This document shows positions 1 through 64,000 of a stretch of 64,000 bases of DNA, piece after piece; the first letter of the stretch is position 1, and each line of letters starts with the position of its first letter. A program made the translations under genes and the position numbers. The notes below the pieces were generated by a model, which was not told where the DNA came from, made no database searches, and saw only the letters and a program-made list of their open reading frames with translations. Source of the stretch: a virus; the IMG/VR virus record IMGVR_UViG_3300048914_000231, positions 1-64,000 of that record. The stretch is one strand, 5' to 3'.

Positions 1-679
1 CGTCGATGGTGTCGGCCACCGTGTTCAGGAAGCAGCTGGCCAGCTGGCTGTGACGGGTGCCGGCGTTGAACAGGGTCGGCGTCGAGCTCATGAAATCGAA
101 CGAGGACAGGACGTCGTAGAATTCCAGCGCGCGGTGGGTCGGGTGGTCTTCCAGCACGGCCAGACCCATCGCCACGCGCATGAAGAAGAATTGCGGCAGT
201 TCTGCGATCTTGCCATTGAGCTTGATCAGGTAGCGGTCGGCGACGGTCTGCAGGCCAATGAAGTTGAATTGCAGATCGCGGTGCTGCACGATCGCCGCGT
301 TCAGGGCGGTCAGGTCGAACAGCGTGCCGAGACGGGTATCCAGCTTACCAGCTTGAACGCCGGCCGAAATGTACTTGGCCAGGTGCGGGTATTCGATGCT
401 GTCGTAGGCTTCCTTGTACAGCTTCTGCAGCAGCAGACGCGCGGCCACGAAGGTGTAGTCCTGGCGCTCGATGTTGATCAGGCCGGCGGCAGCCTGGATC
501 AGGGCGTCATGAATCTGGCTGGTCTTCATGCCGCTGAAGACCAGAAGGTTGGCTTCGACTTCCAGTTCCGACTGCGATGCATCCAGGCCGGCGGTGGCCC
601 ATTCGGTGACCTTGTGGATCTTACCGATGTCGTACGGCTCCGAACGGCCATCGCGTTTGGTGACTTGCATTGCCTGCAT
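1..679 (-). CDS. nrdA: Ribonucleotide reductase class Ia alpha subunit, 5' part (runs off window)
   Basis: Manual translation: MQAMQVTKRDG ATP-cone ... ELPQFFFMRVAMG ... SSTPTLFNAGTRHSQLASCF; AAGGA SD upstream. Confidence 0.95.
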   Translation of the reverse strand, partial: MQAMQVTKRDGRSEPYDIGKIHKVTEWATAGLDASQSELEVEANLLVFSGMKTSQIHDALIQAAAGLINIERQDYTFVAARLLLQKLYKEAYDSIEYPHLAKYISAGVQAGKLDTRLGTLFDLTALNAAIVQHRDLQFNFIGLQTVADRYLIKLNGKIAELPQFFFMRVAMGLAVLEDHPTHRALEFYDVLSSFDFMSSTPTLFNAGTRHSQLASCFLNTVADTID

Positions 680-725
680 GCTTTTTCCTTGTTGGTGTTG
701 GGGTGTGGGGAAGGGATTATATCCA

Positions 726-739
726 AGTCAGTTCTGACT
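726..739. promoter_or_regulatory. AGTCA-N4-TGACT palindrome, nrdA promoter
   Basis: AGTCAGTTCTGACT; minus-strand TATAAT at 716-721. Confidence 0.85.
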
Positions 740-758
740 TAGGTATAAGGATAAAAAT

Positions 759-1190
759 TTACCAGGCGCCGCTGCTGTTTTCCGGCACATCCGGGTTGAC
801 GACCGGCAGGTGCGTCATGTACTCGCGTTCAAAAACTTCGCGCGGCACGCCGTGTAGCGTGACCTCATTGGTGAACGGATCGACACTGTCCCACGCGGTT
901 TTCATGCGCTCCGCCACTTCGTGGTGGCAGCCGCCCGGTGCGCGGTCGCACTTGAGCCAGCCGTGAATCTTCGGCCGCATTGTCTTGTAGTCATCGTCAA
1001 TCATGGCGTGAACCTTTGCATTGGCGCAGCCAATGCAGCGTTGGTCCAGACGCGCCGCGGCTTCATGCTCAAGGTGCGCCTCGATCATTCTTTTGATGCG
1101 AACTTCATTTTCTCTCGCGCCGACCACCAGCGAATCGGCGCTATGCGTCACGCCTAATGGGCCGATGGCGTTCAAAAGAGGTTTTCCCAT
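759..1190 (-). CDS. Hypothetical protein with Cys/His motifs, ends SGAW
   Basis: 143-aa ORF directly downstream of a promoter, GGAG SD. Confidence 0.75.
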   Translation of the reverse strand: MGKPLLNAIGPLGVTHSADSLVVGARENEVRIKRMIEAHLEHEAAARLDQRCIGCANAKVHAMIDDDYKTMRPKIHGWLKCDRAPGGCHHEVAERMKTAWDSVDPFTNEVTLHGVPREVFEREYMTHLPVVNPDVPENSSGAW

Positions 1191-1224
1191 GTTCCTGCTC
1201 CGATTCAGTCAGCATCTACATTAT

Positions 1225-1238
1225 AGTCAGCGCTGACT
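1225..1238. promoter_or_regulatory. AGTCA-N4-TGACT palindrome overlapping TATAAT
   Basis: AGTCAGCGCTGACT; minus-strand TATAAT at 1220-1225. Confidence 0.85.
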
Positions 1239-1256
1239 GAATTCATCAGACAAAAG

Positions 1257-1832
1257 TTATGCGGCCACGGGCATGGTGCGCCGCTCGTTACGGATAAGCT
1301 GACCTGCATAGGCCGGGGCGACGCCGTGCTTGCGTGCGAGCCTGGCAAGTTCGCCGCGGCCCTTATGCGATGCAGCCCAATCGCGACGCAAGCGTTCGAC
1401 AAGTTCGTCCGAATACTTTGCGCAATAGTGGTCCATGCCACGAATAAGCGTGCCATGCTCTCTCTTGTCATCTTCATTTTCCTGACGGCTGCCCCATCGT
1501 AGATTGCTCAGTCGATTATTTGCAGTATTGCCATCATTGTGGCAGCCCTCCCGCTTGTCTTTCGGCGCCGGGCCGACAAATGTCAGTAGTACCGCACGAT
1601 GTATCGCCACATTGCCGTTTTTGGTCGGCGTGCACAAGTGCGCGTACAGATAGCGCTTCTCTGCATCCAGACGCGGCGCAAGAATCTTTTCCTTCATTAC
1701 ACGTGAATATACCTTTCCGGTTCGACTTTGCTGCTCAATCGTCCTGGTAAGCGACTTGATCCGCCCGAGGTCGGAGACCGCATACCAGCCTTCGTACCCC
1801 GGGATTTCTTTCCAATTTTCCACAATCAGCAT
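1257..1832 (-). CDS. NUMOD4-HNH homing endonuclease
   Basis: ENWKEIPGYEGWYAVSDLGRIKS (NUMOD4); IHRAVL..F..GCHNDGNTANNRLSNLRWG..EN (HNH_3); C-terminal HTH-like tail. Confidence 0.9.
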   Translation of the reverse strand: MLIVENWKEIPGYEGWYAVSDLGRIKSLTRTIEQQSRTGKVYSRVMKEKILAPRLDAEKRYLYAHLCTPTKNGNVAIHRAVLLTFVGPAPKDKREGCHNDGNTANNRLSNLRWGSRQENEDDKREHGTLIRGMDHYCAKYSDELVERLRRDWAASHKGRGELARLARKHGVAPAYAGQLIRNERRTMPVAA

Positions 1833-1837
1833 CTTTA

Positions 1838-1851
1838 AGTCAGTGATGACT
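1838..1851. promoter_or_regulatory. AGTCA-N4-TGACT palindrome between -10 and HNH start
   Basis: AGTCAGTGATGACT; minus-strand TATAAT at 1853-1858. Confidence 0.85.
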
Positions 1852-1873
1852 GATTATATCAAATTGCTTTAAA

Positions 1874-2473
1874 CTATGCAGCGATTTTATCCATCGACCG
1901 ATACATGTTCAAAAGGGAACGGAATTCATCCGTTTTCAAACCCGCCTCAATGGCCGAAAGTGCGTCGGCGATGTGCTCGCACTTGCTGGCGATCGGCACG
2001 CGCACGCCCTTCTTGACCTGCATGGGCCATGGCGCGCCCGGGTACTTGGCGACCATCGCCTCGATCATTTCCTCCTTGGTCGCGGTTTTGATTCCGCAGC
2101 CGGCCAGCTTGACTTCGGTCGGCGTGACCTGAATGATCGGCAGCCGCGCGCGCACCGCGGCGATGATGCCAAGCGAGACGCCGTACGAGACCATGGCACG
2201 CGCCGACTGGCTGCCGACCGGAACCTCGACAAAGGCGATCGCGCGGCCGTCAAGCAGTTCGACCACGCCGTCGTGCAGCGTGCCGGCGCGGTCCAGGTCT
2301 TCGCTGTTCTTGCGCACGACCTTCTTTTTGGTCTTGTCCTTTTCGGGCTCGGTGGTAACGACCGTCATGTCCTCGACGGTGATGTCCAGCGTGTCGATGT
2401 TCAGGCGCGCGCGTACGGCGCCGAAGTTACTCAAACTCGGATCGAGTCCGATGATGGCGATGGTGCGGCTCAT
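1874..2473 (-). CDS. RuvC-like Holliday junction resolvase
   Basis: IIGLDPSLSNFG, FVE, PTEVK..ATKEEM, EHIADA: RuvC acidic motifs. Confidence 0.85.
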   Translation of the reverse strand: MSRTIAIIGLDPSLSNFGAVRARLNIDTLDITVEDMTVVTTEPEKDKTKKKVVRKNSEDLDRAGTLHDGVVELLDGRAIAFVEVPVGSQSARAMVSYGVSLGIIAAVRARLPIIQVTPTEVKLAGCGIKTATKEEMIEAMVAKYPGAPWPMQVKKGVRVPIASKCEHIADALSAIEAGLKTDEFRSLLNMYRSMDKIAA

Positions 2474-2489
2474 GTGTTTCCTTTCGTGG

Positions 2490-2909
2490 TTACCACGTGG
2501 GTGTGGAGGTGGGAATATCGGCGATCTTTGCTTCCAGCTCCTTGATCAATGCGCCCATGTCATTGCGCAGCTGGTTCATTTCCGCAGTCTGTTTGTTGAA
2601 CATGTCGAGCAAAACGGCATTATCATTCTCCAGCTTTCTGATCTTGTCCGCCGCCATGTGACCGCCGCTGACAAACTGGCGATTTATCTCCTGCGTTTCA
2701 ACGTATATGAAACGCCGGTAGAAGTCCCGCAGGCTGATCGGGGTATTGCTTTCGTCCCTGAATTCGACATCCCTGACAACGAATTTGCCTTCCTCGGTGG
2801 CAGACAATGCAATACTCGCGCTGGCAAGACTCGCGCCGGTGATGGTGAGAGTCCCTTTGCTTATTGTTGGGAAGGTTTCGGCGTCGGTGGCCTTGTCGTC
2901 TTTCACCAT
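2490..2909 (-). CDS. Hypothetical coiled-coil protein
   Basis: Start moved to the ATG after an AAGGAG SD; overlaps upstream stop. Confidence 0.65.
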   Translation of the reverse strand: MVKDDKATDAETFPTISKGTLTITGASLASASIALSATEEGKFVVRDVEFRDESNTPISLRDFYRRFIYVETQEINRQFVSGGHMAADKIRKLENDNAVLLDMFNKQTAEMNQLRNDMGALIKELEAKIADIPTSTPTW

Positions 2910-3244
2910 GTCTCCTTTCCTTGTGAGCTTTCGGGCAGGTCGCACCCTTCGGCTTCGGTTCTCTTCCTGCCGATCGGCAGGTCATAGTCGGTGCGTGGCG
3001 GCGCCTTGATGTCCGGGAATGTCGGGCGCGTAGCGACGGGCTTGAGCTCAACCTCCAGTCTCGTGCAGCCAATCAGGTCGTGCAGCATATCCCATTGCGT
3101 CTTGTCGCGACTGTTGACCCGGCATGTGATGGTCAGGGTGGCTTCGCTATCCATGTGCATTGCGACAGACCCTGTCAGGGTATCTGCCGTTTTCCTGTGA
3201 TGATCTACCTTGACCTGTATGTCGTCAACGATCGTCTTCACCAT
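2903..3244 (-). CDS. Hypothetical protein
   Basis: 113-aa ORF coupled to both neighbours. Confidence 0.65.
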   Translation of the reverse strand: MVKTIVDDIQVKVDHHRKTADTLTGSVAMHMDSEATLTITCRVNSRDKTQWDMLHDLIGCTRLEVELKPVATRPTFPDIKAPPRTDYDLPIGRKRTEAEGCDLPESSQGKETW

Positions 3245-4131
3245 GCGCCAAACTCCTGGTATTCACTGGACAGGCGCTGGTTTTCGATTTCCTGCAGCTT
3301 GGCGAAATCGATCGTGCGCACCTTTTCCAGTTCGACGTAGAAGTTGCCGCCGGCGGCGTGATCCGCGACCTGACGCCAGTGGTTGAGACTTGACTCACAA
3401 TCGCCTTGTGGCAGTTCGATGTAATCGTAATCGGACACGGCTGTCGGGCGCATCCTGAAGATTAGGCGGTGGCCCAGCTTGCCCGACCCCACGTACACCT
3501 CTTCCATGACGAATTCTTCGCCGCCGATATGGTTGCGCTTGCCAAAGCCGGCCTTGCGCATCACCGTGACGCTCATGGGTCCGGACAGTGTGACGCGGCG
3601 GTCCGGCTTGGGCATTCCACCCAGCCGTTCCGTCATGATCTGGGCCAGGTTTTCCAGTGCCGCGACAGCTTCGGGGCTGAGCGTCTTTTTCGCTTCCTTC
3701 ATTGCTGCCTCTTTGTCGATCTCTTCATTATTTCGCTTTTTCGGGTTGAGATTCGCCATCACTTTCTCAATTTCTTCGAATGTGATGGTGGACGAGCTTG
3801 TCGCCGCCGTCGTCATTGACTCTTTACCCAGCATGTCGTCCATTATGGATTTGCGCATGCTGCCCTGCAACTCTTCCGTCATCAGTCTTGACATGACGGA
3901 TTTGCCCATTTTGCGACCGCCCAAGAAAACCAATGATTCGCTGGGCTTAAAACCTTCCATCATCTTCTTGATGCTCTGGTACTGCGATTTCCACTTCTCT
4001 TCCTGCTTCCCGCACAATTTATCCAGCCCGCCGGCCGCCTTGATGGACTCGACGTCGAAAAAGGCCCGTGGACTTTCGTCCACAGCCTTCATGATTTCAA
4101 ATACGGCCGAAGCCGGATTCTTAGAGTCCAC
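3238..4131 (-). CDS. Hypothetical protein, ends FGAW
   Basis: Probable GTG start at 4131 with GGAG SD lying inside the duplicated sbcC tail. Confidence 0.7.
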
Positions 4132-4660
4132 GATGGGTCGCTCCGGTGATTTCAGATACCCCGCCCGCCTTCTTGCTGCGGTTGCGGGCCTGTTCGGCTG
4201 GCGTCGCCCAGCGACAGTTGCCGGGTTCGTAGTCGCCGTCGTTGTTCGGGTAGCGGTCGAGTGTCTTGCCCGCCGGCCGTTCGCCCATGTCGGCCAGGAA
4301 GTTCGCGAACTCCTTCCAGCGCTCGCAGACGACAATCCCGCGTCCGCCATATCGGTGGTAGTCAGGGTTGTTCGGGTTGCCGCACCTACCTATCATTGAC
4401 TTCCACGACGTATAGGTTGGCGTACCGGCCTTGCGTGCACCGTGCTTCGTATGCAAAACCGAAGCGTCAGCCCGCGCCACGCACCCGCAAGATTCCTGGC
4501 CAGCATTCAGCACGGTGCTGAACAGAACCTTCACAGTGCCACAGTCGCATTTGCAACGCCACTTGGCCGTGCCGTTGCGGGACTTTTCCGCCAACTCCAC
4601 CACTTCGAGCTTTCCGAAGCGGCGCCTCTTCAGGTCTTTTGCTCTTCCCAGCTTCATCAC
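4121..4660 (-). CDS. Phage HNH homing endonuclease (Cys-rich N-terminus, YGGRGI type)
   Basis: [19 protein letters not shown]; [40 protein letters not shown]. Confidence 0.9.
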
Positions 4661-4701
4661 AGTCCTTTGTGCGTAGCGCCAGTGATTTCAGATACGCCGC
4701 C
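4121..4701. repeat. Imperfect 45-bp direct repeat (4121-4165 / 4657-4701), sbcC 3' tail duplicated around the HNH gene
   Basis: Both copies encode [11 protein letters not shown][K/R]GL-stop. Confidence 0.9.
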
Positions 4702-6606
4702 GGATTTTTTCACATTGATCACGGAGTCAATCCAGTCTTTCAGCGACTTGTGGCTGATCACCATCACGGTGCCGCGTTCCTTCGCCTTCTTCTCCAGCAC
4801 GCCGATCAGGCGCTCCAGGCCGGCCTCGTCCAGCGCATCGTCGATCTCGTCACCCAGCCACAGGTTGATCGGTTTCTCGGCGCGCGAAGCAACCATGTCC
4901 TGCAGCGCGAGATTGGTGGCCAGGCGCACCTTGCGCTTCTCGCCGCCGGACAGCAGCTTGAAGTTGTCGCCGCCCTTGGCATGCGTGACGTCGATGTTGA
5001 ATTTTTCCTTAAGCTCGCCCTTGCTGTTTTTCGCGAGCGTCGACCACGTTGCGGTGATGTTCCCGTCCGCCAGCGCGCCCAGATATTCGCTGGTACGCTC
5101 GTTGAGAAATGGCGTCACGGTATCGAGAATGTGCGCACGCACACCCGCCGGGCCGAACACTTTCGCGGCCTCTTCCATGAGGCGCGCTTCGTCTTCCTTG
5201 CCCGATGCGTAAATGGCGGCGTCGTCCAGGTCTTTCTCCAGTTTGGTGATGTCGGCCTGTTTGGTTTCGATCACCTTGGCCCACGGGTTCGGTTCGGTCA
5301 GGCGCGCGCGGGCGGCGTTCTTTACACTGGCAATCGCGTTTTCCCGGGCTTCGATGGCACCGATCAGCTTCTTGGCCGTGAGCAGCCGCTCATCGATTTC
5401 AGCCTGTTCGGCGGCAACCGCCGATACGTCCGGGATGGTGGCTGCGAAGTCCGCAACTGCTTGCTTTGCAGCATTATGCGCCGCGACCGCAGCTTTCGCC
5501 AAGCCGGCGGTTTTCAGCAGTGTCGTTTTTGCGTCGTCGATCGCCTTTTGCTTCGCCGCGCGCGCCGTGTCCAGGTCGTGTTCGTGGTACGGCTTGCCGC
5601 ATTCACCGCATGGCGTGCCCACCAGCGCCTCGACATTGGCAAGACCTGTCTGGCGCGCGGCCAGGTCGCGCTTTTGCGCCTCGACTTCACCCAGCAGGCG
5701 TGTTGCGTCGCGGTCGGCGTTGCGCTCGGCAACCTGCAGCGTCGCCAGCCTGTCGGTCAGCGTCTTGTGCCCGGTCAGGTCAGCCTGCAGTGCGGCGCGG
5801 CGCGCGGCAAGGGCTGTTTCGTCGATGCCGGCCAGGCGGTCCTTCGCGGTGCCGATCTGCGCCTCGTACGTGGGCACGTCCTTGAGTTCGTCGCGCGCGC
5901 GCGCCTTGCGCTCGGCTTCGAAGCTGGCGTGTTCGGTCTGGCTTTCCTTGAGACGCTCGCGCATGCCATCCAGCGTACCCTGCAGGCTTTTCACGTGCGC
6001 GGCCGCGGTGTTGTATTCCCTGTCGGCCGCCAGTGCGCGTGCATTCGCCTCCCTGTACGCGTCAGCCAGGATTTCGACGCCTGCGGCCTCCTCGATCAGC
6101 AGCTTGAGGTTCTTGTCGGTCATGCCGGGCAGGTCGGGCATCGCCTCCTGGCCCGCATAGATCGAACCCTTGAACACGTCGAGCGAGCAGCCGAGAATCT
6201 TTTCGATCACCGCCTGGGTCTCGCGGTCGGTGCCCTTGGTCAGGTCGTTTTCGGCACCGGTCTTGAGGTCATATTCCTTCACACCGACCATGTTCTTGCC
6301 GGTGCTGTGCTTGCGGTAGCGCGTGATCCGGTATTCCATGTCGCCGTCGCTCCAGACCTGGTCGACCGAGCATTCTTTTTTGGCGGCGCGGTTGACCACG
6401 ATGTCGCCTGAGGCGCCGCGCGCGGTCTCGCCGTACAGGCCCCAGCAGATCGCGTCGACGATGGAGCTCTTGCCGGCGCCGTTGCTGTTGGCACTGGTGT
6501 CGTCGTCGTTCTCGCCCTGGATGAGCAGCAGCCCGCGATTGTCCAGTTCCAGCTCGGCGTGACTGATCGTCAGGAAGTTGTCGATGATGATTTTTTTCAG
6601 GTCCAT
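4657..6606 (-). CDS. sbcC: SbcC/Rad50 (T4 gp46-like) SMC ATPase
   Basis: Walker A NGAGKSS, coiled coils, CGEC zinc hook, LSGGE signature, DE/DALD. Confidence 0.93.
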
Positions 6607-6615
6607 GTTATTCCT

Positions 6616-6933
6616 TCAGGGGGTGGTTCCGTTGTGATCGATCCAGTGCTGCATGCAGTCCGGGTGCAGACGCTCGCCGTGCCCGATGCATGCGCCGTCT
6701 TCCTCGATGGCGCCAACCCACAGGTACAGACCGGCCGGCAGCCGCGTGTCCGGGAAGATGAACAGGCTGTCGATGCCGCCACCCATGATGATCCCGGCGA
6801 TGTCGCTTGACGCCGCCATGATGCCGCCGGCGCCGGTGCCACGGTCGCCGCTGTGATTCAGCGCCGTGTGCGCGACCAGGGCCCAGCTGGCACCCGGCTT
6901 GATGGTGTAGATGAAACCTCCGACCTGACTCAT
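6616..6933 (-). CDS. Hypothetical protein inserted between sbcD and sbcC
   Basis: ATGA overlap with sbcD stop; 105 aa. Confidence 0.6.
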   Translation of the reverse strand: MSQVGGFIYTIKPGASWALVAHTALNHSGDRGTGAGGIMAASSDIAGIIMGGGIDSLFIFPDTRLPAGLYLWVGAIEEDGACIGHGERLHPDCMQHWIDHNGTTP

Positions 6934-7997
6934 TCTGCCGCTCCTTTCACGCTGCGTACGGTGGTGAGAATGTCGGCGCATACCGACTGCAGCCTTGCCT
7001 TGTCGACCGCCGCGGTGCTGGTCGTGATGAAGTCGCCGACCGACTGCTCCAGGGTGGCGCCGGCCTTGATGGCGGGGCCGCCGGTGCGCGGGATGATCGA
7101 TGTGTCTTTCACCTCCAGGATCGTGATGCCGAGGGCGCCGCACTTGGTCAGGTGCGCGCGCAGCGCCTCGACGTCGCTTTTCTTGGCGCTGCTGATCTTG
7201 GCGCGCACGTAGTTACCCGGCACGATCAGGGGGATTTCATCGGGGTCGGTCGTACCGTCGATCTCAACGAACGAGGGCGCGCGCGACGCGCGCCATTTCA
7301 CCTCGCCGTCGGTGACGATCAGAAAGCCCGCTTTGGCGCCCACGTCCGACCACGTCTGGTGCGTGAGCGCACCGATCGACCATACTCGGGTGAATACGAC
7401 TTCCTTGTGATGATGGTAGTGGCCCGAAAACACGCGGCGGTAGCCCAGCCCGGCCAGGTAGGCGCCGTCGATACCATGGTCGGGCAGGCCCGGGATCACG
7501 CCGTCGATCGGCGCGTGGATCAGCAGATCCACGTCGGTGCGCGCATGCGCCGGATATTCCTCGACCGCTTCCCTGAATGCGGCCAGGTTGGAAATCCACG
7601 GTACGATGTGCATGCTAGCGTAGGTGGTTGGCTCGTTGACCACCGTGCAGCCAATGCCTTCGAGCGCGGTGATGGCCGACGACACGCGATCGGCTTCGCG
7701 GCCCTCCAGGTCATGGTTGCCGGCGTTGATGACGATATTGATACCGTTGTTGATGATGTGACGGTACGTGTCCATCGTCGGGTTCAGCACTGATGGCGCG
7801 ATGCTGCCACGCACGTGAAACAGGTCACCGCCGTGATAGATCGTCGTGCCGCCGGCTGCCGCGACTTCTTCCGCGCAGCGCAGCGTCTCGTCCAGAATCA
7901 GGCGCAAACGGCTGTTGACGCCGTCGTGACCGGTGGTGGCGAACGCAGACCACAAATGATTGTGGGTGTCGCTGATGATGCCAAAGGGTTTCCCCAT
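6930..7997 (-). CDS. sbcD: SbcD/Mre11 (T4 gp47-like) metallophosphoesterase nuclease
   Basis: SDTH, GDLFH, GNHD, GHYH motifs. Confidence 0.93.
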   Translation of the reverse strand: MGKPFGIISDTHNHLWSAFATTGHDGVNSRLRLILDETLRCAEEVAAAGGTTIYHGGDLFHVRGSIAPSVLNPTMDTYRHIINNGINIVINAGNHDLEGREADRVSSAITALEGIGCTVVNEPTTYASMHIVPWISNLAAFREAVEEYPAHARTDVDLLIHAPIDGVIPGLPDHGIDGAYLAGLGYRRVFSGHYHHHKEVVFTRVWSIGALTHQTWSDVGAKAGFLIVTDGEVKWRASRAPSFVEIDGTTDPDEIPLIVPGNYVRAKISSAKKSDVEALRAHLTKCGALGITILEVKDTSIIPRTGGPAIKAGATLEQSVGDFITTSTAAVDKARLQSVCADILTTVRSVKGAAE

Positions 7998-8009
7998 TAT
8001 TTTCTCCTA

Positions 8010-8023
8010 AGTCAGTTATGACT
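8010..8023. promoter_or_regulatory. AGTCA-N4-TGACT palindrome next to the sbcD SD
   Basis: AGTCAGTTATGACT; upstream promoter CTGACA-17-TATCAT at 8039-8067. Confidence 0.85.
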
Positions 8024-8063
8024 GATTGCTGAATATGTATGATAGCGCCCGCTGTCAGGACTG

Positions 8064-8426
8064 TCAGCGTACGCGTATGGAACGTTTGATGACCGCCTCG
8101 CTCCTGGTCGGGTCGATGCGAAAGCGCACCAGCGGCAGTCCGCGGTACTTGACACCGTCAAACAGGAAGAAGCTGTGTTCGCCGTAGAAGTCGTTGATAT
8201 GCGTAAGGTGGATGCGCTTGGCGCCGTTCTTTTTCCAGATCACGCCGACCGCCTCGATACCCATGTCGCGGCACCTGGCCAGGGTCGATTCCTCGATCAG
8301 CCAGGCCTGCTTGCGGCGGTGTATCTTGCGCGACGTCCGGTGGGCCAGGTACAGCCTGTTGCCCGCCGGCGTCTCGTAGAACATGCCCGTGAAGGCGCCC
8401 ATCACGGTGTGCTTAGTTCGCGGCAT
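8064..8426 (-). CDS. Hypothetical basic protein
   Basis: 120-aa ORF within the operon. Confidence 0.7.
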   Translation of the reverse strand: MPRTKHTVMGAFTGMFYETPAGNRLYLAHRTSRKIHRRKQAWLIEESTLARCRDMGIEAVGVIWKKNGAKRIHLTHINDFYGEHSFFLFDGVKYRGLPLVRFRIDPTRSEAVIKRSIRVR

Positions 8427-9636
8427 CGGTGTTCGTCTTGATGGCCGGGCAATCGCCGCCGCACACGCAATCCATACCCATGCAGATCGGCACGTTTTTC
8501 ATCGACGGCAGGGTGCTGTCCGGGTGTACCTGGCTTGCAGCATCGGAACGTTCGTCAGCACTTGCTACACGGGGCGCCGGTCGCTGGGCCAGCATGTCTT
8601 CCGCCAGCATCTTGATATAGGCATGACCGGCACTTTTGGCCGATGCCGTGATCTCGCGCAATCCGGAAAGTACCCACGATGGCAGCACTGTGGCATCCCG
8701 CGCGTCGCCTGCTTGTGCTGGAGCGTCGTAGTTGAAGTTGCAGGTTGCTCGACTGGTGCAGCCGCAGTTTGGATACTGGCACTTCTTGCCATCCCCTTGA
8801 CCGGGCAGAGGTGCGCGGGCGAGGGCTGCGCGGGCCTTTACTAACGCCGCGTGAGTGCGCATACCCGGCGATGCGACCCCACGCATGATGCACCAGTCCA
8901 ATTCCGCCAGCAGACCGTCTGTGTTCACTGCCGCTACGCTCGGCTCTGCGCGGCGTGACACGGCTTCGTAGATCGCTCCATCACTCGCGCTTGACGTGGT
9001 GGCCGCAGTGGATGCGAGGTAAGGCGCAACGTGGTCCCATCGGCACCATGCGCCATCCTCGGCGTGCGACATCCATTCGCGATCCTTGCCGGGAACCAGC
9101 TTGTAGCGCGGAATGACAGCCGCCCCGTCCTTCTGGCTGACTGCGGGCGATGCGAGGGCGGCGCGGGCCGCATCCCATCCATGGGTGAACGCGATACGCG
9201 CATCCATCGAACGTTGCACGACGGACTGATGCGGGTTGTTTGGTATGGGGTACATCGAGTCGATGGCGCGCATGTAAGACGCCCGCTCATCTGCTGCTTG
9301 CCGGCTGACTGCGGGCGATGCGAGGGCGGCGCGGGCCTGCCATGCAGCCCATAGTTTTGGCACTGGATAAATGAAGTACTGTCCTTCATCATTTTTGCTA
9401 AGATTTTCGGAATAGCCCCTTGGTGCTGCGCCCGGATTATCTTCGCGATACCACGTCTCGAAAAGCGCCCGCTCATCTGCCGCTACGCTCGGCTCTGCGC
9501 GGCGGGCGAGATTGATCAGGGCATGCAAATCGAAGGCATCATTGCCCTTGCCCGCGCGTGCGAGCCATTGGGCGATGCCCTCCACTCGTTGTGTCAGTTC
9601 GTCCAGGTCGATGCCTGCGGTGTTTTGACTGTTCAT
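8413..9636 (-). CDS. Mosaic hypothetical protein with repeated linker peptides
   Basis: RRAEPSVAA x2, ARAALASPAVS x2, ADERA x2, encoded by exact DNA repeats. Confidence 0.7.
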   Translation of the reverse strand: MNSQNTAGIDLDELTQRVEGIAQWLARAGKGNDAFDLHALINLARRAEPSVAADERALFETWYREDNPGAAPRGYSENLSKNDEGQYFIYPVPKLWAAWQARAALASPAVSRQAADERASYMRAIDSMYPIPNNPHQSVVQRSMDARIAFTHGWDAARAALASPAVSQKDGAAVIPRYKLVPGKDREWMSHAEDGAWCRWDHVAPYLASTAATTSSASDGAIYEAVSRRAEPSVAAVNTDGLLAELDWCIMRGVASPGMRTHAALVKARAALARAPLPGQGDGKKCQYPNCGCTSRATCNFNYDAPAQAGDARDATVLPSWVLSGLREITASAKSAGHAYIKMLAEDMLAQRPAPRVASADERSDAASQVHPDSTLPSMKNVPICMGMDCVCGGDCPAIKTNTDAAN

Positions 9637-9926
9637 TTCCCCTCCTGCTGTTCATTCGCCACGCCGGCGAGTAGCGTCGCCATCAGGCGGTACGCGCCGG
9701 TCAGGTCGACGTGTTTCATGGCCATGCCGAGCGCCGTTTGCGGGCGGTCGCGCTCCAGTTGCTCCGCGGTCGTGTTGACGGCTTCCCACGAACGGGCCGA
9801 ATCCAGGCCGAATGACTTGCGACAGACGTCGTACGCACCCTGGCGCACATTGGTCGAGATCGGCTTGCCCATCATGTTGAAGAAGTCCAACGGCGGCTCC
9901 GCCTTCTGGTTCAAGTGCTCGGCCAT
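9633..9926 (-). CDS. Hypothetical protein
   Basis: Coupled ORF with ATGA overlap downstream. Confidence 0.6.
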   Translation of the reverse strand: MAEHLNQKAEPPLDFFNMMGKPISTNVRQGAYDVCRKSFGLDSARSWEAVNTTAEQLERDRPQTALGMAMKHVDLTGAYRLMATLLAGVANEQQEGK

Positions 9927-9927
9927 G

Positions 9928-10257
9928 TCACCCACCCAGCCGCGCGATCGCGTCTAGCACGTCCTGCACGTTCTCGATGCTGGTACGCATCAGGGCTTCT
10001 ACCGGCATTACGGCGTGAACCTTGCGCGCCTCCAGCTTCTTCCCTCTTGCCGCAGTGCCGACGAATTCGAAGCTGTCATGCCATTCATGCAGCGGGCGCG
10101 ACCACACATTGCCATCCAGATCGCGATACACGACAGTGGCCATGAAATCGGGACGCGTGGCGTTCAGGTTCGCCACCGCAACGATGGCGTATTCATTGCC
10201 GTGACGTTTGTGGCGCCAGATGTCGTCGGTCGACGGTTGACGTGCAGCTTGTTCCAT
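9928..10257 (-). CDS. DUF1653-like SH3-fold protein
   Basis: WRHKRHGNEYAIVAVA..VVYRDLDGNVWSRPLHEW. Confidence 0.7.
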   Translation of the reverse strand: MEQAARQPSTDDIWRHKRHGNEYAIVAVANLNATRPDFMATVVYRDLDGNVWSRPLHEWHDSFEFVGTAARGKKLEARKVHAVMPVEALMRTSIENVQDVLDAIARLGG

Positions 10258-10613
10258 TAAAATGCCCCCCATTGGTTGTATAGGTCCGCTTCCTTCAGAG
10301 GCGGGTCAAACGGCGTATCGTCCGGTTGTGTTTCTTTTTCGATGTCGACTTCGGGCCAGACCGCATGCTTGCCGTACTTGCCCTTGTCTGCCGAAATCGT
10401 CATGTTCAACAGCCTGAGAACTTCGATATCGAAGAATTCCCGGTTCGGCGGTGACTTCAGGCCAGTCTCGGGATTGGTTGACGGCTCGGCCTTCGCGTCG
10501 CGCAGCCACATCAGGTAGCCGGCGTTTTGCGTATAGACCGCCTCCACCGTTTTGCCCTTGTGCTTGCCAAACGGTATTGTATCTTTCAGCCCCAGCCTGC
10601 TGTCGACTCCCAT
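10257..10613 (-). CDS. Protein with ExoX C-terminal/DUF3820-like FGKHKG domain, ends WGAF
   Basis: IPFGKHKGKTVEAV..GYLMWL. Confidence 0.7.
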   Translation of the reverse strand: MGVDSRLGLKDTIPFGKHKGKTVEAVYTQNAGYLMWLRDAKAEPSTNPETGLKSPPNREFFDIEVLRLLNMTISADKGKYGKHAVWPEVDIEKETQPDDTPFDPPLKEADLYNQWGAF

Positions 10614-10616
10614 GTT

Positions 10617-10967
10617 CTACTCCAGACGTTTCAAATAAATTACCGTACAGCGTTTATTATCTACCGCGATATGAGGACCAAAGAGCTTCCTGATATAGGC
10701 AATCAACCTGTCCGGTGCGCTGTCCGGTTCGTTGCGCAGTTCCCGGTGGTTGCGCCAGGCATGCTCCCGGCACATGTCGATCAGGTTTCCCTTGTGCACG
10801 GACACAACCTGCGCCCGGCCAAACACAATTTTAGTCTTCTCGTCCAGCAGGAGCACCTCCTGCCCGACAGTCAATCTGTTCGCCAGCGTCCAGCCCAGGC
10901 GGAAGGTATTGAATGCATTCTCAACACCTTCCACCGGCGGGATGAAGCCGATCGTCTGAACTTCCAT
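10617..10967 (-). CDS. ASCH/PUA-like domain protein
   Basis: NTFRLG..LTVGQEVLL..FGRAQVVSV pattern. Confidence 0.55.
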   Translation of the reverse strand: MEVQTIGFIPPVEGVENAFNTFRLGWTLANRLTVGQEVLLLDEKTKIVFGRAQVVSVHKGNLIDMCREHAWRNHRELRNEPDSAPDRLIAYIRKLFGPHIAVDNKRCTVIYLKRLE

Positions 10968-10983
10968 GTACGCACTCCCTATA

Positions 10984-10997
10984 AGTCATTATTGACT
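10984..10997. promoter_or_regulatory. AGTCA-N4-TGACT palindrome between TATAAT and SD
   Basis: AGTCATTATTGACT; minus-strand TATAAT at 11011-11016. Confidence 0.85.
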
Positions 10998-11037
10998 GAA
11001 CAACATGAATATTATAGTGGAATGCGGACATGAATTT

Positions 11038-12078
11038 TTAGGCAAACAGCTTGTTCAGTTCGGCAATCGCACCGGCCGCGCGAATCTGGTCGGCCAGGGC
11101 ATTCATGCCGATGCGCTTACCGTCCCATTCGGTGAAGCCCTTGGACGGCTCGGGCAGCTTGCCCATGTCGACCAGCGCCTGAATCGTCGACAGTTCCGGG
11201 TTGAAGTAGGCAATGCCGTCGTCGGTAAAGGACAGACGGATTTTGCATTCTTCGAACGGCTTGGTCAGCTTCGACTTCTGGCACTTGATCTTGATGTCCT
11301 GGCCCACGAATTCCTTCGTGCCGGCCACGACCTTCGTGACTTTGTCGCGCGCCAGGCTCATGCGCACCGTCGAGTAGTACTCCATGGCGCCACCGCCCGG
11401 GGTCGTGGTCGGATCGCCATACACGACGCCCGGCCTGGTGCGAATCTGGTTCAGGTAGATGAAGGTGGCGTTGTAGTCTTCGGCCGCGATCGCCATCGAT
11501 TTGAGCGTGGTCGACGTCACGCGCGCCAGCGCGGTCGTGTCGTTCATGGTCAGTTCGTCCATCGCCTTGCCGGCCGACGACGCCGGCACCGCCGACGCGA
11601 TCGAGTCCATCACGATGGCGATCGGCGCCCTCTCGTGAATCACGCCGCGCTCGCGAATCCACTGTGCGTACGCCAGTGCCTGCATGTTGCCCTCTTCCCA
11701 CGTGCGCGGCTTGCGATAGGACCAGTACGGCGGCGTCAGGTCGAGTCCGAAGCCGTTGGCCGCAACTTCCTGGTTGAACGAGCGTTCCCAATCGCGAAAA
11801 CCGGCGGCGCCGCCCATCTTCTGCGCGAAAGCCATCCAGAAGGTCGCCAGCGCGGTCTTGCCGGCCGACGATGGTCCGTACACTTCGACCAGCCGGCCCT
11901 GCGGCAGGCCGCCGTCAACGCGGCCGGAAATGGCCAGGTTCAGCGGAATGTAGCCAGTATCGATGAAGTCCGTCACGGTTGCCGATTCATCGTTGCCGCC
12001 CAGCTTCTTGTCGAACTCTTCCGCGAGGTCGGCGACAGTGGTGCCCTTCAGGACCGGGCGTGCGTAAGTGGTGGTCAT
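11038..12078 (-). CDS. recA: RecA/UvsX-family recombinase
   Basis: GGLPQGRLVEVYGPSSAGKT, IVMDS, LNQIR..YGDPTTTPGG. Confidence 0.93.
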   Translation of the reverse strand: MTTTYARPVLKGTTVADLAEEFDKKLGGNDESATVTDFIDTGYIPLNLAISGRVDGGLPQGRLVEVYGPSSAGKTALATFWMAFAQKMGGAAGFRDWERSFNQEVAANGFGLDLTPPYWSYRKPRTWEEGNMQALAYAQWIRERGVIHERAPIAIVMDSIASAVPASSAGKAMDELTMNDTTALARVTSTTLKSMAIAAEDYNATFIYLNQIRTRPGVVYGDPTTTPGGGAMEYYSTVRMSLARDKVTKVVAGTKEFVGQDIKIKCQKSKLTKPFEECKIRLSFTDDGIAYFNPELSTIQALVDMGKLPEPSKGFTEWDGKRIGMNALADQIRAAGAIAELNKLFA

Positions 12079-12087
12079 GCTTGTCCT

Positions 12088-13092
12088 TTACTTTTGAAAC
12101 GGTTTAACGAATTCGTCCAGGTTGCGCAGGATCGATGCGAATGCCAGTTCTTCGCAGACGCTGGCAAAGGCCTCCCTGTCGAGCGCGCCCTGAATGACCT
12201 TGATCTCGTCCTTCTTCGGCGGCGCCACGCGCAGCAGCTGCATCAGCTGGAAGTTGCGCTTGTAGATCAGGCGCCCCTGACCGGGCCAGGTATCGGCATG
12301 CTTCTGGCGCGCGCGCGAGTCATCCTCGTCGCCCATGTAGGTCGCCTCCATGTACCCGATCAGGTCGTGCTCGCATGCCCCCAGCAGGCGCTTTTGCACC
12401 TTGCCCTTGGGCTTGTGGTCGCCCTTCGCACACGCGAGCCAGAAATTGCGCATGCTCCCGAATTCAGCGATGAAGTCTGGCGCACCCTTGTCGCCCAGGC
12501 CACCGACACCCGAAATGCAGTCCGAGGTGTCGCCCGTCAGAATCTTGATTTCAAGATATTCGAGCGGCGTTCTGCAGCCGGTCTTGTCGTAGAAGTTCTG
12601 CGCATTGATGAATTTGGCGTCATCGCGCGGGTCTTTCCACCAGACGTTCTTGCGCACCAGCTGGACCCAATCGCCGTCGCCAGACAGCAGGCCGACCATG
12701 TTGTTCGGGTCGTTCGACAGCTTGGCCACGAAGTAGCCGGCCAGGTCGTCCGCTTCCATCTTGTAGGCCGTCATCTGACGCACGCCGAGGGCGGCTAGCA
12801 GGCGCTCGATGTAGGGCTTCTGTTTGGCGTAGGATTCCTTCATCGCGACCTTCTCGGGCGTGTCGCGACGGTTGGATTTGTACTCGGGATGCAGGGTGAA
12901 GCGCCAGTCGGCGCGACCGTCCCAGAGGACGAAGGGTGTGTAGCCGGGCGTCTCGATCAGCGCCTGGCGAATCGTCTTGATGATGCCATATGCGGCTTGG
13001 GTTTCGAGCGTGCCGCAGGTCAGGCGTGTCGCCTGCTGGGAAGCGTAACCGAGGCTGTTGCCATCAATTAACAGTGTGTGGGTATTGGCCAT
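12088..13092 (-). CDS. 5'-3' exonuclease / flap endonuclease (T4 RNase H / PolA N-terminal type)
   Basis: LIDGNS, EYKSNR, EADD, SGDGD, GDTSDCISGVGGLG. Confidence 0.92.
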   Translation of the reverse strand: MANTHTLLIDGNSLGYASQQATRLTCGTLETQAAYGIIKTIRQALIETPGYTPFVLWDGRADWRFTLHPEYKSNRRDTPEKVAMKESYAKQKPYIERLLAALGVRQMTAYKMEADDLAGYFVAKLSNDPNNMVGLLSGDGDWVQLVRKNVWWKDPRDDAKFINAQNFYDKTGCRTPLEYLEIKILTGDTSDCISGVGGLGDKGAPDFIAEFGSMRNFWLACAKGDHKPKGKVQKRLLGACEHDLIGYMEATYMGDEDDSRARQKHADTWPGQGRLIYKRNFQLMQLLRVAPPKKDEIKVIQGALDREAFASVCEELAFASILRNLDEFVKPFQK

Positions 13093-13108
13093 GTTCTCTC
13101 CAGAGGGT

Positions 13109-13136
13109 AAAAGGGCCAGCACACCGGCCGGCCCTT
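13109..13136 (-). terminator. Possible intrinsic terminator after SSB
   Basis: AAGGGCCGGC/GCTGGCCCTT stem followed by a short U run. Confidence 0.45.
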
Positions 13137-13159
13137 GATTACAGCGTCGACGTGCCGGG

Positions 13160-13999
13160 TTATTCCGGCAGGTCGCTCAGGAGGTCGTCGAGCTCGGTGT
13201 CGAGCGACGGTGCTGCCGACGCGGCCGACTTGACGTCGACAGTTTCGGTCATGTCCAGGTCCGGCACGTCATCGAAGTCGGCCTTCGGTTTGCCCGTCAG
13301 GCGCGGGGCGCCCGCACCTGCCGTAGCCGCACCTGCCGCCGGCAACAGACCGGCGATACCGTTGACCGCGCCGATTGCACGGCGCTGCTGCTCGTCCGAT
13401 TCCTGCTTGACGTAGTCGGCCAGGTTGTTCAGCTTGGCCAGTACCGAGACGTTGTACGGCGCGGTTTTCGGCGTGATCTGCGCGGTGTAGGTCGTGTTCA
13501 GACCCTTGCCGTCGCGGTTGATCAGGATTTCCTTGCCGTTGGTCGGATCGAACACGGCTTCGGCGCCCCACTCGCTGATGATTTCGATCAGCTGGCCGAA
13601 TACGCTGCGCTTGATTTCCAGAATCTGCGGCGTGTTGGGTTCTTCCGAGTCCAGCAGCAGCGCGTTGATCAGGACGGTACGCGACGGACGACCCTTTTCC
13701 AGCACCTTGGCGAGCTCGTCGTCGCCGCAGTTCTTGATGCCCTGCGCGATGGCGTTGCAGACCGGGCAGTCCTGTTCGTGCGTGGCGCTCGTGCACAGGT
13801 ACACCGCCTTGATGGTGTCGGTTTCGTCCTTGATGAAGTGTTGACCGAAGTCCTGGAAGAAGACTTCTTCCCTGCCTTTTTCCCAGCCCGGCAGCAGGCG
13901 GATGCGGTTCTTGCCCGGTTTCAGTTTGGCGGTCTTTTCGACCTTTTGCATTGCGGCCTTTTTGGAAGCCATCAGGGCCATCAGTTTTGCGTTATCCAT
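13160..13999 (-). CDS. T4 gp32-like single-stranded DNA-binding protein
   Basis: IRLLP, QHF, C..CPVC zinc motif, acidic LDDLL C-terminal tail. Confidence 0.8.
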   Translation of the reverse strand: MDNAKLMALMASKKAAMQKVEKTAKLKPGKNRIRLLPGWEKGREEVFFQDFGQHFIKDETDTIKAVYLCTSATHEQDCPVCNAIAQGIKNCGDDELAKVLEKGRPSRTVLINALLLDSEEPNTPQILEIKRSVFGQLIEIISEWGAEAVFDPTNGKEILINRDGKGLNTTYTAQITPKTAPYNVSVLAKLNNLADYVKQESDEQQRRAIGAVNGIAGLLPAAGAATAGAGAPRLTGKPKADFDDVPDLDMTETVDVKSAASAAPSLDTELDDLLSDLPE

Positions 14000-14072
14000 G
14001 GTTTGCAGTCTTTCGTAGTGGTAGTAGTTTGTCAGCGCCTTTAGACTTGCGTCGTTCAGCACTTACATTATA

Positions 14073-14086
14073 GCTCAGTCGTGACT
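14073..14086. promoter_or_regulatory. Palindrome variant abutting TATAAT (SSB promoter)
   Basis: GCTCAGTCGTGACT; minus-strand TATAAT at 14067-14072. Confidence 0.75.
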
Positions 14087-14111
14087 ACATGAGCAGGCAC
14101 GACCGGGGTAT

Positions 14112-14402
14112 TTATTCAGGCGGATATTCGCCCTGATCAAAAACGTGCCAGACGGCGCCGTAAGTCATCAGGGCGGTGCCGACATGCGCGCCAAGTTCGC
14201 CGAACACCGGGTTGTCGGTGCCGACAATGGCGATCATGCGTTTGGCCAAAGGCTGGTCCTGATCAACCAGAGCCCACAGAAACAGGCCGGTCATACCGTT
14301 GACGAACTGTTCACCAACATGCAGCAGCCTTGCGTCCGCCGGCATCTGGATGATCTGCTGGTCCTTGATGTCCAGCGCATACTTGAAAATCACGCGCGCC
14401 AT
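14112..14402 (-). CDS. Phage hypothetical protein (IFKY..WALVD..GT..VWHVF type)
   Basis: 96-aa ORF with a motif pattern common in phages. Confidence 0.7.
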   Translation of the reverse strand: MARVIFKYALDIKDQQIIQMPADARLLHVGEQFVNGMTGLFLWALVDQDQPLAKRMIAIVGTDNPVFGELGAHVGTALMTYGAVWHVFDQGEYPPE

Positions 14403-14404
14403 GA

Positions 14405-15565
14405 TCAGCGTGCCTTCGCCAGTTCCATCGCCCGTGATTTGGCGTCCGCGTGGGCGGCGCCGGCGGCGACGATGCGGGCCGCGCCCTTACCTTCCTCACG
14501 GCGGTCGGCGCCCAGCTGGATGATCATGTCGCGCCGCTGCTTGAGCGACTCGACCAGGCCCTTGTTGATCGTGGCGATGGTTTCGGCTTCGATCACGATG
14601 TTCTGGTTGTGCAGCCATTTCGGGTCGATCTTGACGGCGTTTTCGACCTGTTTCTCGGTCGCCTTCTCGCCGGCGGCGACCAGCGCCTTGCGGTGCGTGT
14701 CGTACAGCTGGGCCTCCAGTACGCCGAAGCGGGCCTTCAGGCGCAGGTATTGCGCTTCCGCTTTGGCGGCCTGCTCGACGTAGTAGGCGATCAGGCCGGC
14801 CTGTTCCATCATGCAGTTGTCCAGATTGGTCTCCGACACGCTGATGTCCTTGCGGAACTGCGCGACATCGATGCTGTGCTGCAGACCGGCCGGTGCCGTC
14901 GACCTGGCGGCTGCGGGCTTTTCCTCCACCGGCGGCGGGTTCGGGTTCTTTGGCGTTTCATCCGGGTCCGGCAGGGCCGCAGCGACCTTCCCGGCCGGCT
15001 TGAGCGTGCCGGCGATCGCCTTGAGTTCTTCGTCGAGCGTTTCCTCGCGTGCGGCTTGCGCCTGGGCCAGTGCAACAGCGTCATCCTCAGACACGACACC
15101 AGCCTTGTTCAGTTCTTTCGCCGCTTTCGGGATGTCGCTCGGATACTTGTCCTTGAGTTTGCCGGCCAGCGCGGCGAACTTGTCGTCCGGTTTCCTGGCT
15201 GCGGTTGCGGTGCCGCCCATTTCCGCTTCCAGTGCGGCGAGCTCGTCATCCAGGCTCGGTTCGGCGGCACTGGCATTTGCTGCCGCAATCTGCCTGTCCA
15301 GTTTGGCTTCGGTCTCCAGGTCGACGATGCCGCTATCACGCGGATCGGTCGGGTCCAGGTCGACAGCCGCCTCGACTTTTGCCGTCGTGGCCGGTGCGAA
15401 GACCGTCGGGTCTTCGTCCAGACCCGCCAGCGGATCATCCTCGACCACGGGCGCCGCCTTTGCGGCCGGTGGCGCCGCCACCATGCCGGCAGTTTCCTCT
15501 TCCAGCTGCGCCATCAGCGCGTCCAGGTCGTCATCGCCAATCGGCGTTTCCTGTTGTACGGCCAT
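14405..15565 (-). CDS. UvsY-like recombination mediator with long acidic disordered N-terminus
   Basis: C-terminal helical domain (ATEKQVENAVKIDPKW..LKQRRDMIIQLG); near SSB and RecA; AAGGAG SD. Confidence 0.55.
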   Translation of the reverse strand: MAVQQETPIGDDDLDALMAQLEEETAGMVAAPPAAKAAPVVEDDPLAGLDEDPTVFAPATTAKVEAAVDLDPTDPRDSGIVDLETEAKLDRQIAAANASAAEPSLDDELAALEAEMGGTATAARKPDDKFAALAGKLKDKYPSDIPKAAKELNKAGVVSEDDAVALAQAQAAREETLDEELKAIAGTLKPAGKVAAALPDPDETPKNPNPPPVEEKPAAARSTAPAGLQHSIDVAQFRKDISVSETNLDNCMMEQAGLIAYYVEQAAKAEAQYLRLKARFGVLEAQLYDTHRKALVAAGEKATEKQVENAVKIDPKWLHNQNIVIEAETIATINKGLVESLKQRRDMIIQLGADRREEGKGAARIVAAGAAHADAKSRAMELAKAR

Positions 15566-15630
15566 GTAATTCTCCTTCGTGTGTAAATCGGTTGAATGAT
15601 TATGGTACGGGTTCCGCGACCCGTGGCGCA

Positions 15631-15644
15631 AGTCAGTAATGACT
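15631..15644. promoter_or_regulatory. AGTCA-N4-TGACT palindrome overlapping -35
   Basis: AGTCAGTAATGACT; minus-strand TTGCGC..TACCAT. Confidence 0.85.
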
Positions 15645-15664
15645 TATTAGTCAGGCGATATGCT

Positions 15665-18600
15665 TCATTCGAGAATCTCCGCAACCTTGGCGAACACCGC
15701 GTTGAGGATTTCCTGCTTCGACGCATCGAAGTGGATCATACCCGGGTTGATACCGCAGACGATCGAGGCATCGAGCTTGGAGTCGTACACGACCTTGCCG
15801 ACCAGATCGGCCGGCTTGGCGCCCGGGATCAGGTGCTTGATCGCGGCGCTACCCAGCGCGACGATGATGGGTGGCCTGACCAGTTCCAGTTCGCGCCTGA
15901 AGAACCCGGTGCAGCCATTTAACTGCTCGCGCGTCAAGAACTTGTCATTCTTTTTGGCCTTCACCAGCGCGGTGTAGTAGCCCGCGTTCGGGCTCAACCC
16001 GTTTTCTTTCATCGCGAGCTTGATGCATTCCGCCGCGTCGCCAACGAGGTACTTCTCGTTCTTCTCTTCCTGCCAGGTCGGTGAGTCCTCGACGACCATG
16101 AACCTGGCCCTGTCGCCGGTGCGCACCGCCGGATGCAGCTGGCCTGCCAGGTCGCAGTCCTGGCACTTGCGGTATTCCTGCACGAGGTGAATGATCTTCT
16201 GGCGCACGAACGGGTCTTTCGTATCCGTCTCACGTTCCGCCTTGACGGCGTCGACGATCAGGCCGGGCATCAGTTCCATCTGCTCGCGCCGGCGGTCAGG
16301 GTGGCGCGCGGGAAGCGCGGTCGGGTCGACCGACGCCATCGCGCCGACCGCCTTGAGCACGTCCACGACCTTGCTGTTGACTTTCGAGCCGGCCAGACCG
16401 GCCGTCATTTCGAACTCTTCCACGCTGTCGAAGCGCCCCTTGACCGGGCCGGCCTTGTCGACGTCGTACACCGGCTCCAGCGTGCCGTCGCGCTTCTTCT
16501 TGTCGCGCACCTTGACGATGCCGCGGTTGTTCTCGCGCAGTTCAACGATGCGGCGCGCGGTGGTCTCCGAGATACCCTTGACGGCGCTGAACGGGGCCAG
16601 GATGTGCTTGTCGTCAGGGATCGTGAAGCGGTCGCTGGACAGGTTGATGTCGGGCGGCAGCACTTCGATGCCACACGAACGCGCGTCGTTGACCAGACCG
16701 GGAATCTTGTCCTCGTCATCCACGATCGACAGCGTGGCAGCGAAGTATTCGGCCGGGTAGCGCACGCGCATCCACATCGTCCACACGGAAATGATGGAGT
16801 ATTCCACCGAGTGCGAGCGGTTGAAGCCGTAGCCTGCGAACGCTTCGATCTTGTCGAACAGGTCGCCGGCGATCAGCGGGTCCATGCTGGACTTGGTCTC
16901 GCAGCCCTTAACCCACTTCTCGCGCATTTCGGCCATCTTGTCCTTGTCCTTCTTGCCCATCGCCTTGCGCAGGTGGTCTGCTTCGGCGCCGGTGAAGCCG
17001 GCCAGGTCGACGGACAATTGCATGACCTGTTCCTGGTACACGACCACGCCATAGGTCGGCGCAAGGGCCGGCTCCATGTTCGGGTGCTCGTAATACGGCA
17101 GCTTGTGGCCCTGTTTGATCGCGACGAAGTCCGACAGCATGCCGGACTCCATCGGACCCGGGCGGTACAGCGCGGTGGCCGCCGTAATGTCTTCGAACGT
17201 CAGGTTGCCGCCCTTGGCCAAGTCGCGCAGGAGCTTGCGCATGCCCGATGATTCGAACTGGAACACGCCAGTGGTGTCGCCCGCTGCGAATGCCGCCATG
17301 ACGTCGGGTTCCTCCAGCGGCAGATTGATGTAGCTGACGTCGATCCCATGCCGGTCCTTGACGTAACGGCGCGCGATCTCCAGCGTATCGAGCGTGGACA
17401 AGCCCAGAATGTCCATCTTGACCAGACCCCAGTCCTCGACCACGCGCTTGTCCCAGTTCGTGACCGGCAGGTCGCCCGCGCGTGTTTCGATCACGGCGCG
17501 GTTCGACAGCGGTTCGCCGCCCACGACGACGCCGGCGGCGTGCTGTGAGAAGTTGCGCACGATGCCTTCGAGTTTGAGCGCGTGGTTCCAGATGTCGGGA
17601 TAGTCGCGGCGCAGGTTGTCCAGTTCGTTGACGGCGTCGGCCGCCTCGGTCAGGCTCTTCGGGATGCCCTGCTCTTTCGGCACCAGCTTGGTTGCCGCCA
17701 GCACGCTGTTGTCCAGTTCGAACATGCGGCCCGTGTCGCGCAGGGCCGATGCCGACGCCAGCGTACCGAAGTTCGAAATGCCAGCGACGCGGTCTTCGCC
17801 GTACTTGCCGCGCAGGTACTCGATCACTTCGTGGCGACGCGTCGACATGAAGTCCAGGTCGGCGTCGGGCAAGTCCAGACGCTCCGGGTTGATGAAGCGC
17901 TCAAACAGCAGGTTGAAACGGATCGGATCGACGTCGGTAATGCCGATCAGGTAAGCGACCAGCGAACCGCCGACCGAACCGCGGCCAGGCCCGACGATGA
18001 TGCCATTTGACTTCGACCACATGACGAGGTCTTCGACCAGCAGAAAGTAGCCGGCAAAGCCCATCTTTTTCAGGACCGACAGTTCGTACTTGAGGCGGGC
18101 TTGATATTTCGGAATATCGGCCGGGTCCGGGACGTAGCCCAGGATCGGCTGCGTGAAGCGACGCTTCCAGCCGTCGATGCACTTCCTGCCCAGCGCTGCG
18201 AACTCGTCGTCCGCCATCTTCGGCAGCGAGACCGGCAGCTTCTTGAATTCGTAGGTGCAGGCGGCGGCGATCTTCTCGATGTTGGCCAGTGCCTGCTTCC
18301 ACACGTGACCGGCGTTGATGCCGTTCCACTTGACGATGCGGCCGTGCGCCGCGGTAACGCGCTTGGCGATCGATGTCGGCCCTTTGAACCCGAAGTCGCG
18401 CACGTACTGTTGCGCGCGCCACGGGTCGCTCATGCTCTTGATCATCGGGTTGCTGATGGCGGCCATGACTTCGAGCGTGTCGGCGTCGGTGTCGTTCCGG
18501 TACATGAACGGGTAGCTGGCGATTGGGCGCGCGGCCGCGCCCATCTTGCGGGACAGTTCCAGCGCCTGCAGCGCGCGGGCGTTCAGGGTATCGAACAGCG

Positions 18601-19135
18601 GCGTGTCGACCGGCGTCAGTTCGACGTACAGGCGCTCGCCGAACTTCATGGTCAGGTGGTTCAGGCGATGGTCGTATTCTGGATGCGTGAACAGGTTGTA
18701 GAAGTCGCCGGTGGTGACGATCACGCCTTCCAGGCCCAGCATTTCTTCCCAGCCGATGCGCGACTGGTAGTAGAAGTATTCCGGCGTGTTGCCCTTGGAA
18801 AGCGCCTTGATCAGGCTCTTGATGCCGGTGTCGTCGATGGCGTACGCCTTGAGCATCACCAGCGGGTTCGGCTTGGCTTCTTCACCCGAGTTCTTGGCCG
18901 GCGTGCGGTAGGTCGGATCGTCGACCACGCGCAGGCGGCAGCCGATGATCGGCTTGATACCGGCCTTCTTGCACTTGTTGGAGAAGTCCACCATATTGGA
19001 AACGCTCATGTCGTCGACCAGCGCCACCGATTCGTAGCCGTGCTTCTTGGCCTCTTCGATGATGTGGTCGACCTGCAGGAGCGAATTGCCGACGGAAAAA
19101 TCGCTGCGTACGCTTAACGCATGATTCAGGTTCAT
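15665..19135 (-). CDS. dnaE: DNA polymerase III alpha with C-terminal UDG family-4-like domain
   Basis: PHP region, GPGRGS, FERFINPER..PDADLDF, KMDILG, YGFNRSH; C-terminal CQDC..VVEDSP..RELELVRPPIIVALG. Confidence 0.95.
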   Translation of the reverse strand: MNLNHALSVRSDFSVGNSLLQVDHIIEEAKKHGYESVALVDDMSVSNMVDFSNKCKKAGIKPIIGCRLRVVDDPTYRTPAKNSGEEAKPNPLVMLKAYAIDDTGIKSLIKALSKGNTPEYFYYQSRIGWEEMLGLEGVIVTTGDFYNLFTHPEYDHRLNHLTMKFGERLYVELTPVDTPLFDTLNARALQALELSRKMGAAARPIASYPFMYRNDTDADTLEVMAAISNPMIKSMSDPWRAQQYVRDFGFKGPTSIAKRVTAAHGRIVKWNGINAGHVWKQALANIEKIAAACTYEFKKLPVSLPKMADDEFAALGRKCIDGWKRRFTQPILGYVPDPADIPKYQARLKYELSVLKKMGFAGYFLLVEDLVMWSKSNGIIVGPGRGSVGGSLVAYLIGITDVDPIRFNLLFERFINPERLDLPDADLDFMSTRRHEVIEYLRGKYGEDRVAGISNFGTLASASALRDTGRMFELDNSVLAATKLVPKEQGIPKSLTEAADAVNELDNLRRDYPDIWNHALKLEGIVRNFSQHAAGVVVGGEPLSNRAVIETRAGDLPVTNWDKRVVEDWGLVKMDILGLSTLDTLEIARRYVKDRHGIDVSYINLPLEEPDVMAAFAAGDTTGVFQFESSGMRKLLRDLAKGGNLTFEDITAATALYRPGPMESGMLSDFVAIKQGHKLPYYEHPNMEPALAPTYGVVVYQEQVMQLSVDLAGFTGAEADHLRKAMGKKDKDKMAEMREKWVKGCETKSSMDPLIAGDLFDKIEAFAGYGFNRSHSVEYSIISVWTMWMRVRYPAEYFAATLSIVDDEDKIPGLVNDARSCGIEVLPPDINLSSDRFTIPDDKHILAPFSAVKGISETTARRIVELRENNRGIVKVRDKKKRDGTLEPVYDVDKAGPVKGRFDSVEEFEMTAGLAGSKVNSKVVDVLKAVGAMASVDPTALPARHPDRRREQMELMPGLIVDAVKAERETDTKDPFVRQKIIHLVQEYRKCQDCDLAGQLHPAVRTGDRARFMVVEDSPTWQEEKNEKYLVGDAAECIKLAMKENGLSPNAGYYTALVKAKKNDKFLTREQLNGCTGFFRRELELVRPPIIVALGSAAIKHLIPGAKPADLVGKVVYDSKLDASIVCGINPGMIHFDASKQEILNAVFAKVAEILE

Positions 19136-19151
19136 ATTCGCCTTCGTGTTG

Positions 19152-19844
19152 TCAGGTTGAGGTTTTATTATCGCAACGCAGTGCAGGATTGAGCACGAAT
19201 CGCTCTTGGGGGTCTTGCACCATGATGCCGAAGCTGTACAGCAGCGCACAGCCAACGGCCACGTGACTGCCGGCGGTGCCGTCTGCCCAGTCCAGTTCCT
19301 TGACCAGGCGCGCTTTGTATTGCGCTTTCGTGAGACCGCCACGCAGCAGCATGTCGCATACGATGCGCAGGTACTGTGGCCCGCCCTTAGCGAACGGGTT
19401 TTGCCCGCGCGGGAGCATGGCGCGCATGTCGTTGACGCGGTTGTTTCTGCACAACGTGGCGGCGGCCTCCTTCGCCTTCACGCTCTTGGCGCCGAGCGCA
19501 TCGATCACGCGCTGGTCCTCGACGCTGACCGCGTAGGCAACCTTGGCTACCGGGGTGGTGCGCTCGACGATTGCCGCCACGTTCGGCTGCGTCACCGGGA
19601 TCGGCGACGTCACCATTGGGTGGCTGGGCGTCGGCGTGGCCAGCTGCGCCTTCCTGCGCGCATTCTCGTGCTGGGCCAGCAAGTCCTTGATGTTGACAAT
19701 CTCGCGCAGCGCCTGCAGACGCTCGTACGCCACCTGACCGCATGCCTGGTAGGCGACGCATGCCCGGCATACGGCCGAATCCGTGCTGTACGTGCTGGCG
19801 GCGCCAAAGCAACCCGGCGCCTGCTGTTCTGGTGTCGCGCTCAT
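19152..19844 (-). CDS. Hypothetical protein with N-terminal Cys cluster, possible C-terminal winged helix
   Basis: PGCFG..CRAC..C. Confidence 0.7.
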   Translation of the reverse strand: MSATPEQQAPGCFGAASTYSTDSAVCRACVAYQACGQVAYERLQALREIVNIKDLLAQHENARRKAQLATPTPSHPMVTSPIPVTQPNVAAIVERTTPVAKVAYAVSVEDQRVIDALGAKSVKAKEAAATLCRNNRVNDMRAMLPRGQNPFAKGGPQYLRIVCDMLLRGGLTKAQYKARLVKELDWADGTAGSHVAVGCALLYSFGIMVQDPQERFVLNPALRCDNKTST

Positions 19845-20608
19845 TCCCGTTCCGCCTTTTCAATCCGTTCAACCGCGCGCATCAGTTCACCCTGCGCCAT
19901 GGTCAGTTCGCGCTTCGTGAGGTCGCCGATGAGGGCGAGAAAGTCGCAGATCGCCGCCAGCGTGATGCCGTCGCGCAGACCGTATGCACGCTTGCCAAAA
20001 GCGGTGCACTCGTCAGCGTACGCGCGCTTTGCGGCGATCTCTTGCAAAAGCTGTTCGGGCGGGTCGCGCAGCATGTCGACGATGACACGGGCAAGGGGTG
20101 AGAGCCCCGCTTCTTCCTTCGCCCACAGGTCGGCCTGTTCGATGCGCGTAGCCGGGTCGATACCGTCGCGGTCGGCCAGGGCCGCCTCGAAAGGCTCGTC
20201 GCGAATGTCGTCACCCAGCGGCATGTTGCTGAACTGCGTCGGCTCCAGGCCGTACCTGATGTCAGGCAGTTCGCGCATGCCGGCGGCGCGGCGCCGCCCG
20301 TTCTCTTCCTTGCGTGCGGCGATTTCCGCGCGCTGTCCCTCGTTCAGATTCTTGACGCCGGTGATGATGCCGATTTCCTTGCGAAATTCGGAGAACGCCA
20401 CCTGCGTGTAGTAGGTGCTGAACTTGTGGCCGCTGTCGGGGTTGTAGCCGGCTGCCGCGACGTAAAACGCGAGGCTGGCGACCTGAAACATGTCGTTGTA
20501 GTCCAGGACGCCGCCGGCGCCGGCGCCCTGCGCCCACCTGTAGCCGTTCATGGCCTGCATGTGGATCAGACCTTTGTGGTCTTCAAAACGGGGTGCCGTT
20601 GCCTGCAT
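19841..20608 (-). CDS. Sigma-70 region 2-like protein (putative phage sigma factor or regulator)
   Basis: GLIH..A..YNDMFQVASLAFYVAAAGYNPDSGHKFSTY resembles sigma regions 2.2-2.3. Confidence 0.6.
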   Translation of the reverse strand: MQATAPRFEDHKGLIHMQAMNGYRWAQGAGAGGVLDYNDMFQVASLAFYVAAAGYNPDSGHKFSTYYTQVAFSEFRKEIGIITGVKNLNEGQRAEIAARKEENGRRRAAGMRELPDIRYGLEPTQFSNMPLGDDIRDEPFEAALADRDGIDPATRIEQADLWAKEEAGLSPLARVIVDMLRDPPEQLLQEIAAKRAYADECTAFGKRAYGLRDGITLAAICDFLALIGDLTKRELTMAQGELMRAVERIEKAERE

Positions 20609-20610
20609 GA

Positions 20611-21297
20611 TTATGCAGCCTCCAACTGTTCGCCGCGTGCGCGCGCCCAGCGGCGATAACCCGCCTCCGACAGCTTGCGGCGTGTTTCTTCGGTCGCCTT
20701 ACGACCCTTGAGAGCCTCAGACAGTTTGCGCTTCGTCTCTTCGGCCAGCGGCTTGCCGGTGAACAGACTGCGCAGCTTTTCGATATGCTCGGCGCTGACC
20801 TTGCGACCCTTGCCGGATGCCGACAGTCTGGCCCGGGTCTCTTCCGATACTTGATACCCTGTCTCTTTTTTCATCTTTTCCCTTTCGATCGCCGCTTCCC
20901 GAAGGCGCTGCCTGGTCTCTTCTGAAATTGGCTTGCGCGCTTTGTGCGATGCGCGCATCTTGGCCTTTGTTTCTTCGCTGTGCTTCTTGCCCTTGTGAGG
21001 CGCTTCCGAGAACATGGCGACGTTGTAGCCGTTTCGCACCACGTCCAATTCATCGATCACTTGCTGCTCCCGTTCCAATAATCCATCTATCGGGTGTCGC
21101 TCCATGACCACAATCTTGAAAGCGCCTTCACCATATTCATTCCACGCCTCTTGCAGCTTGTATGAGTGATGCTTGTTGCCTCGCAGCTTGCTCAAGTGGG
21201 TCTTGAAGCGCCGGTGTAGATTGTGGGCGCTGCCGACATACTTCTTGCCGGTAGCGATATGTTCGATGCAGTAAATGCCAGAGTCTTTCAGGGTCAT
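20611..21297 (-). CDS. GIY-YIG homing endonuclease with NUMOD3 repeats
   Basis: SGIYCI..KKYVGSA..R..H..E..GYN; HSEETKAKM/SEETR repeats; start set to MTLKD because the upstream ATG overlaps the -10 box. Confidence 0.92.
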   Translation of the reverse strand: MTLKDSGIYCIEHIATGKKYVGSAHNLHRRFKTHLSKLRGNKHHSYKLQEAWNEYGEGAFKIVVMERHPIDGLLEREQQVIDELDVVRNGYNVAMFSEAPHKGKKHSEETKAKMRASHKARKPISEETRQRLREAAIEREKMKKETGYQVSEETRARLSASGKGRKVSAEHIEKLRSLFTGKPLAEETKRKLSEALKGRKATEETRRKLSEAGYRRWARARGEQLEAA

Positions 21298-21337
21298 GAT
21301 GGGTAAGCCAATTCGTTGTGTCGACCTACCCATTATA

Positions 21338-21351
21338 ACTCATTCCTGACT
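21338..21351. promoter_or_regulatory. Palindrome variant abutting TATAAT (GIY-YIG / sigma-like gene promoter)
   Basis: ACTCATTCCTGACT; minus-strand TATAAT at 21332-21337. Confidence 0.75.
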
Positions 21352-21365
21352 GAATACGCTGTGCA

Positions 21366-22568
21366 TTACTTCTTACTTCCGAATATCCTCTGCGCGATAC
21401 CGCCGGCGACTTCACGGTCGACCTTGGACAGCTTGCTGATGAACGACTTCTCCAGACCGTGCGCGAATGAACCGCGCATGATACCGATCTGGCTCGCGTA
21501 GATCAGCGTACGCGGCGAAATCGTGTCGCTCATCTTGGCGCCATCGAATGCCTGGCGAATTTCGGTTGCGAACTGGACCATCTTGTCGGCATCCTTCGGG
21601 GTCAGCTTGGCCCGGTTCTGCAGCATGATGATTTCCTTGTCCTTCGGCATGTACTGCTTGTGGATCACCATGCCGAAACGGTCGTAGTTCGCGCTGTTCT
21701 GGATCAGCGTGCCCTGATACAGGCCCGACTCGTCGCCCGAACCGTTGGTGTTGCCGGTGGCGACCAGACGGAAGTTCGGGTGCGGCTCGATCACGCGCAT
21801 TTCGGCCGGTGCTTCCTTGATCACCAGTGCCTTGCCTTCGAGGACCGGCTGGTACACGGCCAGCACGCTCGGCTGGGCGAAATCGTATTCGTCGAGCACG
21901 AGCGTCCAGCCATGTTTCATGGCCAGGGCCAGCGGGCCAAGTTCGAAGTGGGTGTTACCGCCCTTGACGGTCCATTGCCCGATGATGTGGCTCTCTTCGG
22001 TATTGGCCGAGTGCTGCACGCGCAGCATGGGGCGGTTGGTGCGGGCGCAGACCTGTTCGAACAGTTCCGACTTGCCCGAGCCCTTGTGGCCCCAGACGTA
22101 GCACGGGATGTTCACCTCCAGCGCCAGAATCACGTCCTTCAGTTCGCCCGGCAGGTAGACGTATTCCTCGCTGACCTTGGGCACCATGTTCGGCTGGTCG
22201 TGCGAAGCCAGCACCGAGATCGGGATCGGGCCACCCTTGGCGTTCATGGCTTCGGGGTCGCTGCCAAGTTCGAACACTTCGTGCAGCGGCTTCTTGATGA
22301 TGCCGCTGGGCGGGACCAGTGCGGCGGCGTTCGCGGCCGGCGTTTCCTTCACCGCGGCAGGCGCCGCCCCGGCAGCTGCAGCGGCTTCCTTCGCCTGTTT
22401 TTGGGCGATCAGCTGCTTGGCATACGGGGAGTAAATTTCGGCAAGCGGGTGCTTTTCCTGGTAGTCGGCCAGGCTCATGCCCGGGTGCGCCGACTCCAGG
22501 TGCTTGCTGATCACGTGTACTTCCGCGCCGCATTCTTCGCAGGTGATCTTGTCGTTCTGGTCTGCCAT
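21366..22568 (-). CDS. CobS-like MoxR AAA+ ATPase with N-terminal C2H2-like zinc finger
   Basis: CEEC..H....H; GHKGSGKS; LVLDEYD; ATGNT; DRF. Confidence 0.9.
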   Translation of the reverse strand: MADQNDKITCEECGAEVHVISKHLESAHPGMSLADYQEKHPLAEIYSPYAKQLIAQKQAKEAAAAAGAAPAAVKETPAANAAALVPPSGIIKKPLHEVFELGSDPEAMNAKGGPIPISVLASHDQPNMVPKVSEEYVYLPGELKDVILALEVNIPCYVWGHKGSGKSELFEQVCARTNRPMLRVQHSANTEESHIIGQWTVKGGNTHFELGPLALAMKHGWTLVLDEYDFAQPSVLAVYQPVLEGKALVIKEAPAEMRVIEPHPNFRLVATGNTNGSGDESGLYQGTLIQNSANYDRFGMVIHKQYMPKDKEIIMLQNRAKLTPKDADKMVQFATEIRQAFDGAKMSDTISPRTLIYASQIGIMRGSFAHGLEKSFISKLSKVDREVAGGIAQRIFGSKK

Positions 22569-22654
22569 GTTGTTTCCCTTTTCGTGTTATGGGCACGTCG
22601 CCCGGTTCATGTTCGCTACAGGTTTAATGATACGGTCGCCCGTCAGGATTGACA

Positions 22655-22668
22655 AGTCAGCGATGACT
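22655..22668. promoter_or_regulatory. AGTCA-N4-TGACT palindrome overlapping -35 of the cobS promoter
   Basis: AGTCAGCGATGACT; TTGTCA-17-TATCAT at 22627-22655; flanked by a CCCGTCAGG/CCTGACGGG inverted repeat. Confidence 0.88.
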
Positions 22669-22698
22669 GACCCTGACGGGTTGCCTACAGATGGTGCA

Positions 22699-23355
22699 TT
22701 AGCCGGCCGACTGATCGAACCCCAATGCGCTCAACGTCTTGAGGATCGGCGCCACCGGAACGGTCAGAGGCATTGGCTTTTCGTAGTCCGGCAGATGTTT
22801 TTCAAGTTCCGGCATCTTCTCCACGATTTGCTTGTACGTCTTGACCGAATACAGAAACAGGCGCAGTTCGTCGCGGGCGCGTTTTTCATCTTCGCGAATC
22901 TTGTGTGCCTTCTTGAGCAGGTCGGCCAATTTGGCCTCCCAGCTTTCCATGTCAGCGGGGTTTCGCACGGGGTTGGTCCGGTCCGTGTAGTCCATGCCCT
23001 GATCAATGAAGTCGCTGCGACTGAAGCGGGTATTTATCGGGTGCCGGAACGGTTCGAACGATACTGGTATGCCCCAATGGCCGCTGCGCAGCTGTTCGTC
23101 CGACCATGTGGCGACACAGACCGGGTTGGCATTCGCCTTAATGTTTTCGGATGCGATCAGCGGGAACCATTCGGGCGGCAAATTCTTCGTCGCTGCCGGG
23201 AATTCTTTCGGTACACGCTCCAGGCACAGGGCACGCACGCGCGCCTCGGTGGCGCGCGCGAGTTCTTCCTTGCGCTTCGGGATAGTCGTGCCTTTTTCGA
23301 TCACGGAATCGATGATTTTCCGGCGAATTTCCTTGTTCAGTGTTGTCATGGTCAT
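22699..23355 (-). CDS. Nmad5-like (nucleotide-modification-associated domain 5) protein
   Basis: LNKEIRRKII N-terminus and LYSVKTYKQIVEKMPELEKHLP..PL C-terminus. Confidence 0.6.
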   Translation of the reverse strand: MTMTTLNKEIRRKIIDSVIEKGTTIPKRKEELARATEARVRALCLERVPKEFPAATKNLPPEWFPLIASENIKANANPVCVATWSDEQLRSGHWGIPVSFEPFRHPINTRFSRSDFIDQGMDYTDRTNPVRNPADMESWEAKLADLLKKAHKIREDEKRARDELRLFLYSVKTYKQIVEKMPELEKHLPDYEKPMPLTVPVAPILKTLSALGFDQSAG

Positions 23356-23358
23356 TCC

Positions 23359-25284
23359 TTATTTTGCCAGCAAGAGTCTCAATTCACGCATGATGAGGGG
23401 CGGGAGTTCCTTGACGTCATGGATCACCATCGCCTTCGGGTAGAACTCACGCACCGAATCATCCTTGATACCGATGCCAATCATGTTCACGCCGGACATC
23501 GACATGCGCTCCACGACCTTTTTCAGGTGCAGGTTCAGGCCGTCGTAGTCGCTCGTGTAGCAGGCCGGATGGCCGTCGGACAGCACGATCATGATCTTGC
23601 CCTTTTCCTTGCGCCGCAACAGGCGCATGCCGGCCAGTTCGACCGATTCGCCGTCGACGTTGTTGGCCAGGCTGCTGCAGTTGGGCAGCCAGGCGAAGCG
23701 CTGCTTGACGCCGGTAGACATGCGCTCGTCGAAGCCCTTCAGGATCGGCATGTACAGCGGCTCGACCCGGGTGAAGCCGCGCCCGAGCATTTCCTCTTCC
23801 TTGAGCACGTCTTCCGACTTCAGATAGCTGTGGCCACCGGTAGTGAAGCAGATCACTTCGCTGGTGATGCCGATCCGGTCCAGGGTCGAGGCCAGCGCAT
23901 ACGCCGCTTTGGCCGCCGTGTGAATCTTCCCGCCCGACATGGAGCCGGACATGTCGATCACCAGTTCGACCGCCACGTCCTTCGTCAGCACTTCCTGACG
24001 CTGGCGGAACACGCGGTCGTCGCCGGTCGACAGGCGATGTAGCGCCGCCGGGTTGACGCGGCCCGAACGCTGGCCGGGCGACCAGCGCTTGAGGCTGCGC
24101 GCGCTGATGGCGCGCTCCAGGTCTTTCTGCATCGGGCCGACCATGTGGTCGACTTCGTCCTGCATCGATTGCAGCATGGTCGGCTTGTATTCCGAGCCCA
24201 CCTTGAGCGGTTCGACCACGTCGTGGTCCGTGGTCCAGACGAGGTAGGGCGCCGCCTTGCTCGCGTCGATCACGCCGCTGGTCACCAGCTGCGAGAGCTT
24301 TTCGTCATACGTGTTGGCGAGCTCCTTTTCGATCGCGGACAGGCTGCCGCTGGTGCTGCCGTTGATGTGCGAGGTTATCGTTGCCTCTTCACGGTCGTCG
24401 CTCGGGTCTTCCTCTTCCTCACCTTCGCCCCCGGCAGCCGGGTCTTCCTCTTCGCCCTCGTCCTCTTCCTCGCCCGGCTTCTTTTCTTCCTTCGCCGAGT
24501 CATCGGTCAGACCAGGCTTGAAGCCTTCATCCTCTTCCCCTTCGCTCGGCCCGCCCCCACTGGTCAGCCCGCCCCCGCCACCGCCGGCACCGGGCTTGGT
24601 CATCGACGACATCCCGCTCGACGGCGCCGGCGTCGCGCCCCTGAGTGCCGCGCTGGCCTTTTCGGCGACACTCAGGGCGTCAGCACTGCTGCGCGCGCCG
24701 GCAATCAGCGGCTCCAGCGGCTTGAGCTTGTCGTACACGTCCTGAATATCGGCCATGTGCTGGTCGACGAAGTCCTTGAACACCTGCTGGCCAGCCATGC
24801 CGCGAATCACTGGCATGGTCAGAAGCGCCTCGACCTTTTCCTGATCGCCCGCAGCCTTCGCTTTTTTCAGTTCCGGGATCGTGTAGTTCTCCAGCAGAAA
24901 ACGCCCGGTGCCGGACAGGTTCTCGGCCGACCCTTCGAAGCGCTCGGCCATCAGGCGCTCGATGCGGGTGTCTTCCATCACGTTGTACATGCCGCCGATG
25001 CCCATCGACTGCGCCTTCGGCATGTCGTTGAAATCGGTGAACATGATGTGCGCGACCTCGTGGTCCAGGTAGCCCTGCAGCGCATCCAGCAGTTCCTGGG
25101 TGGCGTTGTCGGGAATGTACGGCAGGTTGACGCGAATCGGCTGACCCTTCGAGTCCGACTGCACATATGCCTGCGTACCCACTTGCGTGACGCTGATTTT
25201 CTTGCCTGCCAAAATCTGCGTGATTTTGACGATCGCCTCGCGCATCACGTGGATACGCTCTGCCATTCCCATTCCCCTGATCAT
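23359..25284 (-). CDS. CobT-like vWA protein (HExxH N-domain, acidic linker, MIDAS)
   Basis: DHEVAH..EDTRIE; E-rich linker; DMSGSM; LSDGHP; GIGI. Confidence 0.9.
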   Translation of the reverse strand: MIRGMGMAERIHVMREAIVKITQILAGKKISVTQVGTQAYVQSDSKGQPIRVNLPYIPDNATQELLDALQGYLDHEVAHIMFTDFNDMPKAQSMGIGGMYNVMEDTRIERLMAERFEGSAENLSGTGRFLLENYTIPELKKAKAAGDQEKVEALLTMPVIRGMAGQQVFKDFVDQHMADIQDVYDKLKPLEPLIAGARSSADALSVAEKASAALRGATPAPSSGMSSMTKPGAGGGGGGLTSGGGPSEGEEDEGFKPGLTDDSAKEEKKPGEEEDEGEEEDPAAGGEGEEEEDPSDDREEATITSHINGSTSGSLSAIEKELANTYDEKLSQLVTSGVIDASKAAPYLVWTTDHDVVEPLKVGSEYKPTMLQSMQDEVDHMVGPMQKDLERAISARSLKRWSPGQRSGRVNPAALHRLSTGDDRVFRQRQEVLTKDVAVELVIDMSGSMSGGKIHTAAKAAYALASTLDRIGITSEVICFTTGGHSYLKSEDVLKEEEMLGRGFTRVEPLYMPILKGFDERMSTGVKQRFAWLPNCSSLANNVDGESVELAGMRLLRRKEKGKIMIVLSDGHPACYTSDYDGLNLHLKKVVERMSMSGVNMIGIGIKDDSVREFYPKAMVIHDVKELPPLIMRELRLLLAK

Positions 25285-25301
25285 GTGTTTCCCCTTTGTA
25301 A

Positions 25302-25315
25302 AGTCATTCGTGACT
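25302..25315. promoter_or_regulatory. AGTCA-N4-TGACT palindrome in the cobT leader
   Basis: AGTCATTCGTGACT; promoter TTGTGA-17-TATCAT at 25325-25353. Confidence 0.85.
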
Positions 25316-25375
25316 GACAACGCTATGATAGACTTGACCCGCAGGAGTCACAAGCTGCACGGTGATCTTTGCCTG

Positions 25376-25404
25376 AAAATAAAAAGGCGGGCATCAGCCC
25401 GCCT
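25376..25404 (-). terminator. Intrinsic terminator
   Basis: AGGCGGGC/GCCCGCCT stem plus TTTTATTTT on the minus strand. Confidence 0.75.
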
Positions 25405-25422
25405 GTGCATGCGTGTGCGTGC

Positions 25423-25626
25423 TTACATGTAGACGATCGCGTTACGATCGCCGGTCGAATTGACCAGGACCATGTTGCCGCGCTGTGAATGCCTTACCTT
25501 GAGCACAATGACGGCACCAAGGTCCAGTTTTTCGATGATGACCGAGTCGGACAGCATGTCGGCAAACGCCTCCAGGTTGATAATTTCGGATACTTTGATG
25601 GTGGCGTTAGTCTCGGTTGCGAACAT
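25423..25626 (-). CDS. Small hypothetical protein divergent from the repressor
   Basis: 67 aa, GAGGAG SD, own TATAAT (25711-25716) and terminator. Confidence 0.7.
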   Translation of the reverse strand: MFATETNATIKVSEIINLEAFADMLSDSVIIEKLDLGAVIVLKVRHSQRGNMVLVNSTGDRNAIVYM

Positions 25627-25928
25627 GGATGCTCCTCTGGGTAAATTTGATTCGTGATCCCGGTGTCGGTCTATTCTTACAAAGCAATGCTCCCGGGGCT
25701 TACATGCTTTATTATAGCTCAGTGCTTAGTTATAAATTGCGAAAAATCAACTGTGTGGCAGCGCAACTTAATTTATGCTTATTGGGGTGCGCTTCTGTGA
25801 AAATTAAGCGACAATCGCAGTTCGCCATCCCCAATTCACATGCATTTAATAAAATATTAACTATAATGCACATGTCAGTAATTAAATCAGCAGCGACTGA
25901 ACGGCTGCGCAACGTCAAGGAGCAATCA

Positions 25929-26381
25929 ATGAGTCTCGCAACTCACACCGCCACCAAGGGCACGGTTCGTCGCAGCAAGGGCGCTCGCGAAATTACCGTT
26001 GCCGAATACATCAACGGCCTGATCGAACTGTCCGACAAGACTCAGGCCCAGATCGCACAGGAAGCTGGCTTCCAGAAACCCAACATCATTTCGATGATCA
26101 AGCAGGGCGCCACCAAACTGCCGGTTTCCAAGGTTGCGCCGATGGCACGTGCCCTGAACGCCGATCCGGTCTACCTGTTCCGGCTGGTGATGAACGAATA
26201 CGAGCCCGAAACCTGGAACGCGATCGAAGAGGCCATCCTGCACCAGCCCGTCATCACGGACAATGAATACGAGATCATTCGCACAATTCGCAAGGCTGGT
26301 CTGGCCGACTTCAAGCTGCCCAATACCGATGCGCGCAAGCGTTTGATCGATTTGATCGCACAGGTCGGCGAAAACCAGTAA
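25929..26381 (+). CDS. XRE-family HTH repressor (only plus-strand gene)
   Basis: KTQAQIAQEAGFQKPNIISMIKQG HTH; AAGGAG SD; TATAAT at 25862-25867; no S24 peptidase domain. Confidence 0.88.
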   Translation: MSLATHTATKGTVRRSKGAREITVAEYINGLIELSDKTQAQIAQEAGFQKPNIISMIKQGATKLPVSKVAPMARALNADPVYLFRLVMNEYEPETWNAIEEAILHQPVITDNEYEIIRTIRKAGLADFKLPNTDARKRLIDLIAQVGENQ

Positions 26382-26407
26382 CATATCCTTTTACCCTTCG
26401 TGTTTTT

Positions 26408-26431
26408 GGCGCCCTTCGGGGCGCCTTTTTT
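26408..26431 (+). terminator. Intrinsic terminator of the repressor gene
   Basis: GGCGCCC-TTCG-GGGCGCC plus T6. Confidence 0.85.
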
Positions 26432-26547
26432 ATTGCTCGACGGAAGAATTATATCTGGCCGTGTTCGGTTTTCTGTGGGAAATTTTTTTGACTGTGGAAG
26501 GTAAACAACGAACGCCGCCGGCGGTAACCGGGCGGCGCTGATAATGC

Positions 26548-27234
26548 TTATTCTGCCGGCAATTGATATTCGGCGCCGATGATGCCGGCGGCGCGCGCCG
26601 CCTCCAGGCCAAGTCTGCGCACATGTACAGCGATGGTTGCCTCGATTTCGATCTTGGCATGATTGACAAGATGCTCCATCGCTTCCTGACCCATTTCGAC
26701 GATGAAGCCCATATGATTCGGCAATCCTTCGATGGTGTTCGACAGGGCCTTGTGAATATCGCGCAGGGTCGTTTTTGACAGCTTGCCCGATTCGATCGCC
26801 TCGCCCAGCCTGGCCACTTCTTCGCGCGCTTCCTGCATGCGCTTGTGCGCGGCCGACTCCACCTCGCGCATGAGCATGTCGGTCTTGTTCTCCACGCCCT
26901 CGATACCCGGCTGCATTTCACCCATCACTTCCGTGATGGTACATGGCGTACCTTCGCCGCGGTTGCCCGTGGTGATGAACTCGGCAAACTGCGCATGCGA
27001 CATTTCAATCTCGATCAGGCGCGGTCCATGCGCGTGATACCAGTCGGTGTTCAGGTCACGATCATGGCGCCCGCGTCTGACGACGATACGGACGCGATGC
27101 TGGTGGTTGATGTCGCTGGCGAACAGTTTGCCGCCACCGCTGACGATGTGCATGCCGACCAGGCCGTAGGCCGGGTGCGCGTAGGTCTCCCTCTTGCCGT
27201 CATGCTGCATGACCGGCTTCTCGTGCTTACGCAT
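26548..27234 (-). CDS. Hypothetical phage protein
   Basis: 228 aa, AAGGAGG SD, overlaps upstream gene. Confidence 0.75.
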   Translation of the reverse strand: MRKHEKPVMQHDGKRETYAHPAYGLVGMHIVSGGGKLFASDINHQHRVRIVVRRGRHDRDLNTDWYHAHGPRLIEIEMSHAQFAEFITTGNRGEGTPCTITEVMGEMQPGIEGVENKTDMLMREVESAAHKRMQEAREEVARLGEAIESGKLSKTTLRDIHKALSNTIEGLPNHMGFIVEMGQEAMEHLVNHAKIEIEATIAVHVRRLGLEAARAAGIIGAEYQLPAE

Positions 27235-27418
27235 CCTTCTCCTCCTTTTGACGCGTCAATAACGCGCTCATGTGCACGACAAACGCCGTGATGGTCAGTA
27301 GCGGCACTTCACGCCCGGTGTTGTCGATGATTTTGATCAGGGTCTGGCGACCCTGTGTGAAGTTGTGTTCGGTCCAGGGCATGGTGGCCCTGACCCGCTT
27401 GAACTCGTCGTCAGTCAC
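27227..27418 (-). CDS. Hypothetical protein
   Basis: 63 aa, coupled on both sides. Confidence 0.55.
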   Translation of the reverse strand: MTDDEFKRVRATMPWTEHNFTQGRQTLIKIIDNTGREVPLLTITAFVVHMSALLTRQKEEKDA

Positions 27419-27824
27419 AGTGACCGCCTTCGCTGTCGGTCAATACCCCGCCCACCTGCAAAACTGGCGCGCGCTGGGGCATGCTGCAGTCCATGCGGTT
27501 GAAAGCGTCGATGGCGCTGTCGATCACGGCATTGTTGCGCACGAACACGCGTCCATAGACCCAGGCGCCGTCCTCGGTCGGATCGACCATTGCGTCGTCG
27601 TCAATTTCCACGTCGTCATCGCTGCCGGTCGCGTATTCGTCCTGGGCCTTTGCCACGTACAGCTTGTCAATCTCGTCGCCGCTACTCCAGACGCCGCTAA
27701 CGTTGATGGCGCCGGCCGGGCGTTCACTCTCGATCATGTCCTCGACCGCGCCAGAGACACGGCTGTAGACCCGGGCCGCCAGGCTGTCGTCACCTTCGAT
27801 GATGATGGTGATCTGATGTTTCAT
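27411..27824 (-). CDS. Acidic hypothetical protein
   Basis: ATGA overlap with ligase stop, AAGGAGG SD. Confidence 0.65.
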   Translation of the reverse strand: MKHQITIIIEGDDSLAARVYSRVSGAVEDMIESERPAGAINVSGVWSSGDEIDKLYVAKAQDEYATGSDDDVEIDDDAMVDPTEDGAWVYGRVFVRNNAVIDSAIDAFNRMDCSMPQRAPVLQVGGVLTDSEGGHCD

Positions 27825-29242
27825 GCCGCCTCCTTGATCGATTCGTCTTTCAGTTTCTTGCCCAGCTTGGCCGCCGCTTCGATTGCAAACGCGCGCTCCA
27901 GACTGTCGGCCGTGAACTTGTCGGTGCGCGGTGTCGCGCTGGTGAAGCGCGGCAGGAACAGGCTGTGCAGCGGGTTCGATTCGCTCGGTTTCATGATCAT
28001 GTTGGCGGTGACGGGCATGATCTTGCCCAGCCAGCCATCCTTGTCCGCATCGACCGCGTCGCGCATCGCTTCGCCCTTGATGGCGACGTCGACTTCCAGA
28101 TTGCCGCAGCTGGAACGGCATGTCAGGCTGCCGACGCGGCCCGCATTCTTGGTATTGTCGCGGCCGGCGACGAAGCCGACGATCTCCAGGTCGACTTCGA
28201 ATTCCAGCTTGAGCTTGACCTGCTCCTTGCTGGTGCCGTCCTTCCAGATGGCCGTGCGGCGCTTGAGAATGCCGCCCTCCAGACCGCTCGCCATCCACCC
28301 GCCGGCGATGCTATACGCTTCGTCCAGGCTCTTGACGATCTTGGTGGTGATCAGGCTGATCGACTGCTGCGGCTTGCCTTTCAGCTGGCCGATGATCGCG
28401 CGCAGACGGTCGATGTACGGCGTCTCGCACTTGCCTTTCGGGACCGCGCACTCCAGCGGAATCTGGTCCCACACTTCGAATACCGGGCGCTCATTGGCCG
28501 CAAATGCGCCACCCTGTGCGACCTTGTTCAGAATGCCGTTGCCGATCTCGCGCGCGAGAATCTTGCCGTCGCGCTCGACCAGCATTTCGCCATGTGACTG
28601 TGTGCCCATCGGGAACGTGTTGTGAATGTCTTGCAGCAGCTGGCCGAAGGCCTCGGTCGGGAACATCGTGCCGGCGCGCGAGTACATGAAGACTTCGCCG
28701 GTGTCTTCGTGGTCGATGTTGACGAACATGCCGTCCGCCTTGATCTGCAAGATTTCGCCGTCTTCCCATTCGGTCCAGGCTTCGGGCTTGGCATCCTTCG
28801 GCAGCGAACAGCGCATGTAGGCGGTGTCGGGCACCAAGCCCGGCCAGACCTTGTTGCAGGTTTCGGCCGAGAAGCCCGCGCGCATGTCTTTCAGCAGGAT
28901 GCGCTGGAACAGCTGCGCGCTATCGCCAGTCAAACGTTCGATGTGGTCTGCGATCGCCGTATGCATGGCGCCGCCGGTCAGTGTGCGGTCACGCAGGCGC
29001 GCGATAATGCCCCACGTCTCGTCGGTGAAAGTCGTCCCGCCGGAGAACGTACTGGTGCGCAGTGGCACCGCCCTGATGCCGTACTTGTCGGTGTTGTATG
29101 CGGCGCGCAGCACGCGCTGCAGTAAGGCGTCGCCAGCAACGGCCTTGAGCATCGCGATCTTGTCGTTCTTGCCGGACGTGGCTGCGATCTGGTCCATCAG
29201 GCCCAGAATCTGGTCGGTGTTCATGTCGGGTTTCAGGCTCAT
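27821..29242 (-). CDS. ATP-dependent DNA ligase (T4-like)
   Basis: KADG, HGEM, EGGILK, KLK, SLFLPRF..R.DK. Confidence 0.93.
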   Translation of the reverse strand: MSLKPDMNTDQILGLMDQIAATSGKNDKIAMLKAVAGDALLQRVLRAAYNTDKYGIRAVPLRTSTFSGGTTFTDETWGIIARLRDRTLTGGAMHTAIADHIERLTGDSAQLFQRILLKDMRAGFSAETCNKVWPGLVPDTAYMRCSLPKDAKPEAWTEWEDGEILQIKADGMFVNIDHEDTGEVFMYSRAGTMFPTEAFGQLLQDIHNTFPMGTQSHGEMLVERDGKILAREIGNGILNKVAQGGAFAANERPVFEVWDQIPLECAVPKGKCETPYIDRLRAIIGQLKGKPQQSISLITTKIVKSLDEAYSIAGGWMASGLEGGILKRRTAIWKDGTSKEQVKLKLEFEVDLEIVGFVAGRDNTKNAGRVGSLTCRSSCGNLEVDVAIKGEAMRDAVDADKDGWLGKIMPVTANMIMKPSESNPLHSLFLPRFTSATPRTDKFTADSLERAFAIEAAAKLGKKLKDESIKEAA

Positions 29243-29249
29243 TGTTTCC

Positions 29250-29945
29250 TCATTGTTTGGCTTTACGAAGTTCCGCCATGCGGCGGGCGAATTGCAGCGG
29301 GGTTTCACCCGGCTGGATTTTTGGCGCGGTCGACCCGGTGCCAGGCGGCAAGGTGGGTGGCAGCTCCACCCTGACCGGATTCCTGATCAGTTCCTGGCGC
29401 AGCTGCTCCATCGACAGCGGCGCCGGTTGTGGTGCCGGCATGGCCTTGATGGCCCGGTCTTCCGGGTAGTCGCCCTGCGACGGGCCGGCGCTGGCCTGAT
29501 TGGTGATCGCGATCGCCAGCGCGTCGACTTTCAGTTCGTCGTTCATGGTCTTCTTCGGCGGCGCCTTCCCGCCAAACGGTCTGGCCGGCTTCGGGATCAG
29601 GGCCGGGTCGGTCAGGTTGGTGATCAGGACGCCGAACTGGCCAGCGGTGGCGACCGGCAGGAACGGCTTGCTCTTGCGCGGGAAGTAGAACAGCGCGGTG
29701 CCGGCCAGCTGCTCCTGCTCGCGCATGCCGGCGGCGATACAGCGGCCCTCGCGCGCGGCCCTGACGCATTCGGCGGTGCGCTCGTTGTTTATGCCCATGT
29801 CAATGTCATGCAGACGTGACAGGCAGGCCGTGTACGCCGGCCCGCGCTCGATTGCCGGGCAGTGTTTCAGGTAGTAGGCGTTGTCAGGGCCGGCGCTGGC
29901 CGTGATCGGGTATTTGGTATCGTGTTCGATGGGTTGATTTTGCAT
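29250..29945 (-). CDS. Hypothetical protein, Cys-containing N-terminus and Pro-rich C-terminus
   Basis: GGAG SD before ATG at 29945. Confidence 0.7.
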   Translation of the reverse strand: MQNQPIEHDTKYPITASAGPDNAYYLKHCPAIERGPAYTACLSRLHDIDMGINNERTAECVRAAREGRCIAAGMREQEQLAGTALFYFPRKSKPFLPVATAGQFGVLITNLTDPALIPKPARPFGGKAPPKKTMNDELKVDALAIAITNQASAGPSQGDYPEDRAIKAMPAPQPAPLSMEQLRQELIRNPVRVELPPTLPPGTGSTAPKIQPGETPLQFARRMAELRKAKQ

Positions 29946-29962
29946 TTTTGCTCTCCGTGTTT

Positions 29963-30157
29963 TTACCAACTGGCCCACGAATCGTTCGTGCGCTCGGTCG
30001 TGCCTTCTTTCTCTTTTTCGATGCTCTGGTAATTGATGAAGCAGCGAATCTTCCAGATCATGTCCTTGCGAATCGCCTCCTGAACATGGGGCGACAGACG
30101 GTTGAGAAAATCGGACACCGCCTGTTTCTGTACAAATTTCAATGCCTCGTTCGCCAT
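29963..30157 (-). CDS. Small hypothetical protein, ends WASW
   Basis: TGATG coupling with upstream gene. Confidence 0.6.
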   Translation of the reverse strand: MANEALKFVQKQAVSDFLNRLSPHVQEAIRKDMIWKIRCFINYQSIEKEKEGTTERTNDSWASW

Positions 30158-30654
30158 CACCAACTCGCCCAGCCGGCGCCGCGGTCTATATCGTCAAAGC
30201 CATCTTCGACGATGACGTCGTTTTCGTCCGCATCGCCCAACCCCAGACCGAAGTAGCCGATGGTCGCCTGGCGCTCGGCCGTGCCGTAGTGCTCGTTGAT
30301 GGCAGTAGCAAGCTCGGCCTCGTGCAGCGACCGCACATGCCCGGAAATGACCTTCCTGCCCAGGCCAAATGTCGGGGCCGACGCCTTCTTGTACACGCCC
30401 TTGCCGGCGCGCGGCGTCGTTTTTTCCTTCAGAATCTTGCTGCACTCGCCCTGCACCTTGCCGTCCGAACCCCTGATGATCTTGACCTGGCCGCCGCCGG
30501 TATTGGCTTCAATCTTGCCCCAGCGCTGCAGCAGGATTGCGGCGCCGGCAACCCCTTCTGCAGTCTGCTCGGTAATCGTTACCGTTTCATAGAACTTGGT
30601 GCCGCCATCGTGCTCCAGATAGTTCAATGCAACCTGATATGTCCTGTTTCCCAT
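30157..30654 (-). CDS. WGR-domain-like protein, ends WASW
   Basis: YLEH..GTKFYE..QRWGKI..GQVK..EK..KGVY. Confidence 0.65.
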   Translation of the reverse strand: MGNRTYQVALNYLEHDGGTKFYETVTITEQTAEGVAGAAILLQRWGKIEANTGGGQVKIIRGSDGKVQGECSKILKEKTTPRAGKGVYKKASAPTFGLGRKVISGHVRSLHEAELATAINEHYGTAERQATIGYFGLGLGDADENDVIVEDGFDDIDRGAGWASW

Positions 30655-30722
30655 TTCTGAATTCCCTTCGCGCACATCGCGCAGTCACATTGTCATGGTA
30701 GCGCGCCCGGTCAGGAGCGACA

Positions 30723-30736
30723 AGTCAGTTCTGACT
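30723..30736. promoter_or_regulatory. AGTCA-N4-TGACT palindrome overlapping -35
   Basis: AGTCAGTTCTGACT; TTGTCG-17-TACCAT at 30695-30723. Confidence 0.88.
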
Positions 30737-30743
30737 GAATTTC

Positions 30744-31829
30744 TCAGGCGCGACCGTACATCAGTTTGAGCTTCGTGGCGCTGCCGGGCGTAAGCGGCGT
30801 GGCGTGATAGAACGCGCGGCGCACAACGTCGGGTGGCACTTCGTTTGGATCCTTGTCTTTCGGCAGAATCGCAATGCGCACCATGAAGCCGGCGCCGCGC
30901 AGCATCAGGCCGGCGTCGACCGCGTCGACGATCGCCTTCGCCTCGCCGTCCCACATGATCGTGATCATGCCCAGCCCTTCCTCCTTCAGCTGCAGCAGAC
31001 GTGCCAGCTGGCTGTCGGCAGTGCCATACGACAGGTGCTTGCCAAAGGTGCCGACCGGGACCACGTCACGCAGCGCCATGTCGCCATCGAGCGCGATCTT
31101 GATGGCGGCCACATCGAACACGCCTTCGCCGATCACAACCTGCTCGGCACCATGTGCATTATGGCCGTTGTACAGGACAGAGCCGGTGGAGGCAAATCCG
31201 GGCGGGAACAGATACTTTCGATCTGCCGTGCCAGTAATGTCGCGCCCCTGGAACGACACCAGCTGGCCTTCCAGATCAAATATAGGGACGATGACCCGGT
31301 TGGTGTAATCCTGCTCCATGGGCTCGCCGGCGGTGTCGAGATACGGGAATTTTCCATTGTGTGAAAACCTCAGTTCGAAATAGGCCGCCACGTCACCGGT
31401 GATGCCGCGGTTGTCCAGGTATTTCAGATTGCGCCCGTTGTGCGGCAGGGCGATCGACGCCGGCAGCGTCAGGGTGCCTTCGCTAGTGGCCGCGGACTTG
31501 ACCCGCTTCGGGCGCCAGCCCTGTGTGCGCGCGAAATGCTTGATGTGCTCGATCGTGGCGCGCGCGGTGCCACCCAGCGTGGCATGAATGAACTTCCATT
31601 TGTTGAATTTCGTTTCACAGTCGCCATGAAAGCAGTTACCGAGTCCGTTTTCCTGATTCAGGAACACCTTGTACTTGGAATTGCCACAGACCGGGCACTC
31701 CTTGACGTTGAACTGCGCGCCACTCTTGCCGCGCGTGGAGCGGTATCGAACACCCTCGGCGTCCAGCCAGGCCTCCATGTCAATGGTATCGAGCGCCTCT
31801 TGTAATTCCGTGTTATCGATCTTGCTCAT
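30744..31829 (-). CDS. DNA primase (Zn finger + Toprim)
   Basis: CPVC..CFHGDC; YLDNRGI; FQGR; EGVFD; WDGE; KDPNE. Confidence 0.9.
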   Translation of the reverse strand: MSKIDNTELQEALDTIDMEAWLDAEGVRYRSTRGKSGAQFNVKECPVCGNSKYKVFLNQENGLGNCFHGDCETKFNKWKFIHATLGGTARATIEHIKHFARTQGWRPKRVKSAATSEGTLTLPASIALPHNGRNLKYLDNRGITGDVAAYFELRFSHNGKFPYLDTAGEPMEQDYTNRVIVPIFDLEGQLVSFQGRDITGTADRKYLFPPGFASTGSVLYNGHNAHGAEQVVIGEGVFDVAAIKIALDGDMALRDVVPVGTFGKHLSYGTADSQLARLLQLKEEGLGMITIMWDGEAKAIVDAVDAGLMLRGAGFMVRIAILPKDKDPNEVPPDVVRRAFYHATPLTPGSATKLKLMYGRA

Positions 31830-32161
31830 CCCAATCCCCTGACCGGCCAGTAGAATAGATTGTCCAGGCGGTTGTTGTCGATGTTGTCGGTACGGTGGGT
31901 TGCCACCATGCCGGCTGGCGGCGCACCCCTGAACGCCAGCATGACGAGGTCGGCAACCCGGGCGGAAACCGCTTCGCCGTCGCGCATCAGGTCGACATAC
32001 AGGTGCCGGCCGAAGCCGACCCTCTGGCTGATGATCTTTTCCCACAGGTGACGTCTGGCACCGCGTTCGCCCGCCCGACGCTCGACCCGGCGCACCCGCC
32101 CGAACGAAGAGGCTTCGTAAAGCCCTTCAAGGCCCGGTACGGCGCGCCATTGCTCCCACAC
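31826..32161 (-). CDS. Truncated/degenerate NUMOD4-HNH protein
   Basis: WRAVPGLEGLYEASSFGRVR; VADLV..F..ATH..NNRLDNL, then stops early. Confidence 0.7.
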   Translation of the reverse strand: MWEQWRAVPGLEGLYEASSFGRVRRVERRAGERGARRHLWEKIISQRVGFGRHLYVDLMRDGEAVSARVADLVMLAFRGAPPAGMVATHRTDNIDNNRLDNLFYWPVRGLG

Positions 32162-32162
32162 C

Positions 32163-32588
32163 TCAGTATCCCCGCACCAGCATGCGCAGCGCGCGCAGAA
32201 CGCGGTTACGCGGCTTGTAGGCGGCAACGACAATGTCGCGCGCCTCTTCGGCGGACGGGAACCCGAAGCCCGGACGCGCACGCTGCAGCGCCATCATGAT
32301 GTCGAGCATGCGGTTGTCCTGCTGGTGCCGGGCGTCCAGCTCCCGTGCGTGCATCTTGCGTTCGAATTGCAGATCATCCAGCAGCTCCGTCTTCTCGCGC
32401 GCCAGCGTCTCGGCCTGTCTCAGTGCGCCGGCCAGCTGTTCTTCCAGACGGCGAATGTAGACTTCGACGTCCTGACGCAACACCAGTTCCTTGTGCTGCA
32501 GCGCCGGAATCGGCTCCTTGAAAATCGGCCCGATTTCTTCGCCGCTGCTGGAATGGACCGGGATATATGCACGCGTTTGCAGTTCCAT
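32163..32588 (-). CDS. Hypothetical coiled-coil protein
   Basis: 141 aa, directly after helicase stop. Confidence 0.65.
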   Translation of the reverse strand: MELQTRAYIPVHSSSGEEIGPIFKEPIPALQHKELVLRQDVEVYIRRLEEQLAGALRQAETLAREKTELLDDLQFERKMHARELDARHQQDNRMLDIMMALQRARPGFGFPSAEEARDIVVAAYKPRNRVLRALRMLVRGY

Positions 32589-34070
32589 TTATTCAATCCT
32601 TACAATGCTGGCGATGAACTTCATCTTGGCCAGTTCCTGTTTGATGAAGATGGTAAAACCACCCTCCTGATTTCGGGACGCCGCGAAGTACAGCCGCGCC
32701 TCGCCGTTTGCCCGTTCTTCGTCGGTAACGTTGATTGAAATCATAATGTCAACCGTGCGGACCTTGTTGTAATCGTCCGCGACGTGCTCGCCCTTGAGCA
32801 CAACCGCCTTGCTGCCTTCCCGGTTGCCCTGCGTCGCGGTGAGCATTGCCACATTCTCTTCGGCCGCCAGCGCGCGCAGCGCCAGGTAGATGCTCTTGCT
32901 GTTCTCGATCGTGTCCTGGGTACGAAAGTCCGGCGCCATGATGTCGGCGTAGTCGACGACGATCAGGTCGAACTGGATCGGCGGCGCTACCGTGCCGTCA
33001 GGCATCATGCGCGGGCTCTTGTAACGCTCGATGCGCGCCTTCAGCTGGGATGGCGTCAGGGTGCCGGACGGGTACTCGTGAATCTTGATCACGCCCGCGC
33101 GCGGCATGGTCGCCTTGATCTTGCCGGCGACGTCGTGCATGCGGTCCACCAGAAGCTTGACCTCGGTGTCCGACATGGTCGCGTCCATACGTTCGGCGAT
33201 GATGCGGCTGGAGACCTCGCAGGTGGCGTACAGAACGTTGTAGCCGGCCAGACTGGCCGCTTTGGCAAAGTTGATCAGCGCCGTCGTCTTGCCCGATTTC
33301 GGCCCACCCAGCAGCACGGCCAGTTCCTTGCGGCCCCAGCCCATGTGGTAGAGCAGCGCGTCAATGTCCTTGAACCCGGTCGTGATGCCGGTTGGCGGCA
33401 GCTTGCCGGCCTTCTTGTCCGCACGTTCGGCGGTACGGCTTTCGATCTCGGTAAAGTAATCGTATTCGTCGCCGTCGTTGTTCAGGCCAACCTCGCATGC
33501 CGCCCTGACGCGTTTTTCGATCTTGTCAAAGTCACGCTTCTCCAGCAGTTCGACCGCTTCGAGAATCGTGGCCTGCATGGCCTGGTGACGTACGAATTCG
33601 GCCACGCGCTCGGCGATCGGGTCGCCGTCGGACAGGTCCGCGCCGGGGTTGAAGCATGCCCTGAAGGCGTCGACCGCGACCGGCTTGATGTCCGAACGGA
33701 TCACCTTGTCGCGAATGTCGTCCGCGAACATGGTCTTGGCCAGTACCATCGTCGGCACCGTACCGTAGCGCTCGTAATAGCGCAGGGCGATGTTGACCAT
33801 GGCGGCTTCGCCCGCGTTCTCGAAATAGTCCGGTCTGAGCAGGTGCGCCGCCTTGCGCATGAAGGCCAGGTTGCGCATCGCGTGGATCGCAATCTTGGTC
33901 TGAAATTCCTCGTCGAATTCGAACTTGGAGGTGGATATCGCGGCCGGGCCCGCTGCCGCAATCGCCGCCGGCGACGAGGCCGCGCTGTGGGTCGGGTCGT
34001 AGCGTTCGGCGATCATGCCGACGACGGCCCGCTGCGCCGCTTCAATGTCGGTGATTGCCGCTTCGCTCAT
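32589..34070 (-). CDS. dnaB: Replicative SF4 helicase (DnaB / T4 gp41-like)
   Basis: ITTGF..D, GGPKSGKT, VVDYAD, TATQGNR, SRN. Confidence 0.92.
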   Translation of the reverse strand: MSEAAITDIEAAQRAVVGMIAERYDPTHSAASSPAAIAAAGPAAISTSKFEFDEEFQTKIAIHAMRNLAFMRKAAHLLRPDYFENAGEAAMVNIALRYYERYGTVPTMVLAKTMFADDIRDKVIRSDIKPVAVDAFRACFNPGADLSDGDPIAERVAEFVRHQAMQATILEAVELLEKRDFDKIEKRVRAACEVGLNNDGDEYDYFTEIESRTAERADKKAGKLPPTGITTGFKDIDALLYHMGWGRKELAVLLGGPKSGKTTALINFAKAASLAGYNVLYATCEVSSRIIAERMDATMSDTEVKLLVDRMHDVAGKIKATMPRAGVIKIHEYPSGTLTPSQLKARIERYKSPRMMPDGTVAPPIQFDLIVVDYADIMAPDFRTQDTIENSKSIYLALRALAAEENVAMLTATQGNREGSKAVVLKGEHVADDYNKVRTVDIMISINVTDEERANGEARLYFAASRNQEGGFTIFIKQELAKMKFIASIVRIE

Positions 34071-34531
34071 ACGCGGGTTCCTGCTGCCGCGCGCGAACTG
34101 GCCGGCGCCGCGGTTGTCGTATAGAATTCGCTGATGTCATGCTTGAACAGCACGCGGTCATAGGGTTCCCTGATCGTATCGACAGCATCGCTGCCGGCAC
34201 GCTGGATACAGGCCACGTTCACGGTCAGGGTGTATTTGTCGCTGTGCTTGAGCTTGCCCATGTAAATGTCGCCCGACATTTTCTCGATCACGATGTCGGC
34301 GCCGGACAGCTGCAATGCCTTCAGAAAGGCTTCGTGACCCTTGGTCTTGGATACGGGCGCCGCGCCCGTGCCGCGGTTGACCGGTGCCGGCGTACGCACC
34401 GTGGTCTTGGTACTGCCTGGCAGCGAAATGACCCGGCGCTCTCCCTCTGCCAGGCGACGGCCTTCTTCGATCTGTTGACGACGCAATTCGGCAGCGTCCA
34501 GTTCACGCTGCATATCGGTGGGGTGATTCAT
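34067..34531 (-). CDS. Hfq/Sm-like RNA chaperone
   Basis: HEAFLKAL..IVIEKMSGDIYMGKLKHSDKYTL (Sm1) and VLFKHDISEF (Sm2, cf. Hfq MVYKHAIST). Confidence 0.75.
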   Translation of the reverse strand: MNHPTDMQRELDAAELRRQQIEEGRRLAEGERRVISLPGSTKTTVRTPAPVNRGTGAAPVSKTKGHEAFLKALQLSGADIVIEKMSGDIYMGKLKHSDKYTLTVNVACIQRAGSDAVDTIREPYDRVLFKHDISEFYTTTAAPASSRAAAGTRV

Positions 34532-34588
34532 TTGAAAACTCTCCGTGTTGGGTGGGGTGCGAACTTCTCGCTTGACCCGTTCATTATA

Positions 34589-34602
34589 GTTCAGTGCTGA
34601 CT
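34589..34602. promoter_or_regulatory. Palindrome variant inside a TTGACA-19-TATAAT promoter
   Basis: GTTCAGTGCTGACT; -10 at 34583-34588, -35 at 34608-34613. Confidence 0.8.
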
Positions 34603-35324
34603 TATCCTGTCAAGGACATGTCGATCGCCTCTTTAACCGCCGCCCCAGGCAGCAGGGCCAGGGCGGCCTCGATGCGCATGGCGTCGTACTGGTACAACGC
34701 TGTTCGAATTGCAAATTTCGGATGCGCGCGCTGCATGATGCGCTCGGCCAGGTGGCGCTCGTAGGCGATCTGGTCGTCGGCGCCGACAAACTGCGCAACC
34801 GTGTAACGCGGCAGCTTGGCCCACTGAATCCTGCCGCGCTGTTCCATTTCCCACAGGTTGGCCACCTGGATGATCAGGTCCGGGTTGTTCAGCACGTGTG
34901 ACGGGCGCGGCGGCTGGCGCCAGCCATTTTCGGCGCACCAGGCCATCGCGTGCCGGCAAAAGAAATCGTAGCGCATGCCAAGTTCGTCGACTTTCTGACG
35001 CAGCCGCCAGAACGACTTGACTTCCCGGCAATTCATCACGTCCTTGCCCTTGAATGCCACCATGAAACGCTTCTTGCGGTCGAAACATTCACCCATGTGG
35101 TCGCCATAGGCGCGGTTGTAGCAGTGCGCCAGCAGGTAGGTTGCCACCGTGGGGTGCAGGGGCCGGTAGTCGAACCATTTGCTTTTATATAATGCGGGCT
35201 CGTGCGCGAGAATCTTGCGGTCGATCCGGGCGATGGCCAGCGCGTCCCGCGTGCGCTCATCGATCTTCATGCCGAAAAAAGGACCATGCAGGGTTTCCAT
35301 TTCCGCATCGCTTGGGTGTTGCAT
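34602..35324 (-). CDS. Hypothetical protein upstream of the helicase operon
   Basis: 240 aa, GGAGG SD. Confidence 0.75.
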   Translation of the reverse strand: MQHPSDAEMETLHGPFFGMKIDERTRDALAIARIDRKILAHEPALYKSKWFDYRPLHPTVATYLLAHCYNRAYGDHMGECFDRKKRFMVAFKGKDVMNCREVKSFWRLRQKVDELGMRYDFFCRHAMAWCAENGWRQPPRPSHVLNNPDLIIQVANLWEMEQRGRIQWAKLPRYTVAQFVGADDQIAYERHLAERIMQRAHPKFAIRTALYQYDAMRIEAALALLPGAAVKEAIDMSLTG

Positions 35325-35456
35325 GGGGCTTGCCTCCGTTTTCGAAAATACTTTAATATTTCATTACTTACATATTGAATATAGAAAGAACTTATCGAAA
35401 AAGGGTGGAGACCCCAAGCTCCACCCCAAGCTCTTTCGAACAGATTGTCGCGGCGT

Positions 35457-36218
35457 TCAGTACGTTGCGATAGAGGGAGAGAACTCGCGGGCCTCGAATG
35501 CCTCGATCACTTCCTGGACGAACCCGGAGCGTACGATGTCCTGCTTGCGGAAAGCAACCACTTTCACGACCGGAATGTGCTGCAGCCGGGCCGCTGTTTC
35601 CATCAGGCCTGACTTCTTGATATCGGCCTGGGTCTCGTCGCCGTTGATGACGACGGTGGCGCCTTCGCCCATGCGGGTCAGGAACAGCTTGAACTGCTCC
35701 ACGGTCGCGTTCTGGGCCTCGTCCAGGATCACGAATGCGTTTCTGAAGGTCTTGCCGCGCATGTAGGCGAACGGTTCGCACTTGATGCGGCCATCCTTGA
35801 TCAGGTATTCGACGAACGAGCGGCCGAGGCGCTCCTCCAGCACGTCGCGGAACGGATCGAAATAGGGGTCGAACTTCTGTTCCTTTTCGCCAGGCAGAAA
35901 GCCCAGATTCTCGCCGCCGGCTTCGACCGCCGGGCGCGTCAGGATGATCTTCTCGACCCGATTGTCCAGCAGGGCTTCGGCCGCCAGGCAGCCCGCGACA
36001 TAGGTCTTGCCGGTGCCGGCCGGGCCGAGGCCAAACACCACACTGCCGGCGCGGCGCATGGACGACGCGTACACGCGCTGGTGTTCGGTCTTCGGTTCGA
36101 AAGGCTGTGCCCTGGGACGCGCCGGTGGCGGCAGTGAGCCCGCCATTTGCTGCTCCGGGAGCATTCCCGCATGTTTGGCTGCACGGCGGGATTTGTCGTT
36201 GGATTGCTTGTTGCGCAT
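35457..36218 (-). CDS. phoH: PhoH-family ATPase
   Basis: GPAGTGKT, LTRP, LGFLPG, YMRGKTF, ILDEAQN, LTRMGE, GD..Q. Confidence 0.95.
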   Translation of the reverse strand: MRNKQSNDKSRRAAKHAGMLPEQQMAGSLPPPARPRAQPFEPKTEHQRVYASSMRRAGSVVFGLGPAGTGKTYVAGCLAAEALLDNRVEKIILTRPAVEAGGENLGFLPGEKEQKFDPYFDPFRDVLEERLGRSFVEYLIKDGRIKCEPFAYMRGKTFRNAFVILDEAQNATVEQFKLFLTRMGEGATVVINGDETQADIKKSGLMETAARLQHIPVVKVVAFRKQDIVRSGFVQEVIEAFEAREFSPSIATY

Positions 36219-36255
36219 GAGGCATTCCTGGTCGGTGATCGGAGCCCCAACTATA

Positions 36256-36269
36256 ACTCAGCGATGACT
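36256..36269. promoter_or_regulatory. Palindrome variant abutting TATAGT (phoH promoter)
   Basis: ACTCAGCGATGACT; -10 at 36250-36255. Confidence 0.75.
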
Positions 36270-36280
36270 GATCGAACAGT

Positions 36281-36310
36281 AAGAAAAAGCCGCTCATGGC
36301 GGCTTTCTTT
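36281..36310 (-). terminator. Terminator after the lysis cassette
   Basis: AAAGCCGC/GCGGCTTT stem with flanking A/T tracts. Confidence 0.7.
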
Positions 36311-36656
36311 ATCTGGCTTGCTGTTTCAACCAGTCATTTACGGCGTCGACCAGCTCGTCATGCCGGCGCGCCAGTTCCCGGTACATTCTGGTGACGGTGA
36401 TGCTGTCGTCAGCCAGTTCCTTCAGGCCGATACTGCTCGGCGCACTGTCGGCGGCGGCCGGGTCAACCGGCAGGACCGGCAGCGGGCGGCTCCTGGTCAT
36501 CGCGGCCGCCGGCGGCACGAAGCTCGGCCCCGGTACGGGCGGCGTTGAGCAGCCGGACAGTGCCAGCATCAAGCACAGGATAATCCAGGTCGCGATGATC
36601 AGCCTGAACAGGGTTGGCGGCTTCGGCGCCGGGTCGCTGGTCGTTGACAGGGGCAT
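36309..36656 (-). CDS. o-spanin (Rz1-like lipoprotein)
   Basis: Hydrophobic signal, LSGC lipobox, Pro-rich; overlaps the i-spanin. Confidence 0.8.
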   Translation of the reverse strand: MPLSTTSDPAPKPPTLFRLIIATWIILCLMLALSGCSTPPVPGPSFVPPAAAMTRSRPLPVLPVDPAAADSAPSSIGLKELADDSITVTRMYRELARRHDELVDAVNDWLKQQAR

Positions 36657-36924
36657 GGTGATTCTCCTTGTAGGTGGGCTTGTTCAGGCGTGTGCTGACC
36701 TGCGCGCGTATGTCTTCGATGCGCGCGCCATCCGCACGTACGTCGCTGTCGACCTTCTCGCTTGTCTGGACCGCGTGTTCGATATTCAGGCTGGTCGCGT
36801 GCCTGTCGATCCGCAGCTGCATGACCTTCTTGTGCTCGTCGAAATAGCCGCGGTAGGCCCAGCCGGCGCCGAACACCGTCAGCACCAGCGCGAACCAGAT
36901 CAGGAGTCGCTCTGGCAGGCCCAT
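36463..36924 (-). CDS. i-spanin (Rz-like)
   Basis: N-terminal TM helix plus coiled coil, downstream of holin. Confidence 0.75.
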   Translation of the reverse strand: MGLPERLLIWFALVLTVFGAGWAYRGYFDEHKKVMQLRIDRHATSLNIEHAVQTSEKVDSDVRADGARIEDIRAQVSTRLNKPTYKENHHAPVNDQRPGAEAANPVQADHRDLDYPVLDAGTVRLLNAARTGAELRAAGGRDDQEPPAAGPAG

Positions 36925-37148
36925 TACTTCGCCTCCAGCGGGTGGCTGGTCACGAAGCGCAGCACGACGTTGGCGATCGTGATGGCCATCAGCGTGTTCT
37001 GGTAGTGGGTCGGGCCGAGCACCGGCTGCAGCTGCGGGATGAGTTGCAGAATCTGGTCCGAGTAGGCAAGGCCCAGGGCGGCGGCGGTGTTGAACCAGAC
37101 GGTCTTCGAACGCCAGATGTTCTTCAGCTTGTCGATGAATTTTTGCAT
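36924..37148 (-). CDS. Putative holin
   Basis: 74 aa, WRSKTVWFN, two hydrophobic segments, LRFVT. Confidence 0.7.
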   Translation of the reverse strand: MQKFIDKLKNIWRSKTVWFNTAAALGLAYSDQILQLIPQLQPVLGPTHYQNTLMAITIANVVLRFVTSHPLEAK

Positions 37149-37151
37149 GTG

Positions 37152-37787
37152 CTACTCCTTGATGATGGCCTGGATCGCACGCAGGCGCACCAGACGGTTG
37201 ATAAAGCCGATCGCGTCACCGTAGGCGGTGGTTTTCCTGCCGATGTTGACGATGTCGCACACGCCGTCGAAATCGTTGTGATCGGCGTAGTCGTTGCAGC
37301 CGCGGGTTTTCCAGAACCAGGCGGCCGACATCAGCGCACCTTCCGGCGAACGCAGCCAGGCGTACATGTCCTCGTCGCGCTTGCCGAAAAAGGCCGCGCA
37401 GGCGTGCTGGTTGGCCTTGAAGGTCAGCTGGATGGCGCCGGCGCCGCGGTAGCGCCATCCATCGCCCGATTTTTCATCGCCATTACCGCCGCGCAGGGCA
37501 TACACCCTGTTGGCGATTCTCTCGGGCTGGCGCGCGTACTGCGCCGCGGTGGCGGCGTCGAACCGTTTGGGCCAGGTGCGCATCAGGCCTTCGGCGCTGT
37601 AGTTGAGGTTTTCCTCCAGGTGGCGCAGATCGTCCGATTCATAGGCGACCGTGGCCATGAACATTGTCAGGCGGTTGCGCGTGGTGGCGCCGGCCAGGTT
37701 GATGGCCATGGGGAGGTAGGGGAGAAAATCTTGCGCGCGCGTGCCCAACATCGGCATGCACGCCTGCAGTTGGGCGAGCGTGAGCAT
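37152..37787 (-). CDS. Endolysin, GH19 chitinase/lysozyme family
   Basis: YES..LEENLNYS, ANRVY..GNG..GDGWRYRGAGAIQLT, SAAWFW. Confidence 0.9.
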   Translation of the reverse strand: MLTLAQLQACMPMLGTRAQDFLPYLPMAINLAGATTRNRLTMFMATVAYESDDLRHLEENLNYSAEGLMRTWPKRFDAATAAQYARQPERIANRVYALRGGNGDEKSGDGWRYRGAGAIQLTFKANQHACAAFFGKRDEDMYAWLRSPEGALMSAAWFWKTRGCNDYADHNDFDGVCDIVNIGRKTTAYGDAIGFINRLVRLRAIQAIIKE

Positions 37788-37789
37788 GA

Positions 37790-38104
37790 TCAGTTGGCGT
37801 AGTGTTTGATGACCTGGCCGCCGATGTAGATGACGCCGGAACCGAAAGCGGCCCACATCCATTTCATGGCGGTCGAGATACCGGCGATGTTTGCCTCGAA
37901 CTTGGCGTGGTCGAGTACCACGGCGGTCAGGCGTTCGTCCAGCTTGTCCTGACGCGTGATCATCTTTTCGATGGCCGTGTTGGCGGTCAGGTTGCGTTCT
38001 TCGAGGACGGAGAGTTTGGTCAGGGCGTCCGCCATCTTGCTCATTGCCGAGCGGATGTCGCGCATTTCCTCCTGCAGGATGTGCAGGCTGTCTTGGTCAG
38101 GCAT
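37790..38104 (-). CDS. Coiled-coil protein with C-terminal TM helix (lysis-associated)
   Basis: 104 aa, first gene of the lysis cassette. Confidence 0.65.
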   Translation of the reverse strand: MPDQDSLHILQEEMRDIRSAMSKMADALTKLSVLEERNLTANTAIEKMITRQDKLDERLTAVVLDHAKFEANIAGISTAMKWMWAAFGSGVIYIGGQVIKHYAN

Positions 38105-38195
38105 TATTTGTCCTTGTGAGGTTGGAATGTCGACCTTTGACGTTCGCTCGCAAAGAAGTCTGCCGGCGATTCTAACAGAAAAGCCGGCAGTTGTA

Positions 38196-38209
38196 AGTCA
38201 GCGCTGACT
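38196..38209. promoter_or_regulatory. AGTCA-N4-TGACT palindrome, lysis promoter
   Basis: AGTCAGCGCTGACT; extended -10 TGTTAGAAT downstream on the minus strand. Confidence 0.85.
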
Positions 38210-38213
38210 AAAT

Positions 38214-38654
38214 TCAGGACAAACCAAGGAACTTTTTTACGGTCAGCAGCGTACTGGCGAAAGGGTGACTCCAGACGGCGTTGGCGACATCGTCCGCACT
38301 GGGTGCGCTGCCCGTTCCGCCTCCCGACCCGGCGGCGCTGGTCGTGGCGAACGCAAGCGACTTGGTCTGGAAAACGAACACGCCGGCCACGCCCACCACT
38401 TCGGCATTGATATTGCCCGTGATGGTGTAGTTGCCGGCTACCGGGAAGCGCAGCTTCCAGCCGTTGATGAAGTCCACCGAGTAGAAGTAGCCACCCCCGC
38501 CCACGTCCAGCGCGCGGAACGTGTGAATTGGCGGAAACAACATGCCGGTCGTCGATGCCTCCAGCGCGCGCAAGTCCTGGTGAAAGGTTACCAGGTCCGT
38601 AATGCTGGAGGACGAATCGATGATTCTGTTGTCCCAGTCGGGGGTAAGGGCCAT
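38214..38654 (-). CDS. Putative virion accessory protein
   Basis: 146 aa, in the tail-accessory operon. Confidence 0.6.
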   Translation of the reverse strand: MALTPDWDNRIIDSSSSITDLVTFHQDLRALEASTTGMLFPPIHTFRALDVGGGGYFYSVDFINGWKLRFPVAGNYTITGNINAEVVGVAGVFVFQTKSLAFATTSAAGSGGGTGSAPSADDVANAVWSHPFASTLLTVKKFLGLS

Positions 38655-38656
38655 GA

Positions 38657-40087
38657 TTACTGGTCGCTGCTACGGATCACGTTCAGGGAGCCGCCATTGC
38701 TACCGACGGCGAAGGTGGCTTCGAACGGCTGGATCACGGCGTTGTTGTTGCGTACCACCACGCGCGCGGTGAACGGGGCGTTATACAGGAACGTCACCGA
38801 CTCCGACGTGCCTGTGGCCGTCTTGAACAGGAACGGTACGAACGCGACCGCGTTGGCGGAAAGGGCGGTGCCGGTCTGGGCGCCGAGCGTGAACACCTTG
38901 CCGGCCCAGGACATGTAGGCGAACGACCTGGTGCCGACCACAATGGTGCCCGCGGCCGGCGTGTCCGGCGAGACGGTCTCGTTGACGGTGATGGTCGTGG
39001 CGGTCGATCCGTGGGCGCCATTCAGGGTGTACTCGTCCTGCTTGATGCCGCTGCCGGTATCGCGCCCGACCACGATGGCGTCGCCCGCCGTCAGGTTCGA
39101 AATCGTGATGCCAACGATGTTCGGCGGCACCTGGCTGGTGCCGTCGGCGGCCGTCAGCTGGTAGTTTTGCGATTCGGCCGGCAGCACGCCGGCGATCTTC
39201 CAGCCACGCGCGAGAATCCATTTGCCGGCCGAGAACGTGCCCATCGGCGCCGCGTCGTTCGGCGTGTAGCCGCCCAGCGCGCGAAAGCGCCAGCCCTCGA
39301 TGCCATTGATCGAGACGGTCGACGTCTCCGAGCAGATCGCCTGGCAGTACTGGTAGGCTTCCTGCAGCGTGCAGCCGTTTTGCAGCGTGATGGTGGCGTC
39401 GTAGTTCTTGCTGCCATTGCCATTGCCAAGGTCGAGCGTGGTGGCGCCGACCGTGATCACGACCTTGGGCGTGCCGCCGGTGCCCAGCGCGAGCGCGTTG
39501 GCCAGGGTCAGGGTGGCCGCGTTGTCGACCGACACCGACAGTGCCGCCGAGTTCTCGCCGCCGGCGGAGAGGTCGACGTCGAAGGTCGAGAAGGTGTTGC
39601 CCCACTGGCGCGAGAACACGGTTGCGGTGCCGCCGCCGATGAACGCGCCCGCGTCCTTGGCCTTGACCATGATCTGGATATGACCATTGGCCCAGTACTT
39701 GGTCAGCTTGGCGTTGTTCTGCACGACGTAGATCGACGAGCCGGCGACGATCGTGCCGATCGACTTGATGCCGGCGTACATCGTGTTGCCGCCGCTTTGC
39801 TTGATCGAACCCTTGTTGATGAACTGCGCCACCGAATCATCGATGTTGAAGCCATTGATCAGGTTCAGGCGCGATGCCACAAGCGTGTCGCGCGGGCCGT
39901 CCAGCTTGGACGGGTTGGAGGACAGGATCGACAGCTGGTCGTCGCCAGACTGGGCAAGATTGTCGGCCAGGTCCTGCAGCCAGGTGTGCAGGTCGAGGAC
40001 CGGATAGACGTTGGTGGTAGCCGGCGACGCAGCCCGGCGGATATTGCCAGATGCATCGATCTGGAAGTCTGCTGCATTGATGGTCAT
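38657..40087 (-). CDS. Putative virion structural protein (G/T/A-rich beta)
   Basis: 476 aa, fibre-like composition. Confidence 0.65.
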   Translation of the reverse strand: MTINAADFQIDASGNIRRAASPATTNVYPVLDLHTWLQDLADNLAQSGDDQLSILSSNPSKLDGPRDTLVASRLNLINGFNIDDSVAQFINKGSIKQSGGNTMYAGIKSIGTIVAGSSIYVVQNNAKLTKYWANGHIQIMVKAKDAGAFIGGGTATVFSRQWGNTFSTFDVDLSAGGENSAALSVSVDNAATLTLANALALGTGGTPKVVITVGATTLDLGNGNGSKNYDATITLQNGCTLQEAYQYCQAICSETSTVSINGIEGWRFRALGGYTPNDAAPMGTFSAGKWILARGWKIAGVLPAESQNYQLTAADGTSQVPPNIVGITISNLTAGDAIVVGRDTGSGIKQDEYTLNGAHGSTATTITVNETVSPDTPAAGTIVVGTRSFAYMSWAGKVFTLGAQTGTALSANAVAFVPFLFKTATGTSESVTFLYNAPFTARVVVRNNNAVIQPFEATFAVGSNGGSLNVIRSSDQ

Positions 40088-40090
40088 TGC

Positions 40091-40492
40091 TTACTCGTCC
40101 GAGAGCTGGTTGATAAAGATGGATTGCGTACCAAGCGCTGCGACAGCCTGCGTCTCGTACGGCTGGTAATACGGTGCGCCGCTTGCCTTGCGTACCTTGA
40201 TCCTGAGGTTGTTGCGGGCGCTGCCGGACAGGTACACCGGCACCAGCATCGACACCACGACGTCCGTTGTCGTGCCCGAGACCGCCATTTCACCGGCGCC
40301 GTTTTCTACGTCGTAGGTTGATCCGACCACCACGTTGGTCAGGACCAGGGTCATCGACCCGACCGGATCGGTGGCCAGCAGCTGGCGTTCGATGACGTGG
40401 CCGAAATTGACATTCATCCTGCCGTTATCGGACGGGAGCTCCATCGTTCCGCCGCCGGTCCCGCGCATATTGATAAACATGGCGTTTGACAT
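40091..40492 (-). CDS. Putative virion accessory protein (Ig-like)
   Basis: 133 aa, coupled to upstream gene. Confidence 0.6.
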   Translation of the reverse strand: MSNAMFINMRGTGGGTMELPSDNGRMNVNFGHVIERQLLATDPVGSMTLVLTNVVVGSTYDVENGAGEMAVSGTTTDVVVSMLVPVYLSGSARNNLRIKVRKASGAPYYQPYETQAVAALGTQSIFINQLSDE

Positions 40493-42480
40493 CAGACCAC
40501 CTTCAGTTCCGGATCGATGAACGTACCCAGCGTGGCATTGGCCACCGAGGCGTGCAGCCTGATGTAGATCGACACTTCGCAGCCGTTGGCCATGTCCGGG
40601 CAGAACAGGCTGATCTGCTTCTTGGCGAACGTCTGACCGCTGTAGGACACGGCACCGCCAGCTTCACTCGACCAGACGGTCGTGGTGTCCGGGGTGAGGG
40701 CGGTATTGCCCGTGACGTCCAGCGAATCGACATAACGGATACCGCCCGTGCTGTCGAGGTAGGTCGCCATGAAGCTGATGTCGGCCATCGTCCACGACAG
40801 GGTTGATTCCACCGCAAAATTCAGCGTGACCGTACGGTCACCGGTGGCCAGCGTGTTCACCTTGTTGATGGTGGGGAGCTCGAAAGGCGAGGCCCGGCTC
40901 AGCATGAGGTTGTACGTGGCGGGGATCGCGTAAATGACCCATGGCGTCACGCCATCCAGCAGGCGGGCCGATGCGGTCGGGTAACCCTTGGCCGAATTCC
41001 ATTCGCAAAAGCCGTTGCGGCGGTCGATCAGAAAATCGCGATAACCGTACTTCGATTCGGCCGTATAGCTGTCGGCTGCCATCGTCGTATTACCGGCGCC
41101 ACCCAGGGCCACGTTGGGTCCGCGATCCTTGATGGCGCCGAAATCGCAATTACGGAACGACACGTCGCCGCCCGAGGAGATGTTACCGCTTGTCATCAGG
41201 CGGCAGGTGCTGATGAAGCCGATGAACTTGCAGTCCGTGTAACGTGCCAACACCGGATTGCCGCCACTGGAAGGGGCAAGAATCGGGCTGATCGCATTGG
41301 TGCAGTCGTTGACGACGAATTCGTGCGCTTCCAGGCTGTAGTTACACGATCCGTTAATGGACGAGGTGACAAAGCCACCCATGCTGTTGTTGTCTTTTGC
41401 CCATACCTGGCGACAGCCGATCATGCGGGTGCGAACCTGGAGGGAGCCCGAGGTTGCCAGCTTGAGGGCGTTGATTGCCGTCGAGGTCTGGGAGTTGCCA
41501 GGGGCATCCATCAAAAGATTTTCCCATGTCATTGGGGTATTACCGATGGCGATGACAAATCCGGCAAGGCTGGTGGATGTGGCGGATGCTTCCATGACCA
41601 GATTGCGCTGGCTGGAACTGTAGCGTTTGGACTTGATGTGGCAGAAAGTGGTGCCCAGCCCCTGGAAAGTGATGTTGCTATTGCTGGTCCAGGTACAGGC
41701 GATTTTGAAAACCGGACTGCTGCCGTCGGCGGGCCAGGTTGTGCCATCATCGATTTCAAAGAGGACCGGCTGCGTGGCCGAACCCATGGCGGCGAACGTG
41801 ATGGTGGTGTTGCTGTTGGTGGCGAACTGAAGCGTCTTGCTGGCGCGGACCCTGATGCGGTCGCCCAGATCCATCACGCCGGCGATGGGCTTGTTGGTGC
41901 CCCAGCAGCCGTACTGGCCAATACTCCAGTTGGATTTGCCAAACGTGGCCAGGTGGTTCACGAGGTAGCCCCATGCGCCACCGGCACCGCCGGAAAACTG
42001 CGCATTGAGCTGGCTGCCACCGGTGAGGCCAGTAGAGGTCACGGCAAAGAACGACGTGCCGTTGAAGGCTGCCGACCCTGCGCGCGTCTGGATGTTCAGC
42101 GTGGCGCCGCTGGAAGTCGCATACAGGATGTCCTGCAGTTTGCAGGCGGTCCAGCCCAGCAACGGGTTGGATGCCCCGATTACCGTGATCAGGTTGGTAT
42201 TCGCCGTCTGAATGATGGCAGCGGCCAGGTTGGCCGCAAGGGTTGAGCCGCTGCCCGCGTTGAACTGGTTGGCGCCGGCGCCGGAAGCCACGCAGGTCAG
42301 CTGGGCGCCGGCGATCGTGACGGTATTGCCAGCGGCAGCCGTGTAACCGGTCAGGTCGATGGAGCAGGTGGCGATGGTCGCCGCGCCGCTGGAGGTGCCG
42401 TCACCATCCTGGCACACGCCGGCGCCAGGTGTAGCGCTCCAGGCCGCATACAGGCCGTGATCGAGATATTTAGTAGCCAT
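40492..42480 (-). CDS. Putative tailspike/fibre-like structural protein
   Basis: 662 aa, S/T/G/N-rich, beta-helix-like C-terminal half. Confidence 0.6.
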   Translation of the reverse strand: MATKYLDHGLYAAWSATPGAGVCQDGDGTSSGAATIATCSIDLTGYTAAAGNTVTIAGAQLTCVASGAGANQFNAGSGSTLAANLAAAIIQTANTNLITVIGASNPLLGWTACKLQDILYATSSGATLNIQTRAGSAAFNGTSFFAVTSTGLTGGSQLNAQFSGGAGGAWGYLVNHLATFGKSNWSIGQYGCWGTNKPIAGVMDLGDRIRVRASKTLQFATNSNTTITFAAMGSATQPVLFEIDDGTTWPADGSSPVFKIACTWTSNSNITFQGLGTTFCHIKSKRYSSSQRNLVMEASATSTSLAGFVIAIGNTPMTWENLLMDAPGNSQTSTAINALKLATSGSLQVRTRMIGCRQVWAKDNNSMGGFVTSSINGSCNYSLEAHEFVVNDCTNAISPILAPSSGGNPVLARYTDCKFIGFISTCRLMTSGNISSGGDVSFRNCDFGAIKDRGPNVALGGAGNTTMAADSYTAESKYGYRDFLIDRRNGFCEWNSAKGYPTASARLLDGVTPWVIYAIPATYNLMLSRASPFELPTINKVNTLATGDRTVTLNFAVESTLSWTMADISFMATYLDSTGGIRYVDSLDVTGNTALTPDTTTVWSSEAGGAVSYSGQTFAKKQISLFCPDMANGCEVSIYIRLHASVANATLGTFIDPELKVV

Positions 42481-42916
42481 TGTTGATTGCCGCTCCGTAG
42501 TTGACCATCAGGGCGACCTGTTCCATGTGTGCCGCTGGGGTTTCGAGAATGCCCGCCTTCAGTTCGGGCGTGCACAGTCCTTTGGAAATCAGCAGGTCGA
42601 TCGCACTGGCCACGTCGGCCCGGCGCAGGTCGACCCACTTCCTGGATTGCACATCACGGACCACGGCCACCACCAGTGGATCGGTGGAGGCCAGAATCCC
42701 GATTTTCCTGGTGTCGAAGCGATCAAAGAATGGCCCGATGTCCATCAGCCACTTGGTTGCCAGGTCTCCCGGCTGCGGCAGTGTCGGATTCAGCTGGTCC
42801 TGCGCGACATGGTCATACTGGTCGAGCGGATAGAGTTCGGTATTGGACACATGCAGGGCGCCATAGGCATACACGTCCCTGCCGGTGGCTTTGTCGAAAA
42901 CAAGGTAGGTGGTCAT
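42470..42916 (-). CDS. Hypothetical protein, possibly fibre assembly
   Basis: Probable start MTTYLVF. Confidence 0.6.
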   Translation of the reverse strand: MTTYLVFDKATGRDVYAYGALHVSNTELYPLDQYDHVAQDQLNPTLPQPGDLATKWLMDIGPFFDRFDTRKIGILASTDPLVVAVVRDVQSRKWVDLRRADVASAIDLLISKGLCTPELKAGILETPAAHMEQVALMVNYGAAINNGY

Positions 42917-42918
42917 GC

Positions 42919-43302
42919 TTACTCGTAGGTATAGGTGACACGGTCGGTCCAGGCGTACGCGAACGCACCGCCGCCGACCCATGTGGTTACGACGTCGACG
43001 GCGCCGATAATGGTTTTGCTGATGCGCCAGACCGGGCTGGCGTCGTCGCTGCCCGACGCGGCCCAGCCCTTGTAGACCGAGACGTCACCGGACATGTCGA
43101 CGCGGCGCGCATACACGGTGTCGGCTGCCGGGGGACCGGGCGGGCCCTGCGTGCCCACTTCGATGATGTCGACGTCGACGTTCTCGACCACCAGTGTGGC
43201 ACTCTCTACCGTGTCGGTAATCGTGTCTGCGCCCGTGCCTTCCACCAGTACCGACGTCTCGTTTTGCACTTCGAGAAGGATGATTTGCGGCTCCGGCATC
43301 AC
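42919..43302 (-). CDS. Hypothetical virion protein with short GPPGPP motif
   Basis: 127 aa. Confidence 0.6.
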   Translation of the reverse strand: MMPEPQIILLEVQNETSVLVEGTGADTITDTVESATLVVENVDVDIIEVGTQGPPGPPAADTVYARRVDMSGDVSVYKGWAASGSDDASPVWRISKTIIGAVDVVTTWVGGGAFAYAWTDRVTYTYE

Positions 43303-43655
43303 GCTGCCTTTCTGGTGACGGCCGGCGACAGCTTGACGGCGCCTTCGATCAGACGGATCGCGGATTCGTCACCCACGTACAGGTACATGTCGTAGACGGC
43401 CGACTGGAACGTCAGCGCGGCGGTCTGCGCCGGCGTGAGCTTCAGCTGGATGGTGCCGGCCTTGCCGCCCAGCGTGATGCCGCCGTTTTCAGTCGACATT
43501 TCCACCAGGACCGTGCCGCCAACCTTGTCGCGCACCTGCAAAAGCGCGGTGTAGCCGGTCAGGTCGACCGCGCGCTTGTTCTTGTCACGCCACACAAGAC
43601 GCTTCGAATACTCGGCGCCTTGTTCGAACGTAAGATTGAGTTTCAAAGCTGACAT
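43299..43655 (-). CDS. BppU-like Ig-fold virion protein
   Basis: EQGA..VDLTGYTALLQVR..GTIQLKLTPAQT..YD..IEG..SPAVTR. Confidence 0.7.
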   Translation of the reverse strand: MSALKLNLTFEQGAEYSKRLVWRDKNKRAVDLTGYTALLQVRDKVGGTVLVEMSTENGGITLGGKAGTIQLKLTPAQTAALTFQSAVYDMYLYVGDESAIRLIEGAVKLSPAVTRKAA

Positions 43656-43688
43656 CGGACTGACCCTTATAGGAATCGCCCGATTATA

Positions 43689-43702
43689 TGTCAGTGCTGA
43701 CT
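43689..43702. promoter_or_regulatory. Palindrome variant abutting TATAAT
   Basis: TGTCAGTGCTGACT; -10 at 43683-43688. Confidence 0.8.
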
Positions 43703-43707
43703 TAGTT

Positions 43708-44247
43708 TCAAGGACGCACTTGTAGCCGAGGCGGGCCAAGTTCCTCGACCAGTTCGCCTGGCGAGAGCATGCGGTTGTGATCCAGCCAGGCCGGCGGCAC
43801 ATTCATGTTCATGCTTTTCATGTACAGGGCCGCGATTTCGTAGATGGACACGCTGCCACCCGAGCACACCACGATCTTGCGCCAGTGGATGAAGGTTTTC
43901 AGGCCCAGAAAGCAGCGCAACCCGATCACAAAGAAGGCCAGAAAGCCATAATTGATCGGATTGGCCAGCCAGTCGAAGACGGCGCGCTCGATGCAGGTGC
44001 GGTCGTCGGCGCCGGCCGGCGGGCTGCACACGTCGAAGGACTTGAACTGCGACAGCGGATGCAGCGCGTTACGGCCCGAGTTCAGGTCGGCCATGAAAAG
44101 ACGATTTGCGCACCAGACGGCCACGCCGGTATGCGTGTAAGGCTTGCGGGTAAAGAATATCGTCAGCCTGCCCAGCCAGTTGTGCACGTCGCGCACGCCG
44201 ATCAAATCGCCGGTCCGGATCTGGCTGCGCGCTTCATCGTATTTCAT
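43708..44247 (-). CDS. Permuted papain-like NlpC/P60 enzyme (YiiX/YaeF-like)
   Basis: TGDLI..YTHTGV..NYG..VCSG (His before Cys). Confidence 0.75.
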   Translation of the reverse strand: MKYDEARSQIRTGDLIGVRDVHNWLGRLTIFFTRKPYTHTGVAVWCANRLFMADLNSGRNALHPLSQFKSFDVCSPPAGADDRTCIERAVFDWLANPINYGFLAFFVIGLRCFLGLKTFIHWRKIVVCSGGSVSIYEIAALYMKSMNMNVPPAWLDHNRMLSPGELVEELGPPRLQVRP

Positions 44248-44256
44248 GGCTTGTCC

Positions 44257-44934
44257 TTATGCGTAGGCCCGAATGAAAAACTTCCAGTTGGCGTTCGTCA
44301 GCGTGACCGCGGCGCCGGTGGTCTTGTTCAGGGCGGCCAGCGGGGTCGCCGCCGAGGTCATGCGCACCGACAGGTTGGTGGCGTCCGACGTGAGCGACAT
44401 GTCGGTGAAGATGTCGGCCGGGATCATGTCGCCCACGGCATAGCCGAATTCGGCCGTCATGCACTTGAGGTAAGCCTGCACCAGCTTGGGCGCGGCGCCC
44501 AGGCCGTGCGCCAGCGTGTACAGGGCGGCCGGCGTAACCGTCTGGTCGGCGCTCTGAAAGTACTTGGTGATCGGCAGTACGCTGTTGTCAGCAGCCGTGA
44601 GCAGGGTCTGGATGCGGTTCATGGCGGCGGTGAATACCGCGGCCGTGCCGACGTCACCCTGTGCAATGGTCGGGATCATGCCCGGGTAGGTGGCGTCGAC
44701 CGCGAACACGCCGGTCGCGGTCGGGTTCGTGGCGCCCTGGTAGTTGCCCGTCAGCGTGACCGTGGTCAGGCCGGTGCCGGCGTTGTAGGTCGAATTGATG
44801 GAGACGAAATAGGGCACCAGTTCGGTATCCACCATGAAAATGGTATTCGCCTTGATGCGCGCCGTCTGGTCGCCCGCAACCGTCACGGTCTGGGAGCCAT
44901 TCGTCACCGAACAGGTTTTCTTGATTTGTGCCAT
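44257..44934 (-). CDS. Short tail-fibre-like protein
   Basis: CSVTNGSQTVT N-terminus; AHGLGAAPKLV..GYAVGD C-terminus. Confidence 0.65.
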   Translation of the reverse strand: MAQIKKTCSVTNGSQTVTVAGDQTARIKANTIFMVDTELVPYFVSINSTYNAGTGLTTVTLTGNYQGATNPTATGVFAVDATYPGMIPTIAQGDVGTAAVFTAAMNRIQTLLTAADNSVLPITKYFQSADQTVTPAALYTLAHGLGAAPKLVQAYLKCMTAEFGYAVGDMIPADIFTDMSLTSDATNLSVRMTSAATPLAALNKTTGAAVTLTNANWKFFIRAYA

Positions 44935-44971
44935 GTCATTACCCTGATAATGTGGCGGCCAGTCTATCATA

Positions 44972-44985
44972 AGTCATTCATGACT
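44972..44985. promoter_or_regulatory. AGTCA-N4-TGACT palindrome with extended 10-bp arms
   Basis: TCATAAGTCA-TTCA-TGACTTATGA; TATGAT abuts on the minus strand. Confidence 0.85.
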
Positions 44986-45010
44986 TATGAACTGGCGGCC
45001 GCAAAAAGAT

Positions 45011-45529
45011 TCACGCCGCCAGGATCGCCGACCTGTTCGTGACCAGAATCCACTGGCGGTGCGCCTCCCAGCTGTCCTCCCTGATCAGGCCGGCCTTGAG
45101 CAGGTTGGCGCGGTACAGCGCGGACATCACGAGACCCTCCTGGATCACCTGCGGGAAATCCGGATGTGAAGCCAGCGCCGCGGCATTCCACGCGTCGCGC
45201 GCCTGTTCCTCGCTGCAGTCCGGATTGGCCTTGACAAAATCGACCGCGGCGGCCTTGGCAGCGAAACGTTCGGTTTCCACCAGCTGCGTCACGGTCGACT
45301 TCGGTCCGAAGTCGGCGGTGATCCCGGCGCCGGAACCGGACTCCAGCGACGTGATCATGGCCTGCACTTCCGTCAGGGCGATCTGGGCGTCGCTGTTGAC
45401 GCTGTTGAGCTTTTGCACGGCCGACGCGGTGGCGTCGATCTGGCCCTGCAGATTGGATTTTTTGAGACGCGCCGCCTGCAGGCGCGCTTCGTTGGCGAGA
45501 GCTTCTTGAATTTCGGTGGTCGTGGCCAT
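45011..45529 (-). CDS. Coiled-coil protein following the fibre gene
   Basis: 172 aa, AAGGA SD. Confidence 0.7.
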   Translation of the reverse strand: MATTTEIQEALANEARLQAARLKKSNLQGQIDATASAVQKLNSVNSDAQIALTEVQAMITSLESGSGAGITADFGPKSTVTQLVETERFAAKAAAVDFVKANPDCSEEQARDAWNAAALASHPDFPQVIQEGLVMSALYRANLLKAGLIREDSWEAHRQWILVTNRSAILAA

Positions 45530-45544
45530 TGCGATTCCTTTCGG

Positions 45545-48500
45545 TTAGGGGAGCATCTTGAAGTTGTGGCAGAGCAGGCCGCCGGCAAAATAGGTGCCGG
45601 CGCCTTCAACGCGGAACGATACCACCTGACCTTGTCCGACGGCAAGGACGCTGGTCACGATCGATTCCTGCATGCCGAGAATGTGGTCGCCCGCGCGCAG
45701 GTTCTGCACGTGGACCCAGCCGCGGTCCTCGACGGCGAAGCGGTGGTTTTCGCTCCATTCGGTTGCGCGACCGTCCGCCAGCGTGACGCGGTAGCGCTGC
45801 GCCCAGATCGTGCAGCAGTCACGGATGATGCCGCCCCTGGCGATCGGCTCAAGCGTCGTGTCATTGACCGCCTGTACGACAGCGCCGTCGTGCAGGTCGC
45901 TGGCGTTGACCTCCCTGCCGCTGGCCAGGCGTACCTTGACCCACGGCGCCGGGCAGGCGCCACCACCGCCTGCGGACGTGCCGCCCGAGCCGCCGCCGGA
46001 TGAGCCCGACGTGCCGGTGATCGTCGTCGTCGACAGGTTGGCATTGACACTGGCGTTGCCGGCGAAGTCCTTGGTTGCTGACCAGCCGTACGAGTTGGCC
46101 AGGCGCACGCGCATGCAGCCGGTGAACAGGCCGTTGCTTTCCAGCTGGGTGCTGATGGTGCTGAGCGAGCCCGATCCGCTGAAGCGCCAGCCCCACGACC
46201 ACGAGCCCTGCACGATGCCACTGTCGCCGTCGTAGGTGCGCGACGGACACGGCCAGTAGAACTCGGTGAACGGGAACGTCGACGAGGTCGACTGAAACAG
46301 CTGGACGTGAATTTGCTGCATCGCGTCGAGGTTGTCGGTATAGGTGCTGTACGAGGTCGGCACCAGCTTGAAGCTGTGGTAAATCTGCTGGAAGTTGGAG
46401 TTGATCACCTGCGACGAGATAAACGAAATCGTCAGGCGGTTGATGTCCGGCGCACCGCCGCGCGTGGTGGCGTCATTGTTGCCGCGCCAGATCACCCGGC
46501 CATTGGCCTGGTTGCCGTCGATTGCCTGCACCAGGCGGAACCAGTAGTCGGAAAACGTCACGCTGCCGACCTGGAACGAGTTGTTGGCCACCTTCAGCGC
46601 CGTACCGGTCGAGGCCAGCTTGGCGCCCGCGGTCGGGTTGCCGGAACCGTCCTCGGCGTAGTTGGTGGTGCGCAGATCGGAAATCATCGCCGACTGGATT
46701 GCCGCGGACCGGATATAGGTGGAGGCATTGGCCGTGGTGATCACCGAGTCGCACCATGGCGTGACCTTGTTGCCCAGCTCCACCTTGATATTGGCAATCA
46801 CGATGTTGCCGCCGCCGGCGGCCGTCGTGAACATGCGCAGGCGGCACAGCGGCGCATTGGCGTTGGCCAGCGCCGTCTCCGTGAAGGAGTAGCGGGTCAT
46901 TGTTGTGGTAAGCGCAACCGAAATGCCGGTGCTGTCGTAATCGATGCTGTTGACGACGTCCACGTTCAGAATACGGCCGGCGGTGGTGCAGTAGGCGTCA
47001 AAACTAACGGTGTATTGAGATCCCCAGGGAATCCCCAGCGCCTGCGATTCGGCGCCGCTATAGCTCGAATCCGCGGTGGTGGCGATCCACACATACTGCC
47101 CGTCACCGAATCGCACGTCGCCGTTGCGGTTGCCGGTGGCAGTGTTGTACATCGTCATGCCGGTCGGGGCCGGGCACAGGTTCGGGTTGGTCGAAGTCTG
47201 CTGGGCCAGGCTGCTGCCGGAGGCCAGCAGCACAGTGCCATCGTCGGCCAGAATCGTGGCCGAACGCATGCTGATGGCACCAGAGGTGCCATCAATGGTG
47301 ATGGTATTCACGCCGCTGCTGTTGTAGGCGACGACGCCGTTCTTGTTCATCATCATGCCGTAGCCGCCAGTGCGTACGCCAGTCGAACTGTTGTACGTCA
47401 ACGTGCCCGCCGTGAAGCCAGCGCCGCCAGTCAGCACGTTGACCGTATTGTTGCGCATGCGCTGGGCCAGGCCGGTGGTGGGGTCATTGACGGCGCTATA
47501 CGCCTGCACACCATTCCAGTTGCTCGACAGGGGGCCAAAGCGGATGCTCTTCATCACGGCGCCAACACTGAAGAACGAACTGTCGAAGAACAGCACCTGG
47601 TTCGCCGTGGTGGAAGCGGCATCCAGGGATGTATAAAATACAACCCCGTTTTTCAGATACTTGACACTGGAGCCATCATAAACCACGGCGAAGACGTCAT
47701 TTGCCGCCCAGGTTCCACGACTGCCGCCAATCTGAGTCCCAGATTCAATGACCTTAATGGAGATTGGGTTCGTAGTGGCATCAAGGCAGAGAGACCAGTC
47801 GATCCCAGTAAAATCGACGCCCGTCAGGTCACCGGAACTATTAAGGCCGAAGGATATCGTGCTCGTGATGTCGGCTGCAACAATGGAAGCGTACGCGCCT
47901 CCCGTAAAACTGTCCCGGCTGTACACCTGTCCGTCCCAACCCGACCCGGTGCCCGTACCTTTGGTGGCGGTATTGCCGCTGACGGTAACCGAACCGGTCG
48001 CCACCAGGGCAATGTCTGCGGTCGCATTGTCGACGGGCTTGCCGGTGCCGGTGATTGCCGACCACACGTTGACGTTTGCAACCGGGATGCCGTTGATCGT
48101 GCCGGTAATGTTGCCAGTGAATGCCACACTTGTACTTGGCTGGTAGGGGTTCTCGGCCGCGAGGGACGGAACCGCGATTGTTGACATGATGACGCCCGCC
48201 GCATTGACGTCCTTGTCGACCGAGCGGTACGCGCGCACGCCGAACTTTGTGAACAGGGTGGCGCCGACGCCATACATGATGAACGCACGTTTCGCCGCAG
48301 GCAGGGTGAACACGGTTTCGGCTGCCGGCGTGGTGCCGAAGGTGTATGCGGCATTCGTAGATGCCTGATACACGTAGACCAGGAAGCCGTCGATGTCTCC
48401 CTCATTGCCCGACCATGCCCATTCGAACGAAATGTCGGCCGAGCCATCGGTGCGGATCGTGTGATCGACCGCCGTGCCATCGGCCAGGATGGTTGGCGCG

Positions 48501-51181
48501 GCAATGGCAGTGCTGTTGCGGTCGTTGGAGGCGTTGAAATTGGTGGTCGCAGTGGCCACTGTGGAAGCCGCCACACCGGCCACAAAGGTTCCGGCCGGAG
48601 CGCCCACGGTAGCGCCGTCCTCGGGTTTGCCGGTGCCGCCGATGTTCGCCCAGTTGTTCGACGTCAGCGGGCCGAAGCGGACGCCATTCAGCTTGCCGCC
48701 CGAAGTGGCGAACGAGCTGTCGAAGAACAGTACCTGTCCGGCCACCTTCGATGCGGCAGATACCGAAGTGTAAAAGACAACTCCATTTTTCAGGTAGTCC
48801 ACGCCGGAGCCGTCGTACGCTACCGCAAACACATCGCCGCCCACGTACGAGCCGTAGGTGCCGCCAACCTGCGCGCCACTCTCATAGACGAGGATTGCAC
48901 CGTCGCTGCGCAGATAGATCGCGTAATCCAGCGTGGTGTAGCTGGTGTCGGTCAGGTCGCCTGCCGAATTCAGGCCGAACATCAGCGAGTGCGTGGCGTC
49001 CTGCGGCGATGCCGATGCGTAGGCGCCGCCAGTGAAAGAATCCCTGCTGTAGGCACCGGCATCCCATGCTTCCGCAATCGACACGTTGTCGACGCCATAG
49101 GTGCCAGCCGCCGCGCGGAGGAACATGAGGTATGAAGTCGTGGTTGTCGCGGTGAACGTGAAGTTGCGACCAGTGCCAGGTTGCGTCAGGGCACTTGTGG
49201 GGTTGTACAGGTCGTTAACGCCGTTGGCCGTACCCACGACAACAATGACTGGCCCGGTCAGGATGTCGAACGTGACAGAGTAGGTCCGCCCCGGCACAGT
49301 GGCGATCGACTGGCTCACGGATGCAGTACCGTTGGAGCCGTTCGGTGTCAGCTGCGCAATGCCCGAAGACCACGCCACCGAACCAGTGGTAGTCCAACCA
49401 TTCAAATTGGACGCGAACGTGCCGTTTGTGATGGAGGGCGCGGTCGCCGCCGGCTTGCTGGCGAGATTGCCGGCGACCGCGCCCACGCCGGTGGCCACCA
49501 GCGTGACATCGGCCACCGCGTTGATTGCACCCGATACCGTGTCATCCACCACGATGCTTTGCGTGTCGATCTGGCTGGCAGTCAGCTTGCCCACCGTGAT
49601 CTGGTTGGCATTCAGCGTGCCCGTGTACACGTAGCCGGACCAGATTTGCGCTGCAGTAATCGTGTTCGCGGCGATTTCGTTGGCCGTAATCGCGCCGGCG
49701 GCGATCTGTCCCGCTGTGATCGTGCGCGCGGCGATCTGGGTGGCCGTGATGGCGCCATCCACGATCAGTTCGCCCTTGTTGCGGCGCATGACCTTGAGAT
49801 TGCGATAGCGCCAGGTCGACAACACGCCATTGGTGACCGGGTGCTGGATCCAGACGCGCGCATAGGCGGCGCCAGCGGGCGCCACACTCTTTGCGCTGCC
49901 AGTCAGCCAGGTGGAGGTGCCGCCCGCAACCGTGGCCGGGCCATTCCACGTCTGACCCGCAATGGTCGGGTAGCCCGTGCTGTAGCTCAGGCCCACGTTG
50001 GCCTGGCTGGTGTCGCCCGACATCCATTTGCCATCGAAACTGATCCAGAACTCGTCACCGGGCACCACCGGGAACCAGTTGTCCAGGTACATATCGCGCG
50101 AGCCGCCGGCCACCTCGATGGCGGGCGCGCTGGTGTCCGTGACCGAAGCTACGCTGCCATATGTGACGGAGAACCAGCCCTCGGCGTTGAGCGTGCCGTT
50201 CGGGTTGCGCACGAGGTTTTCAAAGTCGCCAACGGCGATCTTGCCGGCCGTGACCGCACCTGCTGCCAGTTCGGTGGCGCCGATGGCGCCGGCGGCAATC
50301 TGCCCTGCCGTGATGGTGTCGGCGGCGATCTGCGCGGCAGTGATCGTGTTGGCGGCAATCTGGCCCGCCGTGATGGTATTGGCGGCGATCTCGTTGCCGG
50401 TGATGGTGCCCGCCAGAATCTTGGCGGCCGTGACGGCACCGGCGCCGATCTTGGCCGTGGTGATCGAGTTGTCCGTGATCTGCGTGCTGGTGATCTGGCC
50501 AACCAGCTTGGTGACGTCGATCGAGGCAATCTGCGCGCTGGTCAGGGCGCCAACCAGTTTGGACGAGTCCACGGAGGCGATCTGGCTGCTGGTAAGCGTA
50601 CCTGTGATGTCGATCGCCGGCGTGGCCGAAGTCCAGGCTGATCCGGTGTAGCGGTACAGCTTGCTGTCGGTCGACAGCATCACCACCTTTGGCCCCGTGT
50701 AGCCGGACACGGCCGGCAGGGCCGACACGATCGACACCGGCTGGATGCCGCTGGCAAAGGATGCCGTGGATACCACACCGGAAGCCAGGTTGCCCGTCAC
50801 CGGATCGATCGCTGCCACATTCAGGTTCGACGCCTGCACGGCGCCGGCGGCGATGTCCAGGTTGGTCGCCAGCAGCGACTTGGCCACGGCCGAGTTGGAC
50901 CAGGTTCCATCCGTGCGGCCGTAGATGTTGATCGCGCGCACCCAGTAATAGCGGTTCGTCACCGGATTGACGCTGGTGGACGAGTCCGTGAAGGTGTTCG
51001 TCGTCACGGTGCCGATCTTGGTCGCGCTCGCCACGCTGTTGGTCGAGTTGCTCCAGATTTCGGCGCCGGCGTAGGTCGTGTCGGTAGGCATGTCCCACAA
51101 CAGGACCACGGCGCGCAGGCTTGGCGTGGCCGTCAGGTTGTTCAGGGTCGGTGCCGGTACGGGACGGATATTAAGCAGCAT
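45545..51181 (-). CDS. Large modular tail fibre/adhesin with C-terminal Hint domain
   Basis: FN3-like N-terminus, ITAGQIAANT repeats, three CBM-like modules, a duplicated domain, Gly-rich linker, then C..SENH..CHN Hint. Confidence 0.85.
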   Translation of the reverse strand: MLLNIRPVPAPTLNNLTATPSLRAVVLLWDMPTDTTYAGAEIWSNSTNSVASATKIGTVTTNTFTDSSTSVNPVTNRYYWVRAINIYGRTDGTWSNSAVAKSLLATNLDIAAGAVQASNLNVAAIDPVTGNLASGVVSTASFASGIQPVSIVSALPAVSGYTGPKVVMLSTDSKLYRYTGSAWTSATPAIDITGTLTSSQIASVDSSKLVGALTSAQIASIDVTKLVGQITSTQITDNSITTAKIGAGAVTAAKILAGTITGNEIAANTITAGQIAANTITAAQIAADTITAGQIAAGAIGATELAAGAVTAGKIAVGDFENLVRNPNGTLNAEGWFSVTYGSVASVTDTSAPAIEVAGGSRDMYLDNWFPVVPGDEFWISFDGKWMSGDTSQANVGLSYSTGYPTIAGQTWNGPATVAGGTSTWLTGSAKSVAPAGAAYARVWIQHPVTNGVLSTWRYRNLKVMRRNKGELIVDGAITATQIAARTITAGQIAAGAITANEIAANTITAAQIWSGYVYTGTLNANQITVGKLTASQIDTQSIVVDDTVSGAINAVADVTLVATGVGAVAGNLASKPAATAPSITNGTFASNLNGWTTTGSVAWSSGIAQLTPNGSNGTASVSQSIATVPGRTYSVTFDILTGPVIVVVGTANGVNDLYNPTSALTQPGTGRNFTFTATTTTSYLMFLRAAAGTYGVDNVSIAEAWDAGAYSRDSFTGGAYASASPQDATHSLMFGLNSAGDLTDTSYTTLDYAIYLRSDGAILVYESGAQVGGTYGSYVGGDVFAVAYDGSGVDYLKNGVVFYTSVSAASKVAGQVLFFDSSFATSGGKLNGVRFGPLTSNNWANIGGTGKPEDGATVGAPAGTFVAGVAASTVATATTNFNASNDRNSTAIAAPTILADGTAVDHTIRTDGSADISFEWAWSGNEGDIDGFLVYVYQASTNAAYTFGTTPAAETVFTLPAAKRAFIMYGVGATLFTKFGVRAYRSVDKDVNAAGVIMSTIAVPSLAAENPYQPSTSVAFTGNITGTINGIPVANVNVWSAITGTGKPVDNATADIALVATGSVTVSGNTATKGTGTGSGWDGQVYSRDSFTGGAYASIVAADITSTISFGLNSSGDLTGVDFTGIDWSLCLDATTNPISIKVIESGTQIGGSRGTWAANDVFAVVYDGSSVKYLKNGVVFYTSLDAASTTANQVLFFDSSFFSVGAVMKSIRFGPLSSNWNGVQAYSAVNDPTTGLAQRMRNNTVNVLTGGAGFTAGTLTYNSSTGVRTGGYGMMMNKNGVVAYNSSGVNTITIDGTSGAISMRSATILADDGTVLLASGSSLAQQTSTNPNLCPAPTGMTMYNTATGNRNGDVRFGDGQYVWIATTADSSYSGAESQALGIPWGSQYTVSFDAYCTTAGRILNVDVVNSIDYDSTGISVALTTTMTRYSFTETALANANAPLCRLRMFTTAAGGGNIVIANIKVELGNKVTPWCDSVITTANASTYIRSAAIQSAMISDLRTTNYAEDGSGNPTAGAKLASTGTALKVANNSFQVGSVTFSDYWFRLVQAIDGNQANGRVIWRGNNDATTRGGAPDINRLTISFISSQVINSNFQQIYHSFKLVPTSYSTYTDNLDAMQQIHVQLFQSTSSTFPFTEFYWPCPSRTYDGDSGIVQGSWSWGWRFSGSGSLSTISTQLESNGLFTGCMRVRLANSYGWSATKDFAGNASVNANLSTTTITGTSGSSGGGSGGTSAGGGGACPAPWVKVRLASGREVNASDLHDGAVVQAVNDTTLEPIARGGIIRDCCTIWAQRYRVTLADGRATEWSENHRFAVEDRGWVHVQNLRAGDHILGMQESIVTSVLAVGQGQVVSFRVEGAGTYFAGGLLCHNFKMLP

Positions 51182-51635
51182 TGAAGTTCACCACGAAGTC
51201 AAGGTTGGTGCTGTATTTGATGGTGGCGGTGTAGGCGCCCGCCACCGTCGTCGTAAGGGTCAGCGAGCCGTCGCTGATGGTGCCGTTGGCGATCGGGTTG
51301 ATGCCAACGCCAATCGGCACATCGATCTGGTACGTCGCGCCATTCGGAATCGGGCTGATCGTGATCGAATCGGTGCCGTTGGCAACGATCGAAGTCTTGT
51401 TGGCCGCGATCTGGGTGCCGCTGACGGCAATTGGCGGGCGCGCCTTGGTTGGCAGGTCGCCGCCGATCGGGATCGCATTCACGTCCACCACCTGCGTGAC
51501 CGGGTCGGAACCGGTGATGATCACGTTGGTGCCGGGCGAACTGCCCTGCAGGCGCGCGGACGCCTCCGTCATCGCGGTGCCGGTGCGCAGAATGGCGCCG
51601 GTGGTGGTGTCGTACACCGTGTACTGGATTGTCAT
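51171..51635 (-). CDS. Tail accessory protein
   Basis: YTVYDTTTGAILRTG N-terminus; lies between tip and fibre genes. Confidence 0.65.
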   Translation of the reverse strand: MTIQYTVYDTTTGAILRTGTAMTEASARLQGSSPGTNVIITGSDPVTQVVDVNAIPIGGDLPTKARPPIAVSGTQIAANKTSIVANGTDSITISPIPNGATYQIDVPIGVGINPIANGTISDGSLTLTTTVAGAYTATIKYSTNLDFVVNFNAA

Positions 51636-54600
51636 TTCTTAACGCCCATCATGAAGATTTCGTTGTAGCCAAGGATGACGTCGGGGTGCGCCGACCACTC
51701 CACCTCGACCTTGGTCGTGCCGGCCGGCAGCTTGACTGACGCCGAGCACACCGGAGCATCGTTGGCGACGCGGCCCATGATTCCGCGCACCACGGTGCCG
51801 GCAACCTTGATGCGGATCGACCAGTAGCGGCTGTTGTTGGCAAAGCCCTGCGCGCTGGTGACCAGGATGTAGACCATGCCGTCCTGCGGCATTGCCATGT
51901 AGCCCTCGTTGACGACGGTCCAGGTGCCTTCACCCACGCCCTTGCGCTGGCGGTCCGGCGCGGTGACAACGATCGGCACCGTGACGGCTTCGCCAGCCAG
52001 CTTCAGCGTGTTGATCTGGGCATCGCCAATCATGGCCGACGAGATCGAGGCGTCGCCGATCAGGGCGTTGGACAGAATCACGCGCGGCACGCCGTTCACG
52101 GTGCCGACAGTGAATGGCTGCACACCCGGGTAGCTCGGCATGATCAGGCCGAACTTGTCGGCGTAGATCACGAACTCGGACGTGCCCACGCCGGCCAGGC
52201 TGGAGGTCGAAGACAGGCCAAAGCCGGCGATGTAGCCGTTGTTGTCGATCTTGAGGCTGTACTGGCCGGACAGGCCGCTGATCGTATTGGCGTTGGTCGA
52301 GAACGCCTGCTCCATCGTCACGCCGCCAACGTTGTTCAGACGGCTGGTGATCTGGTAAATCGCCTGGGCCGCGGCGGACGTCGACGTGGCTGACACGTTG
52401 TTGAGCTGCGTGATCGCCGCGGTGGCGGCCGGCAGGCCGGTGGTGGCGTCGTTGACCTGTGCCTTGAGCTGGTACAGCGTCCTGGCGTTGGTCGAGGCCG
52501 ACGTGGCCGACACGTCTTCCAGCGCGGTGATCTTGGCCGTCGCCGCCGGCAGGCCGGTGACCGGGTCGTTGAGAACGTCGCTGACGGCCTTCACGCGCGC
52601 GTTGACGCTGCCGGCCACGGTGTCCGCGGCGTCGATCAGGTCGATCCTGGTCTTGAGCGCCGGCAGCAGCTTGGAGTCCGCGATGACGCCATCGGCGATT
52701 GCCGCCACGTTCAGGTTGGTGGTGGTGAACGTCTGCATCGACGACACGTTCAGTTCCGTGCGGCCGAAGGCGTCGTAGGCCGCCAGTTTGTAGTAGTAGA
52801 CGGCGTTGAACATCAGGCCGGGCACCGCGAACGACGTGTCCGGGCCGCTGTAGACCAGATAGGTGTCGCTGGGCGTGCCATTCAGGTTCGAAGCGTTCTG
52901 CGACATCCACATGCACACGCCGGCGAAATCCGGATCGTCCGTATGCTGGTAGCTGACGCTGACCGAATCGAACGACGGCAGCGCGCTGAAGCTGGTCAGG
53001 CCCGGCGACGGGTTGAAGGCGTCGAGCAGGGCCGGCGTGCCGAGATTGTTGAACGTGTCGCGCTGGCGAACCTGAAACACCAGATGGCGGGTCAGGCCGT
53101 CCGAGAAGTTCTTGTCGTAGATGTAGACGTAGCTGTTGTCCGTCGTGTACTCGGTGCGGCGCAGTGTCGTGCCGTCGGCTTCGAACACCTTGATTTCGTA
53201 ATCCTTGAAATGCGGATCGAGCGCACCGGCATCAGCGCCGTTCGGTTCGCTGCCGAACTCGTAGGAGTGCGTGACCGAGTTGTAGCGCCAGTTGATCTTG
53301 CAGTCACGGCCGGACCAGACATAGTCCACGCCGGTAGGCATGCCGACATCAATACCCTGCGTCTCGCCAATCACGGTATAGGTCGCGGTTGGCGCGTCCT
53401 CGTACTGGCTGCGCTTGTCGAACAGGTCGAACGCCACCACGCGCACGCCCAGGACGTCACCGCGCGCGGCGCTGATGACGACGCTGGTGACGCTCTTTAC
53501 GGTATTGATCTTTTCTTCCGTGCGTCCGTTTCTGGTGACGTACACGTCGGCGCCGCCGTACATGCCCACGGTCGACGCCGTCCAGCTGGCCACCACGCTG
53601 GTGACGACATTGTCACCGGCAATGTAGGTCTCTTCGTAGACGGCCAGGTTGGCAACCGGTCCAATCGGAGTGTTCGGGTTGGTCGGTACGGCCACGTTGC
53701 TGCCGTAGCGGCTGTAGTCATACACTTCGGGGCGGTATTCGATGGCGGTAATGTCGCGCCGGTATTCGGAGTCGCCCGTGATCGACTTGATGCGAAACGC
53801 CTTCTTGACGCGCGCGGCCTCGCCGAACATCCATTTCGTGAACTGGGCCGGTGCGGCGCTCATGGGCGTTTGCAGCGTGACGGTATCGCTGGTGCCAGGC
53901 GTGACCACGACCGGGAATTCCTCGATCACGTCGGTATCCCACAGCACATAGGTCTGGCCCGGAACGACCCCGGCGACGCTTGACAGAATGACGCCATTGC
54001 TGAAGGTGCCGTCGACGCCGATATCCTTGCCGCCCACGACAATGCGCCTGACAGTCAGGCCGGGCGTGAAGCCGGTCAGCGTCACGCTGTTGCCGGTTAC
54101 GCTGACCACGCTGCCGCTGGCGCGCTGCACGCTGTCACGCATCGCCAGCAGATTGTAGGTCTTGCCCGAGGCCATGGTCACGGGGCGGTCAAGCTGCATG
54201 ACCGACGTGGTGGAGCCCGCGTTGAAGCGCCCGGCCTGCGCCCAGTTGGTCAGGTCGGTCTGTACATAGATCAGGTCGCCCACGCGGCAGGCGATCGCCT
54301 CCAGCGGTGCCCCGAACGTGATGGTCTTGAGGATGTAGCGGTTCAGGTTCAGCTGGAACTGCGCTTCCTTGTAGGCGCGGTCATAATCGACCACGCCATA
54401 CAGCGTGACGGCGCTGTTGCGCTGCGGTGCGCCTGAAGTGAATGCCACCGGATCATAGACCTTGATGGTGCGCTGCTTGTACCTGTCGGTCCTGTCGAAA
54501 AAGGTGACGTCGATCTCGTTGGCGCGGTCGGCGGTGCCCAGCCAGGTTTCCTTGTACGAGCCCTGGATCATGTTCGCGACCGAGAACATCATCACCGGCG

Positions 54601-56317
54601 TATCGGGCTTTTCCGTAATGACGGTAAAGCGCGTGCCGGATGGCACCAGCTGGCTGTGCCCGACGCGCAGCACCAGCTGGCAGGCGTCCCAGACATTCGT
54701 TTCGGTCTCGATGGGGCCATTCCAGGTCATGCCCTGCGCGTCGCAGTAATCGGCAAAACTCTTGAATGCCACCAGATCCAGCCGTGCGGTCGGCATGGCG
54801 CCGCCATAGCGCGTGTGCGTGAGAATGTCCCAGACGATCCAGGCCGGATTGGTCGACGCGGCGACGCTCCAGTCGGTGCCGTCGTACACGCTGATCATGC
54901 GCCCGCCATTGACGAACGTGACGTTGGGCAGGCCGGACAGCTGGTCGGTCATCTTGATCTTGAGCGCGACCAGCGCCGTGTTCGGATAGCTCACGTCATC
55001 CAGCGTGATTTCGTTCACGTCCGACAGGTACACGTCGTCCAGGATGTTGTCCTTGGTCGACTTGGGCGTGACGCGGCGCACGCGAATTTCATAGGCGCCG
55101 TTGGTCAGTACATTGGTCGTGTACGAGCGACGCACGGCGCTGCGCTTGTCCGAGCCGATCGTCACACCGGCCGAGTAGACCGGATAGCGCGCGGCACGCA
55201 CGCCATCCACGGTGCTGATCACCGCGCCCGATTGCTCCACGTAGGCGAGCGTAAACAGGTCATCGACCGGATCGCCGGACGGGCCGGTCCAGGTGTGGCC
55301 GTCATAGGTCGCGTATTCCCACGCGGCGATATCGGTCAGCAGCGGCAGCGTTGCCCAGTTGGTGTCGCCCACGCGGCGATATTCGACATCGATGTCGACC
55401 GAGTAGTGTTTGGACGAACCATTGCCGGTGTCGATCTCGCACATGCCGGTCGGCGCCACGAAATCCAGGCGCATCTTGTCGACGTTGGCCGTGGTGGTCG
55501 AATAGAACCAGTCGGTCGTAAGTTTCTGGCTCTTGTTGATCGGCGTGATGTTATCGTTGAACCAGTCGATCATCGTCTGGTTCGACGTGCCAAGACGCGT
55601 CTGAACTTCGACGTCGTGATAATCCGTCAGCGGATTTTCGTTGATCTCGATGTCCGTGATCGAATTGACCGGTCCCTCGCCGGCCGAGACCAGCATGAAC
55701 AGGGTCTGGTTGTCGTCTTCGTCGGTGGTGGTGTACATGCCGACGATGTTGCCGCCGGTGCGAAACTGGCCGTAGCAGACCGGAACCGGGATACCTTCGA
55801 TCGATGTGTTCTTGGCGCCATCAACACCATAGGACGACCTGGTGTCGCTCGCGGTCGTGGTCGGTTTCGGCGGCGCGAAGATCGTATTGACCAGCATCGA
55901 GCCGGCAATCGTGATGCCGGCCTGAATTACAGCACCGCCGATGGTGAGTCCGGTGCCGGTCATGCCCATAGCGCCAGCGATGGCCGCGCCGGTGCCCGCC
56001 GTCATGACCGAAACGGCGATCAGTGCCACGATCGCCAGAATCTGCTTGGTGCCACCGCCGCCGGCCGGCACCGGGCAGATCACGACGTTGTCGGTCTTGT
56101 CCAGGTACGTGACGGCAAACTGTTCGGGCTGCACGATGCGGCCTGACACCGAAACCACAATCGGATCGGCTTCGACCAGCGGAAAGTAGTCGGCCAGGGT
56201 CTTTTTGCTGCGCCAGACCAGTTCGGTACGCTCCTGCTCGCGCGGATTGAACGGATTGAGAATCCGAATTACCGGAATCAGGTGCTTTTTACCTTGGCGC
56301 TTCTTCGTTTCCGACAT
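51632..56317 (-). CDS. Tail tip/central fibre protein J with fused N-terminal gpI-like ubiquitin-fold domain
   Basis: CPVPAGGG plus hydrophobic helices, PVPVCYG, YPNTAL, NPAWIVWD, FN3, DUF1983-like C-terminus. Confidence 0.9.
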   Translation of the reverse strand: MSETKKRQGKKHLIPVIRILNPFNPREQERTELVWRSKKTLADYFPLVEADPIVVSVSGRIVQPEQFAVTYLDKTDNVVICPVPAGGGGTKQILAIVALIAVSVMTAGTGAAIAGAMGMTGTGLTIGGAVIQAGITIAGSMLVNTIFAPPKPTTTASDTRSSYGVDGAKNTSIEGIPVPVCYGQFRTGGNIVGMYTTTDEDDNQTLFMLVSAGEGPVNSITDIEINENPLTDYHDVEVQTRLGTSNQTMIDWFNDNITPINKSQKLTTDWFYSTTTANVDKMRLDFVAPTGMCEIDTGNGSSKHYSVDIDVEYRRVGDTNWATLPLLTDIAAWEYATYDGHTWTGPSGDPVDDLFTLAYVEQSGAVISTVDGVRAARYPVYSAGVTIGSDKRSAVRRSYTTNVLTNGAYEIRVRRVTPKSTKDNILDDVYLSDVNEITLDDVSYPNTALVALKIKMTDQLSGLPNVTFVNGGRMISVYDGTDWSVAASTNPAWIVWDILTHTRYGGAMPTARLDLVAFKSFADYCDAQGMTWNGPIETETNVWDACQLVLRVGHSQLVPSGTRFTVITEKPDTPVMMFSVANMIQGSYKETWLGTADRANEIDVTFFDRTDRYKQRTIKVYDPVAFTSGAPQRNSAVTLYGVVDYDRAYKEAQFQLNLNRYILKTITFGAPLEAIACRVGDLIYVQTDLTNWAQAGRFNAGSTTSVMQLDRPVTMASGKTYNLLAMRDSVQRASGSVVSVTGNSVTLTGFTPGLTVRRIVVGGKDIGVDGTFSNGVILSSVAGVVPGQTYVLWDTDVIEEFPVVVTPGTSDTVTLQTPMSAAPAQFTKWMFGEAARVKKAFRIKSITGDSEYRRDITAIEYRPEVYDYSRYGSNVAVPTNPNTPIGPVANLAVYEETYIAGDNVVTSVVASWTASTVGMYGGADVYVTRNGRTEEKINTVKSVTSVVISAARGDVLGVRVVAFDLFDKRSQYEDAPTATYTVIGETQGIDVGMPTGVDYVWSGRDCKINWRYNSVTHSYEFGSEPNGADAGALDPHFKDYEIKVFEADGTTLRRTEYTTDNSYVYIYDKNFSDGLTRHLVFQVRQRDTFNNLGTPALLDAFNPSPGLTSFSALPSFDSVSVSYQHTDDPDFAGVCMWMSQNASNLNGTPSDTYLVYSGPDTSFAVPGLMFNAVYYYKLAAYDAFGRTELNVSSMQTFTTTNLNVAAIADGVIADSKLLPALKTRIDLIDAADTVAGSVNARVKAVSDVLNDPVTGLPAATAKITALEDVSATSASTNARTLYQLKAQVNDATTGLPAATAAITQLNNVSATSTSAAAQAIYQITSRLNNVGGVTMEQAFSTNANTISGLSGQYSLKIDNNGYIAGFGLSSTSSLAGVGTSEFVIYADKFGLIMPSYPGVQPFTVGTVNGVPRVILSNALIGDASISSAMIGDAQINTLKLAGEAVTVPIVVTAPDRQRKGVGEGTWTVVNEGYMAMPQDGMVYILVTSAQGFANNSRYWSIRIKVAGTVVRGIMGRVANDAPVCSASVKLPAGTTKVEVEWSAHPDVILGYNEIFMMGVKK

Positions 56318-56678
56318 ACTCGAAATATCCTACGATGCGGTGCTGCCAGTCCGCCAGGCGGACAATCGTCACGCCACCGGAGGGTTCCCAGGCGTGAATC
56401 ATGTGGTGTGGACCGAATACATAGCCCACGTGCGCGGCATACCTGCCGACCCGGATGAATGCCACGGCGCCGTGACGTGGTTCGATCTGGCGCCACTGGG
56501 GCAGACTGGCCGTCATCATGGCCATGATGGTCGGCTGGTCGGTCGCGCTGCCGAAGTCCGGCAGCACCACGCCGTCGCGGCGCGCGCATTCCATCACCAG
56601 GCCATAGCAGTCCAGCGCGTCGGGTCCGCGCGCGCCGTATTCGAACGGCACGCCGATCAGGTCGGCGAAATCAGCCAT
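56289..56678 (-). CDS. NlpC/P60 tail protein (no JAB domain)
   Basis: GVPFEYGARG..DCYGL..HVG..MIHA. Confidence 0.85.
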   Translation of the reverse strand: MADFADLIGVPFEYGARGPDALDCYGLVMECARRDGVVLPDFGSATDQPTIMAMMTASLPQWRQIEPRHGAVAFIRVGRYAAHVGYVFGPHHMIHAWEPSGGVTIVRLADWQHRIVGYFEYVGNEEAPR

Positions 56679-57303
56679 AGCGGGTGTCGCGCGAATTGAT
56701 GCCCGGGAAAGCGCCGAAATGAATGACGTTCTGATGCGCGCGGCAGCCATTGGCGCCTTCAAGCGACAGGTCGCACGACGACATCGAGCCGGTATAGCCA
56801 CATTCCTGACTCTTGTAGCGCCACTGGCAGTAATCCTTGGTCTGGCGCCGGCGCGGGAAGGTCTTGGTAATGTTGTTCTCGGCGCCCAGCGTGAAGGCGC
56901 AGACGTAGTTGGCCGTCTCGGCGGCCGTGACCTGGAAGTACTCGATCACCTCGGGGCTTTGCGTCAGGTTGCCGGCGTTGACGACGGTGACCGTGACGGC
57001 GAACCCTACGCCGCCGCCATAATCCTGCATGCGCTGCTGTACCGTCAGCGTGTAATCCTTGATCGACAGGTTGATCTCGGACTGCGTGCCGGCCTCGGAC
57101 TTGAGCGTGATGTCGAATGCGGCCGGCGAGTACGTAAAACCGTTGTACGTGACCGGGTCCGGGTTGCGGGCCAGATGCAGCGTCTCGACGGTGACCAGCG
57201 TCGCCGGATCGATCACGGCGACGTCCAGAAGAATGATCCAGGGTACTTCGGAAGAAATCCGGTTCTTCTCGATGATGCTGGCGACGGAAAGGGAGGTGGT
57301 CAT
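56671..57303 (-). CDS. Minor tail protein L-like
   Basis: C-terminal CQWRY..CGY..C..C..FGAFPG. Confidence 0.8.
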   Translation of the reverse strand: MTTSLSVASIIEKNRISSEVPWIILLDVAVIDPATLVTVETLHLARNPDPVTYNGFTYSPAAFDITLKSEAGTQSEINLSIKDYTLTVQQRMQDYGGGVGFAVTVTVVNAGNLTQSPEVIEYFQVTAAETANYVCAFTLGAENNITKTFPRRRQTKDYCQWRYKSQECGYTGSMSSCDLSLEGANGCRAHQNVIHFGAFPGINSRDTRYG

Positions 57304-57319
57304 GCGGCGATTATACATC

Positions 57320-57333
57320 AGTCACCGCTGACC
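57320..57333. promoter_or_regulatory. Palindrome variant upstream of TATAAT (probable leaderless mRNA)
   Basis: AGTCACCGCTGACC; TATAAT at 57310-57315, ATG 6 nt later. Confidence 0.7.
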
Positions 57334-57346
57334 TATCAATCGGGCA

Positions 57347-57718
57347 TCAGGCCTGCGCCAGTTTGAAGGCGACGTCCCACAGTTTGGTTGGTCCGATACC
57401 GGAGTACCTGAACGTCATGTCGCCATCGAAACGCACCTGCCAGGTGGTCAGATTGACCGGATCGGTCCAGTCGAAGATTACCGCGCCGCCACCCACCGTG
57501 GCGTAGAAGTTCATCAGGGTGGTGCGGTCCGCGTCCGTGATGCCCTTGTAGCCGGTGGTGAAGGTCTTACGCGGCGTGCGGGTGTGGCGCGCGCGCGAGA
57601 CGACATAGCCACCTTCCATTTCGGACTTGATGGCCACGTCCTCGATCGCGATCGAGTACTGGGTGGAATCCTGGCCGCCTTTACCCAGGGCCAGGGTGGG
57701 GAATACCGGATTTGTCAT
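57347..57718 (-). CDS. Distal tail protein (lambda gpM-like)
   Basis: Position after tape measure; FDWTDP..VRF. Confidence 0.75.
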   Translation of the reverse strand: MTNPVFPTLALGKGGQDSTQYSIAIEDVAIKSEMEGGYVVSRARHTRTPRKTFTTGYKGITDADRTTLMNFYATVGGGAVIFDWTDPVNLTTWQVRFDGDMTFRYSGIGPTKLWDVAFKLAQA

Positions 57719-57721
57719 AAA

Positions 57722-60700
57722 TTAACCTTTCAATGCGTCCTTCATGCCCGAGCGAAACGGACCCGGGGTGGTTACGGCCGACAGCACCACGTCCAGAACC
57801 ATCTGCTTGCCATCAAAGCGGGCGTTGCCCTGCTGGGCGTTGACCGGCGTGGACGTCTGGTTGATCACGTTGACCTGAACGTTGGCGCCGGCGGCCTGTG
57901 TGCTACCCTTCATCGTCACCGGAATCGAACGTCCGTCCGGCAGCGGGACGTAGGCTTCCGTGCCGGCTTCACCGTAGATCGCGACCTGCGGGCTGTTGGC
58001 CACGCCGCCGTTGGCGTACTTGCGCAACTGCAGCGGCCCCATACTCGTCATGATGCCGCCGTTGGCAAACATGAACTCGGCGACCGAGCCTGCCCCAACG
58101 CTGTTTTCCGCTGCCGTGGCACCGGCGGCCATGTCACCGCCGCCAAACAGGGAGCCCAAAAATCCACCGCCACTCACGCCAGACCCGCTTGTCATCAGCC
58201 GTTCGGCGAACATCTGCAGTGCCGGAATGGCCTGGCTGTAGATCGTGGTGCCCATCTGCATGGAGGCGCTGGCCGTGGTCTCGTCGGCGGTCACACGCTG
58301 GGCCGCCGCGGCCGTGGCCGCAACATCGCTGGCGCCCGTTTTGGCCATGCCGAACACGTTGGTCTTGAGCCAGTCGCCGCCGGCATCGGACAATTGTCTG
58401 AGCGGCTCGGCCAGCGCCTGTTTCAGTTTGGCCGAAGCGATCTCCATCAGCATTTTCTTGATGAAGTCCTTGACCGCCAGATGACCGGTATTGAGCGAGT
58501 CCACGATCATGCTGACAAAGCTGTCGGCCGCGTTGGCGCCAATCTGGTCGACCGCTCTGCCGACGTCCTGCCATTCGCGCGCCATTCTGGCGGTCGCGGA
58601 CTCCATCTGGCGCGCTTCCTGTTCCGCGCGCAGCCGGCGGCGCTCGTTATAGATGCGGTCGGTGTTGTCGCGGTCGCGCTGGTAATCCTCGTCGATGGCC
58701 AGCAGCATTTCGGTGCGCTGCTCCTCGGTCTCGATGCCGGATTCCTTGCCCAGTGTGGCGCCCGCGATCAGGCTGCGCTCCCTGGCGTACGTATCGTCCA
58801 GCGTCTTTTTGCGCATGTTCAGCTGCGCATCCTCGGCCGCGCGCTCGGCTTCCAGACGCAGGCGAATGCGCTCGCGCTCGGTATCGGCCAGTTCGGCCTT
58901 CGACTGGCGGTTCTTGTCCAGGTAGCCCAGCGCGAACGTATTGTTGTCGGCGCGCGCCTGGTTGAACAGGGCCATCCCCTTGGCGATATTCCACTTTTCG
59001 AACGCACTGGTGCCGGCGCCAAGACGCTGTTCGGCACGCTGCAGCTCCTTGTTCAATGCCTTGAATGCGTCGGTCTGCTTGGCGAGACCGCCATTTTCCA
59101 GCGTATTCATCGCTGAATTGGCTTCGTAGAGGGACGCAGCGACACGCTCGTTGGCAAACGTCACGGCCTTGATCTGCTCGTTGTAGAGCATGGCCTGATA
59201 GGTCTCATCCTTCAGCTGCCTGATTTTCGGATCGTCCGCGGCCGGATTCTTCGTCTTGTCGTGGTTGACCGAATAGTCGCCCGCCTTGCGCTTGCCCTCG
59301 ACCAGATCGATCGCCTCCTGGCGCAGGGTCTCCAGCGTCTCGCCGCCGGCCACCAGCGCATCCAGCTTGGTCTTGGCGGCGTTCATCTTGCCCTGTTCCT
59401 CATACAGGGCTTCGTTCAGCGGATCGCGGTCGCCGCGGCGCTTGCCGCTGGTGGCCGCGGCATTGTCGATGCGCGCGGTCAGTTTGTCGTTCGGCTTGTC
59501 CTTGGGTTCGGCGACTTTTTGCTCGACGCGCTTGTCCGGGGTCAGCCTGACCGGCTGGCGCTTCTTGCTCTCTTCCGTGATCAGGGTTGCATCGTAGCGA
59601 TGCTCGTTGATTGCCGAACGCCTGTCGATGTCGGCTTTCTTGCCGGCGTACTCCTCGTCGCTGTCCAGGTGTACCAGATGGCGTGCCCAGGCCATCAGAC
59701 CTTCGCCGCCCAGCGTCAGGCGACGCCAGTTCGCGATGATGTGGGTGATGGCGTTATCGATGCGCTCGCCGATCGTCAGCGTCATCGTACCGAACAGGTC
59801 GAACGAATCGAGCCAGTTGCCGATCACCGTGCCGATGTCAAACGCCAGCACGACGAGGCCAAACACCTTGAACACCTTGGTCAGCGCGGCAAAGGCGCTA
59901 CCGATGAGGCCGACACTACCGGCCGCGGCCGGGCCGACGCCAATCAGCGAGCGCAGCACACCCATCAGGCCGGTGGCACCGAACATCGACATGAAGCCCT
60001 TGACCGACAGCACGACACCGGCGAAGCCGGCACCGATCACGGACAGGGTCGCGGCCACCTGGTTGTTCTGGCCAAACTCGCGAAACATCATCACGACACG
60101 GCTGCCGAACTCCAGCAGCTTGGTCAGGGCCGGCAGGATCGTATCGCCGACGATGACCTTGAAATTGGTCAGCTGGGCGTTGAACTTCTGCATGTTGGCC
60201 GCGTAGCTGCCACCCAGGCGCTCGGCGGTCTTGTTGACGCCGTCGGCGCTGTTGATGGTTTGCGACTGGTGTTCAAGGCGCTCGCGCGCGGCTGGCGTGC
60301 CCACGGCGGTGACGGCGGTGACGGCCGACTGCGTGATGCCCAGGCGCTGCAGATACTGCTGGACCGCCAGCATCTGGTCCTGAACATTGTTCGGATCCAT
60401 GCCGTTCTTGTAGAAGCGCGCGCGGTTCTTCTGCGTGTAGGCGACGATCTGCGGCACCATGTCCTGAATCGCACGCACCGGGTCGCGCAGCCACAGATCG
60501 ACGTTCTTGAAGCTGCCGTTCTTGGCGTCCTTGAGCACGCCGGCGTCATCCTTCGACAGGTCCAGGCCGCTCTCGTCGAGAATGCCGGCGCCGATCGTTT
60601 CCTGAACCGCCTTGTTCGACTTGGTCTTGCCGGTGGCATAGGCCTGCATCATCTTGATGATGGTGCCGACGGTCGACACGCCGCCGCCCGAGCCGCCATC

Positions 60701-62275
60701 GCCGCCCGAGACCTTGAACTGGTCGATCAGGCCGACGAGATTGACCAGGCCTGCATCCGACAGCATGTTGGCGCCCGAGCCGACGCGACGCAGTGCGTTT
60801 TCCATGTCGGCCAGGTTGACCTTGCCGGCGGTGCCGATCATCGACTTGTTGAGCACGTCGAAGGTCTTGAGCATCGCGTCCGGATCGGCCGTCTGCTGGC
60901 GCATTTCGGTCACGCCGTAGATGTTGCGCAGCGTGGACTGCAGGTCGCCGTGGCCGGCGCCGAGCAGCTCCATGTTGTTGGCGGCCGAGATCGCGGCCGG
61001 CAGGGTCGCGTCGATCACGCTTTCGTGGTTGTAGCCGAGCGACGAGATCGCCGACATCTTCGACTTGATCGCGTCCTTGGTCGAAACGACCCCCAGCTGG
61101 TCGCTGATCCTTTGCGCGTCCGCAAACAGCTTGTCTTCCTGAACCTTGGGCAGGTTCAGCGCCTGCACCATGATGCGCGCGCGCTGGTCATCGTCGGCCT
61201 CGCCGACCGACCTGCCGATACCCTGCTCGATCTTGGCGCCGGCATACATCTGCGCCATGCCGCGCCACATGTCGGCGATCATCTTGGCCTGGGCACGCTG
61301 TTCTTCCAGTTCCTGACGCTGGATGCGACGACGTTCTGCCGACGCCTCGCGCGCGGCGCGCAGGCGTTCTGCCTCCGCCTGACGGGCGGCGCGGACCTTT
61401 TCGGCCTCCGCCGTGCGCACGTCGCGCGCCTCTTCTTCGGCGTAGACCTTTTTCTGGCGCGCGAAGTCGGCAGCATTCTTGGCGGCGTCGCGCGCGGCCT
61501 GGGCTTCGCGCCGCGCGGCCATTTCACGAATGCGCGCGATTTCCGCGTCGTTACCCTTGCCGACGGCTTTCGACACCCGGTCCATCTGCAGTTTGGCTTC
61601 AACGTTGCGCAGAATCGCCTGACGCTCGGCATCCAGCGACGAGATCGAGGAAATGCGCGCGGCCTGGGCCGTGCGGGTGCTGGCGATCAGGGCGTCGGTG
61701 GCGGCGATTTCGCGCCGTACCAGTTCGGCGTTCGCGTTCAGGCGTGCAGCCTCGCCCTCGTAGCCGGTAGCGGTGGCGCCGGAACCAGCCTTCTTGCTGC
61801 GACGCGCCTTTTCGGCGGCCAGTTCCGCGGCCATTGCCTCGGCGCGCATCTGCGACTCCAGCTTGCGCAGTTCGGCATGGGTCTTGATGCGCGAATCGAG
61901 CAGCTTCTTGTTGGAGTCGATTTCGTTTTCGAGCACCTTGAGCTTGGCGTCAATCTGCGCGGTCGCGGCAGCCTTGGCCTGGGTCGCGGCGTCCTTGACG
62001 CCCTTGCTGATGCTGGACATGCCACCCAGCAGATTTTTCTGCAACGACTCGACGGTCGTTGCCAGCGATTTGGACAGCGAGGCGAAGCCGTTGGCGAAGC
62101 CGGACATGCCGCTGGACATATCCTTCAGGCCGCCTTCAACCTTGCTGGTGGATTTGGTAAGGCCGTCCAGCTGACCGGACAGGCCTTTCACCTCTTCCTG
62201 ATTCTTGCGGACCTTGACGCTGAATCCGCTGTCGTCCATCGAGAGAACGACCTTGATTTCCTTACCGATCGGCAT
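57722..62275 (-). CDS. Tape measure protein
   Basis: 1517 aa, Ala-rich helical; C-terminal FANGG..GEAG.EA..P. Confidence 0.92.
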   Translation of the reverse strand: MPIGKEIKVVLSMDDSGFSVKVRKNQEEVKGLSGQLDGLTKSTSKVEGGLKDMSSGMSGFANGFASLSKSLATTVESLQKNLLGGMSSISKGVKDAATQAKAAATAQIDAKLKVLENEIDSNKKLLDSRIKTHAELRKLESQMRAEAMAAELAAEKARRSKKAGSGATATGYEGEAARLNANAELVRREIAATDALIASTRTAQAARISSISSLDAERQAILRNVEAKLQMDRVSKAVGKGNDAEIARIREMAARREAQAARDAAKNAADFARQKKVYAEEEARDVRTAEAEKVRAARQAEAERLRAAREASAERRRIQRQELEEQRAQAKMIADMWRGMAQMYAGAKIEQGIGRSVGEADDDQRARIMVQALNLPKVQEDKLFADAQRISDQLGVVSTKDAIKSKMSAISSLGYNHESVIDATLPAAISAANNMELLGAGHGDLQSTLRNIYGVTEMRQQTADPDAMLKTFDVLNKSMIGTAGKVNLADMENALRRVGSGANMLSDAGLVNLVGLIDQFKVSGGDGGSGGGVSTVGTIIKMMQAYATGKTKSNKAVQETIGAGILDESGLDLSKDDAGVLKDAKNGSFKNVDLWLRDPVRAIQDMVPQIVAYTQKNRARFYKNGMDPNNVQDQMLAVQQYLQRLGITQSAVTAVTAVGTPAARERLEHQSQTINSADGVNKTAERLGGSYAANMQKFNAQLTNFKVIVGDTILPALTKLLEFGSRVVMMFREFGQNNQVAATLSVIGAGFAGVVLSVKGFMSMFGATGLMGVLRSLIGVGPAAAGSVGLIGSAFAALTKVFKVFGLVVLAFDIGTVIGNWLDSFDLFGTMTLTIGERIDNAITHIIANWRRLTLGGEGLMAWARHLVHLDSDEEYAGKKADIDRRSAINEHRYDATLITEESKKRQPVRLTPDKRVEQKVAEPKDKPNDKLTARIDNAAATSGKRRGDRDPLNEALYEEQGKMNAAKTKLDALVAGGETLETLRQEAIDLVEGKRKAGDYSVNHDKTKNPAADDPKIRQLKDETYQAMLYNEQIKAVTFANERVAASLYEANSAMNTLENGGLAKQTDAFKALNKELQRAEQRLGAGTSAFEKWNIAKGMALFNQARADNNTFALGYLDKNRQSKAELADTERERIRLRLEAERAAEDAQLNMRKKTLDDTYARERSLIAGATLGKESGIETEEQRTEMLLAIDEDYQRDRDNTDRIYNERRRLRAEQEARQMESATARMAREWQDVGRAVDQIGANAADSFVSMIVDSLNTGHLAVKDFIKKMLMEIASAKLKQALAEPLRQLSDAGGDWLKTNVFGMAKTGASDVAATAAAAQRVTADETTASASMQMGTTIYSQAIPALQMFAERLMTSGSGVSGGGFLGSLFGGGDMAAGATAAENSVGAGSVAEFMFANGGIMTSMGPLQLRKYANGGVANSPQVAIYGEAGTEAYVPLPDGRSIPVTMKGSTQAAGANVQVNVINQTSTPVNAQQGNARFDGKQMVLDVVLSAVTTPGPFRSGMKDALKG

Positions 62276-62290
62276 GCCTACCTCAAAAAG

Positions 62291-62644
62291 TTACTGGCCT
62301 GTGTTCTGGCCCGCCATCCTCTTGAGTTCGGCGAACCCATCTTCGTCGCGACGTGCGAGCATTGGATTGACCTCGTCATCCATGCGCACGATGGTGCCGG
62401 CTTCCAGCACCAGAGCCTGCCTGAGAGTCGCAACATTCTCCGGCGTGCCTTGTGAAACCATACTGAGCGTCAGACGCCGCTGATCGTCCCTGGCTTCGAT
62501 TCGGTCGATGTTCCGGTTCATGGCCCAGAACGTTTTCAGGGGCAGTGCGCGGATTGCGTCAAACCCCATGCCGTAGTAACCCATCACCCGACAGAAGAAG
62601 AACCCGAAATCGAGCTCCTCTACCTGCCGGTCTTCTACTTTCCC
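62291..62644 (-). CDS. gpT portion of the tail assembly chaperone G-T, made by -1 frameshift
   Basis: -1 frame is open from the GGGAAAG slip site into the 62291..62587 ORF. Confidence 0.8.
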   Translation of the reverse strand, partial: GKVEDRQVEELDFGFFFCRVMGYYGMGFDAIRALPLKTFWAMNRNIDRIEARDDQRRLTLSMVSQGTPENVATLRQALVLEAGTIVRMDDEVNPMLARRDEDGFAELKRMAGQNTGQ

Positions 62645-62949
62645 GCTTCGTCGGCGACTTCCTCGGCGCCCTCGACATCGGCACCGCGCACGAATTCGGC
62701 GATCTGGTTGAGTTGCTCCAGCGTATATTTCCTCAGCTTCTCTTCCTTGAGCGTCGGCACCAGGCGCAGGATGGTCTTGACCGTGAAGCGCACCTGCGCT
62801 TCGACATCCTCGTGATCCATGGCCTTGACCGCCATCGTGGTCTCGATGAACGCATCGACGTCGATGCTGTTGATGGCGTGATCGACGCCGTCGACCTTCA
62901 GGAAGCGGCCCGTGGCGGGAGTGAATTTGTCCAGGTCGAGAAATTTCAT
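62635..62949 (-). CDS. Tail assembly chaperone gpG-like
   Basis: Between major tail protein and tape measure; ends GCG GGA AAG TAG. Confidence 0.85.
   Translation of the reverse strand: MKFLDLDKFTPATGRFLKVDGVDHAINSIDVDAFIETTMAVKAMDHEDVEAQVRFTVKTILRLVPTLKEEKLRKYTLEQLNQIAEFVRGADVEGAEEVADEAGK
62638..62644 (-). other. Programmed -1 ribosomal frameshift site G GGA AAG
   Basis: Same heptamer as the lambda G-T slippery site, in the correct phase. Confidence 0.85.
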
Positions 62950-63007
62950 GATGTCTCCTTGGGAGGATCAGCCCCGCCAGGGAGGCGGGGCTTGGGTTGC
63001 CGGCCGG

Positions 63008-63850
63008 TTACTGGCCGATGTAGAACAGCTTGTTGGTGGTCGGGTCCGGGTAGGCCTTGAACTCGGCGTTGAACACGCGCTCGTCTTCCAGCTTGTACGC
63101 GAACGTCAGTGCGCCCGACGAAGCGGCCAGCGGAATGACAAAGTCGTCCGACTTGTCGTTGTCGGCCTTGCCCAGCGGGTGCAGGCGCAGTTCCTTGGCG
63201 ATCGACAGCAGGTCGATGCCGATACCGGTCGACACGTCCACGCGCGCGGCGGTGACGGCAGTGCCGCCCGACAGGGTGGCGCCAGACACGGTGACCGATG
63301 CGCCGGCGGTGCCGGTTGCGATCGTGAAGGCGTTGCCGGCGGTGCCGCGCAGGTCGTAGGTCACGGTGACGATGTTGGCTGCAGCGACGTAGTTGGCCAG
63401 GGCGATGGCCGGCACGCTCGACGCGTTCAGCACGGTGGCCAGGTTGGCTGCGGTGACGGCGGTGGTGCCGCCGATGGTGACGTCCAGCGGGCCGGCGGCG
63501 GCGGTCTTGAACGTGACCGTCTGGCCGTTGATCGTGATCGTCTGGCCGTTGGTCGGCTGGGTCGCGATGGTGACGGTGCCGGTTGCGAACACGCCGTCCG
63601 AGGTCAGGGTTGCGCCCGGCATCGTGGCCACGAGGTTGTCCAGCGTGGTTTCAGCCAGCGGGGCCTTCACGGTGCACTGGCGGCCCATGATGTATTCGTT
63701 GATCGGGGTCTTGCCGAACTGGTCGACGTTGACCTCGTGGGTGTCGGTTTTCACCTCCACCTCGACGCCACCCTTGGTGTAGCCGAGATCCGTTCCGTTG
63801 AACAGAACGCGGCACACGCCAAGCTTGACGTTTTTAGTATCGCTTGCCAT
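63008..63850 (-). CDS. Major tail protein with an internal inserted domain
   Basis: DLGYTKGGVEV..DQFG..LAETT; Thr/Ala-rich insert; upstream of the chaperones. Confidence 0.85.
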   Translation of the reverse strand: MASDTKNVKLGVCRVLFNGTDLGYTKGGVEVEVKTDTHEVNVDQFGKTPINEYIMGRQCTVKAPLAETTLDNLVATMPGATLTSDGVFATGTVTIATQPTNGQTITINGQTVTFKTAAAGPLDVTIGGTTAVTAANLATVLNASSVPAIALANYVAAANIVTVTYDLRGTAGNAFTIATGTAGASVTVSGATLSGGTAVTAARVDVSTGIGIDLLSIAKELRLHPLGKADNDKSDDFVIPLAASSGALTFAYKLEDERVFNAEFKAYPDPTTNKLFYIGQ

Positions 63851-63874
63851 CTAAAACTCCTTTGCAAAGGTATA

Positions 63875-63888
63875 AGTCAGTACTGACT
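63875..63888. promoter_or_regulatory. AGTCA-N4-TGACT palindrome upstream of the major tail gene
   Basis: AGTCAGTACTGACT, a perfect 14-bp palindrome. Confidence 0.85.
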
Positions 63889-63919
63889 GACGGAATATAT
63901 CACAAAAGTGGACAGTTTC

Positions 63920-64000
63920 CTACATGAAGTCACGCAGAATGTCCACCAGTTCCGCATCAATGGTGGCGTCGATTTCCGCTTCCACCGCACGGTCCATGAA
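63920..64000 (-). CDS. 3' end of an upstream morphogenesis gene (partial)
   Basis: FMDRAVEAEIDATIDAELVDILRDFM-stop. Confidence 0.5.
   Translation of the reverse strand, partial: FMDRAVEAEIDATIDAELVDILRDFM

Follow-up and report, generated by a model that had tools for sequence, protein, structure and literature searches.

A short aromatic peptide at the free C-terminus is shared by otherwise unrelated proteins of an SSU5-like phage, and sequence comparison supports its being under selection. It is probably a short linear motif that docks these non-structural proteins on one common receptor. The phage genome is complete at 114,062 bp, and the DNA analysed (the window) covers its first 64 kb. 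The core of the tail is an aromatic residue, Gly or Ala, a small residue, and a second aromatic residue at the free C-terminus (Φ-[GA]-x-Ω-COOH), often with an Arg or Tyr 7-8 residues before its end. Five such ends had been listed in a first-pass annotation, which also described the element as SSU5-like and encoding CobS and CobT. All five were found where it had placed them, all on the minus strand of the window, and both descriptions were borne out. A literature search found no published description of this tail.

Enrichment and location of the tail

The first-pass annotation had suggested looking for C-terminal enrichment, and we found it. With our own gene call of 141 genes and a pattern defined post hoc from the data in hand, the strict form [WF][GA][AS][WF]$ was observed 4 times against 0.009 expected (Poisson P = 3e-10), and the P values given here survive any reasonable correction. 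The broader form [WFY][GA]x[WF][AGS]?$ was observed 6 times against 0.11 expected, and a terminal Trp was present in 14 of the 141 predicted proteins compared to 1.85 expected (P = 7e-9). The enrichment is stronger than had been stated before.

The bodies of the tagged proteins had been called unrelated and this held, as blastp among them matched the tails only; a WGR domain is present in one and an ExoX-like_C domain in another, and the rest are orphans. Mean net charge before the tail was -3.1 versus 0.0 in other proteins (P = 5e-5). The acidic part of the proposed "acidic or flexible linker" was therefore confirmed, and a flexible, variable linker was confirmed on the WGR and ExoX_C proteins, where it was tested. 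The tagged genes lie inside replication and recombination operons, and no tag was seen on a structural-module protein in this phage or in the tagged lists of its relatives.

Conservation in the tagged families

The 165-aa WGR-domain protein (30157..30654, minus strand, after the primase gene; tail codons 30160-30171) ends ..DRGAGWASW, giving the tail R-G-A-G-W-A-S-W-COOH. It consists of a folded domain (residues 1-134), an acidic disordered linker of ~25 aa and the tail. AlphaFold2 gave pLDDT >90 across residues 1-134, falling to 54-67 in linker and tail, and the model, the only one made of a tagged body, places the tag outside the folded domain. The top Foldseek matches were the WGR domains of PARP1, PARP2 and PARP3 (probability 0.98-0.99), and Pfam WGR (PF05406) is present in homologues. 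In 12 homologues, with identities down to 32%, R158, W162 and W165 never vary while the linker is hypervariable, and Φ-[GA]-x-[WF] is kept in all 52 complete homologues on viral contigs. Directly downstream on the same strand, a 64-aa protein (29963..30157; tail codons 29966-29977) ends ..TNDSWASW. Its positional homologues in ~22 loci end RPxWG[ST]W, and when 13 sequences with 8-33% identity were aligned, the tail Trp, W61, was the only invariant column.

A 118-aa protein (10257..10613, minus strand; tail codons 10260-10271) carries an ExoX-like_C (FGKHKG) domain at its N-terminus, followed by a variable linker and the end ..LYNQWGAF. It matches PF20600 with E = 2.4e-6, and its score of 27.2 bits exceeds the cut-off of 26.5. 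Among short homologues (≤135 aa, 50%-identity representatives), 39 of 61 end in Y-x(2-3)-W-G-[AST]-F/W. Neither W115 nor G116 varies in 40 sequences, and syntenic orthologues in L064, L066 and L067 keep WGAF. The 297-aa orphan directly downstream of the SbcC/SbcD-like genes (3238..4131, minus strand; tail codons 3241-3252) ends ..EYQEFGAW. All its orthologues at 43-53% identity end [DE]Y[QK]EFGAW, and more distant syntenic ones end ..IGFGSW and ..TFGSW. Tagged genes also occupy this position in SSU5 (..TWATW) and nickie (..DFGGWA and ..DIGGWA).

The 143-aa orphan at 759..1190 (minus strand) ends P-D-V-P-E-N-S-S-G-A-W-COOH and had been taken as a partial match to the same tag. The tail is present, but it fits D-φ-P-x-[SN]...W better than ΦG[AS]Ω and was moved to a second, larger class, D-[IVLR]-P-x-[SNH]-x(2-5)-W. 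An L064 orthologue, 29% identical, ends ..D-T-P-E-N-Y-T-G-A-W. Two small Trp-ended genes on the minus strand, additional to the five listed before, belong to this class: 2490-2945, which ends ..ADIPTSTPTW, and 2903-3244, which ends ..DLPESSQGKETW. Their L064 orthologues end ..RPQTTPTW and ..DVPEASQGKETW, respectively, and the class also occurs on a gene array beyond the window.

Conservation in orthologues, another check put forward in the first-pass annotation, was thus seen in the WGR, 64-aa, ExoX_C, 3238 and 759 families. At the level of sequence, these comparisons show that selection retains the tag in each orthologous family while the remaining protein drifts.

Selection on peptide or on DNA

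A tail at the end of a gene could also be a by-product of nucleotide-level signals, namely overlapping starts (NNA-TGG-TRA), Shine-Dalgarno-like TGGGGN codons or a cassette recombination boundary. Seven of the 13 Trp-ended genes do read NNA-TGG-stop with the ATG of the next gene embedded, and at several loci the gene after WGR begins within the tail codons. GGG is the commonest Gly codon in the tails, and G-rich, Shine-Dalgarno-like WG codons occur. Also, the 29963 gene is missing from L001 and has W-A-S-W codons on both of its flanks. It had been proposed that start/stop overlap could force the final Trp for the 3238 gene only, and this was correct, since only that gene holds the next ATG in its Ala-Trp codons (GCATGGTGA, with GCATGG in the tail).

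The other junctions differ. TGATG is found at 30157 and TAATG at 10257, spacers follow the 29963 and 759 genes, and the downstream junctions vary, from overlapping genes to spacers that carry a separate ribosome-binding site. Tags remain where there is such a spacer or no coupled gene at all (759, 29963 and many WGR loci). The tails use all four Gly codons, both AGY and TCN for Ser, and all three stop codons. This variety of synonymous codons, stops and junctions shows that the peptide, and not the DNA, is what selection acts on. Moreover, nothing but the tail is conserved in families whose members share 8-33% identity. Of 1780 non-gene ORFs, 46 have a terminal Trp and just 1 carries the motif. 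Therefore, the by-product explanation is already largely refuted, and we consider it extremely unlikely. Some tail codons nevertheless double for the next gene, and we allow for a minor contribution of this kind.

Wording of the tail in cultured relatives

Each phage lineage has its own version of the tag: WATW in SSU5, FG[RA]F in RHEph10 and X66, xGxW in ANB28, and FGxW followed by one small residue in nickie. In tagged lists that we made by applying a regular expression to the output of a crude gene caller of our own, the small residue after the aromatic was present in 14 of 14 nickie tags versus 1 of 22 elsewhere (P = 4e-9), and F-ended tags made up 9 of 9 in the Rhizobium phages RHEph10 and X66 versus 6 of 27 elsewhere (P = 5e-5). 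The wording therefore shifts in step across many proteins within a lineage, which would be the signature of a single co-evolving reader. Inside one phage the wording varies among families (WASW, WGAF and FGAW), suggesting that the reader is tolerant or that there is more than one. We infer that a phage-encoded, or at least fast-evolving, reader is more likely than a universally conserved host hub. Both Rhizobium phages share the F-ended wording, so this pattern fits a phage-encoded and a host-specific reader alike.

Docking as the proposed function

The first-pass annotation had called the tail a shared docking or sorting signal for one hub. The part of this claim that stands is a shared peptide that is selected, enriched and conserved; that it acts by docking, and that a single reader exists, we infer. 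In the proposed mechanism, the tag, which in the WGR and ExoX_C proteins follows a flexible acidic linker whose length varies, would plug each cargo into a hydrophobic pocket of the receptor, with a basic patch alongside. The cargo would include a WGR domain that binds DNA breaks, the ExoX_C domain, the product of the gene that follows SbcCD, and small orphans. The tagged set would thus be recruited or handled together in the replication/recombination phase of infection.

The closest parallels are other phage and cellular tails. T7 gp2.5 and gp4 carry acidic, Phe-ended C-terminal tails read by T7 DNA polymerase. That system is likewise private to a phage, with different replication proteins bearing an acidic flexible tail and an essential terminal aromatic for one phage reader. 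However, in T7 an acidic run leads to the terminal Phe and there is no Φ-G-x-Ω core, just two proteins carry the tail, and a family-A polymerase reads it, whereas here 6 to 18 mostly orphan proteins are tagged and the reader is putative. Stalk P proteins of archaeal and eukaryotic ribosomes end ..D-D-D-M-G-F-G-L-F-D-COOH, one tail with several readers. They share an acidic flexible linker and Φ-G-x-Φ followed by 0-1 end residue (compare ..Y-G-L-F-G in nickie and WGAF here). To our knowledge this tail is not found in bacteria or phages, and the resemblance to a feature of the archaeal and eukaryotic ribosome is one of pattern only.

The bacterial SSB tip (D-D-D-I-P-F-COOH) is read by a hydrophobic pocket with a basic patch beside it. 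The comparison with it made in the first-pass annotation holds only as an analogy, in that both have a disordered linker and a hydrophobic aromatic end. SSB is one hub whose tail is read by many clients; here many clients carry the tail, and the sequences are unrelated. Another possible explanation is that the tails hijack a universal host hub, either as variants of the motif that binds the host β sliding clamp or by mimicking the SSB tip. Shared C-terminal motifs are classical for replication proteins: T4 gp43, gp33 and gp55 on gp45, the QL[SD]LF motif of bacteria and the PIP boxes of archaea and eukaryotes all join unrelated proteins to one replication hub. This phage has a DnaE polymerase and no recognised or annotated clamp gene, and the 10257 tail, Q-W-G-A-F, loosely resembles Q-L-S-L-F. 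Most tails, however, have no Gln, and their fourth position is Ala, Ser or Thr, a small residue in place of Leu. The clamp pocket and its motif are near-universal in bacteria, whereas these tails are reworded between phage lineages, and D-D-D-I-P-F is absent from them. We therefore regard this explanation as very unlikely.

The tail could also be a degron, through which a protease of the host or the phage (Lon, ClpXP/ClpAP, FtsH or HslUV) would destroy the tagged proteins at a set time. A disordered linker with a hydrophobic C-terminal tip is the usual layout of C-terminal degrons, as in the ssrA, SulA and MuA tags. The tagged proteins are mostly small accessory proteins, and RHEph10 and nickie encode an HslV-family peptidase, but no proteasome/HslV-family gene was found in this phage. 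In addition, Φ-G-small-Ω is far tighter than known non-polar degrons and unlike LAA-COOH, and in the WGR family there is also an Arg, 8 residues before the end, that never varies. Throughout the supergroup the tag is on core-like proteins beside primase, RecA and SbcCD, which recruitment fits better than disposal. Destruction is thus an unlikely function; it overlaps with docking, since a degron is also a docking tag.

A third alternative is that the tail loads cargo onto the inner surface or portal of the HK97-type capsid; DNA-end-binding and counter-defence proteins would thereby enter the head and be injected together with the genome. The WGR DNA-end binder is tagged here, as is a Gam-like end protector in nickie. 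Cargo-loading peptides of encapsulins, with a small-hydrophobic G-S-L core, are C-terminal, lie behind flexible linkers and are read by an HK97-fold shell. The invariant C-terminal Trp of McdB is reported to dock on carboxysome shells (PMC11321042). In both systems, address peptides behind flexible linkers bring diverse cargo to one protein shell, but here the tagged genes are in replication and early blocks and none is in the structural module. Also, 6-18 different proteins would make a heavy cargo for the head of a siphovirus. Our literature search found no virion proteomics for these phages. We put the chance of cargo loading as extremely low.

Candidate readers

The proposed docking on one receptor leads to the question of its identity, for which our weights are a rough split. 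The capsid had been named as a hub and is disfavoured because the tagged genes are placed with replication and recombination while the structural modules have no tag; its interior is a most improbable reader.

The AAA+/vWA pair had also been named. A CobS-like MoxR AAA+ protein with a ROS/MucR-like N-terminus (21366-22568), a 218-aa protein (22699-23355) and a CobT-like vWA protein (23359-25320) are encoded in this order of coordinates on the minus strand, with Pfam matches AAA_5, CbbQ_C, CobT_C and VWA across the locus (21366..25320). Ku-binding motifs of the NHEJ proteins APLF, XLF and PAXX dock on the vWA domains of Ku. They are likewise short terminal motifs of repair proteins, with basic residues and a key Trp or Phe, for a vWA hub, and this phage encodes the CobT-like vWA protein; the Ku system, however, is eukaryotic, and the phage has no Ku. 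By this analogy, a link between the CobT-like vWA protein and the tag is speculative. The co-occurrence test suggested in the first-pass annotation lent it no support, since Vibrio phage ICP2 has CobT and CobS and no tag. Nothing was seen to connect the pair with the tag. CobS/CobT is a doubtful reader, as doubtful as something else entirely. A host protein, proteases included, has a somewhat better but still minor chance.

The weightiest single possibility, although short of an even chance, is a phage core protein, i.e., DnaE, DnaB/primase, ligase, the gp32-like SSB, RecA, SbcCD or a 240-aa protein. The replication/recombination core (11038..19342, minus strand) includes genes for a RecA-like protein (11038-12078), a FEN-like 5'-3' exonuclease (12088-13122), a gp32-like SSB (13160-14062) and a DnaE polymerase (15665-19342), identified by Pfam and tblastn. 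The RecA-like protein, the SSB and DnaE are shared with RHEph10, nickie and SSU5 by blastp. The exonuclease is outside that list, and in all three phages a 5'-3' exonuclease is annotated at the same position. These core genes are conserved in all tag-bearing relatives and therefore could encode the reader. The 240-aa protein (34602..35324, minus strand; phrog_2500) is a further candidate, as reader or as helicase partner. Its AlphaFold2 model is all-α with a pLDDT of 93.7, and neither Foldseek nor VIA-align gave a significant PDB match to it (best Z 5.6). It is common to all four complete relatives, and its gene always lies between those for PhoH and DnaB.

Phage genome and core genes

The phage genome is complete at 114,062 bp with direct terminal repeats, and the window is its first 64 kb. 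Almost all of its genes lie on the minus strand. An SSU5-like setting had been proposed for the element in the first-pass annotation. Its DnaE-type polymerase is about 36–44% identical to those of RHEph10, nickie, ANB28, and SSU5, phages of Rhizobium, Pseudomonas, Stenotrophomonas, and Salmonella, respectively. Pfam searches identified CobT (vWA), a CobS-like MoxR AAA+ protein, a sigma factor, a gp32-like SSB, a FEN-like exonuclease, RecA, and SbcC/SbcD-like proteins. The polymerase relatives and the Pfam core set therefore bear out the proposed setting. The SSU5-like supergroup of phages and phage-plasmids was defined by a genome of about 100–120 kb and an ordered core of DnaE, DnaB, primase, ligase, CobT/CobS, gp32-like SSB, RecA, and SbcCD. 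The core genes, except CobS, are common to this phage and SSU5, nickie, and RHEph10 at 22–64% identity, which places it in the supergroup. Gene order agrees with the annotations of these three phages, and gene identities were confirmed by Pfam. CobS was not returned by the comparison; an annotated CobS adjoins CobT in each of them.

Enrichment of aromatic C-terminal tails

Five small minus-strand genes, referred to here by their lower coordinates (759, 3238, 10257, 29963, and 30157), had been reported to encode unrelated proteins with an aromatic C-terminal tag. All five C-termini were present as reported, and the protein bodies are indeed unrelated, since blastp among the tagged proteins matched only the tails. 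A tag no more common than background would have spoken against a shared signal, and the reverse was found. In our own gene call of 141 genes, on which the statistics are based, the strict pattern [WF][GA][AS][WF]-COOH was observed 4 times (0.009 expected), and 14 proteins ended in Trp (1.85 expected). A broader tag pattern was observed 6 times against 0.11 expected; it adds ..WANW and ..WGTWG, both of which lie beyond the window. ORFs that are not genes showed no such bias, with 46/1780 ending in Trp and 1/1780 carrying the motif.

The 143-residue orphan protein of gene 759 was only partly retained as a member. It does end in Trp, but its terminus, ..DVPENSSGAW, was assigned to a second, larger class of tail, D-φ-P-x-[SN]...W, which is also found on the products of 2490 and 2903 and of a gene array at 80–82 kb. 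This array of small plus-strand genes (80517–82635 of the genome, beyond the window) lies downstream of a DEAD-box helicase gene, and its products end in D-φ-P...W. The product of one gene in it (82441–82635) ends in ..EWGTWG, the version of the tag used by nickie, with a trailing small residue. Since this terminus occurs within the D-φ-P...W array, both tail classes and both grammars are present in one genome.

Some other C-termini resemble the tag. Small hydrophobic proteins ending in G-I-W-[FI]-G-[VW]-[WF] were seen at three loci (L050, 13452–13631; L061, 12922–13131; and RHph_X66, 43639–43797). Though they match the regular expression of the tag, their sequences look like those of a separate conserved transmembrane-segment family. 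They are probably membrane proteins and a likely class of false positives for tag scans. The NrdB small subunits of this phage (110632–111675, minus strand), nickie (73846–74862), and RHEph10 (57454–58416) have acidic aromatic ends (..TLDMEF, ..DKGLEW, ..TADDEF), which are the classical R1-binding tails of R2, and the RHEph10 glutaredoxin (60116–60364) ends in ..SGDDDF. The NrdB and glutaredoxin ends are separate tail systems and are not to be pooled with the tag.

Conservation of the tails in orthologues

Loss of the tag in orthologues would also have counted against a shared signal, and the families of 30157, 29963, 3238, 10257, and 759 all keep their tails. The 165-residue protein of 30157 itself gave no Pfam match at E < 0.01. 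Its database homologues (P0008–P0012) match the WGR family (PF05406), and the positional orthologue in RHEph10 does so with E 9e-16. An AlphaFold2 model built from a 43-sequence alignment has pLDDT > 90 for residues 1–134 and 54–67 for the linker and tail. The best Foldseek matches to the domain were the WGR domains of PARP1, PARP2, and PARP3, with a probability of 0.98–0.99 and E values of only 0.02–0.1. Homologue profiles and fold together place the protein in the WGR family. R158, W162, and W165 are invariant in 12 database homologues with identity down to 32%, whereas neither the length nor the sequence of the linker is constant. All complete viral-contig homologues (52/52) end in Φ-[GA]-x-[WF], mostly as R-G-x-x-W-G-S-W. 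Single-protein searches of the phage collection gave no relatives of 30157, for which a profile or large-database search is needed. No relatives of the WGR alignment were found in bacterial genome contigs and, thus, host assignment through prophage copies failed.

The gene at the position of 29963, which encodes 64 residues here, ends in RPxWG[ST]W in about 22 loci. In an alignment of 13 members of this family (8–33% identity), the sole invariant column is the tail Trp. L001/L010, the closest WGR locus, lacks the gene and has the homologue of 29250 immediately after the WGR gene. Many loci that are more distant do have the gene, a pattern suggestive of its repeated loss or gain.

The 118-residue protein of 10257 belongs to the ExoX-like_C family (PF20600; E 2.4e-6, 27.2 bits against a cut-off of 26.5, residues 15–37). 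Among its short homologues, taken as representatives at 50% identity, 39/61 end in Y-x(2-3)-W-G-[AST]-F/W. All orthologues of the 297-residue orphan protein of 3238 end in EY[QK]EFGAW, with FGSW in more distant syntenic ones, and a 29% identical orthologue of 759 ends in ..PENYTGAW. Single-protein searches of viral contigs gave no relatives of 3238 or 10257, which likewise need profile or large-database searches, and an ExoX_C alignment of 40 sequences was too diverse to find loci.

A conserved gene end could also reflect constraint on the nucleotides. The first-pass annotation was right that start/stop overlap could force the terminus only at 3238, as the next ATG is embedded in the last codons only there; each of the remaining four genes ends in a TGATG or TAATG junction or is followed by a spacer. 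In a survey of 37 distinct WGR-family gene ends, the tail Gly was encoded by GGG, GGT, GGA, and GGC, the tail Ser by both AGY and TCN, and all three stop codons were used. The gene 3' of the WGR-family gene was overlapping, abutting, or preceded by its own ribosome-binding site. This variety of codons and junctions shows that selection on the tail is at the level of the peptide.

Tag wording across the SSU5 supergroup

Genes of the cultured relatives were called with the same caller as those of this phage. In RHEph10, six C-termini read [NH]-P-x-[FY]-G-[RM]-F, among them those of the WGR protein and of the product of the gene after it. The tails of RHph_X66 are YGRF, FGAF, and FGAF. SSU5 carries ..GWATW on its post-primase protein, ..TWATW on its post-SbcC protein, and ..AWDW, and ANB28 has four xGxW ends. 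About 14 proteins of nickie, including the post-primase protein and an annotated Mu Gam-like protein, end in Φ-G-x-[WF]-[AGS].

The wording of the tag differs by lineage. An extra small residue follows the aromatic in 14/14 nickie tags versus 1/22 elsewhere (P 4e-9), and tags end in Phe in 9/9 cases from Rhizobium phages versus 6/27 elsewhere (P 5e-5). Two Rhizobium phages, RHEph10 and RHph_X66, were compared to see whether the wording follows the host or the phage; both use F-ended tails, which fits either. Co-evolution with a single reader predicts that, within a lineage, the wording should change jointly in many unrelated proteins, as is seen here.

Between the tagged proteins of this phage and those of SSU5, nickie, and RHEph10, blastp found almost no homology, the exception being 96660 and nickie 82645, both of which are tagged. 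Therefore, orthology of most tagged proteins across the supergroup rests on gene position. Pfam matches among 19 tagged proteins from the relatives were limited to WGR and DUF5983.

Placement and comparison with known tails

The 26 residues before the tail have a mean net charge of -3.1 in tagged proteins versus 0.0 in other proteins (P 5e-5). No tagged gene was found in the structural modules of this phage, nickie, or RHEph10. Tagged genes adjoin those for primase, RecA, and SbcCD, or stand in blocks of small accessory genes. The best reading is that the tag is a docking motif, whose acidic and often flexible stretch would present a hydrophobic tip to a single receptor, at a pocket that adjoins a basic patch. 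The docking signal claimed by the first-pass annotation is thus borne out in part: the peptide is selected, enriched, and conserved in orthologues, and its docking on one hub is a proposal.

Shared C-terminal docking peptides are well known as a kind, and examples include T7 gp2.5/gp4, the SSB tip, clamp-binding tails, ribosomal P-stalk tails, Ku-binding motifs, and encapsulin cargo peptides. The tails here resemble the T7 type in their net-acidic stretch, their W/F end, and a linker that is disordered in the model of the WGR protein. T7 tails are read by the phage DNA polymerase; the polymerase of this phage is DnaE-type. The bacterial β-clamp motif (QL[SD]LF / QxxLxL), a ligand of the hydrophobic clamp cleft, has Gln at position 1, Leu or a large aliphatic at 2 and 4, and Phe/Leu at 5. 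In contrast, the tails here are W-[GA]-[AST]-[WF], with Ala, Ser, or Thr at position 4 (52/52 WGR homologues and the ExoX_C family) and only sporadic Gln before them. The SSB tail is an acidic run ending in I-P-F-COOH on an OB-fold SSB, whereas no tagged protein is an SSB and the tails lack IPF; the phage gp32-like SSB (13160–14062) ends in ..DDLLSDLPE. C-terminal degrons have non-polar L-A-A-like (ssrA) or basic R-R-K-K-A-I-like (MuA) ends, and no tail here has either. We found no published description of the motif, its distribution in the SSU5 supergroup, or its lineage wording.

Candidate readers

The host β clamp and the pockets of SSB partners are poor candidates for the reader, since their defining residues are absent and the tag changes with lineage; these systems are nearly invariant across bacteria. 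An HslV-like peptidase found no support as the hub either; it is present in RHEph10 and nickie and absent from this phage. The suggested co-occurrence of the tag with cobS/cobT was tested in Vibrio phage ICP2 and gave no support, as ICP2 has CobST and lacks the tag. In other systems, vWA domains are known to read peptides, and CobS/CobT is a possible reader of the tag.

Further candidates are core proteins common to all tag-bearing phages. One is a 240-residue protein (phrog_2500; 34602–35324, minus strand) whose gene always lies between those for PhoH and DnaB, as seen in this phage, SSU5, nickie, RHEph10, ANB28, and > 30 viral contigs. Its AlphaFold2 model (pLDDT 93.7) is all-α and had no significant match in the PDB (Foldseek E > 0.7; best VIA-align Z 5.6). 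A hidden sliding clamp was therefore rejected, as the model is not clamp-like. The protein may serve to load or assist the helicase, and its fold may be undescribed.

We tentatively propose, as a possible rather than a probable reading, that SSU5-like phages, among them the cultured phages of Salmonella, Pseudomonas, Rhizobium, and Stenotrophomonas, run a private protein-addressing code. A single hub encoded by the phage would read a 4–5-residue aromatic C-terminal tag; this hub could be the CobS/CobT motor or a core protein not yet characterised, for example the PhoH–DnaB neighbour. It would gather DNA-end sensors and changing small accessory proteins at the replication/recombination machinery, with wording drifting by lineage. 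If one reader binds all the tails, dozens of orphan phage proteins would gain their first functional context, and the identity of that reader could also reveal the role of the puzzling CobS/CobT pair or of another core protein. Φ-G-small-Ω at the C-terminus would serve as a sequence rule by which metagenomic phages could be searched for proteins of this network, and the lineage-specific wording would be a natural experiment in motif-reader co-evolution.

The CobS-like MoxR AAA+ protein (21366–22568, minus strand) has an N-terminal match to the ROS/MucR zinc finger (Pfam E 7.7e-7, residues 4–59). This segment is unusual on a cobaltochelatase subunit and hints, as a sequence match, at a DNA-linked role of the phage CobS/CobT pair. 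Between the CobS and sigma-factor genes lies a GIY-YIG/NUMOD3 homing endonuclease gene (20611–21333, minus strand). The close relative L001 has an HNH/NUMOD-like endonuclease instead (L001 8359–8850), inserted between its helicase and primase genes.

What the first reader, a model, noticed from the sequence alone, without database searches (positions are those of the whole stretch)
45545..45990. Tail fibre capped by a self-processing Hint (intein-like) domain lacking a +1 nucleophile
Seen: after a Gly/Ser linker (SGSSGGGSGGTSAGGGGA), the 1878-aa fibre ends in a 131-aa domain (45955 to 45563). It starts with Cys, has a block-B-like SENH, a block-F-like VVSFRVEGAGTYFAGG and a terminal His-Asn, followed only by FKMLP. 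Known: Cys1 and the block-B His drive the N-S acyl shift in Hint domains; the +1 Phe rules out canonical splicing, as in A-type BIL domains. Inference: the domain either acts as a self-removing folding chaperone (analogous to S74 intramolecular chaperones) or leaves a C-terminal thioester on the fibre. Such a thioester could ligate to a partner protein from the downstream cluster, a small molecule or the host surface, which would be a covalent virion-tailoring or attachment system.
Basis: partly seen in the sequence, partly recalled or inferred. Interest (0 to 1): 0.85.

Follow-up and report, generated by a model that had tools for sequence, protein, structure and literature searches.

The report
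Self-processing Hint cap on phage fibre
The 1878-residue tail fibre of this uncultured 114-kb phage really does end in an intact intein-like (Hint) domain that most likely cuts itself out. It belongs to a widespread "glycine linker – Hint – lysine tail" end-module for which I found no paper.

Summary
ORF 45545-51181 (minus strand) ends in TITG, a 19-residue Gly/Ser linker, a 131-residue domain (Cys1 ... SENH ... His-Asn) and FKMLP-stop.

An AlphaFold model (pLDDT 89) superposes on mini-inteins, Tetrahymena BIL2, the C. thermocellum BIL and Hedgehog (Foldseek E 1e-10, TM 0.73-0.81).

The domain is one of at least 110 cluster representatives in which the same Hint sits at the extreme C-terminus:
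- Cys1 was found wherever the start could be placed.
- The block-B His and the His-Asn are invariant in a 30-sequence sample.
- Gly-Gly lies at -3/-2 in about 85%.
- The +1 residue is free.
- Lys is at +2 in 104/110.
- A tail is always present (2-14 residues).

The Hint co-inherits with a roughly 245-residue beta-sandwich tip domain (51/53 homologues). An unannotated 172-residue gene directly follows in 17/17 tip-Hint loci and is absent from the flanks held for 75 Hint-less J-type loci.

Best reading: a type-A-BIL-like self-excising cap. The conserved His-Asn plus Lys suggests the thioester is resolved internally, by transfer of the tail. Ligation to an outside partner is not excluded.

No paper or curated family describes the module. 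This scan has already found it on other DNA at least ten times.

The parts
45545..51181 (-). Tail fibre gene (1878 aa, P0001). It is the gene after next downstream of the lambda-J-like gene, with one 154-aa ORF between.
   Evidence: PHROG virion-structural hits and Pfam DUF7359. Neighbours are the tape measure, gpL-like and gpJ-like genes.
46013..46741 (-). Distal 'tip' domain (residues 1481-1723), a beta-sandwich ending in the strand TITG. It is the N-terminal part of the shared cassette.
   Evidence: The shared block begins at residue 1481 in 13 of 14 related fibres, whose N-terminal parts are unrelated. AF2 pLDDT is 75, with a core above 85. The only fold match is a generic FN3-like sandwich, Z up to 8.1. 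51 of 53 homologues carry the Hint.
45956..46012 (-). Flexible Gly/Ser linker TSGSSGGGSGGTSAGGGGA. Gly-Gly-Ala are the -3, -2 and -1 residues of the scissile bond.
   Evidence: pLDDT below 50 in the model. Family-wide, Gly at -2 in 84/98 and at -3 in 82/98; median linker about 10 residues.
45563..45955 (-). Hint domain, 131 aa, from Cys1 (45953-45955) to Asn131 (45563-45565).
   Evidence: AF2 pLDDT 89.4. Foldseek to Ssp/Npu DnaB mini-inteins, gp41-1, BIL2, Cth BIL and Hedgehog. Weak hits to four Pfam Hint-clan models. TerL inteins of Corynebacterium phages at E 1e-7.
45743..45754 (-). Block-B motif SENH (the TxxH equivalent). The His is invariant.
   Evidence: H93 is invariant in A1, 30 sequences. 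H71 is invariant in A2. Coordinates checked.
45563..45568 (-). Block-G His-Asn, the residues of Asn cyclisation and C-terminal cleavage.
   Evidence: H152 and N153 are invariant in A1. They align with the terminal HN of the gp41-1 intein.
45548..45562 (-). Five-residue C-flank FKMLP, with the conserved Lys at +2 (45557-45559).
   Evidence: Lys at +2 in 104/110 terminal representatives and Lys within +1..+3 in 108/110, against a 2-3% Lys background. Tail length is 2-14 and never 0.
45011..45529 (-). Conserved 172-aa neighbour gene (P0151): coiled coil, G-x-G-P-G linker, helical domain. Its ATG lies 15 nt after the fibre stop, behind an AAAGGA ribosome-binding site.
   Evidence: Found directly downstream in 13/13 close loci and 4/4 distant loci, and in 0/75 Hint-less J-type loci. 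145 homologues, none annotated. No Pfam, PHROG, NCBIfam or Atlas hit.

Best explanation
The last 136 residues are a catalytically intact, type-A-BIL-like Hint domain that works as a self-excising C-terminal cap on the fibre's distal module.

Inferred sequence of events:
1. Cys1743, assisted by the block-B His1813, converts the Ala1742-Cys1743 peptide bond at the end of the Gly linker into a thioester.
2. Asn1873, assisted by His1872, cyclises and cuts the Hint from the FKMLP tail.
3. An amine of that tail resolves the thioester. This is either the freed alpha-amine of Phe+1, as proposed for type-A BILs, or the epsilon-amine of the conserved Lys+2, as in Tetrahymena BIL2. If no amine attacks, water or a thiol does.

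Net result: the 14.5-kDa Hint leaves. The mature fibre ends in its Gly-rich tail, probably re-capped by the pentapeptide.

While attached, the Hint would act as a transient cap on the tip domain, as a folding, assembly or masking device. The co-inherited 172-aa gene sits where a tip-specific assembly factor would sit.

Shown here: the fold, the residue conservation, the architecture and the co-inheritance. Inferred: all chemistry and the biological role.
For: Fold:
- AF2 pLDDT 89.4.
- Foldseek E 1e-10 to 2e-7 and TM 0.7-0.8 to mini-inteins, BIL2 (6y75) and the Cth BIL (2lwy).

Catalytic set:
- The block-B His and the His-Asn are invariant, and Cys1 is kept in at least 90%, of a 30-sequence alignment whose members are 28-76% identical to the window protein.
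- In the wider set, Cys1 was located in all 98 terminal members whose domain start could be placed.

The C-junction is under selection:
- Lys at +2 in 104/110, Lys or Arg within +1..+3 in 110/110.
- The tail is never absent, while the +1 residue takes 15 different residue types.

The N-junction is stereotyped: Gly-Gly at -3/-2 in about 85%.

Stable architecture: a 61-member clade of terminal caps (support 0.99), and only 6 terminal/internal switches among 127 domains.

Not a free-riding element: the tip domain and the Hint co-occur in 51/53 homologues and diverge in step.

Chemistry precedent:
- Type-A BILs form the N-terminal thioester, cut at the Asn, and the freed amine ligates the flanks, with cleavage products dominating (PMC4031507; PMC7664689).
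- BIL2 makes a Lys-epsilon isopeptide to the N-flank's C-terminus (PMC8616854).
Against: No biochemical or proteomic datum exists for any member. I could not measure model geometry (Lys+2 to Cys1 distance), because coordinates are not exposed.

The His-Asn plus Lys could be conserved for structural reasons, or for a trans reaction; BIL2 also keeps its Asn while conjugating in trans.

A long flexible Gly linker is odd for a folding chaperone that must template the tip. A reason why a fibre needs a removable cap remains conjecture.

The block-F His of the family consensus (HTY) is Gly in this protein (AGTY), which might slow catalysis.
Confidence: 0.6

Rival explanations
1. Trans-ligation device. 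The Hint keeps the fibre's Gly-Gly-x end as a latent thioester. That thioester is captured by an outside nucleophile: a lysine or N-terminus of a virion or partner protein (for example the 172-aa neighbour), a small molecule, or an amine on the host envelope. The result is a covalent adduct, Hedgehog- or BIL2-style.
For: - The Hint thioester chemistry is intact.
- The long flexible linker ending in Gly-Gly resembles a ubiquitin-like tail.
- BIL2 conjugates its N-flank to lysines of several substrates (PMC8616854).
- A strictly co-inherited neighbour gene exists, and Lys92 is kept in 93% of its family.
Against: - gpI-like proteins with the same Hint cap have no such neighbour, so the Hint does not need it.
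- The neighbour's only Cys and its His122 are not conserved family-wide.
- No sterol- or adduct-recognition region follows the Hint; only 2-14 residues do.
- The one residue under strong selection outside the Hint is its own tail lysine.
Confidence: 0.2
2. Retained structural knob. The Hint is not processed and simply forms the distal end of the fibre, for example as a binding domain.
For: The domain is compact and well folded. Nothing here shows cleavage directly.
Against: What is conserved is exactly the catalytic set (Cys1, block-B His, His-Asn), not a surface patch. The domain is tethered by a disordered Gly linker. It is shared by unrelated carriers (gpI-like, J-like, fibres), which is unlike a receptor-specific tip.
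Confidence: 0.1
3. Evolutionary leftover or selfish element. It is either a degenerate mini-intein, or a pretoxin-HINT cassette whose toxin was lost, tolerated at the gene's 3' end and perhaps useful only as a conserved recombination handle for swapping fibre tips.
For: - Internal relatives reach the PT-HINT gathering score and are followed by other domains.
- The nearest sequence relatives in deposited phages are TerL inteins.
- The tip-Hint-P0151 block is a mosaic cassette joined to unrelated shafts at residue 1481.
Against: - There is no presence/absence polymorphism: 51/53 tip homologues, down to 32% identity, keep it.
- There is no endonuclease.
- Purifying selection acts on the catalytic residues and on Lys+2 across a 61-member clade.
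- G+C content matches the surroundings.
Confidence: 0.07

Closest known systems
Type-A bacterial intein-like (BIL) domains (Amitai 2003; Dassa 2004; C. thermocellum BIL, PDB 2LWY)
   Same: Hint fold, Cys1, block-B His and a C-terminal His-Asn. No +1 nucleophile. Carried by variable, non-housekeeping proteins. 2LWY is the best PDB sequence hit (E 0.012) and a structural match (TM 0.71-0.80).
   Different: It sits at the extreme C-terminus with only a 2-14-residue flank. It has a stereotyped Gly-Gly N-flank behind a Gly/Ser linker, a CPAP start and a conserved Lys at +2. It is carried by phage tail-tip proteins. Sequence similarity to described BILs is marginal.
Pretoxin HINT (Pfam PF07591, polymorphic toxin systems)
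   Same: Internal relatives in the same hit list pass the PT-HINT gathering score. 8 of 30 aligned members hit it at E<0.01.
   Different: The window's domain scores 12.3 bits against a 27.7-bit cut-off. No toxin or any other domain follows it.
BIL2 of the Tetrahymena thermophila BUBL1 polyubiquitin-like locus (PDB 6Y75, 6TMM)
   Same: Structural match (E 7e-9, TM 0.74-0.77). The N-flank ends in glycines. It has a His-Asn end and a lysine in the C-flank, and in BIL2 that lysine receives the N-flank as an isopeptide (PMC8616854).
   Different: 16-17% identity. BIL2 sits between two folded ubiquitin-like domains in a eukaryote. Here the C-flank is a bare pentapeptide, and no isopeptide has been shown.
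Class-1 mini-inteins (Ssp/Npu DnaB, gp41-1; TerL inteins of Corynebacterium phages)
   Same: These are the best fold matches (E 1e-10, rmsd 2.0 Å). TerL inteins are about 30% identical over 126 residues. Blocks A, B, F and G are all present.
   Different: There is no +1 Cys/Ser/Thr requirement (Phe here; 15 residue types across the family). It is not inserted in a conserved host-protein site, and there is no real C-extein.
Hedgehog/Hog autoprocessing domain (PDB 1AT0, 6TYY)
   Same: A Hint at the C-terminal end of a secreted or structural protein. The thioester is used to process or modify the N-terminal part. Structural match at E 4e-6.
   Different: Hog lacks the terminal Asn chemistry and needs a sterol/adduct-recognition region after the Hint. 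Here the His-Asn is invariant and only five residues follow.
Peptidase S74 intramolecular chaperone domains of phage fibres and tailspikes
   Same: A C-terminal, self-removing module on phage fibres. This is a functional analogy only.
   Different: Unrelated fold and chemistry: S74 uses a Ser-Lys dyad and works as a trimer. No Pfam hit here.

Membership tests
Hint (Hedgehog/intein) superfamily | Horseshoe-like all-beta Hint fold | tested here: met
   AF2 pLDDT 89.4 and pTM 0.81. Foldseek gives 60 PDB matches at E<=0.001, and the listed ones are inteins, BIL or Hedgehog; the top is 1mi8 at E 1.3e-10, TM 0.73/0.81, rmsd 2.0 Å.
Hint (Hedgehog/intein) superfamily | Nucleophile at position 1 and a block-B TxxH histidine | tested here: met
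   Cys1743 and SENH. The His is invariant and the Cys kept in at least 90% of A1.
Canonical (class 1) intein | Cys/Ser/Thr at +1 for trans-esterification | tested here: not met
   The +1 residue is Phe. Across 110 terminal relatives the counts include A20, L17, T16, V13, I10 and others, with S3 and C0.
Canonical (class 1) intein | Insertion inside a conserved host protein, with functional exteins on both sides | tested here: not met
   Only FKMLP follows. Family tails are 2-14 residues.
Type-A BIL domain | C-terminal His-Asn retained and no +1 nucleophile (PMC4031507, PMC7765530) | tested here: met
Type-A BIL domain | Sequence membership in the A-type motif set of Amitai 2003 | tested here: inconclusive
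   The best PDB sequence hit is 2LWY, but only at E 0.012. No A-type BIL profile is available. The nearest proxy, PT-HINT, is below cut-off for this protein.
Type-A BIL domain | Autocatalytic N- and C-cleavage or splicing shown in vitro | not testable with these tools
   This needs expression and mass spectrometry.
PT-HINT (PF07591) | Score at or above the Pfam gathering threshold | tested here: not met
   12.3 bits against 27.7. Internal relatives P0084, P0090, P0119 and P0063 do pass.
PT-HINT (PF07591) | Followed by a C-terminal toxin module | tested here: not met
   The stop codon comes five residues after the Asn.
Hedgehog Hog domain | Sterol/adduct-recognition region after the Hint | tested here: not met
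   Only five residues follow the Hint.
Peptidase S74 intramolecular chaperone | S74 sequence or fold with a Ser-Lys dyad | tested here: not met
   Neither Pfam nor PHROG finds S74. The fold of the terminal domain is Hint.
BIL2-type isopeptide-forming BIL | A C-flank lysine that receives the N-flank carboxyl | tested here: inconclusive
   A conserved Lys+2 is present in 104/110 and the fold matches 6y75. The bond itself cannot be tested here.

The most novel reading that the evidence does not exclude
The Gly-linker / Hint / x-Lys module is a built-in, ATP-independent ligase of phage tail tips. It activates the fibre's Gly-Gly-x carboxyl as a thioester and forms an isopeptide bond to a lysine. 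That lysine is its own +2 Lys, which would leave a branched pentapeptide cap, or a lysine or amine on a partner protein or the host envelope. This would be ubiquitin-like conjugation chemistry used for virion maturation or attachment.
Probability: 0.3. Interest if true: 0.8.

Novelty: new variant of a known kind. Interest (0 to 1): 0.62.

Why it matters
Phage fibres and tailspikes are known to mature through S74-type intramolecular chaperones or separate assembly chaperones. I found no report of thioester (Hint) chemistry at a fibre tip in six literature searches. No curated Pfam or NCBIfam model captures these caps at threshold.

The module is common: at least 110 clusters at 50% identity, on fibres, J-type central fibres and gpI-like proteins, including Myxococcus chromosomes. 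Many annotated 'tail fibre' sequences may therefore not correspond to the mature virion protein. That matters for receptor-binding-protein prediction and engineering.

If the conserved lysine is the acceptor, this would be a prokaryotic-virus counterpart of BIL2 isopeptide splicing. It would also be a compact natural self-cleaving or ligating tag behind a Gly linker.

One small construct and a mass spectrometer can settle the question.

Tried and rejected
I used IMG/VR loci instead, and matching contig lengths.
- The search for related loci with alignments A1 and A2 failed because no stretch was conserved enough. Host assignment therefore remains open. The only leads are a gpJ similarity to Pseudomonas phage nickie, Nican01 and Rhizobium phage RHEph10 and an Oxalobacteraceae MAG homologue of P0151.
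- Deposited phages (50,697 records) show no fibre with this cap by tblastn. The only matches are TerL inteins and one unannotated faecal-phage match.
- The tip domain gave no specific fold match: Foldseek found nothing at E<=0.001, VIA-wide gave a generic FN3-like sandwich at Z<=8.1, and the Atlas gave only sub-threshold leads to gpJ C-terminal receptor-binding domains.
- P0151 has no family, Atlas or fold lead. I considered that its Cys105 and His122 make it a catalytic or acceptor partner, and rejected this because neither is conserved in 117 homologues.
- The Chiarini 2021 BIL2 paper is not held, so BIL2 chemistry is cited from the authors' CASP14 text.
- I could not measure distances in the AF2 model.
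Full report
**Observation.** The window is the first 64 kb of a 114,062-bp IMG/VR virus record with direct terminal repeats. The minus-strand ORF 45545..51181 encodes 1878 residues. It lies in a lambda-type tail block: tape measure (57722-62275), gpL-like gene (56671-57318), a 1561-aa gpJ-like gene (51632-56317), a 154-aa ORF and then this fibre. A script confirmed all coordinates.

**Is it a Hint domain?** Sequence methods alone are weak but all point the same way:
- four Hint-clan Pfam models score below threshold (Intein_splicing E 0.0025);
- the best PDB sequence hits are the C. thermocellum BIL domain 2LWY (E 0.012) and the gp41-1 intein, with the terminal His-Asn aligned;
- tblastn against 50,697 deposited phages finds only the TerL inteins of Corynebacterium phages (E 1e-7, about 30% identity).

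An AlphaFold2 model built on a 30-sequence alignment is confident (pLDDT 89.4, pTM 0.81), with the Gly linker disordered. Foldseek places it on Ssp/Npu DnaB mini-inteins (E 1e-10, TM 0.73/0.81, rmsd 2.0 Å), gp41-1, Tetrahymena BIL2 (6y75), the Cth BIL (2lwy), RecA and DnaE inteins and Hedgehog. The fold claim is settled.

**Family.** A full HMMER pass over 1.84 billion cluster representatives gave 409 relatives at E<1e-3. Among the 148 best that I could parse, 110 carry the domain at the extreme C-terminus of proteins up to 2572 aa (median 836), and 38 carry it internally.

In the terminal set:
- Cys1 was located in all 98 members where the start could be placed, and 77 of those 98 begin CPAP;
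- Gly occupies -2 in 84/98 and -3 in 82/98, behind a Gly/Ser linker with a median of about 10 residues;
- the block-B His and the His-Asn are invariant in the 30-sequence alignment;
- the +1 residue is unconstrained, with 15 residue types (T16, S3, C0);
- Lys sits at +2 in 104/110, and within +1..+3 in 108/110, against a 2-3% Lys background;
- the tail is 2-14 residues (mode 5) and is never missing.

A FastTree of 127 domains puts 61 terminal caps in one clade (support 0.99) and needs only six terminal/internal switches. Internal relatives reach the Pfam PT-HINT gathering score and are followed by other domains. The window's domain does not reach it (12.3 against 27.7 bits). No NCBIfam model fits either.

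**What it is attached to.** Fourteen IMG/VR loci carry close relatives, always at the end of ORFs with 728-2802-aa reading frames. Their fibres share only residues 1481-1878 with this one, and their N-terminal parts are unrelated. The mobile unit is therefore a cassette of tip domain, linker and Hint.

The tip (residues 1481-1723) models as a beta-sandwich with no specific structural relative. Of 53 proteins that share the tip at 32-85% identity, 51 end in the Hint cap. The two exceptions match only part of the tip. Tip and Hint identities fall in parallel. This argues against an independently mobile or dispensable element. Members include chromosomal Myxococcus and Corallococcus proteins that NCBI labels 'Hint domain-containing protein'.

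**A third component.** The 172-aa gene at 45011-45529 starts 15 nt after the fibre stop, behind a ribosome-binding site.
- A homologue directly follows the fibre in 13/13 close loci that extend far enough.
- In more distant prophage-like loci, where the J-type protein itself ends in tip plus Hint, a homologue follows in 4/4. None is found in 75 J-type loci without the Hint.
- At least 21 of its 145 homologues share contig length with tip-Hint fibres.

It has a coiled coil with an ANEAR motif, a GxGPG linker and a helical domain, and no annotation anywhere. Its single Cys and His122 are not conserved family-wide. The distant loci also carry a second Hint cap on a gpI-like protein (weak Lambda_tail_I hit), and that one has no such neighbour. 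The neighbour therefore goes with the tip domain, not with Hint chemistry. It most plausibly acts as a tip-specific assembly factor, which is the usual role of the gene that follows a fibre gene. The other downstream genes in the window are not conserved with the module.

**Mechanism.** Established knowledge:
- Type-A BILs keep the His-Asn, lack the +1 nucleophile, form the N-terminal thioester and cut at the Asn. The freed amine of the C-fragment can then ligate the flanks, although cleavage products dominate (PMC4031507; PMC7664689; PMC7765530).
- Tetrahymena BIL2 forms an isopeptide between a C-flank lysine and the N-flank's C-terminus (PMC8616854).

The pattern here is an invariant His-Asn, a tail that is always present, a near-universal Lys at +2 and a free +1. 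Neither simple N-cleavage nor a Hedgehog-type transfer obviously requires such a pattern, because Hedgehog does without the Asn. This pattern is what one would expect if the tail takes part in resolving the thioester.

My best reading, at 0.6, is a self-excising cap. Within it, tail transfer (alpha- or epsilon-amine) is somewhat more likely than plain hydrolysis. Rivals are capture by an outside nucleophile (0.2), an unprocessed structural knob (0.1) and a functionless leftover (0.07). All chemistry is inferred.

**Comparison and novelty.** It works like a type-A BIL or BIL2. It fails the membership tests for canonical inteins (+1 nucleophile, two exteins), PT-HINT (score, toxin), Hog (recognition region) and S74. 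Membership in type-A BIL is met on the defining residues but inconclusive on sequence.

Six literature searches found nothing on Hint or BIL domains at phage fibre ends (with checks). BFVD lists only unnamed or generically labelled 'Hint' proteins of uncultured phages besides true inteins.

This scan has already met the same glycine-Hint-lysine module on other DNA at least ten times, and follow-up agents reached similar readings.
- the tight coupling to one tip domain;
- the conserved 172-aa neighbour and its absence behind gpI-type caps;
- the clade structure.

I class the finding as a new variant of a known kind.

Noticed in passing
window 45011-45529 (-): An unannotated 172-aa protein family (145 clusters): coiled coil with an ANEAR motif, a GxGPG linker, and a helical domain with conserved ER.A.K, W114, Y139, W154 and R158. 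It always sits directly behind tip-Hint fibres. No Pfam, PHROG, NCBIfam or Atlas match.
   Followed up: partly
L018:3197-4414, L019:3149-4435, L020:2894-4414, L021:3107-4426, L017:3188-4420: In distant prophage-like loci, a roughly 400-aa gpI-like tail-assembly protein just upstream of J also ends in the Gly-Hint-xK cap. Each of the four loci L018-L021 therefore carries two independent caps. L017 shows only this one.
   Followed up: partly
window 45545-51181 (-), residues about 701-855 and 1040-1221: The fibre has an internal duplication of a roughly 155-180-aa module (...YSRDSFTGGAYAS...GLNS...YLKNGVVFYTS...). The first copy is followed by Pfam DUF7359 at residues 881-1000. Both copies hit the same segment of related fibres.
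   Followed up: no
window 51632-56317 (-): Besides central-fibre J, the 1561-aa gpJ-like protein also hits the PHROG tail-assembly family phrog_32 at residues 71-200. This may be a fusion of an I-type protein with J, or an over-long ORF call.
   Followed up: no
window 43299-43802 (-): A 167-aa ORF matches phrog_1084 and L-shaped tail-fibre assembly (phrog_3304, E 2e-9). It lies in a block of unannotated ORFs (40492-44970) that includes a 662-aa protein, so this may be a second fibre/chaperone set. The block is not conserved in the related loci.
   Followed up: no
whole record (114,062 bp, DTR): By its gpJ, the phage is only distantly related to isolates: the 112-kb Pseudomonas syringae phages nickie and Nican01 (33% identity) and the 115-kb Rhizobium phage RHEph10. 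A P0151 homologue in an Oxalobacteraceae MAG is the only host lead.
   Followed up: partly
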